NCBI GenBank assembly: GCA_907165135.1
Contig: OU015567.1
Location: 3,410,001 to 3,474,000 of the forward strand
Source of the DNA: Oikopleura dioica
Lineage: Eukaryota > Animalia > Chordata
Length of the DNA: 64,000 nucleotides
Reading direction: 5' to 3'
Shown: piece after piece, positions 1 to 64,000 of the stretch
Layout of the letters: the number at the start of each line of letters is the position of its first letter
Numbering within the stretch: the first letter of the stretch is position 1
Made by a program: the position numbers and the translations under genes
The notes under the pieces: generated by a model
The model's database searches: none
Seen by the model: the letters and a program-made list of their open reading frames with translations, nothing else
Told to the model about the DNA's origin: nothing

Positions 1-3000
1 TATCGGCAAATACTAAACACTGGACATTCCGACTAGAAAACTTGAATATTCACGTTAAGCAAACAAAAAGGAAAATTTTTGGACAGAAAAGGTGGATGAG
101 TTTTTAACCCGCTTTAGCATGTTCTTTACTCGAGTTAATTCTCAAGTTCGCACGATCGGCTTTTCGGCTGTTACAAATTGCCCAAGTCGGCGCCTGCACT
201 AGAATTATTCCCTTCCGCTTTTTGACGTAAGTTCGACCTGTCACAAGCACTTTTTTCTCGAAAACCTCGCTGAGAAAAAAAGTTTGTTTTGGGCACTTGA
301 AAGAAGAATTTTTTTGAAAAAACCATAAAGAAATTTCAATTTTGCAGTATATTTATTTTATCATAAAGAAAACTTTGAAAATAACGATGAACAATCATTA
401 AGCTGGCAATTCCCTAACGGTTGTCTTTCCATTGAAAATCATTCTTTTTCGGATAACTATCATAAAAGTTAGTTCTGATGAGAAAATACACCAAGAAAAA
501 AGAAAACGAGGTTGGCTGCAGCTTCCGCCACTCAGGCAAAAAAAACGTAAACGAAAGATCAAAGGCGGCCGCTCATTTTCGAACATGTATAAAATTCTCG
601 TTGGGATTCTTGTGCGAGAAAAATAGTTTTGTGAAAACGGATCGTTTGGGCTGAGCTGCATGGAAAGTGGACGAGGCGACAGATGAGCGCTGGAATTTCT
701 TCTTCGAAAAAAGAAGAGAATCATGGAACTGACTTTTTCTCAAATGCAAGAAAGTTTTTGACCGCAAGACGGTGAGAAACAGCAAAATGAGGTAGCCGGT
801 CAAGGAAATTAGGAAAAGGAATTTCGCTGCGGTCAGGGCCCAAGAGGACGAACATCTTGCGCGAAATTTCTAATTTCCACAAGGGATGCAGCAAAAAGCC
901 CCTTTTTGGCTGTAAATTTAATTTATCATTTTTGTTCCCATCGAATTTTTTATCGAACAAGGAAAAAAAAGAATATTTTGACTCGAAAAAAATCAAAATC
1001 CAGGAAACGAGGCTGAAAGAAGTAAAAATAATTTTTGGAAGTGATTTTATCGATCAGGGTTTTGATTGGCCGGTAGGTCAAATACAGCAATCTTATTGGT
1101 TGTCCAAAAATGCATTTCCATAAATTGATTTAGTCCGTAAAAAGGGTGTATGGCAGATTTGATCAAAGCCGAATTAAAATTCCAATTTCCAGTCTTCTTT
1201 CATCCCTCTTTCCAAAACATTTCAATTTCTGATGACCCTAATCGCCTTCCAAAATTCAGATGAAATGCATTCCTCTTTGCACCTTTTCGCCAAAACGCGC
1301 GGAAATCAAAGTTTCACCGACCAAAAACAGAAAACAACTGTTGATGCGCTGCGTCTTCCCTCGATTTCAAGGGCCAACTGTGGTTTGAAAATTATCAAAA
1401 AGCGAAAATGTTGTTGTGCTGTTTATATTTTCTGTTTAGTATTTCTGGTCCGAGGAGACGCGGCGCGATCTTAGGCGAAGAGCGGAAGGAAAACGGAACG
1501 AAAGCGCTAGAAATTGGAATCAAGTGGCAAGGCTAGAAATGTAACAGGTTCAATTCAATTCCAGAACACTTTTGAACCGCGCGGCGAATTAAAAAGTCAA
1601 GTATTTAGGGCACTTGAAAAATGGTAGAAAAGACTTAGAAGTTGCGAAATGGGAATTAATGGGGATGATTGTTGTGAACGAAGGCCAGATGGTGGGAATA
1701 AACGCAAATGATTCAAGATTTTTATTGAAAAGAAAAAACATAACAAGTTATTTTTTATATATCAAATGGATTTTTCTTGACTTGAAAGACCGAAGAAATA
1801 ACTAAACGGATAACTAGCGCTGCAATAGATCCTGGTTCAGTACAAAATTATTTTTGAAAATGTTCCGAAGCCCGGTTAGATCACATTTTCAAAAATACTG
1901 TCTCGCCGACTCTGTGCAAAACAAAATATTCTCTAGACCAAATTCATCCACCTTCAAATTTCTCTTTCTAAGCTTTAGTGTGCCTTTCAAGCCTCTCACA
2001 AAGGTGAAAAGTTTTCTTTGTTTCCAAGATTTTGCAACTTCTTTTTAGTACTGATGATGGTAATTTCTTACCGAAAGCTTTACTTGAAATAAACAAAAAC
2101 AAAATATTCATAAGATGTCAAACAACCAGAGAATTACAAAATTATCGGTATTATTTTGCTTAAAAATTTTTTTCAAAATATAATCTACAAGAATGAAAAA
2201 ACAGCCAGCTAGAGAAGCCGAATCTGCGTAAGCTGGCGCAGGGAACATGTTCTCAACTGACGGGTGACCGATAGTCTGACCTAAGCCCGTGTAACCTGCC
2301 AATGTTATCTCGCTTGGCAGCGAAATCTCAAACCAACTTTTCCCCACAAAGATTTTCGGAACTGCAAAAAGACAGAATTTTTCAAAACATGAATGCTAAG
2401 TTAATGCCAATTGAAAATCTTAACATTTTTATATCGCTTTCTGAACAATAGAAATGAGGATATTTCTCGTGAGAAAGAATCTTTATGGTCCTTTTATTTA
2501 AATTTTGAAAGAAAAAGAAGCAGGAAAAAATTATTCTTTGAAGAAAAAGTGTGAGGCGCGCCCATCCTTGAGCTGCTGTTTCATAAAATCAAAGCGCCGA
2601 GTTATAATTAATACAGTGAATTACTCGGCGGTAACGGGCATTGGGCCTCGCCTAGGTACTTTGTCGAGCGGGTTGTCGACTTCAACGAGAATCACTTTGT
2701 ATCTTCGACGCCGAGCCGAGCCCTCCTCCCTTTTTTTCATTTTCCGTCCAAAATGAACCTTTTTTTTGTTCCCAGGCTCAAAGATCCATTGTCAGCCAAA
2801 CGAAATTTGAAAAAATTAATTCAAATTTGACTGCTTTATTCGAGCTTTACGTGCATTTATCGAAGGGAGACCCTTAAATCTCAGTTCAGTAAAACGGTAT
2901 TCTTGATATCCTTCCTCGTAACGCTGCCCTGGCTCCTGAGAAGTATGTTTTCGAGCGGATGTTCTCTGACCATAATTATATTTTGGGAAAAATACAAAAT

Positions 3001-3243
3001 CTGATTATTTTTTGACGTACTCGACATGCGCGCTATCGCAGCGGATTTTGATACCTTGTCGCTAGAAGAGAAAAAAAACCTCTTTTTTCGGCAGTCTTGC
3101 GGGAGAACAAGCGGCGAGGTCTTTCATCTTGAGAAAATTTTCAGTGCAAATGCTATGAGGTTTTTCTTCCTGTGGAATTATATTTCCTTTGAAACGACCA
3201 TCAACATAACTGAAGAAAATATATATTTATTGCTAAGATTTAA

Positions 3244-3900
3244 GGGGGGAGTCGTCAGTATGGAAAATTTTCAATTTTGAAAATTTTGACCACATTTTTG
3301 AATTCCTCGTCAAAAACTAAATCTTTTTGGTCACTAGCTTTTTTTGATTGGTCCACGGAAAACCTGCTAAAAATCGACTTAAATTTTTAAAATGAGTGCG
3401 CGGCGGGACTTTGTTAGCAGCTGATTTCGGCCAAAAACAATCAAAATATCTGTTTTTATCGTAAGACATCATTTTTAAATGGTTTTTGAATCATTATTTA
3501 TTAAAAATTCCGAGTCTATGCGACTCTTGAAAAAAAATCAGCCGAAAACGTGTAAAAATATGGAATTTTTTGAAAATCGGATATTGTTAATCAATAAGAA
3601 AAATTTTTTAAGGGAGTCACACTTAAATTTTTGATCGCCGGTCGATTTTGAAGGGTCCAATCTATAAGTAAAAAAATCTGATTATCGAAAAAAATTAAGG
3701 GTTCTGAGATTTTTTGGTCAAGAGACGACCCCACTTTAACCCTAATTTTTGAAAAATTTTTCAAAAATTTTTTTTACTTCTTGTCGCCGGTCGAAACTTT
3801 CAACCCTTTTCTTTACACTCTAAAGTTCTTTTTGATTCAATCAAATCAGGTTTTCTCGCTTTTTTGGTCAAAAGAAGTCCCAATATTGACGACCCCCCTC
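3244..3900. mobile_element. Non-autonomous TIR element (MITE) flanked by TTAA
   Basis: Left end TTAA|GGGGGGAGTCGTCAGTAT. Right end reads GAGGGGGGTCGTCAATAT on the reverse strand and is followed by TTAA. No coding capacity. Confidence 0.7.
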
Positions 3901-5044
3901 TTAAAGCTTTATTATAGTCTTCTCATTTAAACATAATAATGAGACTAAAAATTCGAGTTAAAATTTTTTGAAACTAGAATTCAAAGTACGACAATTGAAT
4001 TCTCACGGGAGTTCTGCCCTGTTTGCCGAACATAATAAATTTAAAAATGCAAAAACAGTGTCGCCGCCGGTGAGCAGATGACTACCCTTTGTTCATGCTG
4101 TTGTTTCCCGAGCCTCTATCTGCTAATTATCACGTGGGGCCATCCTCGCTTGAATTTCGCCTTGTTTCGCCGATGTTTTGCAAATCAAGCAGCGTTGATT
4201 TCAATTTTCGCCGCGGTCGAAGATAAGTTTATCTTTTTATTATACAAAATCATTTCTATGTCTATATTTTTCCGCTTACAATTGCGCATATACGGTATTT
4301 TTTTCTCTAAAATGTTTGAGAGGGTTAATTGTCCTTCGCATTCTAGTAAGAAGGTCTATTTATGCGGGCGACAATGTCAAATGTGTCTAACATGCCGCTG
4401 CTATTGATAACTCTTTGTCAGACGAGTGTAAGTTCCAGTCACTTATGTCATGTGACTGCTGTCAACTCATGTTCCGGTGTTAACACATTTCTTCACATCC
4501 GTTTGTCTTGTAATGCAACGTTGTGTTACATATAAAACAACGTACATATTACACGCGTTTGGGTGGAACCGCTGCTTTTTAGCAACATGCGCGACTAAGG
4601 GCTGCATGATTAGACAAATATTCTGAATCAAGCATTTTTATGTAAGCTCTTCTCCAAAGCTTTAAAACTCTACTTCGAAAGACGAAGCAGAATCCAGCTT
4701 CGAAATTTGACTCTGACCACATAAAAAGGCGTGAAAACATGGATTTGGCGGTCAGAAATATCAAAGCCACTTTCTGACCTGCTCGGCTGCAGTTTGCGGC
4801 TTACTTCTTTTTTTCTTTCATCGAGGAAATGAAAAACTGAAAACTGAAAAAACGAGTCGGAAGTAAAAAAAACAACAAGCCAAATTTCTTGAGAAAATAG
4901 CCGAATGTGACTTATTTTCGAAAGAAATTGAAACAGAATTGAACGGGTCCTCGGAGTTCGTGAGAATTTCCAGCTGATTTGTCGAATAAAAACCACCCCC
5001 TTCTGACCTTATAATAATTATCATTTCAAAAACAGTCCGTCAAA

Positions 5045-6315
5045 ATGAAATTCACTTTTGCTTTTTTCGCCTTTTCCGAGGCCTGCAACGATCTGCTACC
5101 GTCAGAACAGTGCGATAACGCCTGCATCGCTGACTTCCTCAGTTGCCAATCTGCCTGTACGACTGATGACTGTAACCTCCAATGCGATAGTCAGTACAAA
5201 GCCTGCTTCAACAACTGCCCTTGTGGCCGTTCCTGCCCAAAGGTAAAGATCACTATTCTCTTCCTTGATTTCAACATTTTTCCAAGGGCTGCGAAGATTG
5301 CCCTAGTGAATATTGCTACGACCCGGCGAAACAAACAGTCGTTCTCGGCCAACGATATGATCAAACAGAGCTGACTGCTTCTTATTTAGTTGGAGAAAAC
5401 TCAATTTCTCAGGTTGATGCTTTTTCGCCAGGGAAAAACACAATTTACAGCACTGGAGGGGTCTATTTCAAGGGCGAGTTTTGGGTCTTTGGGGGCTACC
5501 CAGGTACGATCATTTTTGATTATCATGCTTACTTTTTTCTAGATGGAAATAAAATTTCGATCCTCCGCGGCTGCAATTTCGAGGAACAAACTTCGCGGCT
5601 CGTGAACTATTTCAGCTCAGAGCTTCATTCGGCGACGGTTTTCAATGAAGAAGTCTGGCTCTGTTTTGGCGATGGCTTTACTTGCGAAGTCTTCGATGGC
5701 GAATCGAATGGACTTGACGATGTGAAAGTTAGCTTCGAGCGTTCATATGGCGCATCTATTACCGTCTACGATAATCAACTGATTGCTGTTGGAGCAAGTA
5801 ACGATGGTGGACGAGGAAAAGTTGAGCTTCGGGGCGATCAGTGGAGGGAGATCGATGACCATCCAATGTAAAAGCAAGCTTTTTTGACAATTCTGAAAAT
5901 TTATTTTTAGCGACATTGGTTACACCTCCGTGATTTCCTTCAAAACCGGAATCTTAACCGTCGGTGGTACGACCAACAGAGTTGATGACAACAACGAGGA
6001 CGGATACGACACTGTTAAGGGCATCTACTCGCTCATCGACTTTACCTGGTCTCATGTCGGAAATCTTCAGCATGTAAGATATTTCATGAGAAATATTTCA
6101 TTCATTTTGATAAGGGGAATATGCTCGGAAAAGCAGCCCTCAACGGAAACGAACTCCTCTTTGTTCCGGGATTAAAAGAACCCTGGGTGGCTCAAAAACT
6201 CATCTGGAACGGCGAATCATTCGATTACAAAGAAAGCTACGAAACGGGCATGGAAGGATATGTCACTTTCCCCCTTTTATTTGATGCCACTATGACTTCC
6301 TGCAGTTTGAATTAA
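5045..6315 (+). CDS. Secreted protein with Cys-rich N-terminal domain and kelch/beta-propeller-like C-terminal region (multi-exon)
   Basis: Signal-like MKFTFAFFAFSEAC, Cys-rich block (C-x3-C repeats, CPCGRSCPKGCEDCP), then propeller-like motifs (FWVFGG, VWLCFG, LIAVG, ILTVGG) across short GT-AG introns. Stop at 6313-6315. Confidence 0.6.
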
Positions 6316-6388
6316 AATTTTCTTGTGAATAAAAACTGACAAAAATCAAATCAAAGTTTTGACTCTTTTCTGAATAATGTATTTTTTT

Positions 6389-7156
6389 TTATTTTTGATC
6401 GAATTTTTTAGTTAGCAGTTCAGCAAAATCATCGAGGCTGACTATTCCCCCACTTAAAAAAGGTTGAAAAGTAATCAATCGAATGATTCTTTACCTTGGT
6501 AAATTGATCATGTCTAGAAATCCTTGCACTTCGTCCGGGCTTAATGGATCTTCTCCGTTTTCTGATAAAATTTTCATGATCTCATCTGTGTTCAGCAGCC
6601 CTGTTTCTTTCTTATCAAAAACACTAGAAAAAGATTGAAACGAGAGAAAGATTTTGATGCGTACCGGAGCGCATTTGAAAGCTCTAGTTTCGGGTTTATT
6701 TGAACATTTGCGTTGTATTTTACAACCATCGCCAGGAACTCATCAAAGTCTTAACAAGTAATATCAGAAATTATTGATTGTAAAATTATCACTAAGTTCA
6801 AGACCTTTCAAGATCTTGACCTTGGATCAACCGCGAAGAAAAGGATAATCTGAGACCGACCTATCACCTCATTGCCATCTTCGTCAAATTCTGTCATCAT
6901 TTGATCCAACATTTTCTCGGTCGGATATTCGCCAAGTGAAGACAGTACTGTTCTTAGCTCCTTGAAACATCGATCTGTCCAAGTTCAAATAACTGTAACT
7001 CACTCTTTTGCAAATTGAGCCACTGTCGTCAATGTCGAATAAATTGAATAAATCTTGCATTTCTCGCATTTGTTTTGGGTTCAGCCGAATTTCAGTAAAC
7101 TCATTTTTCGCGCCTTCCAAGAGCTGTTCTTGATCCAATTCGACCCTTTTAGACAT
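6389..7156 (-). CDS. EF-hand calmodulin/centrin-like protein (multi-exon)
   Basis: EF-hand loop FNLFDIDDSGSI in the first exon. Later exons read VFDKKETGLLNTDEIMKIL...LSPDEVQGFLDMI and GIVSLDDFAELL. Stop near 6389. Confidence 0.75.
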
Positions 7157-7943
7157 TTATAATGAAGAAAAAAGGTGGCGTTATAAATCTGAGGATCAGG
7201 GGCAGTGTCAAATTTATTACCTGAAAATTGAGTCCTTTGGTTTTGGGCGCTCTCTGGGCTCAGGCTTCTTCCGATCGACGATTTTCTCTAGTGTTTGGCT
7301 TCCTCGCCTCAAATTGATGTAAATAATGGGTTCTTTTCATAGAAGAGGTTAAATTGGAAATAAAGTTGATATATTTTTATATCAATTGAACCTACAAATT
7401 AATTTTAAATGAGTGAATGAATGAGTTGATTTTTGTTTTTTTTTCTGTATAAAGAAAAATGTCTAAGAAAAGAAAATGAATGAAAAATTGATGTCATATA
7501 TTGGGAGGTTCTCCCGATATAGAAATAAAGAATTACATATTTACCCGATTTTGTCAATTGACCTATGTTAAAAAATAATAATCAGCTGTTTTCCGTAAGT
7601 AAAGATTCCGTTAAGAGATGTTGTTAGAGTTTTTTTTAGTCTTATACCTTGAGATCTCTTTGATAATCCCCATCACTCAAGATGTTTTATCTTCGTTTCT
7701 GTACTCTCTATCTTCTTCTTTTCTGACAAGAGCTTATTTATGATACAAGCAGGAAGCGCAGGGGCTAGAAAATAGAGTGAACAGCGTGCTAACGTCCCGC
7801 GAAGGAGGATTTGCAATTAGCCCAAATTCAACCAAAGTTATTATTGACGACGAGCTACAATCTAGCGCAATTATACTACAAGCAACTCAATGTTAAAATT
7901 TGAGATGACCATGATCACGAAGAGAAAATTTATTGGACAGTTA

Positions 7944-9386
7944 TCAAGAACATATTGTTTCAAAACGGCAACTGTAGTAAACGTTCTGGCCATGATTACT
8001 GCCACAGGTGACATCATGCCAATCATCGGACCAAGACGAAAACGCAAAAACACATTTTTCATTGGATTGATCTGGCTGACGCCAGGCCCATTGAGTGAAA
8101 GTTGCTGGAGTTCCATCAACATTATTCCAACTGTAAATGTTGTTTCCATTCTGAATATAGCCGATTCTTTCGGTGCGCTTTGGAACTTGTTGTTGATATT
8201 GGGCGTACTCTTGTTCAGTTCTGAAAAATGAAAGGTATCCAGAAGTTCGATCAAGTTGGTTTCCTTTATCAATACAGATTTGCTTTTGTCTCTCGAAACT
8301 GACATTTTTTCCGTCTTGTTTCTCAAACCATAATCTCGGTACGCATGGTTTTGTAGTTTTCGTTGTAGTTGAAGTTGTAGTTATCATAGTAGTCGTTGTT
8401 GTAGTTGTCGTCGAAGTCGTTGTTGTAGTTGTCGTCGTAGTAGTTGTTGTAGTTGTACTTGTAGTCGAAGGAGTAGTTATAGTCGAAGAAGTAGTTGTAG
8501 TCGTAGTCGTTGTTGTAGTTGTAGATGTCGTCGAAGTAGTTGTTGTCGTCGAAGTCGTTGTTGAAGTTGTCGTCGTAGTTGTTGTTGTAGTTGTACTTGT
8601 CGTCATAGTCGTTGTCGTAGTTGTTGTCATTGTCGCCGTTGTTGTGGAGGTTATTGTGGTTGTAGTGGTTGTCGCTATGCTCGGGATTGTTCTGGCTGTC
8701 ATTGTTGTGGCTGACGTTGACGTCGTTGTTATTGTTGTCGTTGAAGATAACATAGTGGAGGAAATAAGCGTTGTTAAATTAAAGATATTGGTAGAACTTT
8801 TTGTCGTTGGAAGCACATTTGTTGAAGATACATAGACATCTGTACTCGTTGCGACTGTTGAACTAAAAATTGGCGTCAAAGAAGATGGTGTTTCGTAGTT
8901 CTCCGGAGTTGTAGACAGCGGATGACTTGATTTTGAGGTTGTTGTAAGCGTTACGGGCTTTGTTCTTGCAGTTGTTGTGATAAGTGTGTCTCGTGAGCTA
9001 TCTGTATTTGATGTCATCCTTGTAGTCTTTATCGGCGAATTTTCGGTAGATGTGGTTGGTTTCCATACTCTGGTTGTCGATGAAGAGATTGTCGAGCACT
9101 CCTCCATGCAATCTGAAAAAAATAAAAACCATCCGAATTTAATTTGACTCCTACTTTCTGATGATTCTAAACACCTAGATAGGCAATAGTCAGTCTCACA
9201 CAGAACCTTGCAGCCCAAGAAATCTGTTCGGCAAGTAGACTGACAATCAGTCTTGTCAGTATCATATCCGTCATTTGTTCGTTTAGCAAGCATAAGAGGG
9301 GTAGATAAAATAGTGCCTATTCCAGCGATGAGAAAGATTATCCCGATGCACCATAAAAGTAGTCTTTTCTTTTTTCTCTGAACCAT
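7944..9386 (-). CDS. Type II membrane mucin-like protein with C-terminal C-type lectin domain
   Basis: N-terminal basic patch plus hydrophobic helix, small Cys cluster, long Thr/Ser stalk, then a CTLD (WAWRQPD...EKCV...WHDVTC...YSC). A probable in-frame ~42-nt intron lies near 9115-9155. Confidence 0.8.
   Translation of the reverse strand: MVQRKKKRLLLWCIGIIFLIAGIGTILSTPLMLAKRTNDGYDTDKTDCQSTCRTDFLGCKVLCETDYCLSRCLESSESRSQIKFGWFLFFSDCMEECSTISSSTTRVWKPTTSTENSPIKTTRMTSNTDSSRDTLITTTARTKPVTLTTTSKSSHPLSTTPENYETPSSLTPIFSSTVATSTDVYVSSTNVLPTTKSSTNIFNLTTLISSTMLSSTTTITTTSTSATTMTARTIPSIATTTTTTITSTTTATMTTTTTTTMTTSTTTTTTTTTTSTTTSTTTTTSTTSTTTTTTTTTTTSSTITTPSTTSTTTTTTTTTTTTTTSTTTTTTTTMITTTSTTTKTTKPCVPRLWFEKQDGKNVSFERQKQICIDKGNQLDRTSGYLSFFRTEQEYAQYQQQVPKRTERIGYIQNGNNIYSWNNVDGTPATFTQWAWRQPDQSNEKCVFAFSSWSDDWHDVTCGSNHGQNVYYSCRFETICS
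8352..8740 (-). repeat. Coding ACN trinucleotide low-complexity repeat (poly-Thr mucin stalk)
   Basis: GTT/GTC/GTA repeats on the + strand. Confidence 0.9.
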
Positions 9387-9706
9387 GAGGTAGAATTTTC
9401 GATCATTGATGCCCGAATTTCTCGGAAGTGCACCGAAGAAACAAAATTATCATAGCTTGTTTGTCAAGACGACATATCAGGGGCAGTATCAACTGATGAT
9501 TGACACTCGTTTTTTTTATTTCTTATTCGTGTTTGATCAGAAGTTCTTTTTTGATAAATGAAAGTTCATGCCTGTTACTGTATTTTTAACGACTTTGTAA
9601 AGAAGCTTTATTTACTCCACGGACATTTCACCAATAAAACATAGTAAGACAAACAAGGAAAGAAGAGCTCTCGATAAAGTTCGTAGTACAATTATTTATT
9701 ATTTTT

Positions 9707-11623
9707 CTAGTTTATCTCGGGTACAGTTTCTTTAATCTCCAATGTCATTTTTTCTTTTCTTCTTTTATCCATGTTCAAAAACCATTTCGGCCCGAATTCA
9801 TAGGCAAACGGCAAATGCAAGATAATTGGCTACAAATTCATAAATGAAGACTACGCTCAAATCGAATAAAAAGCTCACCAGGGCTCCAACAAGTCCAGAT
9901 ATCCAAACGCTCAGTCTCAGGGCGTTAAAATTTCCAGTCTTTTCAAAATCATTCAGAATCGGGGTACCAAGAAAATTAAAGAGTCCACCGATGAGTTCAA
10001 TTGAGGCTAGTCCGACCCCGTGGCTTTCGAAAGGAAAGCAAATTTCAATAATCTTTTATTTGGATCGAAATATGAGCTATTATTAAAGACCACAACAGTA
10101 CTCTTGATTCAGCAAGATTTTCACATTCCACAGTAATTTAGACTTCCGATCACTCAAGGCAATAATAAAATTATGGTCTGCAAAAATTATTCTTATCCAT
10201 TCATTTACTTCGTAGAAATAAGGCGTCGCCTGGATAATTCCAAATCCAACAAAAAGCGTCCACATGCCCCCCAGAGTATCGCTCTTTTCGATTCCAATAA
10301 TGCACAAGACCAAAGCAATCAAATGAAAGAAGAGCGGAATCACCAGTTGCTTTAAATTGTGATCTCCTTTTGATTTTTGCGAAAATTTTCTCTTTGTGAA
10401 GGTGACGATGATGCCAAAAACGACTGTGAGACAGCCAGATAGAACGATTTTTAGGGTGTTGAACTGAGTATTGACAAGAGAGACGGTAGAGCCAGCAGCG
10501 ACGATTTCTATTTCATTCTGCTCTAAAATTGTTTTCAGATAATTTTTGATAATTTTTATTACCGATAAGTTGCGTCATCAGTGCGAGAACATTATGGACA
10601 ATAAAATTTCCACTTCCAAAAACGCACAGGGCGGCGAAAAAGTTAGGATTGAGAAAAACTCTGATGCTTTGGAGAAACTTTTTGAGAAAGGAGCAAGTTG
10701 AGGCTGAGTCTTCCTTGTTTTCAGCCGTTTTTTTTCTCTCGATAAATGGTAGTTTTTGCCTTATAACATCTTTGCACGGTTTTATCATGCTTTCTCGAAG
10801 AAGTTTTTGATGATAAAACCGCACCTTTTAGATTTATGAAGGAATCCCTCGACTCCAAATTATACCAAGGCATGAATATAAGCGAGAAAATCATTGACAG
10901 AGCCATGAATCCAGCAAAAATCCATGCCATATTTTGAGGACTACATATTTTATAAAGTTTCTTTTGGAAAAATCACACCTGAAGCCAAGATCGATGTACA
11001 AAATCTTCCAGAGTTCTGGTACGAAGGAGCTGAGAGCCATTGTCAGCATCATAAATGAGATCAAAAAGCTTGTCAAATCAAAAAGCCTCGCTAGTTGAAT
11101 GTAGAAAAAGAGCATCGAAACCGCTGAACCATATTGAAGGGCCCACCCGTAGAGCAAGTTATCAGAAACACCCGGTTGCGCGTTCGCCAGGAGAATGTAT
11201 CCAATCGTCACAAATGACTTCATGATCAACAGACTCGGTCCGAATCCGAGATGATCTCGAAGAACTCCAGCAATCATCAGGACAACGCCAGCAAGAGCAC
11301 CAGATACGGAGACGATGTTTCCAAGCTCGGCACTTTGACTTGGGCATTCAAACGACCGACTAGATTGATTCAAACTCGATGCCATCATCGACGGATCATT
11401 AGTGATCTCACAACCGGAAGAGAAAAAGCCATTTTCTCGATAAATTTCGTCCAGCGCGCTCCAGGCAAAAATCAGCAACGAATGAAATCTAAAAAAGTCT
11501 TTTGCCTCAAGAGTGAACTCGATTAAACCCAGCTCATAAAACGAGTCGTACTTACAAAAGATCCAAAAAGCCCCAAAATAAAACCGCCACATTCCTGAAT
11601 TTCTCACAAATCTCTTTTCTCAT
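9707..11623 (-). CDS. SLC43/LAT3-like major facilitator transporter (multi-exon)
   Basis: N-terminal LFWGFLDLLFHSLLIFAWSAL...YRENGFFSSGC resembles SLC43 LENLFFS..GWGSL..LK.EGFYSS.C. It continues with a C..Q..EL...V..SG segment, RDHLG in loop 2-3 and many TM helices. Ends are approximate. Confidence 0.65.
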
Positions 11624-12070
11624 TTTTTGGATTTTGCGAAATGACGACCAGTCGAAAAGTAAAAATATATTCTTGAGCAATGATATGGTAGATTGATATC
11701 GTTAAATGCGTTATGTCATCTTATTCTATTTATGTGAAACCGTAAAGGTTACAAAGGATTATCACGCCCGGCTTAACGTTCTAGAAGAGGCAGATTGAAC
11801 TTGCCAAACAAAAGCTTTGAGAAATATAATCAATTTATCGTAATCAAATCATTTCAACAAAATGGTGGTCAAGCTGGTGATCATGGTAACCGTTTATTTA
11901 AAAAAATAAACCCTGAAATTTTCTTTGAAAGAAATTATTCAAAAACTGCTTCATCTTCAAAAATGATGGGAACAAAAAACTCTTATCTTTTGTTGAAATC
12001 AGCAAATAAACATATTATTTCATTCGCTTACCAACCAGTCGCTCTTTCAAAAATAGAAAAGCGAGAGGAA

Positions 12071-12632
12071 ATGGCTGAAGAAAAAGAATGCATTTCGATA
12101 AAAATCGACGACTTTACTTCGCCTTCTCAAAAGGATTCGCTTCAGAGGAGTAATGAAATTCAGAAGTTTATCGATGATCACAACCAACTCTTTTGCAAAC
12201 CTGAGCAGGAGATTTGTGCCGATTCTAGTGACACGAAAGGTAATATAAGAAAAAAAAGGTTTATTTCAAAATTTCACTGTATCTTCAGAAGAGCAAATTA
12301 ACGAATCGAAGACTGCTGCTTCAAATGAATGTATCGTCCCAATCGTCGAGGATGAACAAAACAATGAGCTTTTGTTGAAAAACGAGCCATCTAAGGAACT
12401 TGTTTTTCAAAACAAAAGTAAAAGTTTGTTTTTGAAAATTTTGTTGCATAAAAAACATGATAAGAAAATGACTATAGATCCAGACGATGAGGAAGAGTTC
12501 TCCTGCTGCTCCTGCATTTTTAAATCGATCTGTTTTTGCATAATATGTCCATTCATGTGTATTTTTGTTGCAGTCAAAGAGCAGATCAAGGAGATTTTCT
12601 GCTGCTTCTTTCTGGATGATTTTTTAAACTGA
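12071..12632 (+). CDS. Small acidic protein with Cys-rich hydrophobic C-terminus (3 exons), function unknown
   Basis: Spliced model MAEEKEC...DTK/EEQINES...QNK/NPDDEEEFSCCSCIFKSICFCIICPFMCIF...FCCFFLDDFLN*, using GT-AG introns. Confidence 0.6.
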
Positions 12633-12838
12633 ATTCCTTTTTTTTTGGCTTCTTCTTTCAATAAATTTTTCTTTGCTATAAGAAAGCTTATGAACCTGTG
12701 CGTGAGCTCTCCAAAGACCCTTAGTCAGCATGTCTCAAAGACCTAAGTAAAGACTCACGGACGCACTAAATATTTTATCAGTTGCTCAAGAACAAGAAAA
12801 TCACGGTTGAATTACCAAACCGAAAAAATCTTAGAGAT

Positions 12839-13096
12839 ATGGATAAAAATGAAGATAATAAAGCTCCACCTCCTTACGACTCTTGCATTCCCCTTGAAAC
12901 AAAACCCGGTAATTCTAAAAAGAAAATTTGAGCTTACCCCGAGGCGAAAAGCCCAAGTACCTTTTGAGAATAAAACAGATCAGCTTATTATTGCCACCGC
13001 TCCGTGCGAAAATGAACTGGAAAATATTCCGCAAACAAGAACTCTTCTCGACGAACCCCAAGAGCAGGAAGACGAGTCGGAAGATGAAGATGACTG
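12839..13096 (+). pseudogene. 5' part of a host gene disrupted by the LTR element (likely paralog of 12071-12632)
   Basis: MDKNEDNKAPPPYDSCIPLETKP/DQLIIATAPC...EDESEDEDD-C stops at the GACTG TSD and continues in frame at 40009. Confidence 0.8.
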
Positions 13097-13851
13097 TGTA
13101 ACTAAGACACTTGATGTATGCACTAGAGTTCGAAAGTCCTGCTCTGTTTTTATCCTAGGGCCTCAGCAAAAATACACGGATGTACTCGCTTGACTACTAG
13201 CAGTTAATAAAGGTGAACAAGCCTTAGTACGAAAGAGTAGATTCGTAGGGCTTGGTGGAGGAGAACTCTAATAGGTATAGAGCTCTATCGTCTTGTTTGT
13301 TGTTGGTTGTTTGCAAGTTGTTTTAGTTGCTGTTGTTTGTTGCGAAGTCAGTAAAAAGTCAAGTTGTTTTGTTTTTTGGGTTTCAAGTTAATGAATGAAT
13401 TTATTCCGAATTGTTACAGTTTATATAGGAGAACAGTGAGGGCGCAAAAGTGTACAGAGGGCGTTAAAGAGTGACTCTCGTGCACCATCGTTGGGCGTCG
13501 TTGGAGAATCTGGCCGTTGGCGAGGGCGCTAGTGTGTGAGAACCGAGTTGGTTGATTGACGTCAATTCTCAGGTGAGTAAGCCCTCTTATCAGTTGCATG
13601 TGCGTCATTGAGGCTTGGTTCTCAGGCGCCATCGTGAGTCAGAGCCAGGCGCGTGCCAGAGTTTGGGGGGGCGCTGTTGAGAGCCCGAAGCATGCGCTGG
13701 ATGAGTTCGGATGGCGCTCTTGCGCTGAGACATGAGCTCACTCGGCTGAGTGGATGCTCTTGCTGATTCACTGTCCTCATGGTGGACCTATATGGGAATT
13801 TGCCTACATCATGGGGCCTAATGGGGAAATATGGGGAAAGCCAGGCTTACA
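13097..13851 (-). repeat. 3' LTR (755 bp)
   Basis: Direct repeat of 30767-30951 plus 39441-40008. By eye the copies differ by 2 substitutions and one G-run length difference. Confidence 0.95.
13400..13427 (-). promoter_or_regulatory. LTR TATA box (TATATAAA, 13427-13420) and poly(A) signal (AATAAA, 13405-13400)
   Basis: Both motifs are read directly on the minus strand and also occur in the other LTR copy. Function is inferred. Confidence 0.55.
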
Positions 13852-13864
13852 TCCCCTCCCCTCC
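13852..13864 (-). other. Polypurine tract GGAGGGGAGGGGA
   Basis: Abuts the TG start of the 3' LTR on the minus strand. Confidence 0.9.
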
Positions 13865-13890
13865 AAGGAAGAAGGCTCCTTACGGGGCAT

Positions 13891-15309
13891 TTATTGGATT
13901 CGTTCAACAAGTCTGGCTCCTTGGGCGAATGCGAGGCGGTAGTACTTGATAGAATCTCGCTGCCCAAGTCGTTTCCACAAGATTTCCGCATTGCTGATGC
14001 GATTGAGTTTGTAGGAAGCAGATGGAAAGTTGAAGTAACGGAGCAGCAAGCCTGGGTCACAGAGGTATGTGGCCGTTATGCTCGCTCGGAAGAATCTTGG
14101 GAGGCATTTGAGTGGTAATGGGTCAGTTATTTTGAGAGGGAGGCCCCCTTTGTATATGGCAAGCTCAACTTGGCGATTCAGTCGTTTGATCATGTAAGTG
14201 GATAGGCATTCTCGATTGTTTGCGATGTCGGAAAGTGCCGATCTGATCTTTCGCCAGTCGTTTGCCTTTAGCGCTTTATCCAGGTCCCGTTTCGAAACTC
14301 CGCTCATTTTTTTCGGGTAGACCGTGATCTCTGATGGGCTGTACTTGTAAGGCATTCGCTGGTGCGGTTTGAGCTTTTCTTGTTTTAGCCATCGATTGCG
14401 GTCATTATTGAATTTAGAGCCAATCGCCGTTCTGTACGATGCTTGGCCAGTACCTGCATGAGGTCGGCTTGTTGCGTAGGCCTGATTGACTCTGTTTCCC
14501 TCGAAGTTTCGCTTTCTGTTATTCTGGCAGTTCAGGTGCGCGACTGAGCCACATTGAACTGGACATCGCCGCTGTCCACGCTCATTGTGTGTGTAGGTAA
14601 CTTCGAGCTTACCGAGATTTCGTCGCACTTGTCTGTCAAAATCTCGCCGGAGATCTGTTGGGTCAGATCCATTAGTTTTGAAGGCGGTTTCAACCGGGGT
14701 GTTCGGTGGATTTGGCTGTTCGATGATGACTTCGCCGGGCGAACAATCATCTTGTAGAGCTGATGGGTCTAACTCGTCTCGGCAAGGTGTGCCAGGCATT
14801 GTCTCTAAAGATGTAATGCTCATGGCGTCGCTTTCGGCGTGACTTTCGTCGGGCTCTTCATCGATGAATAAATCGGTTTCCATGGATTCGTCGTCGGAGC
14901 GGTTGCCTTGGTCCGTCAGGGAAACACTCATAAACTCATCGAGAGCCGCTTGATCTGTGTCGAAGACGTTGTCGTCGCCGTTTTCATAGTCCTCGTTGGT
15001 ATTGGACCTTTCGGTTTTCCAGGATCGGCTCGGTTGATCATCCGAAGTCGATTTTTCCTCGAAAGGAAAGTTGTTGGTAGGTTGGTTGGTTTGGTTTGTG
15101 TTTTGGTTTTGGTTATCCATTTTTAGATGGAGAGTTCGAATTCTCGCTCGTTTATATACTCTAGTGCTCTTGGGCGCCGCAGTGGGCATGGTGCCCTTGA
15201 GCGTATTGGGGGAGCAAGTGAGTAACTCATTGTGCCCTCTAAAGGGGCGCAACGGAGTAACTTGTAAAGGCCTAGATTCTCGTGGTAGGGCACGGTGGCG
15301 CTCTAGCAT
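13891..15309 (-). CDS. Orphan cargo ORF (472 aa; likely start MDNQ near 15120): acidic disordered half, knuckle-like motif, basic C-terminal domain
   Basis: Uninterrupted 1.4-kb ORF with motif CPVQCGSVAHLNC. Ends 26 nt before the PPT. Confidence 0.7.
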   Translation of the reverse strand: MLERHRALPRESRPLQVTPLRPFRGHNELLTCSPNTLKGTMPTAAPKSTRVYKRARIRTLHLKMDNQNQNTNQTNQPTNNFPFEEKSTSDDQPSRSWKTERSNTNEDYENGDDNVFDTDQAALDEFMSVSLTDQGNRSDDESMETDLFIDEEPDESHAESDAMSITSLETMPGTPCRDELDPSALQDDCSPGEVIIEQPNPPNTPVETAFKTNGSDPTDLRRDFDRQVRRNLGKLEVTYTHNERGQRRCPVQCGSVAHLNCQNNRKRNFEGNRVNQAYATSRPHAGTGQASYRTAIGSKFNNDRNRWLKQEKLKPHQRMPYKYSPSEITVYPKKMSGVSKRDLDKALKANDWRKIRSALSDIANNRECLSTYMIKRLNRQVELAIYKGGLPLKITDPLPLKCLPRFFRASITATYLCDPGLLLRYFNFPSASYKLNRISNAEILWKRLGQRDSIKYYRLAFAQGARLVERIQ

Positions 15310-15393
15310 GATTCATCGCAGTGCTTGGGATGGGAAAATGGTGGCGGTGTGCGTCACTGGTGATACCGCTGGTTCCCATGACGCATGGAGAAT

Positions 15394-16200
15394 CTAGCGC
15401 TTTGAAATATGAGATCTACACAATGGGCAAGTGTTATGATTGGCCGCCCATTGTTCTATACAAGCAGAATGGAAGAAATGACCACACGAGTCGATGAATG
15501 AGGCAGTTTCCTGCATTTTGAATTTGCAAATAGCACACTCCGAATTTTTATCATCTTCCTTTAGCTCTTTTTTAATCAGATCATTGATTCGAGAGTGGGC
15601 TGACATTCTTGTGCATGGATACGGTCTGTGTCTTCTGATCCAGGACGCAGGCGGTCTTCGGGTTCTGACCTGCCTTATATTTCTTCGATGACCCCAAATG
15701 ATTTTTCCGTCACGAGTAAGGGCCTCTGGCAGAAGTCTGCCCTCGGTGTCCCTTGGCGGGAGGTATGACCAACCGTTTGCCTGACCAATTTGAGGTCTGA
15801 ACATAGATCTCCATGAATTCAGATCTGGTGGATTCAATGTTTCATCATTTTCTAGTAAGTAGTCGGGTAGAACAATATCTCGTTCCACGGAGCTAGACCG
15901 ACCATTATTTGCATGGTTTATTTGTGATATATGGTTTGGGGAGATGATATCCCCGTCTGAATTGACATAGAGCGGGCGGTGGGCAGGCGGAAGTCCCCTT
16001 CGAGATTGAACTCCTACCCATCCGTTGGTAGATCTTGTTCGAATTAGATTAACAAAATTGTTTGACTGGGGTGAAGGCTCATTGTTTTCAGAATCATTGG
16101 TTTCTAATGGTGGGCCTTCCACAAAAGGAGAATTGCATAAATTGCAGTTGTGTGGATAGATGATAGGCCGAAAGGCATTGCACATTAAGCAGAAATGCAT
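15394..16200 (-). CDS. RNF115/RNF126-like RING-H2 E3 ubiquitin ligase, intronless, retroelement cargo
   Basis: N-terminal zinc ribbon FCLMC-x11-CNLCNSPFVE and C-terminal RING-H2 CAIC...CGHFFHSACIEQWAANHNTCPLCR. Confidence 0.85.
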   Translation of the reverse strand: MHFCLMCNAFRPIIYPHNCNLCNSPFVEGPPLETNDSENNEPSPQSNNFVNLIRTRSTNGWVGVQSRRGLPPAHRPLYVNSDGDIISPNHISQINHANNGRSSSVERDIVLPDYLLENDETLNPPDLNSWRSMFRPQIGQANGWSYLPPRDTEGRLLPEALTRDGKIIWGHRRNIRQVRTRRPPASWIRRHRPYPCTRMSAHSRINDLIKKELKEDDKNSECAICKFKMQETASFIDSCGHFFHSACIEQWAANHNTCPLCRSHISKR

Positions 16201-17414
16201 GTTTCGCCTAAAATAAAGTAAATATTCTGTTTAAGGTAGCCCCAGTGTGTCAGATATAAATATTTTCAAGACTTTTGGTTTTCGAAAATTTTAAATAACT
16301 GTCCAAAATTTTGATTTACAAGAGCAATTATTATAGCAACAACCTGCTCCAGGAGTGATTTAGATATAAAGTCTGTAAGTTTTATATTATTTATACCAAA
16401 ATTTTGGCTAAAAATGCCTTGAAAGGTTAATTCTGTGTTTTGCTGAAAACTCGACTTCGAGCGATCAGCAGACAATTATTTTATTGGAAATTACGTAAAA
16501 GGCTGTGACAAAAGTAAGATCTAGTCTAAATCTTCTATATAAGCCAATTTTGGAACGCTCAATTATTCCTAGATGCGTTTTATTAGCCTCTAAATTTTGA
16601 TAATTTTGGCCTCTATACCCTTAAAATAGACAATTTTTTAGGGATTTTTAGTGCTATATCAAGAATATTTTAACCGCTGAAGAGATTTTTGCTGGACTTT
16701 TTGTGCTAGAGAATTATCACGGCACGATTCATAAAAAAAACGGAAAATTTCAGAAACGAGTCTTGCACCAGAAGCGAGATTATGGAAGTTGAAGGAATTG
16801 TTGGCGCTCTGACTGTTACACTCGCGTATGAAGAAAAATTGAATACGAACAAACTCGTCAGACATCGGAAAATGTTTTACCGTTTTCGATTTTGGCTCGC
16901 ACACGCCGGCAAAAAATGCTGATCCATACAGACTAGGATCATTATCATGTTTGGATGCGGACACAAACAAGGCTTATTCCGTTCCTAAGTTTCAACTAGA
17001 AAAGAAAACTTCAAAGAAAATGAGTTACTCTCTTTGCTGTGCCTTTACTGTATTGAGAATACAATAATGTTAAAAGAACAGTTCCGCGAGCACTTGCGCT
17101 ATTGAAAACAATTATTGAATCTTTCCGAAAAAATGGTAGATTCAAAAGAGTCGATTTAATATTTTGAAATCAACCTTATTTCGAAAAATATTCTTTCAAA
17201 ATCCTCTTGTAGCGAGGCTTTGATTCTCAATTTGTTATTTGTGTTGAGCAGGAATTTTACGGTTTCCAGAAGCAAAAGATCAGCGGTCGGAATTAATCAG
17301 CGCGATCGAAAATAATTATTGACCGCACGTGCGCCTTAAATTTTGAGGGATTGAGATTTCTTTGGCTTTAATTATTTCTATCCTTAAAAAGGGATTTCAG
17401 GAAGAACTCGATCG

Positions 17415-17859
17415 GAAGTGAATGAAATGTTCGTTACTGGTCACTTCGGGCCGCCGAAACGGTTCTTTTTGGGAGAAGATGCGCTGATTGATAGCAAGAA
17501 TGGAATCGTTCTTGATGGCGGAAAGGTAATTTCGAAGCTCTTTGTTGTTCTAGACTCTTCATTTTAGTTGAAAATTTAGCTCTGGATAGTCTTCCAATAC
17601 TTCGATTAAAAACTAAATCTCGAATCCTATTTCACTGAAGACCTCTTTGAAAAAACGAGAAGATGGATACTTTTGCACTAGAATCTTTAACCACACCGAA
17701 TCATTGGACTGTATGCCCGATAGTAAAGGTAGAACGAAGTTATCCGCTGGTCAAACTGCCATGTTCGAGGAGACAGAGAAAATGCTCCGGGAGTTTTGTA
17801 AGAAGAGCTCAGAAGATCTTGAAAATACATTTGATCTGAAGCTGTCTTGGAACTTATAG
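17415..17859 (+). pseudogene. Decayed C-terminal fragment of a heparan-sulfate-type sulfotransferase (NDST/HS3ST-like)
   Basis: Translated pieces IVLDGG, LNLESYFTEDLF, REDGYFC...CMPDSKGRT...MLREFC...LENTFDLKLSW parallel the NDST/HS3ST tail (ILVLDG...FLG...KGFxC...CLGKSKGR...L..F...W). Has a GT-AG intron and frameshifts. Confidence 0.5.
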
Positions 17860-18239
17860 AAAAAGAAAATATTCATAACACAGTATTTAATAAAGTGCAA
17901 TATTCAATCCTTTCAAAAGAGTGTTTTTTCTTATTTGAATTAAAGTTGTCATTTGTGAAGGGATAAAACTTCTTTCGTAAAAATAGTACGGCTCCCTTTA
18001 AGCGAATTTCACGTAACCATTTGTTGCCATGGGTAAGTTTTCCATCACTGGCTTGAGAGCTTTCCTTTGTTGTTCAAGTAAAATTTGAGAAACATTCTGT
18101 AGGGCGATCGAAATGGAAAAATTGAAGGGAATGGAGCAATTGATCCCAAAGACGTTGCTTTTGGAAAATCTTATCGGAACGTTGTCGGCAAATTCTTAAG
18201 AGAAGAGGTTTTTGTCTTTCGAGGTTTAAGTAAGCGCCA

Positions 18240-18794
18240 TTGCATAATGGTGCCGGCAAGAAGGTTGAACTGCTAGGTTCGTTCATGCCGACTCTTGCGA
18301 GGGAGCTCTTGTGTTTCATGATTCTGACTTCTATTTCTGGGGGTTTTGGCCTTTTCTTTCTCACTCATCCTTCGGAAAAAAATTTGAAAAAAGAGACAAG
18401 CGGCATGTTAGAACCGATTGTAGTGGTAAATCTGCAACTTCCGCCGTGCCCGCATTGTTCCTCGAAACTTTTGCCCTATCCGTTCATCCCCTGGAATGCC
18501 CTGTGTTGCTCGATGTATTGTCCCGTCCCAATGTCATCTTTTGTAAGTTTAGAATTTAAAAGTAAAAATCTATTGAGTTTCAAACTATTAGATATTTATA
18601 TTTTTAATTTTCAGCTGATCCGAGATCAAGCCATCTTTGAACAGAGAGAGGATCAAAGTATTTGGTTCGTAACCTCCTTGCCGTTTGATCCGCAAAGCTT
18701 TGAGTGGCCTCGCTTTCGCGATCTATGTTACGAGCCCGAGGGCTGGAATTACATCCCTTTCCAGCCTTACCGGCCACGACAAAGTAATAATTGA
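18240..18794 (+). CDS. Small Cys-rich putative Zn-binding protein, unknown, antisense cargo
   Basis: CPHC...CCSMYC motif and a probable in-frame 72-nt GT-AG intron (18543-18614). Start uncertain. Confidence 0.4.
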   Translation: MHNGAGKKVELLGSFMPTLARELLCFMILTSISGGFGLFFLTHPSEKNLKKETSGMLEPIVVVNLQLPPCPHCSSKLLPYPFIPWNALCCSMYCPVPMSSFVSLEFKSKNLLSFKLLDIYIFNFQLIRDQAIFEQREDQSIWFVTSLPFDPQSFEWPRFRDLCYEPEGWNYIPFQPYRPRQSNN

Positions 18795-18854
18795 TTAATT
18801 ATAATGTTATTTTTACTAAAATAAGTTGTTCCGATTGCCAATGAGGAGCCGGAA

Positions 18855-20122
18855 ATGGCAGATGACAATGATCAGGGTGATCGAGTTTATGCGGAGCTTC
18901 ATCCAGTCGCTTCTGACGTTGAATCGGAAGATTCCACGCCAGAAGCAGATAGATATTACGCTGATAGCGACAATTTAACGGATGTCGAGCCGATGAGCAT
19001 TGACGGATTCGATCATTATGCAGATGATGAGGCTTCCATTGATGGGTAGATTCTGATTATTTTGATTAAAAGCACTGTGGTTGATTACACAGAATTAATT
19101 TTTTCATTAATTCTTTACAAAAATTCATCATGAAACAGTTCTTAAAATGGCTTTAATTCGCCAAAGAAAAATGAAATGTTGAATAATTGAGGCTCTAAGT
19201 AGCGCACTTGATTTCAGATAGTTCGGAGTAAACGGCAAACCGGCTAAAATTCTGGTGTGTCATTATTCGATAACAGCCAGGCGGTTTTGCTACAAAAACT
19301 ATCATTTATCCATCCTAATTTTTTAAAAAACTTAGAAGTTCTAATGTTTAATAAGCAGTTTTCCAAGTGAATCCGAAGAAGAAGAGGATGATAATGACGA
19401 CATGTCTGTTCACGACTACCGGTCCAGTCTCTTCTCTGATTCAGATTACGACGCAGATTTTGACGGTTTTGACGATTGGGACGGTGATATGGACGACGTC
19501 CCTCTTGATAGATTTGTTGATGAAGAATTCGAAGAAGCGGCACCAGGCATTCAGCCTTTGCTTCCTGAGGATCGCCTTGTTTACAGACAAGAATCAGAGC
19601 TACTCCGGGCCGACTATGATCCTGATCTTCAAGAGCTCTGGGATAGAAGGTACCGAACGGTCGAAGAAAACCGGGAGCTCGGAATCGATGTCTTTAACGG
19701 AGGTCCGCCACTTCAGACGCGTATTGAGTTTTTTGCGCCTCAGGTATTTTGATTCCCTTGGCTTTGATTTCTCGCGCTTTTTCTTTCTGACAGTCAAGTT
19801 TTTCCTTATCTTTCTCAAAAACAGAAACAAGCAGCATTCATCTGATTTCATGTGAAGAAATCTGGGTAACGTTTGAAGCATTGATTGGCTTGGAAAGTAT
19901 CGAAATTTTCAAATAACACTCATAAAACTAACATTTTACATTCTACACTTATTTACGTCGATTAAGGAGGAGTGTCAATTATGCGGTTCAATGTTTTCGA
20001 GAGGCGTACGTTCCGCTTGCCACGAGACGCATCTTCTATGTGAAACATGTGTGCGTGGGCTTGGCCCAAAAGGCCATTATATCTGCCCTTATGACAGAAA
20101 AACGAACCAGATCGTCGAATAA
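18855..20122 (+). CDS. Acidic protein with C-terminal RING finger (3 exons, 240 aa), antisense cargo
   Basis: Exons 18855-19045, 19368-19743 and 19967-20122 join in phase via GT-AG introns. Last exon reads CQLC...CHETHLLCETC...ICPYDR. It is absent from the supplied ORF track as a whole. Confidence 0.8.
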
Positions 20123-21726
20123 TTTTAGTTCTCTCTTTTTCCAAAATGACAATTTTTATTGAGTCTGATTTTCAATTACTGTAGTGCCTGTTATGGCAGA
20201 AAACTTCCTGAATAAAATAATGCGCAAAAACTTGCACTTGTTTCACTTAAAAAGCATTGAACGAAAAATTCGTTGTCAAAGACAAGCCAATCACGCATTC
20301 TTTCTTTTCTTTCTTTGCCTGAGTCAGGTTTTTATCAGTGATAAAGCAGCATCGAGGAGAGCTCGCAGAGTTTGAAAGGGGAAAAATCCGTTGAAAAAAA
20401 AAAAAACGTCGGAAAATGATGATTTTTGAAGAGATTTTTGAGCAGAAGGTCTGAGAAAATGCAGCTACAGTATTAGCAGTAACTGTCAGTTGCTTATGGT
20501 AATCTCGCGAGTGAAAATTAATACAAATAGAAAAAGCTCTCAAGTATAATTCCGCTATAAAATTTGGCGTATTTTTTCCAAAATGGAGTTCTTTCTGCCG
20601 AGAAGATCTTTTGAAAGCGATAAATTTTGAAAATTCAATTTTGCGAAAGGAAACTGTCGCCGAATATCAGGGCTCATTTTTTGCCGGACTAAGATTTGTG
20701 GAATCTCGTGGATTTCGATCAATACCCCTAGAACCTGCCTTTCCAGCATTTGAGAAAGCGCATTTTCCCAAAAATCACCTAATGCGAAATTATACGGAAT
20801 TAATGATTGATTTCTATACTGATTCAACTTTATTTTTTCTTGAGGGGACTTGTTCCTAAAGAAAGTATGACTAATCTTATCTTTGAAAGCCTCGATCTTC
20901 CAAATCAGTAATTTCAGATTGTGTTGGAAATCATGAATTCAGAGGAAATTCTAGCGAGAATCCCGAAAGAAATACTGGCACTCAAAATTATATGGAATAA
21001 AGGGGCATCCAACGTGCGAAATTTATTAGCTGTTTTATTTTATGTGCATTAGTGTAAAACTGGAGCAATCTTAGAGTAAATTTAAATTTTTAGCTCTTTT
21101 CCACGACTTTTTTTTGAAGAGAATTAAGGGTATCTAGCTCGTTAATTTAAATTCGGAGAAAGGAAATCGGAAACAGGGGATCTTTGAGTTCGAAGCTTTT
21201 TGTTGCATCTTTCTCACGAACTTGCTTCGTGACTCTTAGAACGTGAGATTACTGCACTAGCGCGTTCGTCACACGGCTTGTGTGTGGCGCCCATGTGAAC
21301 AAAGAAAGCAAGAAAGGATTCTCATCCCAGCCTAAGCCACCTGAGTTCAAGTTTTACTTGCTTAATAATAATCCAGGCATCTAGATTTGAGAATATATTA
21401 ACCAGTCATTCTTTCGTCAGAGAACGTATTATAATTTAAAATATTTGAACAATTACGAATTCATATTAACAAAAACTGCCTTTTAACGCTTCAAAAATGA
21501 CGTCTAATTACGATATTCTCGCACTTAAAAAGCATTTAGGGGACGGTTACCAGGGAAATGACCTCGAGTGAACTAAAATTCGCGCTTCTCGTCGAAAATA
21601 CACTCATGAAAATGAAAAATTGATTGATCAACTTCCTTACGCCGTTTCAGAAAGAACTCGTCGGACATTCAGAAATTGCTGAATCAAAAATTGAAAAAGA
21701 ACCCTTGATTAAATTAGCGCTGGTTC

Positions 21727-21794
21727 TGCTGGGTAGCTCAAGGCGAGAGCGCTGTCTTGTACAGAGGTTGAGGGTTCAAGTCCTTCTCCGGCAA
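21727..21794 (+). tRNA. tRNA-like element (tRNA-Thr(UGU)-like) with shortened anticodon arm
   Basis: Acceptor TGCTGGG/TCCGGCA, D arm GCTC/GAGC, T arm GAGGG-TTCAAGT-CCTTC, A- and B-box-like sequences. The anticodon arm is only CTGT-CTTGT-ACAG. Length 68 nt. Confidence 0.55.
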
Positions 21795-22527
21795 GCGAAA
21801 ATTTGAAACAGGGTCTTCTTTGATTTTTTGATTTTTGAACTTTAAATGATTAGTCTATCGAAGCTATTCTGTTGGATGTCAATCTTCCCACGAGTTCTAG
21901 AGTCACGTGAACACGTGCTGAGTACAAATCAGAAATTCCAAAAACATTGGTACGCGCATCAACTATAATGTGTTTCGATAGATACAGGCGAGTTCGAGAA
22001 AAGTTGACATTACGCCAGACGGGCATTCAGCGAGTTTCGCATTTTGTTGTTTCGCGGCCACATGATTGGAATATTATGAATTTTTCAAAGGAAATTACTA
22101 ACAAGTTAAATGGAGCTGTATATTTGCATTTGTCTAGGGAATCTAGCGCGCGTATCGACAGATTAAGTACAGTACGGCTTCAGCTGCTCAATCTTGCTCC
22201 TTTTTGACGAGCAGAATCACTCTTTTCCAGATGGAGATTTTGCAAGTCGGAATGCATCAATAAACAAGCCCATTATCACGAGATTTTTCTTACTTTTGGG
22301 CTGATTGAAAGGAAGAGTCGCATGAGTCCGACTAAAAACCGATTCTGCTGTTGATTAACTGCGATTTACAAGAGAATTGAATAATTTCCGGGCATTAAAA
22401 TTGAATTATGTGATTAATAGTAGGCACATTTAGATCTAACTAGGATTTATTTGTACGAATCATAAGAGATACCCTAAATCGATGTTGGCACCCGTAAAAT
22501 GAATGGTTTTCAAAATAAAGCATGGCG

Positions 22528-24663
22528 TTATAATTCATCAATTTTCGGTTCAATTTGTTCAATTTTCCGGCTCTTTCTGCACAATTTTGTACAGTTAGAT
22601 GTACAGTAATTCTCTTTTAAATAATTTATCAAATGCGCATGTTGTTTCCGCCTTTGTTGCTTTTCTAAATCTCGAATAGTGACCATTTTATGTTTTTGTT
22701 TTTGCAGAGAATAAAAATAAAGTGCTAGAAATAAGAATGCAAAAAGAGATATAGTAATAATGTTACTAAATTCGTTTTTATATCTATAATAAAAGGTCTT
22801 ATTTTTATCAGAATGAAAAGTCGTATAAGTGAGATTATGGTGAATCAAAATAGTACTATTTTCTAAATCATTTTGAAAGTTAACCACGATGTCATCGTAA
22901 TTTTTCTGGATCTCTAGAAAACTCATTATTTGTGTTCCACACTGAAGGTTCAATTTATGATTCCACCTTCTTAATTTTGTTATCCCAACTGGGCTAAACG
23001 TTGCTTTCTCGAGTTTTTCTTTGGGAAAATGGCTTGACTCTAATGGTGAGATCTTTGGGACTGTAAAATGGGAGATCCAAACTGTATCTTCTGACATAAC
23101 AAAAGCACATGGTTTCTTAAGGTGCATTTTCTCGAAGCATGATTCTAGCGATTTTGACTGTATAATTTCGTTAAAGCATTTTATTTTTGGATCGTTTATG
23201 TCTAATTGCTCGTAATTACAATAAATTGAATCTAGAAATTTTGGGCATTTATCGATATTGAATGTATATTCCTGGAAGCTAGCCACTATTTTTGGAACAA
23301 ATGCTTTTCGAAAGACAAAATAATCGTCACTTCGGTGGTCTGGGACAGGAATATTATTTATTCTTCTAGTATCGTCCATTTTCCACAATAACGGGTGAGT
23401 AAATTCTATATAAAATTGAAGCAAGATTTAATTATGCGCTTTGGTTGCTGCGATGTTAACGAGTCGATAGTTTTGTTATTTATATTTGTGAGCCAAATTT
23501 CCCGGTGTTTTACTTTGGATACTATTGATTATTTCAGTCACTTCACTCCTAAAATTCGTAAAATGCTCAAAAATTATATTTCTAAAGTGATTTTCAGTGA
23601 TTGCTTCTATCAAGGAACATTCTTGTTGGATTAATTTGTTTAAAGAGACTTTATTATGATAGACGTTTTGTTGGAGATCTTCGATGTTTGATCTCTCATC
23701 GGCAATAATATTTTTCAAGTCTTTCGTTGATTGGTAATTCAAAAATGATGTTGACAGCGCTGCCAGGCTCAGAATGCTACCTAACCCGCGGGGTTTTCTA
23801 TCCAAAACTGGATCAAAGGTTTTAACAGCTGTGATGTTATAAATAACGAATGAGAGACAGTTCCGATTGTAGTCAAACTCGGCGGGGCCCATGCCGGGTT
23901 CGTGGCTTGTCTCAAACTCGAAAGTTACTGTTGGATTCTGAGATTGGGAATTCCCGAAAGGTAAGAAAAAATAGCTGTGTCCATCTTTTTCAGTCTCAAG
24001 AATGGCTTTTTCGTTGTCTGATGCAAAAATTTGAATCGAATTTTTACGAAGTGAAGCTGTATTAAGAAGGACTGCGTCGGCTGGCTCTTGTAACTGGAGT
24101 GAGTAAGTCAACCGAATAGTCCCTTTGTCGGTGCTGTTCCGACATTGTTCAAGTGGTGAATATCCTGAGGCTCTTATTTGATCAATAATTGAGTCCGAAG
24201 TTAGCGTTTTTCGACAATTTTCATTTACACAGATTGCGCTCTCGGAATTTTTTATGAGAATATCTTTAATAACAATTTCTTTTTCATTTTCGAGAAGAGA
24301 GAGCTCGTTATTGATCAAATGGCGGGCGGATACATCCTCCATGTGGATGTTCTCCAATTTTAGCCAATGAGCGTAGTTACGGTTCATTTCGTGCTCATAG
24401 ATTTTGCTCAGGTTTTTTCGAATATTAACGCAATTGTGCGTTTCCTCATTGAAATCAGTGAAGGGGGCATTAATGTCGATCACGAAGGTGCGGCGGACCT
24501 CGTCGGAGATGAAGTAGGCGCCAGGGCCGTACTCGGATATCTCCAGCCCGCTTTCCATCGGATCGGCGCATGCAACCCTTATAAGAATGAAGGAGATGAA
24601 GATTCTACATCTTGTAATTGATCTTCTTCCGAGATCTGAGGTTGTAAGCTTTGTCTTCCTCAT
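22528..24663 (-). pseudogene. env: env-like fusion glycoprotein, interrupted at ~23430-23500
   Basis: Signal peptide ending ACA/DP, furin site RKPR then hydrophobic GLGSILSLAALS, heptad repeat, Cys-rich ectodomain, TM IITISLFAFLFLALYFY and basic tail. The two ORFs are separated by stops or compensating frameshifts. Confidence 0.85.
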
Positions 24664-27600
24664 TCTCGGAATCTTTTCTACGAATGTTGGTTCTGAGATT
24701 TTGGACGTCCAAAGGAGAGTTTGTGATTGGAGTTTGCTTGTCAGAATTTTCTATGATATCATGATTAGTATTAAAAAGTAAATTTTTCTTAGAACTAAGG
24801 GTCTCCTTATCTTCTGGAGTCATATCGATTTTGATTAAATATCGTCGGTTTCGAATAAGCCTTGTGCCCAATAAAAGATGCTCAATATAATAAGCCGAAA
24901 CTCCTCTTTTCTCCAAAATTTTGTATGGTCCCAGATTAACCTTTTTATGGGAATTAAGGACGTCCGTCTGATTCTTGAGAACCACTATTTCTCCTTCTTT
25001 CAGTTCATGAATTCTTTTATCCTTTATAAGAAATTTTTCGCGTTTTGCTCTTGCTAGTTCGAGGTGATAATTGTCTAAAATTTCAACATATTGCAAGATG
25101 TCTTTAAAATTAACTGATTCTTCAGTAATTTTGAGAGAGCCAAAGTGGGTTGGAGGGTCGATATTTCTTGCGACCTGGGCTGGGGTAAGTCCCTTAAGCC
25201 CTTCTTGTTCCGGTGGTTGTAAAGATTGCAACTCATTTGCACAACGAAATTTGCATCGCTAAATTTCAATTTTGCAGTTCTTATAAATGCGCGAAGATCT
25301 CTATGCGCACGTTCGACTCTGTTAGAACGTGAGTTATAAGGGGAAATGAGAGATCGATCGACATGCATGAAAGAAAGTGCTTCATGAACTGCGCAGTTAA
25401 GGAATTCGCCTCCGTTATCTGAGACGAGTAAAGCTTGCCCTTGGCAGCCGAATTCACTGAGTAGCAATATAATCGCTGGAATGACATCCTGCTTTTTCTT
25501 TGACATGACTCTTCGAACAGAGAGATGAAGAGAGAAGTCATCGAGCAAGGTAAGGTAGTGGAGCAGTTTGTCCCCAACTGTGAGCTCGATGAGATCGACA
25601 AAAACTTTTGTATAGCATGCGTGAGAAGGTTTAAATGAAACGATGTCCTTTTTAGACTTAAATCTAGATGGCTGGACTATATTACAGTAGAGGCAGCCTC
25701 CAACTGCTTCTGCAATCGCTTGTGTCTTGTTTTCCAGCCAGATTGGCTCTGTTTTGAGCTTCTCTTCGATCGGTGCCTTGCCTGAATGGGCTGTGGCCAC
25801 ATGGTAAAAATTGACAAAATCCTTAGTGAGTGATTTTGGAATGATCGCGAGAAGATCGCCTCTTTTAGTGGAGCGATATAGTAAGCCATTATGCAACCTG
25901 AAAATAGTTTTGTCGATAGTCACTGATGATTTTTTGTGAAGCTTCTCACGAATTTTCGAAAATTTATCAGACATCATCTGATGTTTTTTGATGGTTTCAA
26001 TATCCACCACTGGTCGTTGTTGGCGGAAAATTTCCGTATTGAGCTGATTGAGAGTTTTATGCTCTTTAGTTATATTTTCAGGGTCAAAGAAACTTTTCTT
26101 GACCTTTCCGATTTCAAGGACAGGTAACCTGGAGAGTGCATCGGCGACCCCTATGAGCGGGTGCTCGCCTGGGATATAATGGACCGTACAAAGCGGATAT
26201 TCGAGAAGCCTAGAAAAAGCAAGTCGCACTCTGCTGCTACCGGAGGTTTTCAGTTTGCACAAGTGCTTGGCACCTTCCAGGGACTTATGATCGCAAAGAA
26301 GCATAAATGGTCGGTCTTTTGGGATAAGATCCTCAAAAGCCTTAAGGCAATGACCTAGTCCTATAAGTTCTCTGGCTCGACTTGACAGTAACTGTTCCTG
26401 CTTGTCGAGGGCGCGGCTAGCGTAGCCAGCGACGGTTATATTGGTAATAACGTCCTCATTTTTCGTTAGGTTGCCGATAATGCAACCTGTTCTTGTCAGC
26501 GACGTATCTGCGGCTAAAAATAAGCTGTCTGGGTCACCCTCAGAGGGGTATCTAAGATGGTCGACGCTGACGCCTTTCTTGATTTCCTCTTTCAGCTCGT
26601 CGATTCCTTTTGTTATGGTTTCATTGAGTTGGAACTCCTTTCCTTTCCCAATTTCCTTTGTCAAGGGCTCAAGAAGTGCCGACATTTTGGGAATGAGTCT
26701 TGAGTAGTAGTTAAGGGAACCGATGAATCTCTGACCTTCCTTCTGGTTACGAGGATAGTCAAGGTCAAGTAGAGCTTTGACTTTCATATCGTCAGCTCTG
26801 ATTCCATTTTCAGTAATTAAGAAACCAAGAAATTTTGCTTCTTTTTTGAAAAATTCACATTTTTGGAGGGCAATGACTAGATTTTGGTCCGACATACGAT
26901 GAAGGAGTCGGTCAACACATTTATTGTGAAATCTCTCGTTCACAATGATGAAAAAGTCATCAAGGTAATTGACAAGGAAGTAATCCTTGTTCATGCCCTC
27001 AGTTCCGCTCATGACTTTATTGATAAAATACTGGAAAGTTGCAGGGCTGCTGGAGAGTCCTTGTGACATCCGCTGATATCGAAATTGCTCTCCTCCGAAA
27101 AGGAAGCTTGTTACATCGCGGCTTTTTTCCCGGATGCTAATTAAGTAGAAAGCATTACGGACGTCCAGGCCGATAAAGTATATTTTGTCATGAGGGAAAC
27201 GATTTTTGAGCGTCGTTATTGCGGAGCTTATTTTTGATAGGACCGATCGGATCGGTAGTGACGGATATTTTGGAATGATCAGTCTGCTGTTAACACTGCG
27301 CGGCCCGCAACTTGAGTAATTATTAACGACACGAATGGAATTATCTTTCTTTTTCACAAATAATACTGGAGAGTTCCAGGCGGAACAACATTCTTGGATA
27401 ATTCCGGCGTCTTTAAGCTCTTTGAGCTTCTGCTCGACGCTTTCCTGCATGCTTATATCTATTTTATAAGGCTTAGTATAGACTGGATCTGAATTGTCTT
27501 TCAATTTTAATTCCGTTAGGTAATGAGCCGAAAGTCCAGCGTCACTCACGTTTCGTGAGAATGACCAGCTGTACTTTTTGAGAATTTCTATCAAATTTGC

Positions 27601-28470
27601 CTTGTATTTACTTGGCACTTTTGCGCAGATATCATAGATTTCTTTGTCTAAGGGGACTTTTCTAACAAGCTCATTCCGTCTTCTTCTCCATTTTCGTAGT
27701 TCTTTTTGGTGAGTGATACGCTCATATGGTTCGAGTTGCTTTTCGGTAAGAAGAAAGTTTAGGTCGATAGATCTTTTTGGAGCGATGAGCGCCCCAAGGG
27801 GTGCTCCCTTTTCGATAATAATGACTGAGTTAGATCTATTTTGAATTTCAACAATTTTATTTTTTAGCGATACAGGCATCTGCTTGACAAAAACGTCATT
27901 CTCAAGAAATACTTCTTCGGGGTGCAGTATTACTTTCGATTCCGGCGTAAATGTCTTGCGGATGCAAAAATAAATTTTCCTATTGCTATGTGGCGATAAT
28001 TCAGTATCACTTTGAGCTACAATTGTGTTTGGTAAAATTTGGTCCGTCTTTTCAAAAATAATAGTCGAAACAACATCTTTGTCTTTTTTGAAGATATTAT
28101 TAATAAACTTAAGTTTATGATGTCGAAAATCAATTTTGAAGAAAGATAAGCAGTTCATACCAAGAATAACATTATATCTCATTGGTTCCTCAAGAATATT
28201 TAGTGCAACATTAGGGATCTCAATATTAGAATTTTTTATGAATAAATTGGCATGCAAAACGTTATATACTGTGCTAATTTGTTCCTTAAATGCATTTGAT
28301 ATTATGTCAGGCTCCTCAAGCCTCGATATTTTCATGCCTTCGGGGATAACTCTTTTGTTAATGTAAGTTTCCCCTGCTCCAGTATCAATAAGGCAATTTG
28401 GAAGTTCTAGCTGTTTTATGGAGCCGTCATCTTGGTATTGCTTAAGAATGATCGATGTTGTTGGAGTCAT
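24605..28470 (-). CDS. pol: pol: protease, RT, RNase H, integrase with GPY-type tail (one frameshift near 25200)
   Basis: IDTGA, YLDD, RNase H (ADTS...RELIG...CDH...ADALSR), HHCC (HVATAH...CLYC), DDE (VDL...SDNGGEF...VERAHR), GPYKI. Ty3/gypsy domain order. Confidence 0.95.
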
Positions 28471-30387
28471 GAGTTATTTTTGTTAAAGCCCCCTCTACGG
28501 CTGTCTGCGTTCTTTTTCTTGAAGCACTGGGAAATAACGTGTCCAGGCTTCTTACAGTAATTACAGGTAATTTTACTTTGACCATTTGGCTTGAAGGATT
28601 TTTGATCCTTATTTTGCCATGGCTTTTGTGCATTTTGCTTTTTAGAACGACATTCAGGGGACTTGTGGCCTGGACGGCCACACGAGTAGCATTTTATCTG
28701 AGAATTCTTTTTCTCAGTTTTCTGGCGACCGTTTTTTTGGTCGAACTTAAGCTTGCGGCAGTCACGTTTTATGTGATTTGCTTTTCCGCAGTAATTACAG
28801 GTCTTTCCGAAATTGTTTAATGATTTTTTCCCATTATGAAAATTCTGGTTGGAGGATTTTTTCCCTTTATAGACATTGTTGATTTCTTGGAACTCGCCGT
28901 TTTTATATTTTAAATATAATTCAGAGCATTTATCGACAAGGTCCATTATTTCCTTGCTCTTATCTTTTCTATATTCAAGGAGCATTTCGGAATGTTGAAT
29001 TTTCTTTGGAAGTTTGTCCAAAAAGTGTTGGAAAGAGATAGCTTTCATGGCTTTGTCCGAAATTTGCTCTGTTATGGTGTTTTTACGAGTTCTTCCACAG
29101 CGTAAAAGAAATTTCTAAGGTTTTTGTATTTATCCTCATCGAAGCGGATTTTCTTAAGCATGGATTCATATTCAAAACTGTCCTTTTTGCAGCATTTCGT
29201 TAATGTCTGCTCAAAAAGCTCTATTGTCATTTTATCCTCATCTTCCCCGAGCTGTGCCAGCTCAATTATGACAGTCCTTTGCAGGGGCTGTGGAAGATGG
29301 GTTGACATATGAGAGACTTGTTTCCATGCGTCTTTTACTCCTGCATAAAAAAGAACAAACTTGCATTGCTTAATCCAAGATTTAATGTTATCCGTTTCGT
29401 GGAATTTTGGGAGATTGTATTTGGTTGAGCTCGACATTTGATTAAGTGATATGTGGGCTCGATCATTTGAGGAACATTCCGAGTCGGAGTCACTGTCCAT
29501 AGACTCATCACCACTCGAAAGTGCTCTAATGCTTTTTGTAATTCCTCCTCATGCTTGTCTTCAAGAATTGCTTCATCAAGGTTGTCGGGCCCTTTGCCGG
29601 GCATTTCCTCAATTTTTGTTTCCTCAATAATTTCATGCTGTGGCTTGTCGACAACAAGAGAAAAGTCCTCGACTTTAGTGTCGAAGGGGCTTGGAGCTTC
29701 TTCCTTGATGTCCTCATCCTGCTGAGGTTCTGCACTCGCCATTTCTGATGCGAGTGATTTTTCCTTATCGGCCTCATCTTCAAGTTCCGCTACCGTTGTA
29801 TTTAAATTCAAGTTTGAAAGGCTTTGGAGGGTTTCCTCAAGATCGTCCTCGGCTTCGGCGACCTTTTCTTGAAAATTCTGTACGGGCTCTATTTCGATAT
29901 TTTCGAGGATTTGATAATCGGAAATTTCTCCCTTTATGACTCCATTGAGCCGATTGTTTACTGCGGCGTACCTACTGTCAAGATTAATTTCGTCTTGAGT
30001 CTTTATGACAGTGTAGTATTTGCCGAATTCCTCCGGCTTTTTTGTAATGCCGGCAACAAGGTTTCTCCAAGAGAAAATCGGAGACTTTTTGCGTACTGGA
30101 CCGCCGATTGGAACGACGTGAACGGAACAGGATTTAGATTCGAGGCATATCACCTCGAGGATAACAGCGGGAAAACAAGCATCTATTCTTTGAAGGTGAG
30201 CAATAATTTGTGTATCTTTAGTTCTTTCGAAAATTGGGGTGCCTGAGTCAATTGCTACTGTTTTAATTATGACAGACCTTATGGGCTTTTCAATTTTAAC
30301 GAAAACCGGTATTATATCTGACACACTTTTTGGGGATTTTCTAGTTAAAAATTTTTCGTATCTCGAAAGTTTTGGTGGATTAGACAT
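28467..30387 (-). pseudogene. gag: gag (two frameshifts near 29510 and 29080) with long N-terminal/acidic extension and three CCHC knuckles
   Basis: Three ORF segments join through single-base shifts. Capsid-like LPKFH...WIKQCKF segment. Knuckles CNYCGKANHIKRDC, CYSCGRPGHKSPEC, CNYCKKPGHVISQC. Confidence 0.85.
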
Positions 30388-30753
30388 ATTCTTACCTTTT
30401 CGTAGTTGTTTCTTCGTTGACTGTGATGGATTCCTTACGGAAGCTACAAGAAGAGATCAAAAGAAGAAGAAGATCGATTTGTGGACAAGAGCTTCTTTCG
30501 ATGGCGAAAGTAGGGAATCAAACAGATAAGACTGAACGTTGTCAGTTAAGGTTCGTAACCTATATGACTATTGTAGTCCACACAAAAGTTTTTCCTCAAT
30601 GTGTTGTTGAGGGTTCTTTTATGTCCTTGCTTCCCTTTTCAGGTATAGGCTAAGACGGAGTTCGTGAAAAAACACGAGACTATTAAAAGAGTCCGTTAAC
30701 GTAAATAAAAGCTTATTGGAAAGCCTGGGTCTACGATAACGTGGATTTCGAAA

Positions 30754-30765
30754 CTTCAGTCACCA
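30754..30765 (-). other. Primer-binding site TGGTGACTGAAG
   Basis: Starts 1 nt after the 5' LTR end. The first 7 nt complement the GUCACCA 3' end typical of eukaryotic tRNA-Trp; primer identity is not confirmed. Confidence 0.7.
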
Positions 30766-30766
30766 A

Positions 30767-30951
30767 TGTAACTAAGACACTTGATGTATGCACTAGAGTT
30801 CGAAAGTCCTGCTCTGTTTTTATCCTAGGGCCTCAGCGAAAATACACGGATGTACTCGCTTGACTACTAGCAGTTAATAAAGGTGAACAAGCCTTAGTAC
30901 GAAAGAGTAGATTCGTAGGGCTTGGTGGAGGAGAACTCTAATAGGTATAGA
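30767..30951 (-). repeat. 5' LTR, U5-side part (up to the hAT insertion)
   Basis: Matches 13097-13281 with one substitution. Confidence 0.95.
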
Positions 30952-30979
30952 CAGGCATATAAATTTCGTTCGAAAACCC

Positions 30980-31378
30980 AAAGCGAACGCGAAGCGAAAG
31001 CGAAAAATTTTCCCAGCCAAAAAGCGAAGCGAAAGCGAAGCGAACGCAAATCTTGCACAGCGAAGCGAAAGCGAATTCGCCAAGCGAAAAATTCGCCAAG
31101 AGCGAAAAATTCGCCAAAAGCGAAAAATTCGCCAAAAGTGAAACTTCGCCAAGAGTGAAAATTCGCCAAAAGCGAAAATTCGCCAAAAGCGAAAATTCGC
31201 CAAAAGCGAAAATTCGCCGAAAGCGAAAATTCGCCGAAAGCGAAAATTCGCGGAAAGTAAAAATTCGCCAAAAGAGAAAATTCGCAAAAAGTAAAAATTC
31301 GCCAAAAGCGAAAATTCGCCAAAAGCGAAAATTCGCCAAGAGCGAAAATTCGCCAAAAACTGAAATTCGCCGAAAATG
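30980..31378. repeat. Left subterminal array of (A)GCGAAAATTCGCC-type repeats
   Basis: Many near-palindromic GCGAA-N2-TTCGC units; produces the spurious repetitive ORFs in the track. Confidence 0.9.
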
Positions 31379-31600
31379 AAAGATAAATTTGAATAAAACG
31401 CGGGGTTAAAAGACTTTTTTTTTATTTGTGAGTTACGAGAATATCAGTAACGGGAGTGAAATTAAGTTTTCAATGTTTTGAACTTGGAATAAAAAATATC
31501 AGTTTTTTCAGTAGAGCGGATTCGGCGCATTTTTGTGACAGTGAAAATGAGGCTAAAAAATCGGCGGAATTGTGCAAACTGGAAACGAGTGGGAGGATTT

Positions 31601-31730
31601 GCGCAGACAGATTCGCGCGGACAGGTTTGCGCAGACAGGTTTGCGCAGACAGGTTCGCTCAGACAGGTTCGCGCAGACAGGTTCGCGCAGACAGGTTTTC
31701 GCAGTCAGTTTCTCGCGGACAGGTTTGCGC
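31601..31730. repeat. 14-bp minisatellite GCGCAGACAGGTTY, about 9 copies
   Basis: Read directly in the sequence. Confidence 0.85.
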
Positions 31731-31860
31731 AAGTTTGAGTGCGGAAAGGAAGCGCGAAGAGAAGTCAAGTTTTTCTTTTTCAATCAAAGGAGGGCATCAA
31801 GGAGTCAATAAGAAAGCTAAAAACAATTGTTTAGGTACTTTTATTTGACAATTATCTCAC

Positions 31861-34735
31861 CTAAGAAGAATAAGGCAGACCTTCGAGTTCTAAGGTTTTT
31901 TTCAGTGTTGCTGTAAACTGTCGGTATTTCGCCGTGATTGCTAGATGCGCAATATGTTCGCAAGTTTGGTTACATCGATGCTTGTCCAAATCATAGTCCA
32001 TAACCGCGAATGATCTTTCTATTGTTGCGGATGTAGATGGCAAACTCGCAATCTAAAGTCGGGTGAAAATCTGTCTGATATAAAAGTTTTACCTTAAGAG
32101 CAACTTCCGAAAGCATCGGCCATCTTTCTTTTTGTTGATTCCAGTACAGAAGAAGGATTTCCGAATAGAAATTTGCAGCACAAGGATCGAGTTTCTTGGT
32201 TTTGACTGTGCTTTTGATCCATTCGGGGAAGGCCTGGTCGTTCTCATATTGCGCAATCTGGTCCTGAATCTTTTCGAGGTTGGTTCTTGGTTCTCTTCGT
32301 TGATTCTGTTTTTGCGCAACGAGAGGCTGATCTTCTGGGTCGAATCTGAGTTGATTTGTCATCATTTGGGTCACTTCCTGCGATGCGGTGTTTTCGTCAG
32401 TCTGTTCACTCTCGGCTTCCGGAAAAGTTTGCGCAAACGATTCGATGAACTCTTTTGCCTCGGATTGCCATGTCTGGACTTGTTCTTTCAGAATTGAAAG
32501 ATTCTCCGAGTAAAACTCATCCTTAGAAGTGCCGCGCGATTCCAGTGCTTTCTGCGCATCCCCAAGTCTACACCGTCGAGATTGCCATTGAAGGAAGAGT
32601 GCGGCCTTATGGGCGTCGTTGATGCGTACAGGCTCGTTTTTTCCTTTTTCGAGGGTTTTTGCTTCCTGAATTGTGCCGTCTTTCTTCTTGTGTCTTGGTA
32701 CGAACACTTTCCCGCAGATCATCAGCATAGTCTTTCTTATTCCTGCTCGCGCAAGAATGGAAAGGTATTCGGTGGTAGTCTGCTCGTTAGGAAACTGAAG
32801 ATCCACATTGCAGAAGAAAACAAGGAGTCTTTCGCATGCCAGGATCGATTCGATGATCTATAATAAACGTGTTATTTTTGAGATTACGAACAAGAAATCA
32901 TAGATGAGTATATTTACCTTGCTAGAATCCTTTTCGCATTCCTTTTGGAGGAAGTGAAGCTCGCGCAAAATTATCTCCTTCGCCTTTATCCATTTAAAAC
33001 ATGGAAGAAACTGGACGGCCGGAGCAAGATGTTGCGGGATATCATCTCCAGTCTCGTATCTCAGCTTCATGAAGTTCTTTTCATGCGCAGCAAGCGTGCT
33101 GTACTTTTCGAAATCAGAAGAGAATCTGATACTTCTGTAGCTCGACTAAATTATTAGTTGGACAAGTTTGCGCAAATTATACTTACTTTTAGCTTTGGAT
33201 AAGTTGCTACTTTTTTCAAGGCTTCTTCTGCGCTGATGTCTCCTTTGTGTGACTGCTTGTAAATTCGCAATGCATCTGAAGACGTCATCGCAACAGTCTT
33301 GAGATATTTAGCCACGCTTTTTGGCTCTCCAGGTGGACCTGAGACAGTTTTCTTGCAGGCTTTAAGAAACTCGGTGATGTCCTCTTCATGTTGAGCTGGG
33401 GTGAGAAAAATGGATGATTCTTCAGAGATGAAGATTCTTGCATTGTTTTGAATGCTCTCAGACAAACAGTTGAGACTGTGCAGCCAGCAGATTGTGAAGA
33501 CCAAAGTGTTTTCCTCCATGATTCCTCTAATTTGGAGTCTGCGACAAAATTGACACGTTTGGCGTTCCAGACATCGGTGAGGCCATAAGACTAAAGATAA
33601 TTATGAGGATCATTATGCGCAAACTCTGCGCTAGTTTTGCGCAAATATTTCCGGTTAGCAAAGCCTACCTTGAGAACGTCAGCCAAGATTCTGGAAGTTG
33701 TCTCGTCATCAGTTGTCTCAGATCCCACAAAGTCGAGGGTTATGTTTGAATTCAAAGATCCTCGTTGGAGATGGATGAGAATCGAGAGACCATTTTTGCA
33801 TCCATCTTTGGTGAGCCCTTGGATAGACTTGTGATCGCCACTCAGAGTTACGATTCCTCTCCGACACAGCTCGGGAACGTTCTTGGAAACGATCTTCTTT
33901 AAATTCTCTGCGCATTTTTTTAACTCTTGCTTCGACCCGTAGCTGGAGGTGGGTCCAAAATCGCGAAGCACGTCAGGATTGACTCCAACCGAGGCCAGCA
34001 AATGTCGATCTCGCTCGACTACCTCCGATCTAGATATATATAAGGACATGAATGCGCAATCATGGACAAACTTTTGCCAGAAACCAAGGCTAAGATGTTG
34101 GCTTGCAATTACCGCCGCATTGTTTTCTCGATGAGTTTCCTTGTCATGATCTTTGATTTTCGGGAGTCTAGCGAAACTTCTGAACTGACTGGATTGCGCA
34201 AGCTCTTGTTGATTCGGCTGGACGTTCTTGTGCTTTGTTCGCAGATGGCTTCGAACTAAAAGTAAATAAGCGCTAGAATAGAAGGAGATTCTCTTACGAG
34301 CATCTTTTTTGATGTTGTATTCTTGACCAGATTTTTTCTCGTAGGCTCTGAAAGGCTTGTTCTTGTCTGCGCAGAATCCGACGCAGCGAAGCCAGCCGCA
34401 AAAGTGATTCTTGTAGAAGAGAGCTTCAAGTCCTTCCAATGTACGTGGATGGTCATCAGATGTCTGGAGCCCGCGGAGAACATCTTGAAAAATATCAATG
34501 GAAATCAAGGAAGAGAAAAATTACCAGTAGTCATGTCTCGCTCCATAATTGAGCGCCACTCGCCTGTCGCCGAAAATTTTTCGTACCATTTCCTTGACCC
34601 GGCCTGCGCAAAAAATTCCGGCGTCAAAATTTCGGTTTCTTCGTCTGAACTTGAGATTTCTAGAGTTTCATTCTCATCGTCAGGTCTCGGTCTCTTAGGA
34701 GGCTTTGAAAACTTGAGTTTTGTTTGCTTTGACAT
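31861..34735 (-). CDS. hAT-family transposase (multi-exon)
   Basis: Basic NLS-like start, BED-like C..C..HLRTKH, TLSGDH (D1), VADS (D2), CWLHSLN (CxxH), RSIRF, AALFL, YWNQQKERWPMLSEVAL and PSTSATIERSF (E; dimerization domain). Short introns. Confidence 0.85.
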
Positions 34736-35414
34736 GGCTCCTTGCCATGCGGCGCTCTCTGGCTTCTGGCAGGACCCGGTTGGGCTCGGGGGAAATTCTG
34801 GGCTCGTAATGTGAGAAAAAGAAAGCGTAGGTGCAAGTCCGGCTCCTAAATGGCCATTGTAAAAAATGCGCAGAATCCGGGGGATGTTTATTGGACATAC
34901 GAAAATACGCAACTCTTGCGCAATTTTAGTCCATGCTGATGGATGATTCACTCAGCGATGATATTTCTTATGGGCCCTGAGTGCGTCAGATTCAGCCAAA
35001 AGTTGAACAAAAAACGAGCAAAAAAGTTGGACATAGGATAGATTTCAATCTCGTAATCCCAGTAATTCTATAATCGACACTACCTTTCTTAAAATGCCCA
35101 GTTTTGGGTGGTTTCCGGTATTTCTTCCTCAATTTTGTCTTGATTTGCTGAACTAGGCCAAATAGAGAATCAAGCTCGTCATCCCCTTTCCACCACTTGG
35201 GAGCACGTTGCCATTGGCATGTCAAAACTGACTCAATATCATCAACGTAAACAGAGTCATCTGTATTGTACCCGTCAAAATCAGCATATTTCTTCGTTGG
35301 AGATTAGTTTTTAAATAGAAAATTTACAGCTAGAAATTAAATTTAAAATTAACCCTAATAGAAAGCGGCAAAACGACTGTATTCTTCAATACTTGCTCAA
35401 TAATTTTTAGCCCT

Positions 35415-38210
35415 GCATAAAGTGAACTTGTATCAGTAGGCAGCAATGGTGTGAGCATTTAGTTTTATTCGGCGCGAGTGGGGTCCTTCATTTTGAGGAA
35501 CTGAAAGATGTCACCAAACTGTTTGCGGAGACCTTTCTGATCGTCAGAGGGGCCCTGGGGAGTGAGGAAGATGACTTGGGCGCCCGGATTAGTTTATGCG
35601 TAGCGGCACAAGATCTAATTTTGAAGTAAGCATTAAAAAATATCTTGGTTCATACGTGAGTCGCCATATGTTTGTGGTGGGCATCCATGTAAACATCGAA
35701 CTTATCAATGCATCGAAATGGCGAGCTTGTAGCGTGCCAAATCGCGATGAGAAGGATGACCGTGCTGATGCTTCGCTCCCCTCCGGAGAGAGTCGCTGTG
35801 TTGGCCTTATTCATGCCCATTTCTGAGAGGGCTTCCATGTCAATCGTTTGGTCACCGATGATCTTCGACATGTTTATGGTGATCGCTGAATTATTTTTAG
35901 CAATCGAGAATCAACAATTTGATCCTTTTATCAAATAGAACTCACTTCCTTGGCTTTGGCTTTAAGCGTTGAGGTCGAATTTCTCTGGGATGATTTTACA
36001 CTCGCCCTCGTATTTGTTTCCTCGGCAGATGTGGCTAAAGAAGTGGGAGACTCGTTGAGCTTGATCCTCAACACTTGTTGGCTATTGAGCTCCGAGAGGC
36101 GAATTCTCACTGCAGCTTCTATCTTCCCAGTGGCCTGATATTTATAAATAGTAAGAGTTAAAAAATAAAACCGACGATTTGACGAGCCTTGAGATTTGGC
36201 TTTTTCTTCTTGTAGGTCTCGGCTGCTTACTCCGCGGTTCGCTTGATGTCTTCGTAATCCTTGTCGGAGCTCTTGACATTGATTTTCAAGTCACGAGAGA
36301 TCTTCTCCCGCTCGTCAGTCAGCAGCTTTTTCGTAAGCGGTTTGGTTGGGCGCTCGCAGTGGCTTTCCGCGATTTGAATGGCGTTTTCAGCTTCCTTCTT
36401 CCATTTCTCCACGTCAGCCTTTTTCGCGACGATCGTATCTTCGACTTCTTTCTTCGCCAGCTTGATCTCCTTCAGTTCCTTCTCGATTTTCCTGGCGTCA
36501 TTTTCCCTGCGAAGTTTTCGTGCTTCTAGGGCCACAAGCTCTTTTGTCGAGCATTTCTCCCTCACGAGCGCAAACCTTTTTTCATCAATCTTGCGTTCAG
36601 CGTATTCCATTCTTTCTTCGATGCCTACAAGTTGATCTTTCTTCGCATCGGTCTCTGCCTGGCTGTGATGAATCTCGGTCATCAACTGCGCATGACGGCC
36701 GTCAGTATTGACAACGAGTTCTCGGAGCTGCTTCTCAAAATGCTCATCTTTCCTCATGCATCCCTTGATCAGATTATCTAAGTTTGCACGAATCTGCTCC
36801 TTCTTTCTTTTAACGTCCTTCTTTTCGCCAGCTCTTTTCTGCCATTTTTTGAAATCATTCTGATAGGCCTCGTGCTCCCGTTTCGCTTGTCCAAGATCCT
36901 AAAAATATCGTGTTTGAGCACTTGTTAGTCGACTACTGATTGCCAATCAGTGATTGGTAATAGACAAACTAAAAAAGACAAATTACCCTTGCATTCTTGT
37001 CGGTGATACTCTGGAAATCATTGGACTCGCACAGATAACGCGCAACGAGATCGTTACTTCCTCCACTGATACCAGAACGGTACTTGAACTCGCCGCCTTT
37101 CGTGGTAAGCACACTCGGGTAGTTCGATCCCCCGGGGTTACTTACTTCGGACTGACCAATGTCCTGAGCAGCCTCTTCTGAACAGGCTGGCTGACACATT
37201 ATAGTTTTACTATAATTAAAAGTAGACTAACTCAGTTTCATCTTGTCCTCCAGAGTGAATACGATGTATCCATGGAGAGTGGTGGCAAGTTGTTTCTCGA
37301 TAACACCGGCGTATTTTTGGTAGCTATCGTGAATATCAATGTGATTGCCAATCGGGCCAACAGGCTCCTTAATCCACCAGTTCCAATCTTCCGGGCAATC
37401 TCCCCGGCGTAAGGACCAAACTTATTTTCTTTCGCCGAGGATCGTCGTCGGATCTCGTCCCTTTCCCGCTCTAACTCTTGAATGCGCTTCTCGCCTTGAT
37501 GGATGGCAGCCCTGGCTCCGTCGATATTCTAGACAATTATCTCCAATTGCTCTCTAGCTTCTAACATGGTAGGCTCTACTTCCTCAACCAACTTGAGTTT
37601 TTTCTCTTCCATTAGTTCACGATTAGCAAGACGCGCTTCCTTCAATTGAGCCTGTTTCTCGACGACAGGGTTGTCCTTGTAAGACTTCAGCTGACGCTTG
37701 CAGTTGGTGATCTTTCATTCAGCGTGAGTAATATCATCCTCCAGCTTTGACTTTAAGCGAAGGTCTTTGTTTTGCTTGGCCTCCTGCTTCTTCTGCTCCT
37801 TTTCCAACGCGCTCACTTTGTCCTTAAAGTCCTTCAACTCCGCCCTTAAAAATTAAATCAACAAAAAGAGTCAATAAAGAAGTAAAGAATAAAGAAGTAA
37901 GGAAAAAATACTTACTGGATTTTAACACGGTCTCGTTCATCCACTCCATCATCCTGGTTAAAAAGGAGTGCCTGTTTATCTTTGTCTCGATCCACGACCC
38001 GTTCCAAAAGGTTCTCGTAGTCTCTCGGAAACCTTTTTTTGGCTTTCTTTAACTGCGCCTCAGCAAGAGGCACTTCCGTCCACTTTTCCAAACTGTCGAG
38101 TTGGAGTTGTCTGGCTTGAGCACTTCAACTGTTTCTCCTTCTGCTCCTCCCAATTATCGCGCATTTCGTTGTAGCTGCTCTTGAGCTCAATTTTGAAGGC
38201 CCTTTGAGAA
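35415..38210 (-). pseudogene. smc6: Captured Smc6 gene fragment (coiled coil, hinge, coiled coil, C-terminal ATPase half) with introns, stops and frameshifts
   Basis: Hinge EPVGPIGNHIDI..YAGVIEKQL..LHGYIV. Signature [18 protein letters not shown]...[14 protein letters not shown] and QVIFLTPQ. No Walker A seen. Confidence 0.85.
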
Positions 38211-38255
38211 GTAAATTTGAGAAGAAAATATGAGTTTGGTTAGTTATTTTTTGTT

Positions 38256-38864
38256 TTATTCATTTTCAAAAGAATGAAAACGTCCAGACTCGCGACAGAA
38301 AGGGCATGTTTTCTGTCGCCAGTTCTGAGCACAGGTGTTACAGAGAACATGAGTGGAATGACAATATTCATAGGCAGTATTTTTCTTGAGGAAGATGGAG
38401 AAGTTGCTTGAATCGAGTTCGTGAACGTAGCATATTTTGCACTCCCCGGTTGCTTCATTTTGCGCTTTTTTCATTTCTTCGTGGATTTCCTTGACTTTCT
38501 TCGCTGCTGATTTTTCTGACTTTTTCTTGAGCGATTTGTTGACTGCATCGATGAATGTAGGATTGAGAATGTAGTCCATGATGTCTTCGAATGTTTTCGT
38601 AAACGTCTTCTTGTCTATGTTTTCGCAATCCCATAGCACACGGACCTCGTATCTTTTTTCTTTTTCTTGTATATTTTTCGTTCCTGGATCACTTCTTACT
38701 CCGTCAAATTCGACTGTCCATTCTCGGTCTTGATTCCAGTCGTATTGAGCAAAATCCATTGCTTGAAATGGCTTTTGAAGAAAATGGTCAACTTGCAAAT
38801 GTCTCGAAAGAGAATTTCTCGGGCCGATCCACCAGCACATTTGACATTTTAAAATTTCTGACAT
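38256..38864 (-). CDS. C2H2-like zinc finger plus RING-HC protein (202 aa), hAT cargo
   Basis: CQMC...RHLQVDH at the N-terminus and CKIC...CHSTHVLCNTC...CPFCR at the C-terminus. Open frame. Confidence 0.75.
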   Translation of the reverse strand: MSEILKCQMCWWIGPRNSLSRHLQVDHFLQKPFQAMDFAQYDWNQDREWTVEFDGVRSDPGTKNIQEKEKRYEVRVLWDCENIDKKTFTKTFEDIMDYILNPTFIDAVNKSLKKKSEKSAAKKVKEIHEEMKKAQNEATGECKICYVHELDSSNFSIFLKKNTAYEYCHSTHVLCNTCAQNWRQKTCPFCRESGRFHSFENE

Positions 38865-39082
38865 TTTTGTTTACTATTTTTGTTTTGATTTGAGAACTGA
38901 CTTTCCGGTTTGAATTTATTGCAGAGAACATCTGCTGAAAAGGTGGCGCAGACTTCCGCAGATAATTTAAACGATGATTTTTTTTGATCTTGATGAAAGA
39001 AAATTGCAATCTGCCTATTAAATAATCAGTGATGAAACATTAATACCGCTTTGAAAGATAAAAACATAAGATTCGGCGAAAT

Positions 39083-39420
39083 CTTAGCGAAAGGGAACTC
39101 TTGGCGAAAGCGAACTCTTGGCGAAAGCGAACTCTTGGCGAAAACGAGAATTTGGCGAAAGCGAAATTAAAGCGAAATTTTGGCGAAAGCGAACTTTTGG
39201 CGAAAATTAGGGCTTAGCGAAAGCGAAATTTTGGCGAAGATTCGCCATAAGCGAAAATTTGGCGAAAGCGAGGTCTCGGCGAAAGCGAATTTTTGGCGAA
39301 AATCGGGGACAAAAAGCGAAAGCGAAGCGAATATTCGGAGTGTCATTTTCGGGGGGCGAAAGCGAAATTTTCGATTCGCTTTCGCTTCGCTTTCGCTTTT
39401 GGCGAAAATCGCCAAGCGAA
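39083..39420. repeat. Right subterminal array (GGCGAAAGCGAA...), inverted relative to the left array
   Basis: Read directly in the sequence. Confidence 0.9.
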
Positions 39421-39432
39421 TTTATATGCCTG

Positions 39433-40008
39433 GGTATAGAGCTCTATCGTCTTGTTTGTTGTTGGTTGTTTGCAAGTTGTTTTAGTTGCTGTTGTTTGTT
39501 GCGAAGTCAGTAAAAAGTCAAGTTGTTTTGTTTTTTGGGTTTCAAGTTAATGAATGAATTTATTCCGAATTGTTACAGTTTATATAGGAGAACAGTGAGG
39601 GCGCAAAAGTGTACAGAGGGCGTTAAAGAGTGACTCTCGTGCACCATCGTTGGGCGTCGTTGGAGAATCTGGCCGTTGGCGAGGGCGCTAGTGTGTGAGA
39701 ACCGAGTTGGTTGATTGACGTCAATTCTCAGGTGAGTAAGCCCTCTTATCAGTTGCATGTGCGTCATTGAGGCTTGGTTCTCAGGCGCCATCGTGAGTCA
39801 GAGCCAGGCGCGTGCCAGAGTTTGGGGGCGCTGTTGAGAGCCCGAAGCATGCGCTGGATGAGTTCGGATGGCGCTCTTGCGCTGAGACATGAGCTCACTC
39901 GGCTGAGTGGATGCTCTTGCTGATTCACTGTCCTCATGGTGGACCTATATGGGAATTTGCCTACATCATGGGGCTTAATGGGGAAATATGGGGAAAGCCA
40001 GGCTTACA
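39433..40008 (-). repeat. 5' LTR, U3-side part
   Basis: Matches 13274-13851 and ends GGCTTACA, followed by the TSD GACTG. Confidence 0.95.
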
Positions 40009-40194
40009 GACTGCTCGTGTAAAGACAGTTTATACCTGCTCTGTTGCCCTTGCATTTTACTTGCTCTTCCTTTCAGTTTGCTTTATGAGGCGATCGTTGT
40101 TGAAGGATTTCAAAACAAGTGCGCCTGTAAATTCTGTTTTGACGATTATGATGATGATGATGATGAGTCATCAAATATTTCTGATGAAAATTAA
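40009..40194 (+). pseudogene. 3' part of the host gene disrupted by the LTR element
   Basis: DCSCKDSLYLLCCPCILLALPF...CACKFCFDDYDDDDDESSNISDEN* is in frame with 12839-13096. Confidence 0.8.
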
Positions 40195-43100
40195 AAAAAA
40201 ACAACGAAAAACACATTGAACACATTCTTTTGAAAAGTGAAAGATGATCGGGATCAGCAGGAAAAACAGGGATCAAATCAATATGTCACTTTTTCTTCCT
40301 CTCGGCTCACCAAACTGTCCTCTTTCGACAAGTCTCAAATTACGATTTGCCATGCAATTACGTTCTGACGAATCCGATTTAATGATGACATAATCGTGAA
40401 AACTACATCATCTTTTTCCTTCAAAAAAATAGAAATATTTTTAGTCATTTTGCCTTTGAACATGAGTAAAGGGAGACGGGGGCCATTGAAAATGTGAACT
40501 GTCTGAGCAGAGATGAGCCTGAGCCAGCTCACGAATCAAATCAAGAAATAAGATCCAACGCGGTGGAACACGTTCAGGGACTGATCTTGTTTAGACGAAG
40601 CTCCATTTTCAAGAATTCTGAATTTCAAGACAAAAAATTTTAATCAAAGGAAAATCTAGCTTCCCCTGAAAAAGAAACTGTTTTTTTGAGGGTATTTTTA
40701 TTTTGTTTTGAACCATTAGATTTTTTCAGAAAAAGCTGTTGAGCAAATTAAATCAATCCGGATGTTTTTTTCTGCATTTTGAATATCCTTGAGTATAGAC
40801 AAACGACTATTCAAGCTGCATAATTCTTTAGATAGATTTTGGGCCTTGCATAACTTTGAAAAAAGCGGAAGGGATCACTCTTACGAACCAAAAATATTTT
40901 GGGGTGAAAAAACGGTTCAATCAAACAAAAATAAAGAAGCAGACACTTCAGAAAAAAGTAAAAATAGAAAAAAAGGAAGAAAAATCTTTAAAAAATTAAG
41001 GGTCTCTTAAAATAAACAAAGACTCTATTTTACCGCGATTCTTTTTAACCACAAGGGGTCAAAGAGGAGAGTCTGTAAAAAAGCGTGTTGTGTAAGAGAG
41101 TAATATTGTGTATGCGTTTGAAGTCGCCAGTTGATCCCCCTTCATCCTCCAAAGATCCGCCTCGCTTATCGAATAGAACTTCACTCCGCCAATAGAAGTT
41201 TTAAATGATCACTTCCGAAAGCCAAAACAACAAGCAAAACTTCCAGAATTAACAAGTAACAGGATCAAAGTCATGCATTGCGTCATTTTTTACCCGTTCG
41301 CTCATAATAAGGTGCCAAATGCGGTTTTGCAGATGATTAGCAATCGGCTTTTGGCGGCTTAGGAGCGAAACTTGCTAGTTTTTTCGTGAACTTTGGATAT
41401 TTGATTAAGTCGCTTTTTGATTGAATTGAAATTACAAATTCAATCAAAGCTATTCTCCATGAAGAAGAGAAAGAGGTCTCAAAAATATTATTTTGAGAAA
41501 AAAATGGAAAATGATCAGGGAATTCTAGCCGCGGCTATTTTCAAGATGAATATCGGTAAAGAAGCTAAGTTATTTTTTTGCCAGGTTGGTGGTTTTTTCA
41601 GAAACTTTGGTCTTTTTGATGATGGTCTTGACAATCCTTCTGTTGTTGGTTGTGATCATTCTTCAAAATATGCTTGCTGGGATGATCTGTGGGAAAATGA
41701 TTTGAACTGCTTGAGCATAATTACAGTAATTGACATGATTTTTGCACATTCGAAATTCGAAATGCGGCATTTCTTCAAGAGAAAACTGCATATTCAATAT
41801 GTCACTTGAACTTGAGAAGATTTCGATTGATAAGACCCTCAGTAAATCATTAATCAGATCCGTCAGCCTCTTCAGCTCGCTGGGAAAAAGCGCAAAAACA
41901 AATCGAAAAATTTCTTCAAGGAAAAAAGGTAATCGAATCCAATTATGACGGAGGAGAGCTGTGAACGCAAAAACTGATCCTATTTTTTAGGTTGAATAAT
42001 CCTAACCGACAAAAAACATGAGCACTTAGACGATTCTTTCTAAAAAGAAGAACTTTCAACCCTTTTTAACAGTCTTTTTAATATATAAACAGTCATTCTA
42101 AAAATTCAATAAACCAGAAAAAAAAACTTGATAAGATGCATTGTAGAATGTTGAAAAATGAACAATCGACAATCAGACAGAGAACTCTTCGTTTCGGAAA
42201 GATTAGTGTTGAAAGCGCTTTATTTGAATGTCAGGCACTCAAGCCGCCTTTCAGATAAAATGCACAGAAACCGGCAGCGCGCTGATTTCACGTAATTCCG
42301 CGAAACTGACTCTCTGGTCAGCCTATCGCCATTTTAAGCCGCATTTTTGGATTCTCAGATTTTTCGTCTCGAATTGAACTTTTTTTTTCTGAAAACTTTA
42401 GCTGTTCAATTTTGTATACAAAAATCATCAAAAGATACTTGAAAAAGTTTTGACAAGGTTGAGGGTAGATTTCCAGGACCTGATTCAGACCACAAATGTT
42501 TCCAGCTTTGAAGAGCAAATCCGACAGCGAGTACTCAAGACTCCTCGACCTCAACGTGTGGAAGCGCCTTTGTCTCCTTATTTTTCAAGCAGCTGCGGTT
42601 GGAAGAGCGATTTTTCTACTCAGAAATTCATAAACGACCAAATTATAGATGGTGAAGATATTTTTTATGTTTTATCATTTCAATGGTTCATTTAAAAATC
42701 GATTGTCTCCTCTAAGATGCTTTTTTATGGTCTTTTTGACTTATTCGATTCTCAAAAAGCATTCTAAAAAAAGGACGCAAAAGTTTTGTGATGCGAAAAG
42801 AGCGTACGATAACAAGTTCCGAATCGATCATCATTTCCGTTCACTTTATTATTTTCTGAAAATATCGTCCACGTGAATCTTTTTTGGTGAATTTTTTCTG
42901 ACTTGAAGAAAATCGGGCGACGAAGCGATACTAGATCAAAAATGCGCCCGACGAAGATTTGGCATTTTCTGTCTCCTAAAGATGACCTGTCCAAATAAGC
43001 GCGCGAGAGTGGACCGGAGAATCACCGCTCAGTCAAGAGTTATACATTCGGAATCGAGCGGATTTCCACTCTTACCGTCGGCTCTCTTTCCAATGACAAG

Positions 43101-44513
43101 TATCAAATTTGAGAATCATCGCTGATCATCATTTTTACGACTCCCGAAAAATTCTTTGACCAAAATCGCCTAGTTCATAGAAATTAAACCCCCTGACACG
43201 CTGAGAACCAAAATTTTGCTCTTTGAAAAATGTCGTTTTTTTTGAGAAAAGAATTCTTTGGTTGCCCCATAAAAAGTATAAATTGGCAAAATTGAAAAAT
43301 ATTTTGGGCAAGAATATTTTTTAATGTAATTCTAAAAAATGAAAAAGAATATTATTTTAAAAAAGAATATCGAATGCAAGACTTTTTTTTCAGTGAAAAT
43401 GCTTATAAGACAAAACCAGCCGGTTTTTTTATTCTTTAAATCGTGACTAATCATTGCTCTCGCGCATTTCTCGTCCTAGCGCCCTCTAGCCCGCTTTCGC
43501 GCTCCCGCCGCGCCGCGTCTGAGATTCCTTCCTCAGCTTCTTTTCAAATCAACAAAAAAAACCAAAGACAACTTCAAGAAAAGTATTTTTTTGCAATTTC
43601 TTGAACTCCTTCATTTTTATCGAATCAAAAATCGTCACAAGAGTTTTGAAAATCACCGAGAAAAATCACCAAGTAAAAAAAATGAACAACTGGAATCAGA
43701 AAATGGATTGCGAAATTGAGCAAGAATCGTATGATCTTAGCTGTGGGCAGAAATTTGCATTGTGGATTTGCTGCAGAAAAAGGGAAGAAGACATTTTCGA
43801 TCAAGGTATGTTCGCCCCGGAAATATGACTCTGAGATAGAACCCTCATTTCTTTCCCGTTTTTGTGTAAAAAAATCGTTTTTGCGAGGTTTATTATCATT
43901 TTTATTGAGATAAGAGTCGCACCTTATGCAACTTAACAAGCAAAAAAAAGAACAAATCTGAGTTTATCGCATTAGCCGCGGCTGATCCCTGACCAAGATC
44001 ATCTGTCATAATGCGACTTTTTAGGCGGGTGATTTCGCGAAAAAATTAAGTCTCAATATCAGAAAAAAGCCGAGGGATTAGTCTCGTTCAAACAGGTTTT
44101 TGAGAGCTTATCGCTTCTCATAATTCGATCTCAAGCTTGTTTTGATATTCTTTAGTTTATCAATCAAAACATGCTTTTTCGAGAAAAATTTTCTTAATTA
44201 AAAATTATCTTAATATATTTACAAATTTTTCGCCTGAATTCCCAATTTTCAGATTTGACAACGGATTTTAATCAATAATTTTTATGAAAAATTCTTAGAC
44301 AAAAATTTCGGTTTCCATAAAAACTTAGAGAATTTCCTTTCCCTGTCTCAAAGTCGAAATATCGAAGAAGTGACCTTTAAAAATTTATAAAAAATAAATC
44401 AAAGGTAAAATTTTTGAACCCTTTTTGACCACCCTTGACCATTCTCAACCATAACCCTAACCTCAGCATAAGCTCTTGCCCCCCTTAAACCCGTGAATGA
44501 ACAGTAAATCCCG

Positions 44514-46065
44514 TTAACCCAAGCCTACTCTTCTAAAAAGCCCCTTATTCTCCCAAATTTCTCTGTCTAATCCCTTCCACCTGTGCCCGTCCTTACATTT
44601 CATAACGCTCCCCCACGAGCCCACCCTTACGATCGTGATAATGGCACTGCCGCAACTCCGAGCCAGGTAAGAGCAGCTCAACTTAGCCACTTCGTTCAAC
44701 TCATTTATTTTTGCGCCGCAGCTCCTTACCAAATATTTGTGAGCACCGCACTTACAAAAATCATAATTATATACAGGGCATCAAGATATTTTTGATTTTT
44801 TCTTGTGAAAAATGGAATTTCCATATTTCGAGTCGAAAAAAATATTTTTTTCTGAAAAATGAAATTTCAATATTTCGAGTCGAAAAAAATTTTCTTCTGA
44901 AAAATGAAATTTCCATATTTCGAGTCAAAAAAAAAAATTCTGAAAATGTCGAGCGGAAGAGCGTTCGTAAAAAGAAGTAGCTCTAAAAGCTTCTTTGCTC
45001 TTTTCGCGTGCTCAGAGATAGCGGCACCTTGAGTAACTACAAGTCGAAAACGCTCAAAAGAAAAACATGACAAACGAGCTTCCAGCTTTGGAAACCGCTC
45101 GTTATAACGTGGATTTTAATTGTAGCTCTCCGAAAAGAAAGATGCGTTAAATGTGTTTCCGGGGATGATGATTTTTTTTGATAAACACCAAGAAAAAAAC
45201 TTATTTTTTTTTTGAGAAAATTGACAAATGAGTCGTTACAAGTAAAAAAAAACTTGATCCACGTGCGTTCTGAATGTTTACAAATCTTTTAGTCTTTTTT
45301 GACAGCTCGGCGGCGTCGCTTTCTGGCATCTGGAATTCTACGTGATTTTTCTCAACAGGTAACTTATCTCGATCCAATTCTGGAATGATAAGCACCGCTC
45401 GCCCGAGTTAATGTTATATCATTCCAGCAAGATTACACTTTTTAAACCTCAAAGCCAACGCTCTAAAGCGTTTTTTAACGGAAAAAGAGGAATTTCAATT
45501 TTCTTCAAAAAAAAAATCTAAAAACCTAAAATCCGTTTTAGGTAGTTAACTGCTCCGTCACATTGGACCCTGGACTAACCCCAAGGTAACAAGACTAAAG
45601 ACGCCTCAAAAGGCTTTAAAGGCTTTAAAACGCGACTTCCAAAAAGGATCAGAAAACGATGACGGAACTAACCGACTCCCTCTTAGATAGGGATCTAGGT
45701 AAGGGGTGAAAAATTACGGTGACTTCAGAGCAAAATCATTTGAGTCGAGAAGCCGCTTGCGGCTTCGAGCCAAATAGATAAAAGCCGAGCGAAGCGCGGC
45801 TATCGTCTTTTTTGCTCGAAGCCGCAAGCGGCTTTTAGACTCGTCTATTTTTTGCTGACTCATCATTAACGGTCGGATAAGAGCGGTATTGGAACCCAAG
45901 CGCCTTCGATTTACGGTGAAAAATTTCATCTTGAGCATAAGTGGATAAGGACGTTGCGTAAACCGCCTGTAACCGCGCTTGGGCTGCGTTTCCGCGCTCG
46001 ACCGCGAAACCGGACTCATTTTCAAACCTTTTTGCAATCACGTGCTCTAATTTCCTTCGACTCAC
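44514..46065 (-). CDS. Possible multi-exon gene, product unknown
   Basis: Several exon-like open stretches on the minus strand (e.g. FERFRLVVTQGAAISEHAKRAKKLLELLLF; LIIPELDRDKLPVEKNHVEF). No recognised domain. Confidence 0.25.
44807..44941. repeat. Three tandem copies of a ~46-bp AT-rich unit (GAAAAATGRAATTTCCATATTTCGAGTC...)
   Basis: Read directly in the sequence. Confidence 0.8.
45750..45834. repeat. Short palindromic element with 21-bp perfect inverted arms (AAGCCGCTTGCGGCTTCGAGC)
   Basis: Arms are exact reverse complements. A related copy lies at 56842-56930. Confidence 0.75.
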
Positions 46066-47040
46066 AGTGCGCCTTATATTCAGTTTTAGCGGTTCTAAAG
46101 AATAAACAAAGAATTTCAGGTTTTTTTTTTGTAAAATTTTCGGATAAAAATTAATTAATTGACACCCTTATTTTTCGATTTAAATTGACGGGTTAGCATC
46201 CCTAGCTAATTGACCTCCCTTGATTTATCGACAATCAATTACAGTCATTTCTCAGCCTTGTTGACACGGATTGGCTATTCGAGAAGACCGCGCGGTGTTA
46301 AAAAACGGTGTTAACAAATTTAAGAAATGACCTGTTCTAGCAGCCTTGCAAATAAAATTCTTAAAAGACGTGTCTTTCGGTCGAAGCGGATAACTCCATG
46401 TCCAACAAAATCTATTTTGGGTGAACAAAAATTGTTAATTGATAAAATTTCCCTTTAGAGGAACTGCAGCCTCCTTGAGGCGAATTTATCTAATAATGTT
46501 GGTTAATTTTTGATACCGTTGTTTTTTGGCTAAAAAGCGAAGTTCGCGCTAAATTCGAAATTCCGCGTTTTATTTTTGCGATCGGGCGGATCAGACGTCG
46601 TCTTCCCGTCCTCAAGAAAATAATTTTCTTTCGCGTTCCAAGGAGATCAGATTAACCACTTACAACAATAATGTAACCGAGCGATTCGTGGACTCACGAT
46701 ATTTTTTTACTACAATCATGATTTTTCTCTAATCGAAAAAAAATCTATAAATTTTTTGAAAAAATTTTTTTCTGAAATTTTTGAAAAAAAGTTTGTTTAA
46801 TTTGATAGTGCCCAATTTAATCTGAAGTGCGTTTCGCCGAATAAATCCACGATTTCCTAACGTGTCATCGACTCTAGGCGGAGGTGTTTACTTTCGTTGA
46901 CTATTCTGGCAGCTGTCTGTGACAACTCGCGAGGATGGGCTACTTCAGCGGACGTTGAACGCTTGTCCACAGGATCTCCCTTTTTGCGTCATCAAGAAAT
47001 CGGCGTTTTTCCCAGACTTCTTCTCTAACGGTTTTTTCAA

Positions 47041-48869
47041 GATTTAGGCGCAGTGAAAAACGATTCCGCGAAGAACCATGTGATCGACACTCAACTTCCT
47101 GGCTACCTGAACCGATTCGACTACCAGAAAAACGATTCCGACGGTAAGTTTCTTTTTCTTAAGGACCCCCCCCCCTAGGGTCGGCACCGACCCGACCAAA
47201 AAACCCGACCTGGTCGGAAATGGTCGGGTTTTTACGGGCACCAACCAGCCCGACCTCAGATTTTGTACCTCGATTTTGGATGGTCGGCTTTTGGTCGGTT
47301 TTGGTCGGTTTTTTTGTGTCTTTTGGTTGGGTTGGTAGGTTTTAGGTCGGTTTTAACAAACGCATTTCAGCGATTTCTTTTTATTTCTCTCCGGCGACAA
47401 GAGAAAAATCGACGGCGAGTCCGGGCTAAAGCTCTTGAAAATTAAACTTTTCATGGCAAATCGACTGCCACAGTAAAATGCTTCGATCCGAGGCCCTCGA
47501 GGGCCGTGTGCGATAGAAGAATGTTGACAAATGTTAATTTTGCTCTTTAAAAACCGACCAAAAAAACCGACCAAAAGCCGACCCGACCGACCAAAACGAC
47601 CACGGATTTGGCCTCTTTTCACGGGGGCCAACCAAACCGACCACGAAAAATGGTGGTCGGTGCCGACCCTAGACCCCCGTCAGCTTTTTTCGAAATATCA
47701 AATTTCGGAATTTAAAAATTTTGACCCCGGAAATAGATTCTTCAGGTCAAAAACGATCTTGAGGCATCATTTTTTGGGGGTCTATCTCGACTCCTTCACC
47801 CCCAAAATCGGATTTGAATATTGGACTTTTCGCCGAAAATTGACGAATTTGCCCTAATTTTGGCAAAAATATTGATTTTTCATGGTCAAAACTTTCTCTC
47901 ATCAAGTAATCGAAGCAAATTTGACCTGAGGACGGATTAAGAACCAAAATTTTGGTGTTTTTAAAAATTTCTATTTTTCGAAGAAAATTTTTTTCAGCTT
48001 AAAGCTGACGGGGGGTCCTTAAAAAGGCATCTAAAAATTGCTTTCTTTAAATTCTCTAAACCCTTCTGTTGACCCTGACTAATTAGTAACTATTATTCTC
48101 TATTTTGAGCCGCAAAAACGCACCTTCCACGGTGAATCGATCTCTTAACACTTTTCGGAATTTTAATTAACAATCGCTAAAATTTCTTGTTTTCAGGGTC
48201 GCACTCAGATTCTGATTCGCTTCGTAAAAACGGCAAATCCATTAGCTCCGACGGAATGGACGATTCTGGAATGGGGTCTGCTTCTGACTCCGGCCGGCGA
48301 ACTGGAAATTCTGACTCGGAACCAGACACTTCTCTTTCTGAAAAGCCGAAGAAAAAGAAGATAAATGAGCGATCCGTTGATACAGAAAATAATGGAGAAG
48401 GGCTCACATACGAGCAGATTCAGCAAAATACGCAAATGAAGAGGCCAAAGAGAAATGGATCCACGCTTTCGAGGTTTTCTCATATCTTCAAAAATGATGG
48501 CAAGAAACTTTCGGACACTTTGACCGAAGAATTCAGACTCAATGATCGGTTCAGCGGTAAGATAACAAATTTCCGGCAATTTTTGTGCCCCGGAGCGAGA
48601 GGGAGTTAAACTGATTCTCAGGTCTTTCGATGGATCGAATCTGGGGTGGTTTTCTCCAGCAACTTCGCGAAGAGGAGCAAAGCGCAAAGGTAAGTCGTTT
48701 AGACACGATCGATGAGCAATCCGCTGAAACCGGAACCGAAGACTCCATCAAAGCAGCGCAGCAGCAACGCCAGCGAAGACGAAGACGCCGCCAGAGGAAG
48801 CAAGTCCAGCGAGTCGACAGCTGGCAAAAAGAACTGCCAGCTGATTGGCAAAATGTCCTGTCAATCTAA
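47041..48869 (+). CDS. 3' exons of a Ser-rich/basic protein of unknown function; nested MITEs sit in its intron
   Basis: Exon ending ...QKNDSD/G at a GTAAG donor (~47142) splices in phase to GSHSDSDS at ~48197. Further exon to ...WQNVLSI*. 5' end not resolved. Confidence 0.45.
47163..48018. mobile_element. TTAA-flanked MITE (TIR GGACCCCCCGTCAGCTTT) whose left TIR is interrupted by a second MITE
   Basis: TTAA at 47159-47162 and 48019-48022. Right TIR is intact; the left TIR resumes at 47672. Confidence 0.75.
47176..47671. mobile_element. hAT-type MITE, TIR TAGGGTCGGCACCGACC, with CCGACC/GGTCGG subterminal repeats
   Basis: Perfect 17-bp TIR. Flanks are GACCCCC(C) on both sides, consistent with an ~8-bp TSD. 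Confidence 0.8.
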
Positions 48870-49321
48870 AGGTATAATTTGCAGTTGATAGAGGATTTAT
48901 TTCGACTGTTACTTTAAGATCCTTTTCCATGATTCCTGTAAAAATTCGATGCTCGCCTAAAAATTAACTTAACTTTGAAAGAAGAAATTCGAAAATTTCA
49001 TCAGCTGAAAACCTTTCTGATTTTGCAAAATAAACTCACCTGTACATTTTAAAAAATATGATGATTTATTTTTATGACGGCCTGAAAATGATCGCATTGA
49101 TAGCTCCTCACTTTTCCCGATACCACGGTTGAACTCAACTAGTTTGGTTTAAGATTTATCTTGTTTGAAAGCTTATTTTTATTTCCCAGGTCTTTAAAGA
49201 TAATGGCCTTATGTTGCTTTCTAGTCAAAAAACCGTAAAACAAAAGTGACAGCGATAATTAAAAAAAACATTTAGCAGCATTTTTCTCAGAAAGCATTGG
49301 CCAAAAAGAGATAAGCCAGAT

Positions 49322-51095
49322 ATGAGAGTATTTTTCTTACTCTTATTTTTATCAGGTAAGGGGAATTATCAGGATCAAAGTATCATTTTTTTATAAAATT
49401 CTAGTCAATGGATTTGATATGGACAATGCTCTTCTCTATCAACGACTATAACATGGCTTCAAATATGTTTTGGATAAAAATCGAACAGGCTGCACAATTA
49501 AATACGAGGAGGCAAAAAAAATCTTTGACAGAACTCCCTGGGATTCAAGCCTGGTCCCAGACAAATGCGTCAAATACGTTGCGGATCCTCTTTTTAAAGT
49601 TGACCCAGGAGTGCTTCCTTCCGACACGGGAAAGCCGGTGGAACTTCTGATGGACTCGAAATTGACACAGTTTCATGGCGTTGAGGGAAGAGATCAAATC
49701 ACTTTTTCCATTCTGTAAGTCATATATTCCGTCCCCCAGCGCTCCGCTGAATTTGGTTTTTAGACTCTATTATGAGTGGAAGAACAAATTTCTCCACTGG
49801 CGGCCGAGCATGAACGGAGGAATAACAAAAATGACTATTCCGGTCGATCGTGTCTGCCGACCAGAGATGGTTCTTTACGAAAGCTTACTTGATGATTTTG
49901 ATAGCAAGCATCAAGCAGGAGTTGAACTATATAACGACGGGACATGCTATTGGTATCCGGTAGTAAAATATGTTGCTGGCTGCAGTCTAGACATGACTTT
50001 CTACCCCTACGATACGCAATACTGTCCGTTGAAATTCGGATCGTGGACATTTACATCCGCCGAAGTCAATTTAGGAGTTCGGACACCCACGAACAATGTC
50101 ACTGGCGTTGGCCAAACCGGCCTTATGTTTGATGGTAATTTGAGGGGTTATTCAAAAAAAAAAATGATCTTTTCTAGATCCAATGAAACCAAACTCGACT
50201 GAGTGGGAAATCCTAAGCACGGACGGAATGCTCAACTTTGTTGAGTACCCCTGTTGCATTGATCTTTACGCAGGAGAGTTTCTCCTTCATCAAAAATGAT
50301 AATCTTCTCAAAAATCAACGAGAGACCCTTACAAGATATAACGTATACTTTGGTATTGCGAAGATATACCCTTCAGCCAACGATGTCAATCGCCCTGCCT
50401 TGCATCTTAGCAGTGGCACTTATCATCCTCAGTTTTCTACTCCCCCAAGATCCCGGGACCAAAATTGGGCTAAGTAAGAATTTCTAATTTTCACCATCTT
50501 ATATGCTTCCGAGATATAACGATTCTTTTGGCTCTTGTTGTCTTCATGGACCAACTCTCAGGAGATCTTCCTCCAATGCCTGATAAAACTTCTCTAATTG
50601 GTCAGTTTTTTGTCGCATCCTTGATTTTGGTAGCACTGTCCCTTGTTTCTACCGTGATTTGCTTGAAAATGAACGAAGAAACTGGACATATACCGGCTTG
50701 GATTCGATGTGTCTTTTTGAGATTTCTGCCAAAAGTTCTTTGCATGAAGCCTCCTGAAAATGCTCAAACAATGGAAGAAGCAATTGATGATAGGGTCAAT
50801 GAAATAGCTTCGAAGACAAGGAATGAGGAAAAGTTTGATTCGAAAACTGATCATCTCTTGAACGAAGTTCTGAATGGTAAAGATCAACAAAATGGGATGA
50901 AAATGATGCATTTTTTCAGAATTATATTTCACTAGAAAGAAGATCGAGGAAAATGAAAAAGATGAAAAGAAAATGGAGACATGGCAATTCATTGCGAAAG
51001 TTTTCGATAGATTTAGCGCGTATTTCTATTTCCTTGCTATTATTATTGTGTATTTGAGCACTCTGATGACGCGATTTTGGAACGATCCTCAGTAA
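49322..51095 (+). CDS. Alpha-type nicotinic acetylcholine receptor (Cys-loop) subunit, divergent; apparent in-frame TAA at 49449
   Basis: Signal exon MRVFFLLLFLS, Cys-loop CSLDMTFYPYDTQYC, FGSWT, loop C YPCC, TM1-TM3 (...KIGLNITILLALVVF...PDKTSLIGQFF), TM4 WQFIAKVFDR. Confidence 0.9.
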
Positions 51096-51127
51096 AATCA
51101 ACGTATTATTTGATAATCAGTTTTTTA

Positions 51128-52623
51128 TTAAAGAATCAAGTGAGCGAAGCAAAAGGCATAGCACGCAAAAACAAGCTTATTGCTGGTAAAAATGATCGAC
51201 AAGCATAAAAACAAGGCCATTCCAAGCGTTTGGTGGAAGTTTCTCAAAGAAGATTTGAGTCCGGATGAAAGTTCGCAAATGCAAATCGTTGTAATCGCAC
51301 AATAAAAGATGCCGAGTCCGAAGACAAGTGGATTTGTGTCAACATCACTGAATTCTATTAATGGCGGCAAAAATCTGAGAAAAACCTCAAAAGATAAAAA
51401 TCAGCAACGAAATACGCCTTGGAGACAAGGATGAAACCTGTGATGATATTTTTCATAGTAATTTTCGGGTCGTAAAGTCTATTTGGGACTTGAAATACTC
51501 ATAAAAATAAAGATAAAGAAAATTTTAGAGCCCTTTCCCATATTTTGGGTAGCCATCAGGGTAATCTGCCTTATCGCCAGTTCTGAACTTTGGTTTCTTC
51601 GGGTTGTAGCTTGGCCCTTTCACCACATAAATATAAATACGCATCAGCAATTCATTTAAAGTCTTCTCTTTTCTGACTTCTTCGAGGAGAAATTTGTAGT
51701 ATCGAAGTTGAAGATATGAAAATTCATACGATTCTGATCCGTAAACTAGTCCGTATGCGATTGGTTCTTCCTTGTTTTCATCTTTTTCGGTGAATGTGCC
51801 GTAGATTCGGTCCCAGATGATGAGGACCCCGCCGTAGTTCTGGTCGATGCAGTATTTGTTTGTCCCGTGGTGGAGCTGGTGGTGCTTGGGAACATTGAAA
51901 AAGAAGTCGTAAAGAGGCGAGACTCCATCAATGAGCTCAGTATGGATCCAAAGTTGATGGACGGCGCTTATTGCTGAAAATAATTTAGACTAAAGGATTG
52001 GCGGCTTTCTTACCTGTGTGAGTCATGAAAAGAGAAGGTGGAATACCAAGCAAAGCCAACGGAATATAAAAAGGAGCAGAAAAGAGCTTTTGAAAAACAC
52101 TCTGTCGAATCCCGATCGTCAAGTTGAAGTCCTGACTGGAGTGGTGAACCTGATGAGCCGACCAACCAATCATTGTCTCGTGGAGGAATCGATGCTCCCA
52201 GTAGTAGTTGTGATCGTTGAGGAAAAATGTTAGCGCCCAGACAAAATTTGAGTCCCAGGGGAGGGTTAACGCCCTTAATCATTGATAGGTCTAAGGTTGA
52301 TAGTTGTACCGGTAGTTGTTGTAGAAGTAGGTGTAGGAGAGAAGGATCAGATATTTCGATGTGAAGAAATCCGCGATTTTAACCAAATTCCAGTTTGCCA
52401 GAGTCACTAAAGCATCAACCAGTCGGAATCGCCCCTTGAACTGGCAGATCAGCGCCTCTAGAATTATCAGCGTCGCGAAAAGGGGCATGAAGCCTTCAAA
52501 AATGCTTGGGACATCGGATGGGTGTTGGTATTTTGTCTCGCTGGGAAAGACAAGGTACCAGAAGCAACGGATAGAAAAAGTCTTTTCCCAAAAATTCTCT
52601 TTTTCAAAAAGCGTACGATTCAT
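51128..52623 (-). CDS. agmo: Alkylglycerol monooxygenase-like (fatty acid hydroxylase family), multi-exon
   Basis: AHQVHHSSQDFNLTIGIRQS, FWIHTELI, PKHHQLHHGTNKYCIDQNYGGVLIIWDRIYGTF, YGLV. Confidence 0.85.
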
Positions 52624-53389
52624 TTTGTGACGGAGAGGGCTGTTCTGTCGCATTTTATACCAAGTGATTATATAATCGAAAGTTTAAGAGGCGGAAGAAT
52701 GAAACAGTTTTAATGCTCATGAGAACAGTTTCAGACTGTTGAATAAGAGGAGTCCTGAATACTTTTACGGCTGATGATAAATTTTATATCCGAGTCGAGG
52801 CGTTTTTTTTCGGAGAAATAGACAGGAGCTTACTTTCAGGGTCACTTTATTATGCGATTTTTGGACACAAAAAAGCACAAATCAAGTCGGTTTTTTCGGA
52901 TTTTTATTGTTGTTTGTTTTAATACAGTGGTTTTTTCTTCGATATTTGATCTAGTCGATAATATTATTTCTTTATTTACAGACACAAACTATCATTCTTT
53001 CGATAGAACTAGTAGACAGTACAAATTTTAAGGAATTTAAAATTTTACGCAGAAAAGATTTTCGATTTCAGATTGTTGTTTTGGTTGGTTGTTTGGATTA
53101 CAGGTAGATACAGGAGCTTTCTTTTACTGATTTGATACATAGAGGATATATTTTTTGTTGTTTATAAATATGCGCAGTTTGATTATAGTTTGGTATTTCG
53201 TTTCTAATAGAGTTGTAATTATACTGTTATTTTTCATCTAATAAGGGTCTCAACCGAGGTTTGACGCGAGGCTCATTTTTTGCCTAAGGCTTTATGGTTC
53301 TTTAGTTAGGGCTAGAAAACATTCATCTCCCTACAGGTACTTTAATATTTACACATAAGCTTATTTAGTAGAAGTCTCAAGAGAGGTGT

Positions 53390-55279
53390 TTACGCAGCTT
53401 GGTATTGCTCTTCTTGTGGCGTGTCGGGCGGTGTCAAATGCGCTGCGCCGAGGGGAGCGCCTGGAACGATAGCGGGATTGTCCCCGAAGGTAAATTTCTG
53501 GTACGGGTCCGAGTCCGAATAAGTGCTGTCAGACTCGTCTGGCTGGCCCATTGCCGGATAGTACATTGGATGAGCATGGGCTGCAGCGGCCATTTGAGCA
53601 GCAGCATGAGCCATTTGACTGTATTGAGCAGCGGCGGCGTGCTGTGGCCCGTAGTACTGAGGCAACGCGCCGAATCGCATCATCTGCTGCATGATTTGGT
53701 GGTTGTAGCTGATCGCGGAAGTAGTTGGGTTGCGGATGTAGGTTAATGGGGCGATGATTTGACCGCCTGCACCCATTGAATATCCAGGCTGAAGGGCAAA
53801 TTAGATTCTGACCAATAAGAAGACCAAATAAAATCAAGCAACCAATCAAAACGAATGAAAAACTCACCAGTGGCATTTGATTCTGCGGGGCAACAAAGTA
53901 AGTGACTCCAGTCGAGTTGGTCATGGAGGCGTATCCACCTGGGTGCAGCATCCAAGTGTTCATCAATGGATCGGTATTGTAGGGAATGCCTGTTGGTTGC
54001 TTCCTGACAGCTCTGCCAATGTTTAACTTTTTCCCGTGAAGATGAAGATTGTCACTTTCTTCGAGCGCGTTGTTGACTGCATCGGCATTGTCGTACGTCA
54101 CGAAACCGTAGCTGAAATGGAAGTTGAAGAGCAAATCCAGTATCGTGAAATCAAGGAAGAGTACTTCCTGAATTCCTGGCGGGAGTTCAATATTTACGCT
54201 GCGGATTACTTTCTAAGTTCCCGTAAAACTTCGCCGCCAGAAGTTCTAGCCGCTGCGGATTTCAGATAATCTCCTTATCGAAGGAAATGACATAAATTTT
54301 ATCGTATCCGAATTCTACAGTACAGGAAATTTTAATCTTGTCAACAGTTGTCAATTCGCGACGACGGCTGACTGACGCTGGCATAAACAAAAAATGGTAG
54401 TGGTACTAGTAGACTTACCCTTTGGAAACTTCGGCTCTGTCTCGGATGATTCTTGCGTCGCGGACGGAACCGAATTTGGAGAAATATTCGCGGAGATCCT
54501 CTTCCGATGTCTAAAGTTTTTGATTAATTCGAGCATTATTTTGGCAAGGAATGAATATTTTTGGCCTTAGGTGGGGTACTACAGACAGATTTACAGATCA
54601 TAAAACCAGTTCTCACGAAAAAGCTTCCTTTAGCAATAAAACTTAAAAATCATCATCATCGATTTTCAGGGCGTTGCTTTCCTTCCTGCTCAAATTTACT
54701 TTGGCCGAGATGAGGACTCCTCTCGGGAAGAGGATCATCCGGCCCTTGAAAAATCTCTTATTTATCGAAAACAACCCGGATTGCCCCCCGAAAATGCGAG
54801 CCGTCATAATCCGCAGATTGAGGTCACACCATAAATTTTGCTAATACTTCTTCATTACAAGCGTAATCCGGAGATAAATACTATAAGTGAAAATTTCGCC
54901 ACGGGCGCGGCGTTTGCACAGCCGCGAATCTATAAATCAGCGAAAGTAGAGCAATTTCCGAAAATTTGCAAAAAATTTTGAAATTCCAATTTTCCCAATA
55001 ACGAACAAGAAACGCTTCCAAGTCGCCTTTATTTTTTTTATAAATAAAGTGACCCCTTATTTTTATGAACCGAAATGAAGCTTATACACCTCTATTCCAT
55101 GTTTTTTGGAAATAAGGACGTGACACTCTTATTCTTTGATGAAAAAATGAACAAACCTTAAAGTCGATTCCACCAACAAAGATTCTACTAGGGATCATAG
55201 TTCCATACTTCTGCGATGAGTTGCTTTCTTGCTGAGTGAATGTCGGAGTCTGGACTTTTTGCTCAGCACAGGCGATCAT
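53390..55279 (-). CDS. boule: Boule/DAZ-family RRM protein (germline), multi-exon
   Basis: YGTMIPSRIFVGGIDFK / TSEEDLREYFSKFGSVRDARIIRDRAEVSKG / YGFVTY...KKLNIGRAVRKQ, followed by a Pro/Tyr/Gln/Ala-rich tail. Confidence 0.92.
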
Positions 55280-56841
55280 TGGAACCGTCTAAAAATTAAA
55301 TATTATTCATAAGAAAAAAAAAATATGTTGATTTTACAAAAATAAAGAAGAAAAAACTGCGCATCAAGATTTTTAAAGAACTTTTATGATTCAATTATTG
55401 ATAATAAAAACCTGATAAGAATTCTTGACGACGGAAAAAAAACCTCTCTGACCAATCAAAAAAGTCAAGCTTCAAAAAAAGTCGAAAAAAATCAAAATCA
55501 AGTCAAATAGGTGTGTGTGCCCAAGCGGTGCCTGTCTTTGTTTGAATCGAAATGGTCTCCAAAGCTAGCGCAAGAGCTGAATAGTCACCAGAAATTGACT
55601 AAATTTGCACAGTGAGAACGTCACCAATTTTTAAATCCCGAAAATTTTTGGAAAATTTAGATTTCGGATTTCAAGAAAATTACATATACAAATTACAAAT
55701 ACAATTTTTCAACCTCATCAAAAATATAAATTTTATTTATAAATTTCACAAAATTTGACGAATAAAGACCGAAAATAGCAATAATTAGGGCGAAGAAAAG
55801 TAAAAATATTTTTGACCTTGAGTTGCAAAATAAAACCCTTTGGCTTTGTGCTCTTTCGTTTGAAAGGTAGCCCGAAGCTCTCCCAAAACGAAATCGAAGC
55901 TCTTTCCCAAAGGCCGCTTTGTTGAAGCTTGTCAAAGATTCACACTCAAGTTAGTTCCATTTTCTTTGAAGAAAAAATCCCTTTTGAGAATTTTCTCCTC
56001 GCCAATTTCGAACTAACTACCGTATGTCTAGCGTCGATTGGCAATGTTTAGGCGGGCAGCCCGCGGCAATTTGCCGAGCAATTTCGTTGACGATTTTTCA
56101 AAGTTCAAACTCTGCGCAAGTAGCCAATTAGGCTCTTTTGAAATGACTTCCGGATTACTGCCAAAGTTTAAATAGTAGAAAAAGGCATTCCGATGAAATT
56201 TGGGGTCGATTATTGGCACTGAAGTTATTCCAAAATAACTGTATAAGCTGTTTTTGGATAAGCTCGAAAACCTGTGTAGAAAACCTGACACAGACCCTGA
56301 CTCAGGTTTTCTACAAAATCCGATTTCTTTCCTTATTCGAAAAAATTACATAACTGTAAGGTCTGATTTATGCTAGATATTTTTTTATGAAATAGACCCG
56401 AATCGATAAAGTACACAAGATAAAACTGACAGGTCAAATTTGTAAAAGCGTCCTTCCAGATCAAAAATCAAAACTATCAGTCTTGAACGATAGCGAGAAA
56501 ATATAAACAGCCGGGAATAACCTGAATAATTCTCATGTTAGTTCAGTAGCTGACAAATTTTCTTGCTGCAGGGCAGGTCAGATGCGCCCCGAGGCGAAGC
56601 CATGGGAGCGATGCACTGTGGGCTTTGAGGGTTTCCTTTCAAAACTATGAAAGAATAATCTCACACTGTGTGAAATCTGACAATGGCACTGTCAGTCCGA
56701 GAGCTTGTACAGGCATTTCCGGCATTTGGGGGCGATTGTGGGAGAATTATGGTTTACACTTCTTTTTTTCTCAAAGCTGGGATTCCATTTTTACTCTTAT
56801 GTAATCGGGAAAATAGTCTTTAAAGAAAATATAAGAAAAAT

Positions 56842-56930
56842 AAGCCGCTTGCGGCTTCAAAATAAAAATATAAAAAAAGCCGCGCCTAGCGCGGCTCAAA
56901 TTGTTTTTGGTTCAAAGCCGCGAGCGGCTT
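56842..56930. repeat. Second copy of the AAGCCGC..GCGGCTT palindromic element
   Basis: Three AAGCCGC/GCGGCT hairpin units, as at 45750-45834. Confidence 0.65.
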
Positions 56931-59871
56931 CTTTTTTTCGCTTTTTTTTTCTATTAAATCTGAAAATCGTTTTTAAAAAAGACGAAGAGCAAGAAAGGAT
57001 TCGACCCTTTGAAGCTGCTCCAAGGGGGTGTCAGTGTTTCTTTCTTTTTAAGGACCCTCGAAATTGACGAAAATTCCAAATTTAGGCACAATGGGTGCCA
57101 AAGGGCTTTGTCCGCCAGTCAGGCGAAAGATGATCGACGCGAGCTGGAGCGTTCTTAGCGCTTAGGCACGCATGTTCTCCCGCGGCGCCAGACGCAAGAG
57201 GAATTGATCAGCCACTTACGATTTGGGCACGCAGTTTGATCGCAAATACTGTTTGTCTTCGAAACAATGGCGAGAATCTATTATTAGTGGACGATTAATT
57301 TCTGCGGCGAGAAGACTTTTTTTCACTTTTCTTTACGTAATCACGAATAACAAGCAATTCAGTGATAACCTCGACTCCTTCTTGACCAAAAACAGTCAAA
57401 AAAGAATGTAGAGGTGTAAAGTGTGGAAACGCGCCAATTCATCCAGGTGTTATTCAGAAGAATTGTCAGCGGATTAAGAAAACTCGCCAGCTTCTTTTGA
57501 GCAAGTCAGTCACATGTCTACTTACTAAATTATTAAAAAAAATTATCGCGAAAGCAAAAAAAAACAAAAAATTCTTGAAATACCTCGTTTTTGGTCGTTT
57601 TTTTCCCGGTCCTTTTTGGTCCTTTTTTTGCAATTTTCTTGTTGGCATTTTTAGGCGATCCTCTCTTTCGACCAGAAAATTTTACCAGATTGATCATCAC
57701 AAACTCTAGCTGCTGAGATTAACGAGGATGTATGCCCTTATTTTTGTCTAGAAAAAAATTCCCGGAAAAAGTTTAAAAAGCTCTAGAAAAAAAGCCTCTT
57801 TCTGAACTTTTTCTGCTTTGACAACAAGAAAGAATATTCTTCTTCCGTTCCTTCTTACTTTTATACGTCATGACTACTGTCAACATACTGTCAGAAGCCG
57901 TGATGATTTGTCTACTCGACAAATGCTACTTTACTTTGCTGACCTTTTAGCGCGGCACATTTCTGACCACATTTTTCGTCGATTCTTTTTCAAAAATTCG
58001 AAAAGTTCAAACAGCTTTTGAAGCGAAATCTGGCACGTGACCAGTGCAAAACTCGCAAAAGACGAAATTTTATTTGAAAACAGTTAAATGAAGCACACAA
58101 AGAACAAAACGCCTTTGATGTGTCTCAAATGGGGGGCAATAAGTACTTGATTCAACATTTTTCTCTTCTTTTCAGAAAAAAAATTGAAAAAAAGGAACGA
58201 AAGTATTGTTTATCAAGTCTTTTTGGAACTGGCGAATTTGAGAAGAGAGACATGAAAATGACTTGAAATTGACAGGGCGTCGCTTGAATATTAGTATAAA
58301 GTTGTTTTTGCTTTCGAAAAAAGAAAACATGGTAAATATGGAAGGATAACTGAAGCTGTCGATGAAAATTTTCGAATAAAAATTGGCCGAAAAAGTTTAT
58401 TTTTGTTTTCATGAAAACTCATGAAAATCAATTTTTAATATTCACAAATTTTCTTTATAAAAAATGCGTAAATTTGGCCATTTTTTTTCTTAAAATTGAG
58501 TTTTGGTCCTTTTTGGTCCGATTTTAACAAAAAAGAGTGCTTCTTAGTCATTTCTTTCAATACTTTTAAAATTTATTTAAGCTTATAAAATGATGATGCG
58601 CATATTTTTCGTTACTTCAGTTCTCTTTTTCTATCTCTTTTTTTCTACCAAAAGCAAAATCTATCTATCTTATCAAAAATCCACACTTACCATTGCCATG
58701 GCCGCGTTATCACTCGTTCTCCTCGCTCCTTGATTGGTTAGGCACCTTCAATTTAGGCACACACTGGGTTTTTTTTCTAGTCTATCTCAGAGTCGATTAT
58801 GCAAGATTTTGAGGAGTCTTTTTGCTTTGAAAGTTTTTTGGAAGAAGTTTTTGAACGAAAAATTCAGATGGAATTTCGCGGCACCGGGTTTTGGGGCACA
58901 CAGGTAGCTGATCGGAAGCTCCTCGCGAGCGACACCTGGGTGGAAACGCGCCGCGGGGCAAGTCAAGAAAGGGAAGCCAAAATACTACTGAAAGAGCATG
59001 TGATTACTCGGCAAAGACGAGCGTTTTTCAATCGAACAATAAAACTCAAGAAACGCTCAAGAACTTTAAATAAAATTAAAGTGTTAAGCAGACAGCGATT
59101 CATTTGACTTTAGCGGCGCGTGTTTCCGAAGCTGATCTGGGCTTCCGGTGAGGAAGAAAAGGAGCTGGAATTAGATTTGTTCAGTTGTGCTTGTACCGTG
59201 GAATTTCGATGACAATATGGATTCTCCTGTCTTTTAGAATTGAATTACAGTCGTATTTAATTCTAGATTCAAAACTTACTCTAGTATGGAATGCATTCTA
59301 TTTTATCATTCCCCCAAATAGGACATTAGTCGAACGAAAATCGACGATTTTGACTCAAAAAGAAATCAGATTTTCGGAGTATTTTCGCTTAAAAGAACTC
59401 AAATAAGACCTGTCAAATATCCTTACTTTTCTATCGACCTTTGACAATATCAGTTCAACTTCCGGCATCTCTCGACGCTATCATCCTCAGAAACAGTATA
59501 AGACTGTATCAATGCCTTTACGATCTCTCCACGTGAGCTCCAGATGAGATCCAGCAGCCAAAGAAAACTCGAACTTTAGAGCATAACTTGACATGTTTGT
59601 TCTTTTCGTCGCCAAAGCACAAAAAATCAAAACACAAATTTTCGACCCAGATTTTCAAAAGCATTAGTACACAAACAGGTGCTACCGGAAATCATTTGGC
59701 TAAAGGGGCCTCTTGAAACTTGTTGAGAATTCCTTCGATCCTTAAATTTTCCGAAATTTTGACAAAAAACTTAAGGGCCTCTCCTTTGATTTTCAAATTT
59801 TGGGTTTTCTATCACGTGATTTTTGAAAAAGGCCTTCTACGTCAGAATCGTCTTATAGAATCGATGTTTTC

Positions 59872-61664
59872 TTGGCGCCGTATTTTTACGCTGCGATGTT
59901 CCTTTGTAAGTGGCCAAACAAATTCGCTTTTGAACCTGGGCCGCTTTATGATTTTTGGAAGAAGAAAATGGATTATCTAACGCAGCGTTCCTTTTTCCAT
60001 GAGCGGATTCGAGCCAACAATACGGCACAATGGATTACGGAACTTCCTTCTACAGCTGTCCAACGCCGGAAAATACACTTATTCTCGCACTGCTGTAGAT
60101 TTTGTTCTTTTTCTTATCGGATTTTGTTGAGATCTGTATGTTCTTTCCAATGAGTTTCTTCTTTTTACATTTAAAACAAGGCATTTATGGAAATTTTTCA
60201 CAGAAAAATTATCCAAAAATTGACTTTTTTGACTCAGAAAAGAATCTTACTTTTGGTTGGTAATTCAAATCGACATTTAATTGCGACATAAATTCGATTT
60301 TTGCAAAATTCGGCCAAATATAAAAATTTGATTGAACTAAAATTTGACAAAAATTTCGCTAAAATTGGCGCAATTTCTTGCCATTTCTCGTCAGCTCCCC
60401 GATAAGTACTGATTCTTGATGTTCACTTACGAGTCAGAATTGTAACTCTTGCTGTTCAGTGAAGGAGAAAGAAAGCCTATCTATACCTCCTCGTATCAAA
60501 TTAATCCCGAATATGATGAGAGAAAAAATAGAAATTATCGCTATTTTTACTTTTTTACCTGTTATTTCCCTGATTCTGACAAGGCCCTTTTTATCAAGGG
60601 AAAAGGATTCAGGTTAGGGTTAGGGTTAGGGTTATTCATCAAGGATTTTCATTTGATTATTATTTAGAGATCAAAACAGCCTACTTCTACAAAAATGATG
60701 GATGCAAAAATATAACTTATTCAACAAAAGTTCTTCAATCAAAATCAAGTCAGTTTTATACCAACTTGAATATCGCTAAGAAAGAATCTAGATAATTTAA
60801 GCTACGAAGAGGCTGATAAGTAGGCTTATAAGATGAAAATTCGGTCCATTTTTCTAGCTAAGTTTAGGGGTCAGCTTTTGAGCTTTCAGAATCTGTGTCA
60901 TATGACCTCTCAACTAAGCTGGAAAAAGTGGCCAAATTTTCATCTAATAAGCCTACTGATAAGTTTTGCAAAAGCTATGGGCTCCAGCTTGCTACAGATA
61001 TGCTCATCAATCAAAGCGTCCCGGTCGAATATTGGCTTCGTTCAAGAATTGATCTTACAAAAGGCATTTCAGAGATTGCAAAAGTTTTCAAGCCTCAAGT
61101 TCATGGAAGAATTTCTGAGTTTTTGAATCAACAAACGTTTGTCACGCACGATCGCCATCACAAAAAATAGGTTTTTAAAAAAATTTCAAAACTTCGTATT
61201 TTATAGATTTTATGTCTTAAAAACCTGAAAACATTTTCTCCGATATGCGTTCTTCCTGATTTATCTACGACCAAAAATCTTAAACAGGTTTCGAAGAAAA
61301 CTACTTTGATAAAAAATAATCTCAGTTTATTTGCAAAAATGATAAATTTGACTCCCCAAATACATGGGATCAAAGACTGATAATTCATGAAAGTTATGAA
61401 ATCACCTGCGAGATGACAAGGCTGGACAAGAGAACTATTAATCGTTGGCAACTTTTCTGGCATGACAGTTATCGAAGATTTTATATTTTCAAGCCTGACA
61501 GGAACACAAGCTATTTTAATTCGGATCTGAAAGTGGCTACCAGTTCTTCTGTCAAAAACTTTGACCCGGAAAGAACAGAAATTTCTTGGTGCCCGTCGGC
61601 GAATAATATTGCTTGGTCATTTTATGATCGAGAAATACGCCTGGATTTCCAGTATTCAGGGTAA
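59872..61664 (+). CDS. Possible multi-exon gene, product uncertain (weak resemblance of the last exon to carbohydrate sulfotransferase C-termini)
   Basis: Series of exon-sized + strand open stretches; RLDKRTINRWQLFWHDSYRRFYIF near the end. The model was not resolved. Confidence 0.25.
60612..60634 (+). repeat. Short interstitial telomere-type repeat (TTAGGG)3+
   Basis: GGTTAGGGTTAGGGTTAGGGTTA. Confidence 0.7.
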
Positions 61665-62470
61665 TTTCTTTAATTAATAGCGGGTTTCTGAATCTTCTTT
61701 TGAGAAAACGAGCGATTTGTGTCGAAGAAAACAAAAATAGCTACCTGCAGAAGATCTTTTTTCAACCCATTATGAATCGAAAATAAAAACTTAGATGAAA
61801 AACGAAGCTGTCAAAATTACGCATATGAGCATGTGAAAATCAATGACTCGCCGTAAGAAGGTACTTGAGTGTGTGCTCCCCGTCGCGTGCCACACTGAAG
61901 AATCTTCTTTTCTCAAAGTGCTGCTTGAATTCGTCTCTTGTGTGCCCCACTGTCAATTATTTTATTTGCCTTGCGAGTGAAGAAGCGCGCACTTCTGAAG
62001 ATCCAAATTCCTTCGAATGCGAATGCGCGTCTTACAGTCACAACTCGTTACATAACTGGCAGAACCAAGGTTAACAGTAGTACCTTGGCAATTTTCTGTT
62101 TACCAAAGCACTTGAATAGATTTAAATTTCGTCGAAAATTGACGTCCTCTATTCTTCCCGCAAACATCTCAAAAGTTGCTCTAACTGTAATTTCGATAGT
62201 GAGACAGTATGGAGTTCCTTCGGAAGCATCAAGTCGCGCGGAAACACTTTGACTCGAACTTTGTTTAACAGCGAATAATTACTTAACAACTACAGTTTTT
62301 CGAATAGAAACAGGAGACAGCTTGAAAACAATGTTTTTGTTACATAATCGCAAGGAGAAATAAAAACATAAAAAAGAGTCAGAAACTTCCAATATTACAT
62401 TCTGTGAAAATTGTCATCTGGATAATCTGGGCGTTTCCTTTTCTGTTATTTTTCATTTTAATAAGATAAA

Positions 62471-62994
62471 ATGAGAGTTCTCCCGGCTCTAGCAGCACTT
62501 TCAAGCGCAATTGACGATTTTCAAGCGACGAATTGATTCAATCAGAATTGAGCAGGTACGAAATTTAGGATCATTTAACATTTATTCTTTTGAGGTGCCA
62601 AACTTATGATTTTCATCATGAAACATGTGTTGAAAATATCCGCAGCTCCTTCGCGAATTCTTACAATTTGAATGTCACGTGTGCATTTACTTCTGACTGG
62701 ATGAATGTCGGTGAGGTTACATATTGGTTTTTATTGAAAAATCGTCTCAGAGTTTTGGACGAGTACAGCTGGAACGCATCCCATGCTTGCTGGGGTCTCT
62801 CTCCTCAAGACTACAATCAATGTTGCGCCTCCTATCTCAGCGAAAATGCCGGTCACTTCTTCTGTGCCGGGGCCAGATCATTCAACATCCTTGTTTCCGA
62901 CCCTGCGTATCAGTACTGGAGCGGCTACGGCGGCAAATATTCGACCGCGAATCATTCTTATGTTATTGCATTCTGCATCTTTCGAGGCTCATAA
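62471..62994 (+). CDS. Small secreted Cys-containing protein (2 exons; apparent 1-nt frameshift in a T-run of exon 1)
   Basis: Signal-like MRVLPALAALSSA, GTACG donor, second exon with 7 Cys. Confidence 0.45.
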
Positions 62995-63542
62995 GAGAAT
63001 TTTTCGAATACATAATCAAAGACCAATTTATTTGTGTCGAATGTGAATTACTCTTTGAAAGGGGAGTCTTCTATGTTTTCAGACGCAACTCGAGCTCAAG
63101 TAAAAATAGCGTGTTTTCAATAAGAATATTTTCACCTTTGACAGCGCAGATGTCATACTCCGCTGAAAGTATCAACTCGACGTCACAAAGTTGAAGAATC
63201 TTATTCACCAGCGCTCCGGTTATTAAACAGGAATTCGATTGGAGACTCGCTTGACGAGAAAGATTGGCAATAAAAAACCTTATTGAAATGACTTATTGCC
63301 GGCGATTCGTGATCAATCGAATGTGCACTCAATCAAGTCTATATTTCTTTGGACTTTTTGGCTTATATAAAATTTATATAACATAATATATTCTATCCGA
63401 AATGGTCCATCCCGCTGGAGACGGATATGCTGACTCGCAGTCTGATTTCCAGTGCTTTTTCCATTCTCCTTTCGTGGTATAAAATGGCGCGACTATAATT
63501 TCTGATTCAAAATAAATAATAAATAGGAAAGAAAAAAAATTG

Positions 63543-63884
63543 ATGAAAATCCTTCTCCTCACCATTTCCGCCACCACCAATGCAATGTTCTGCTCTGAGG
63601 ACTATTGCAGCGCTTGTAAGCTGATCAGCGATAAACATACCCTCTGCAGAAAGATGGAAAAAGCTCAATGCTGCGAGGTTTTCGATACCATCCACTACAA
63701 AGGGCTAGCAGAGTCGAGTGGAGAAGCGGGACTGATAATAATGCCCGAGCTGACTATTCTTGGCGAGCCAGTTTCTTCCACCCATGGAAATGTTCTTGTT
63801 TACATTTTGATCCTTCTGTCTGTTCTGGTTATTCCACTTTTGATCGAAAGAATCATAACGATAATCAAATCGAGAAAGAAATAA
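63543..63884 (+). CDS. Small single-pass membrane protein with a 6-Cys ectodomain
   Basis: Signal MKILLLTISATTNA, C-x4-C-x2-C...C...CC, TM VLVYILILLSVLVIPLLI, basic tail. Confidence 0.65.
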   Translation: MKILLLTISATTNAMFCSEDYCSACKLISDKHTLCRKMEKAQCCEVFDTIHYKGLAESSGEAGLIIMPELTILGEPVSSTHGNVLVYILILLSVLVIPLLIERIITIIKSRKK

Positions 63885-64000
63885 AATAAATTCATTTGGG
63901 CAAATCGTTTATTTGTACTGTAATCACTGCAGCAGGAACTGTTTGGAGGTCTTGGTAAAAAAAAGAAAACATGGCATGATTGAAAAGAGAATAAATAAAT

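Follow-up and report, generated by a model that had tools for sequence, protein, structure and literature searches.

Between the env-like gene and the last repeat of a Ty3/gypsy-type LTR element in Oikopleura dioica lie about 8.7 kb of additional DNA, in which two genes are intact. The element is on the minus strand of contig OU015567.1 (OKI2018_I69, GCA_907165135.1), within a 64,000-nt window, which is the whole stretch of DNA that was analysed and to which all positions refer. We favour, with about an even chance of being right, a single transposed unit whose ancestor had acquired passenger DNA; one copy by itself cannot show that this cargo is a working accessory module. The features of the element are as follows.

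13092–13096, unstranded: target-site duplication, left copy (GACTG), read in the sequence, with the same five bases at 40009–40013
13097–13851, minus strand: 3' LTR, 755 nt with TG...CA ends, from repeat families D4-D6, the sequence and a piecewise comparison
13852–13864, minus strand: polypurine tract, 13 nt, G-rich and directly adjoining the 3' LTR, from sequence reading and a purine-run scan
13891–15309, minus strand: 472-codon cargo ORF, present in the annotation as a 409-aa gene at 13891–15120, with no Pfam family and no fold match
15394–16200, minus strand: 268-aa cargo ORF whose C-terminal domain is a RING-H2 (Pfam zf-RING_2, E = 6e-12, above cut-off)
16201–22527, unstranded: distal cargo block, AT-rich (GC about 0.31–0.42), no protein domain detected except a weak RING-like piece
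18855–19752, plus strand (antisense to the element): annotated spliced gene with a 191-aa acidic product, from the gene table with converted coordinates
19967–20119, plus strand: RING-like piece lying downstream of that antisense gene (Pfam zf-RING_5, E = 0.028, below threshold)
21727–21794, plus strand: tRNA-like relic with a truncated anticodon loop (Rfam RF00005, 43.2 bits)
22528–24663, minus strand: env-like gene of 712 codons with two in-frame stops, from sequence features
24605–28470, minus strand: pol (protease, reverse transcriptase, RNase H, integrase), from Pfam, with one frameshift
28467–30387, minus strand: gag region with CCHC zinc knuckles, from Pfam, its coding capacity spread across three reading frames
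30748–30765, minus strand: primer-binding site, TGG-initiated, read in the sequence one base from the 5' LTR edge
30767–30951, minus strand: 5' LTR inner piece, 185 nt, with a single mismatch to the 3' LTR
30952–39432, unstranded: nested DNA transposon, 8,481 nt, bounded by perfect 14-nt terminal inverted repeats, with subterminal arrays of 17-nt tandem repeats, and flanked by an 8-bp duplication
39433–40008, minus strand: 5' LTR outer piece, 576 nt, beginning with the duplicated 8 bp, 1 mismatch and one 2-nt indel
40009–40013, unstranded: target-site duplication, right copy (GACTG), read in the sequence

That everything between the LTRs moved as one unit, as the first-pass annotation of this DNA had proposed, is indeed the simplest reading, because there is one duplication pair, the LTRs are nearly identical and the purine tract directly adjoins the cargo. 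The GACTG pair which that annotation reported is present at both outer ends, a match with a chance of 1/1024 for fixed ends, and the LTRs it called matching differ by only ~0.4% when compared piece by piece (2 mismatches and one 2-nt indel over about 755 nt, ~99.6% alike). Its primer-binding site at one end and polypurine tract abutting the other LTR can both be seen, the latter being the sole G-rich purine run of its kind within the internal region, and the flanking reading frames, for which a host origin had been claimed, are open as far as the insertion site on both sides. Between the LTRs lie gag, pol (PR-RT-RH-IN) and an env-like gene, all on the minus strand, with 8,663 nt of other sequence separating env from the purine tract. 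The TG..CA LTRs with a short duplication, the PBS and PPT next to the LTRs, the PR-RT-RNase H-IN order and the CCHC gag place the element in Ty3/gypsy (Metaviridae-type). An arrangement of two distinct Tor copies flanking host DNA was also considered and was rejected, as the outer duplications match.

The 5' LTR is split by the nested transposon, whose 8-bp duplication (GGTATAGA) stands at 30944–30951 and 39433–39440 and whose unfilled site is visible in the 3' LTR. An 8-bp duplication together with short terminal inverted repeats is hAT-like, and Pfam found no domain, hAT transposase or other, in 18 ORF pieces of the transposon. The size of ~18.4 kb first given for the element holds once these 8,481 nt are discounted, but not for the copy as assembled, with its interrupted 5' LTR. 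We consider it very improbable that the assembly, through a chimeric join or a collapse, linked segments of one or two Tor copies by unrelated DNA. The assembly was built from Nanopore reads with Illumina polishing, 99% of the reads being shorter than 42.8 kb (PMC8008620), repeats polish poorly, and the gag and pol frameshifts are typical of such errors; yet the outer ends share a 5-bp duplication with the flanking frame open on both sides, the transposon's clean 8-bp duplication matches the unfilled site in the other LTR, and the entire 27-kb structure fits within read length.

The gag, pol and env regions announced by the first-pass annotation are all present, but all three are broken as assembled, and the copy in this form cannot supply its own gag, pol or env; some of the breaks may be assembly errors, the assembly being Nanopore-based (PMC8008620). 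The best solved relative of pol is Ty3 Gag-Pol (7q5b, E = 2.9e-34 in a PDB search), and its relatives from a protein search are 65–73% identical, while the N-terminal part of gag had no PDB match. The out-of-frame tail of pol aligns with the last ~200 residues of the relatives' Pol, and the env-like gene begins inside this out-of-frame C-terminal part, the apparent pol-env spacer being that pol tail. The env-like product has a signal-peptide-like start, one C-terminal membrane span, 17 Cys and 7 N-glycosylation sequons, a layout that would suit an Env-like glycoprotein; Pfam and PDB searches gave no homology.

The extra region between env and the 3' LTR, put at ~8.7 kb from the outset, spans 13865–22527 and is without similarity to the rest of the window. 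Its GC content is 0.47–0.52 in a GC-rich block and 0.31–0.42 in an AT-rich block, against 0.30–0.44 for gag-pol-env, with a sharp step near 16.2 kb. No LTR fragments, second purine tract or gag/pol/env remnants were found inside the cargo, and neither repeat scans nor a search for inverted ends paired with duplications picked up any nested element above chance level. The proven later insertion, by contrast, has crisp hallmarks, which argues for one unit. These data also bear on a plain gag-pol-env integration in which some of the cargo, the 6.3-kb AT-rich block being the likeliest part, arrived later through nested unclassified repeats or through DNA-level repair or duplication. Such a history seems to us improbable. 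In its favour, one large nested insertion has already entered the element, 44% of the repeats in O. dioica OKI are unclassified (PMC8008620), the GC content steps sharply near 16.2 kb and the tRNA-like relic could be a SINE head. Against it, no sub-block is marked above chance by inverted ends, duplications, LTRs or poly-purine ends, the ~0.4% LTR difference allows several insertions little time to occur and no time to lose their hallmarks, and later arrival cannot account for the block that adjoins the purine tract.

The 472-codon ORF, taken for an orphan at first, turned out to belong to a conserved larvacean protein family without a name. Three annotated paralogues of its 409-aa protein lie in the repeat-rich Y-specific region of O. 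dioica, and family members are also found on many marine metagenome contigs. The closest paralogue of the protein is 92% identical. The ORF combines an acidic disordered N-terminus with a C-terminal domain of ~175 aa that is helical and conserved; every family member is a single ORF, and the C-terminal domain has 12 invariant columns. The predicted fold is a confident model (pLDDT 87), for which Foldseek found no match in the PDB or BFVD with either the whole model or the domain alone (best E 0.2–1.2), and Pfam applied to 24 members gave nothing but a kinase piece in one chimeric model. A TATA-like motif can be read upstream of the ORF, and its stop lies 26 nt from the purine tract, which makes the cargo contiguous with the element's 3' end.

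Two RING-ligase genes had been claimed for the cargo, of which the 268-aa ORF is solid. Its C3H2C3 RING-H2 is complete by regex match, PDB matches are to the RING-H2 of EL5, RNF165, Arkadia and RNF4, and it has the domain of RING-type E3 ubiquitin ligases, making it a predicted ligase; no homologues were found beyond the RING domain. This ORF is intronless, with an acceptor-like pyrimidine tract and AG just upstream of its ATG, and is absent from the RNA-seq-guided annotation, which includes one of the two sense ORFs, the 472-codon ORF as the 409-aa gene (PMC8008620). The second RING candidate, on the plus strand of the AT-rich block, proved weak, with a best Pfam score of 14.8 bits against a cut-off of 27.9 and a residue other than Cys at its last metal ligand position; judging from in-frame GT and AG sites, it is possibly a further exon of the annotated antisense gene. 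Apart from that gene, no coding signal was detected in the 6.3-kb block. A sulfotransferase remnant reported there was not recovered, as no signal appeared in the 50 of 56 frames (at least 45 aa, 16150–22560) searched with Pfam or in two PDB searches, and a reported Cys-rich ORF likewise gained no support. The tRNA-like fold fared better in that it has its Rfam match, yet it was rejected by ARAGORN and has too short an anticodon loop.

A different reading of the two sense ORFs, possible though in our view unlikely, is that this is a true complex retrovirus-like element, in which at least the RING-H2 and 409-aa-family ORFs would be putative conserved accessory genes of a Tor lineage that benefit the element and are expressed through spliced or internal transcripts. 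Put more boldly, and again doubtfully, a chordate Ty3/gypsy lineage may have evolved an accessory block by its 3' LTR that pairs a RING-H2 ligase with a new helical fold, the 409-aa family being its signature across larvaceans. Consistent with this, neither ORF is interrupted or contains an intron, and both are sense-strand ORFs lying tight against the purine tract; the family is conserved in its 12 C-terminal columns, confidently modelled and made up of single ORFs throughout, its annotated paralogues sit in repeat-rich Y-specific DNA, and the 92% identity of the nearest paralogue overall makes the cargo older than the insertion. Extra ORFs in LTR elements also have precedents (PMC5408684, PMC11963269, PMC10309623). 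The arrangement is, however, known from one copy, the RING ORF is unannotated and has its only homology in the RING domain, and, judged by their lengths, the contigs of Pol relatives never coincided with those of 409-aa-family members. The Tor literature, which describes gag, pol and env only, reports no fourth gene (Henriet et al. 2015, PMC4402516), the cargo differs in composition from gag-pol-env and 6.3 kb of it is without coding signal. With one robust RING gene, a distal block mostly devoid of coding signal and defective gag, pol and env, the 'complex' element with a ubiquitin-ligase-biased accessory module that was originally proposed is not established.

Acquisition of passenger DNA by an ancestor remains our preferred account. 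A Tor-like Ty3/gypsy provirus would have integrated recently on the minus strand, entering the site as one unit with ~8.7 kb of non-gag/pol/env sequence already between env and the polypurine tract, and its 5' LTR would later have been hit by the 8.5-kb DNA transposon. The ancestor may have gained the cargo via read-through, template switching or recombination with a co-packaged RNA. The 2.3-kb GC-rich block beside the purine tract contains the two intact intronless sense ORFs, for the RING-H2 protein and the larvacean family member, both of which would presumably take 3'-end formation from the 3' LTR; the 6.3-kb AT-rich block, with its antisense spliced gene and tRNA-like relic, resembles captured genomic DNA. 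Spread with the cargo, if any, would depend on the proteins of other copies.

Uninterrupted sense ORFs alongside an antisense gene that keeps an intron are what one would expect to see once the cargo had passed through the element's RNA. The passenger origin is further favoured by a cargo composition unlike gag-pol-env, by the broken gag, pol and env, and by the publication of Tor as gag-pol-env only (PMC4402516). Against it, no donor locus of the cargo was found, and the nearest 409-aa paralogue is only 92% identical, so that capture would predate the very young insertion, pointing to a cargo-bearing lineage rather than a one-off event. A stop codon just 26 nt short of the purine tract, a TATA-like motif ahead of that ORF and an acceptor-like site ahead of the RING ORF are also tidy for accidental passengers, and the two sense ORFs are undamaged in an element whose own genes are broken.

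The genome of Oikopleura is among the most compact in animals, with few transposon families, and Tor elements are its main retrovirus-like residents. A copy doubled in length by foreign DNA and still cleanly integrated implies that such elements can move host-like genes in a size-constrained genome. Should both intact ORFs recur in other copies, they would be rare accessory genes in a non-vertebrate chordate retroelement and would provide the first genomic context for a conserved protein family of unknown fold.

The element shares with Tor its host species, 4-5-bp duplications, near-identical LTR pairs, and gag and pol accompanied by a third gene for a putative membrane-anchored glycoprotein-like product, and its env starts within the end of pol as in the Tor groups without a spacer (PMC4402516). 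The Env motifs of Tor3b and Tor4b (F-x-G, N-[LV]-G and a furin-type site upstream of the membrane anchor; PMC4402516) have zero matches in the 712-codon span. Unlike Tor4b, the element has no true pol-env spacer, and unlike published Tor it has 8.7 kb more ahead of the 3' LTR; named Tor proteins were not among the Pol matches returned by the protein search.

Complex retroviruses carry accessory genes near the 3' LTR. The element resembles them in the small ORFs that crowd the stretch from env to the 3' LTR and end near the polypurine tract, but differs in that no sequence or fold relation to any viral protein was found. A long pol-to-3' LTR region is also a feature of the plant Ty3/gypsy element Ogre. 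In plant Retand-type Ty3/gypsy elements this region holds extra ORFs and a conserved antisense domain, TRP28, as a family-wide trait (PMC11963269). The common ground with Retand and Ogre is a very long region from the last canonical gene to the 3' LTR, extra ORFs including antisense ones, and the non-autonomy of some copies; theirs, however, are plant lineages with a family-wide extra region, whereas here we have one copy with intact ORFs on the sense strand.

Also comparable are the captured ORF3s of bdelloid rotifer LTR retrotransposons (PMC5408684) and the CERV protein of C. elegans Cer1 (PMC10309623), in which animal LTR elements have likewise modularly acquired an extra protein gene beyond gag and pol. 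Those ORFs replace env or occupy its position and recur across copies, whereas the extra genes here lie downstream of an env-like gene in one copy. Capture of a host gene is known from Bs1, an LTR element of maize. Host genes have also been captured by crocodilian ERVs (PMC4299795). As in these captures, foreign intronless coding sequence lies between the LTRs on the sense strand of a carrier that is often defective; but whereas known captures mostly amount to one processed mRNA of 1-2 kb, the element described here carries 8.7 kb that includes an antisense intron-bearing gene and non-coding DNA.

The element, a minus-strand Ty3/gypsy retroelement resembling the Tor retrotransposons of Oikopleura, which are described as endogenous retroviruses, is bounded by a full-length LTR at 13097–13851 and a second copy that repeat finding recovered as two pieces, 30767–30951 and 39433–40008. 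With the two pieces compared separately, the inner one shows 1 mismatch to the full LTR over 185 nt, and the outer one shows 1 mismatch and one 2-nt indel over 578 nt, a divergence of ~0.4% for the pair. The LTR termini are TG..CA, with GACTG immediately outside each end; a TGG-initiated primer-binding site lies one base after the 5′ LTR (minus strand), and a 13-nt G-rich purine tract, the only such tract within the internal region, adjoins the 3′ LTR. The shared duplication, the near-identity of the LTRs and the contiguity of the purine tract with the cargo (13865–22527, between the env-like gene and this tract) point to joint integration of all the DNA between the LTRs. A misassembly seems highly improbable as the source of the arrangement.

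An insertion of 8,481 nt (30952–39432) divides the 5′ LTR. It carries perfect inverted ends of 14 nt, has 17-nt tandem arrays in subterminal position and shows an 8-bp duplication, GGTATAGA; the intact LTR contains this octamer once, as the unfilled site. Once this insertion is subtracted, the size of ~18.4 kb proposed in the first-pass annotation is borne out. The nested transposon contains ~5 kb of minus-strand ORF pieces, in which no Pfam domain whatever was found, as well as 14-nt tandem arrays that, like the 17-nt arrays, lie near its ends; it may represent an O. dioica family of DNA transposons that is as yet unclassified.

The element sits in a plus-strand frame (12807–13096 and 40009–40191) that is open to the insertion site from both sides, its left part acidic and its right part Cys-rich, then acidic. 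Neither side of this frame has a Pfam match, and as far as the gene table extends, the left flank coincides with no annotated gene. Farther out, 22 overlapping copies at 9- and 12-nt spacing (8303–8728) form a coding short-period repeat inside a 480-aa minus-strand ORF, which an annotated gene at 8323–9293 overlaps.

In Pfam searches the gag region gave three CCHC knuckles, and pol gave protease, reverse transcriptase, RNase H and integrase. Among solved structures, Pol is closest to yeast Ty3 Gag-Pol; in a large collection, its nearest proteins are metagenome ORFs of ~1,290 aa (65–73% identical), followed by generic Ty3/gypsy polyproteins at 22–31%. An apparent pol–env spacer was rejected, as the stretch encodes, out of frame, the last ~200 residues of Pol (55% identity to a relative, E = 7e-72). 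The third, env-like gene, of 712 codons, begins with a stretch resembling a signal peptide and encodes a single membrane span at the C terminus, along with 17 cysteines and 7 sequons; neither Pfam nor the PDB gave a match, and the motifs reported for Tor3b/4b Env (PMC4402516) are all absent. As assembled, env contains two in-frame stops and pol one frameshift, and the gag region is spread over three frames, which, for an originally continuous gag, would mean two frame changes. Some of these breaks may be assembly errors, since the assembly is Nanopore-based (PMC8008620).

The cargo, 8,663 nt long, resembles nothing in the remainder of the window at either the DNA or the protein level, and splits by composition into part 1 (13865 to ~16200, GC 0.47–0.52) and an AT-rich distal part 2 (~16200–22527, GC 0.31–0.42). 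Part 1 holds two uninterrupted ORFs, both on the minus strand. One of them, of 472 codons (13891–15309), appears in the annotation as a gene of 409 aa; its stop lies 26 nt from the purine tract. The 409-aa protein was located at one place alone, record OU015567.1 of O. dioica assembly GCA_907165135.1 (OKI2018_I69), in DNA identical to window 3891–25120. Although previously regarded as an orphan, the ORF has 15 representatives in an exhaustive HMMER search, including a Bergen fragment, many marine-metagenome ORFs and three genes (g17108, g17090 and g17194) annotated in the Y-specific region of this assembly. Family members have in common a C-terminal domain of ~175 aa, preceded by variable acidic N-termini; this domain yields a confident AlphaFold model (pLDDT 87, pTM 0.80), for which Foldseek found no relative in the PDB or BFVD. 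The Y-region gene g17108 (P0002, O. dioica OKI2018_I69 YSR) is 92% identical to the 409-aa protein over 327 residues, after which it turns into a CaMK-like kinase fragment; a chimeric gene model, or truncation of the copy beside a kinase exon, probably accounts for this. By eye, a TATA-like motif lies ~30 nt before the annotated ATG (15120–15160, minus strand), a possible internal promoter signal.

The other ORF of part 1, of 268 aa and absent from the annotation, carries a complete RING-H2 domain at its C terminus (Pfam E = 6e-12; PDB matches EL5, RNF165, Arkadia and RNF4) and has no relative other than these RING-H2 matches. Directly before its ATG, a pyrimidine tract and AG (16201–16215, minus strand), also noted by eye, form a possible acceptor signal. 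Of the two RING genes originally proposed for the cargo, this one stands, while the second is reduced to a weak RING-like piece in part 2, where it lies 3′ of an annotated antisense gene:

18855–19752, plus strand, annotated gene with an intron (191 aa, gene table)
19967–20119, plus strand, weak RING-like piece

Read from the sequence, a GT..AG pair would link the two in frame. The annotated gene ends 9 nt past a good GT donor, and from the AG at 19965–19966 the frame would run on into the RING-like piece (19743–19967, plus strand); the annotated stop may therefore be intronic. The spliced plus-strand gene model was searched exon by exon. Part 2 also contains a tRNA-like relic, and nothing further was detected in 50 of its 56 frames of at least 45 aa. 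A 202-aa ORF in the nested transposon (38256–38864, minus strand), whose start is C2H2-like and whose end is weakly RING-like, has a core resembling the RING-like piece (41% over 29 aa), placing RING-like ORFs in both mobile elements.

Identity between the 409-aa protein and its nearest paralogue is only 92%, whereas the LTRs differ by ~0.4%, indicating that the cargo was acquired before the present insertion. That the sense ORFs lack introns while the antisense gene alongside them has one is consistent with passage through the element's RNA, in a small sample of three genes. Later build-up of the distal block is an unlikely explanation: the block does differ in composition from part 1, but the cargo lacks nested-element hallmarks, in contrast to the crisp ones of the proven nested transposon. 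A true accessory module is a more credible alternative, to which we assign a minority share of our confidence. We favour, with roughly even confidence, a defective, cargo-bearing Tor-like lineage carrying passenger DNA.

Precedents for extra or captured sequence such as that in the O. dioica element are found in plant Retand elements, with a long region from pol to the 3′ LTR containing extra ORFs (PMC11963269), in rotifer elements with captured ORF3s (PMC5408684), in Cer1 with its CERV protein (PMC10309623), and in crocodilian ERVs that captured host mRNA (PMC4299795).
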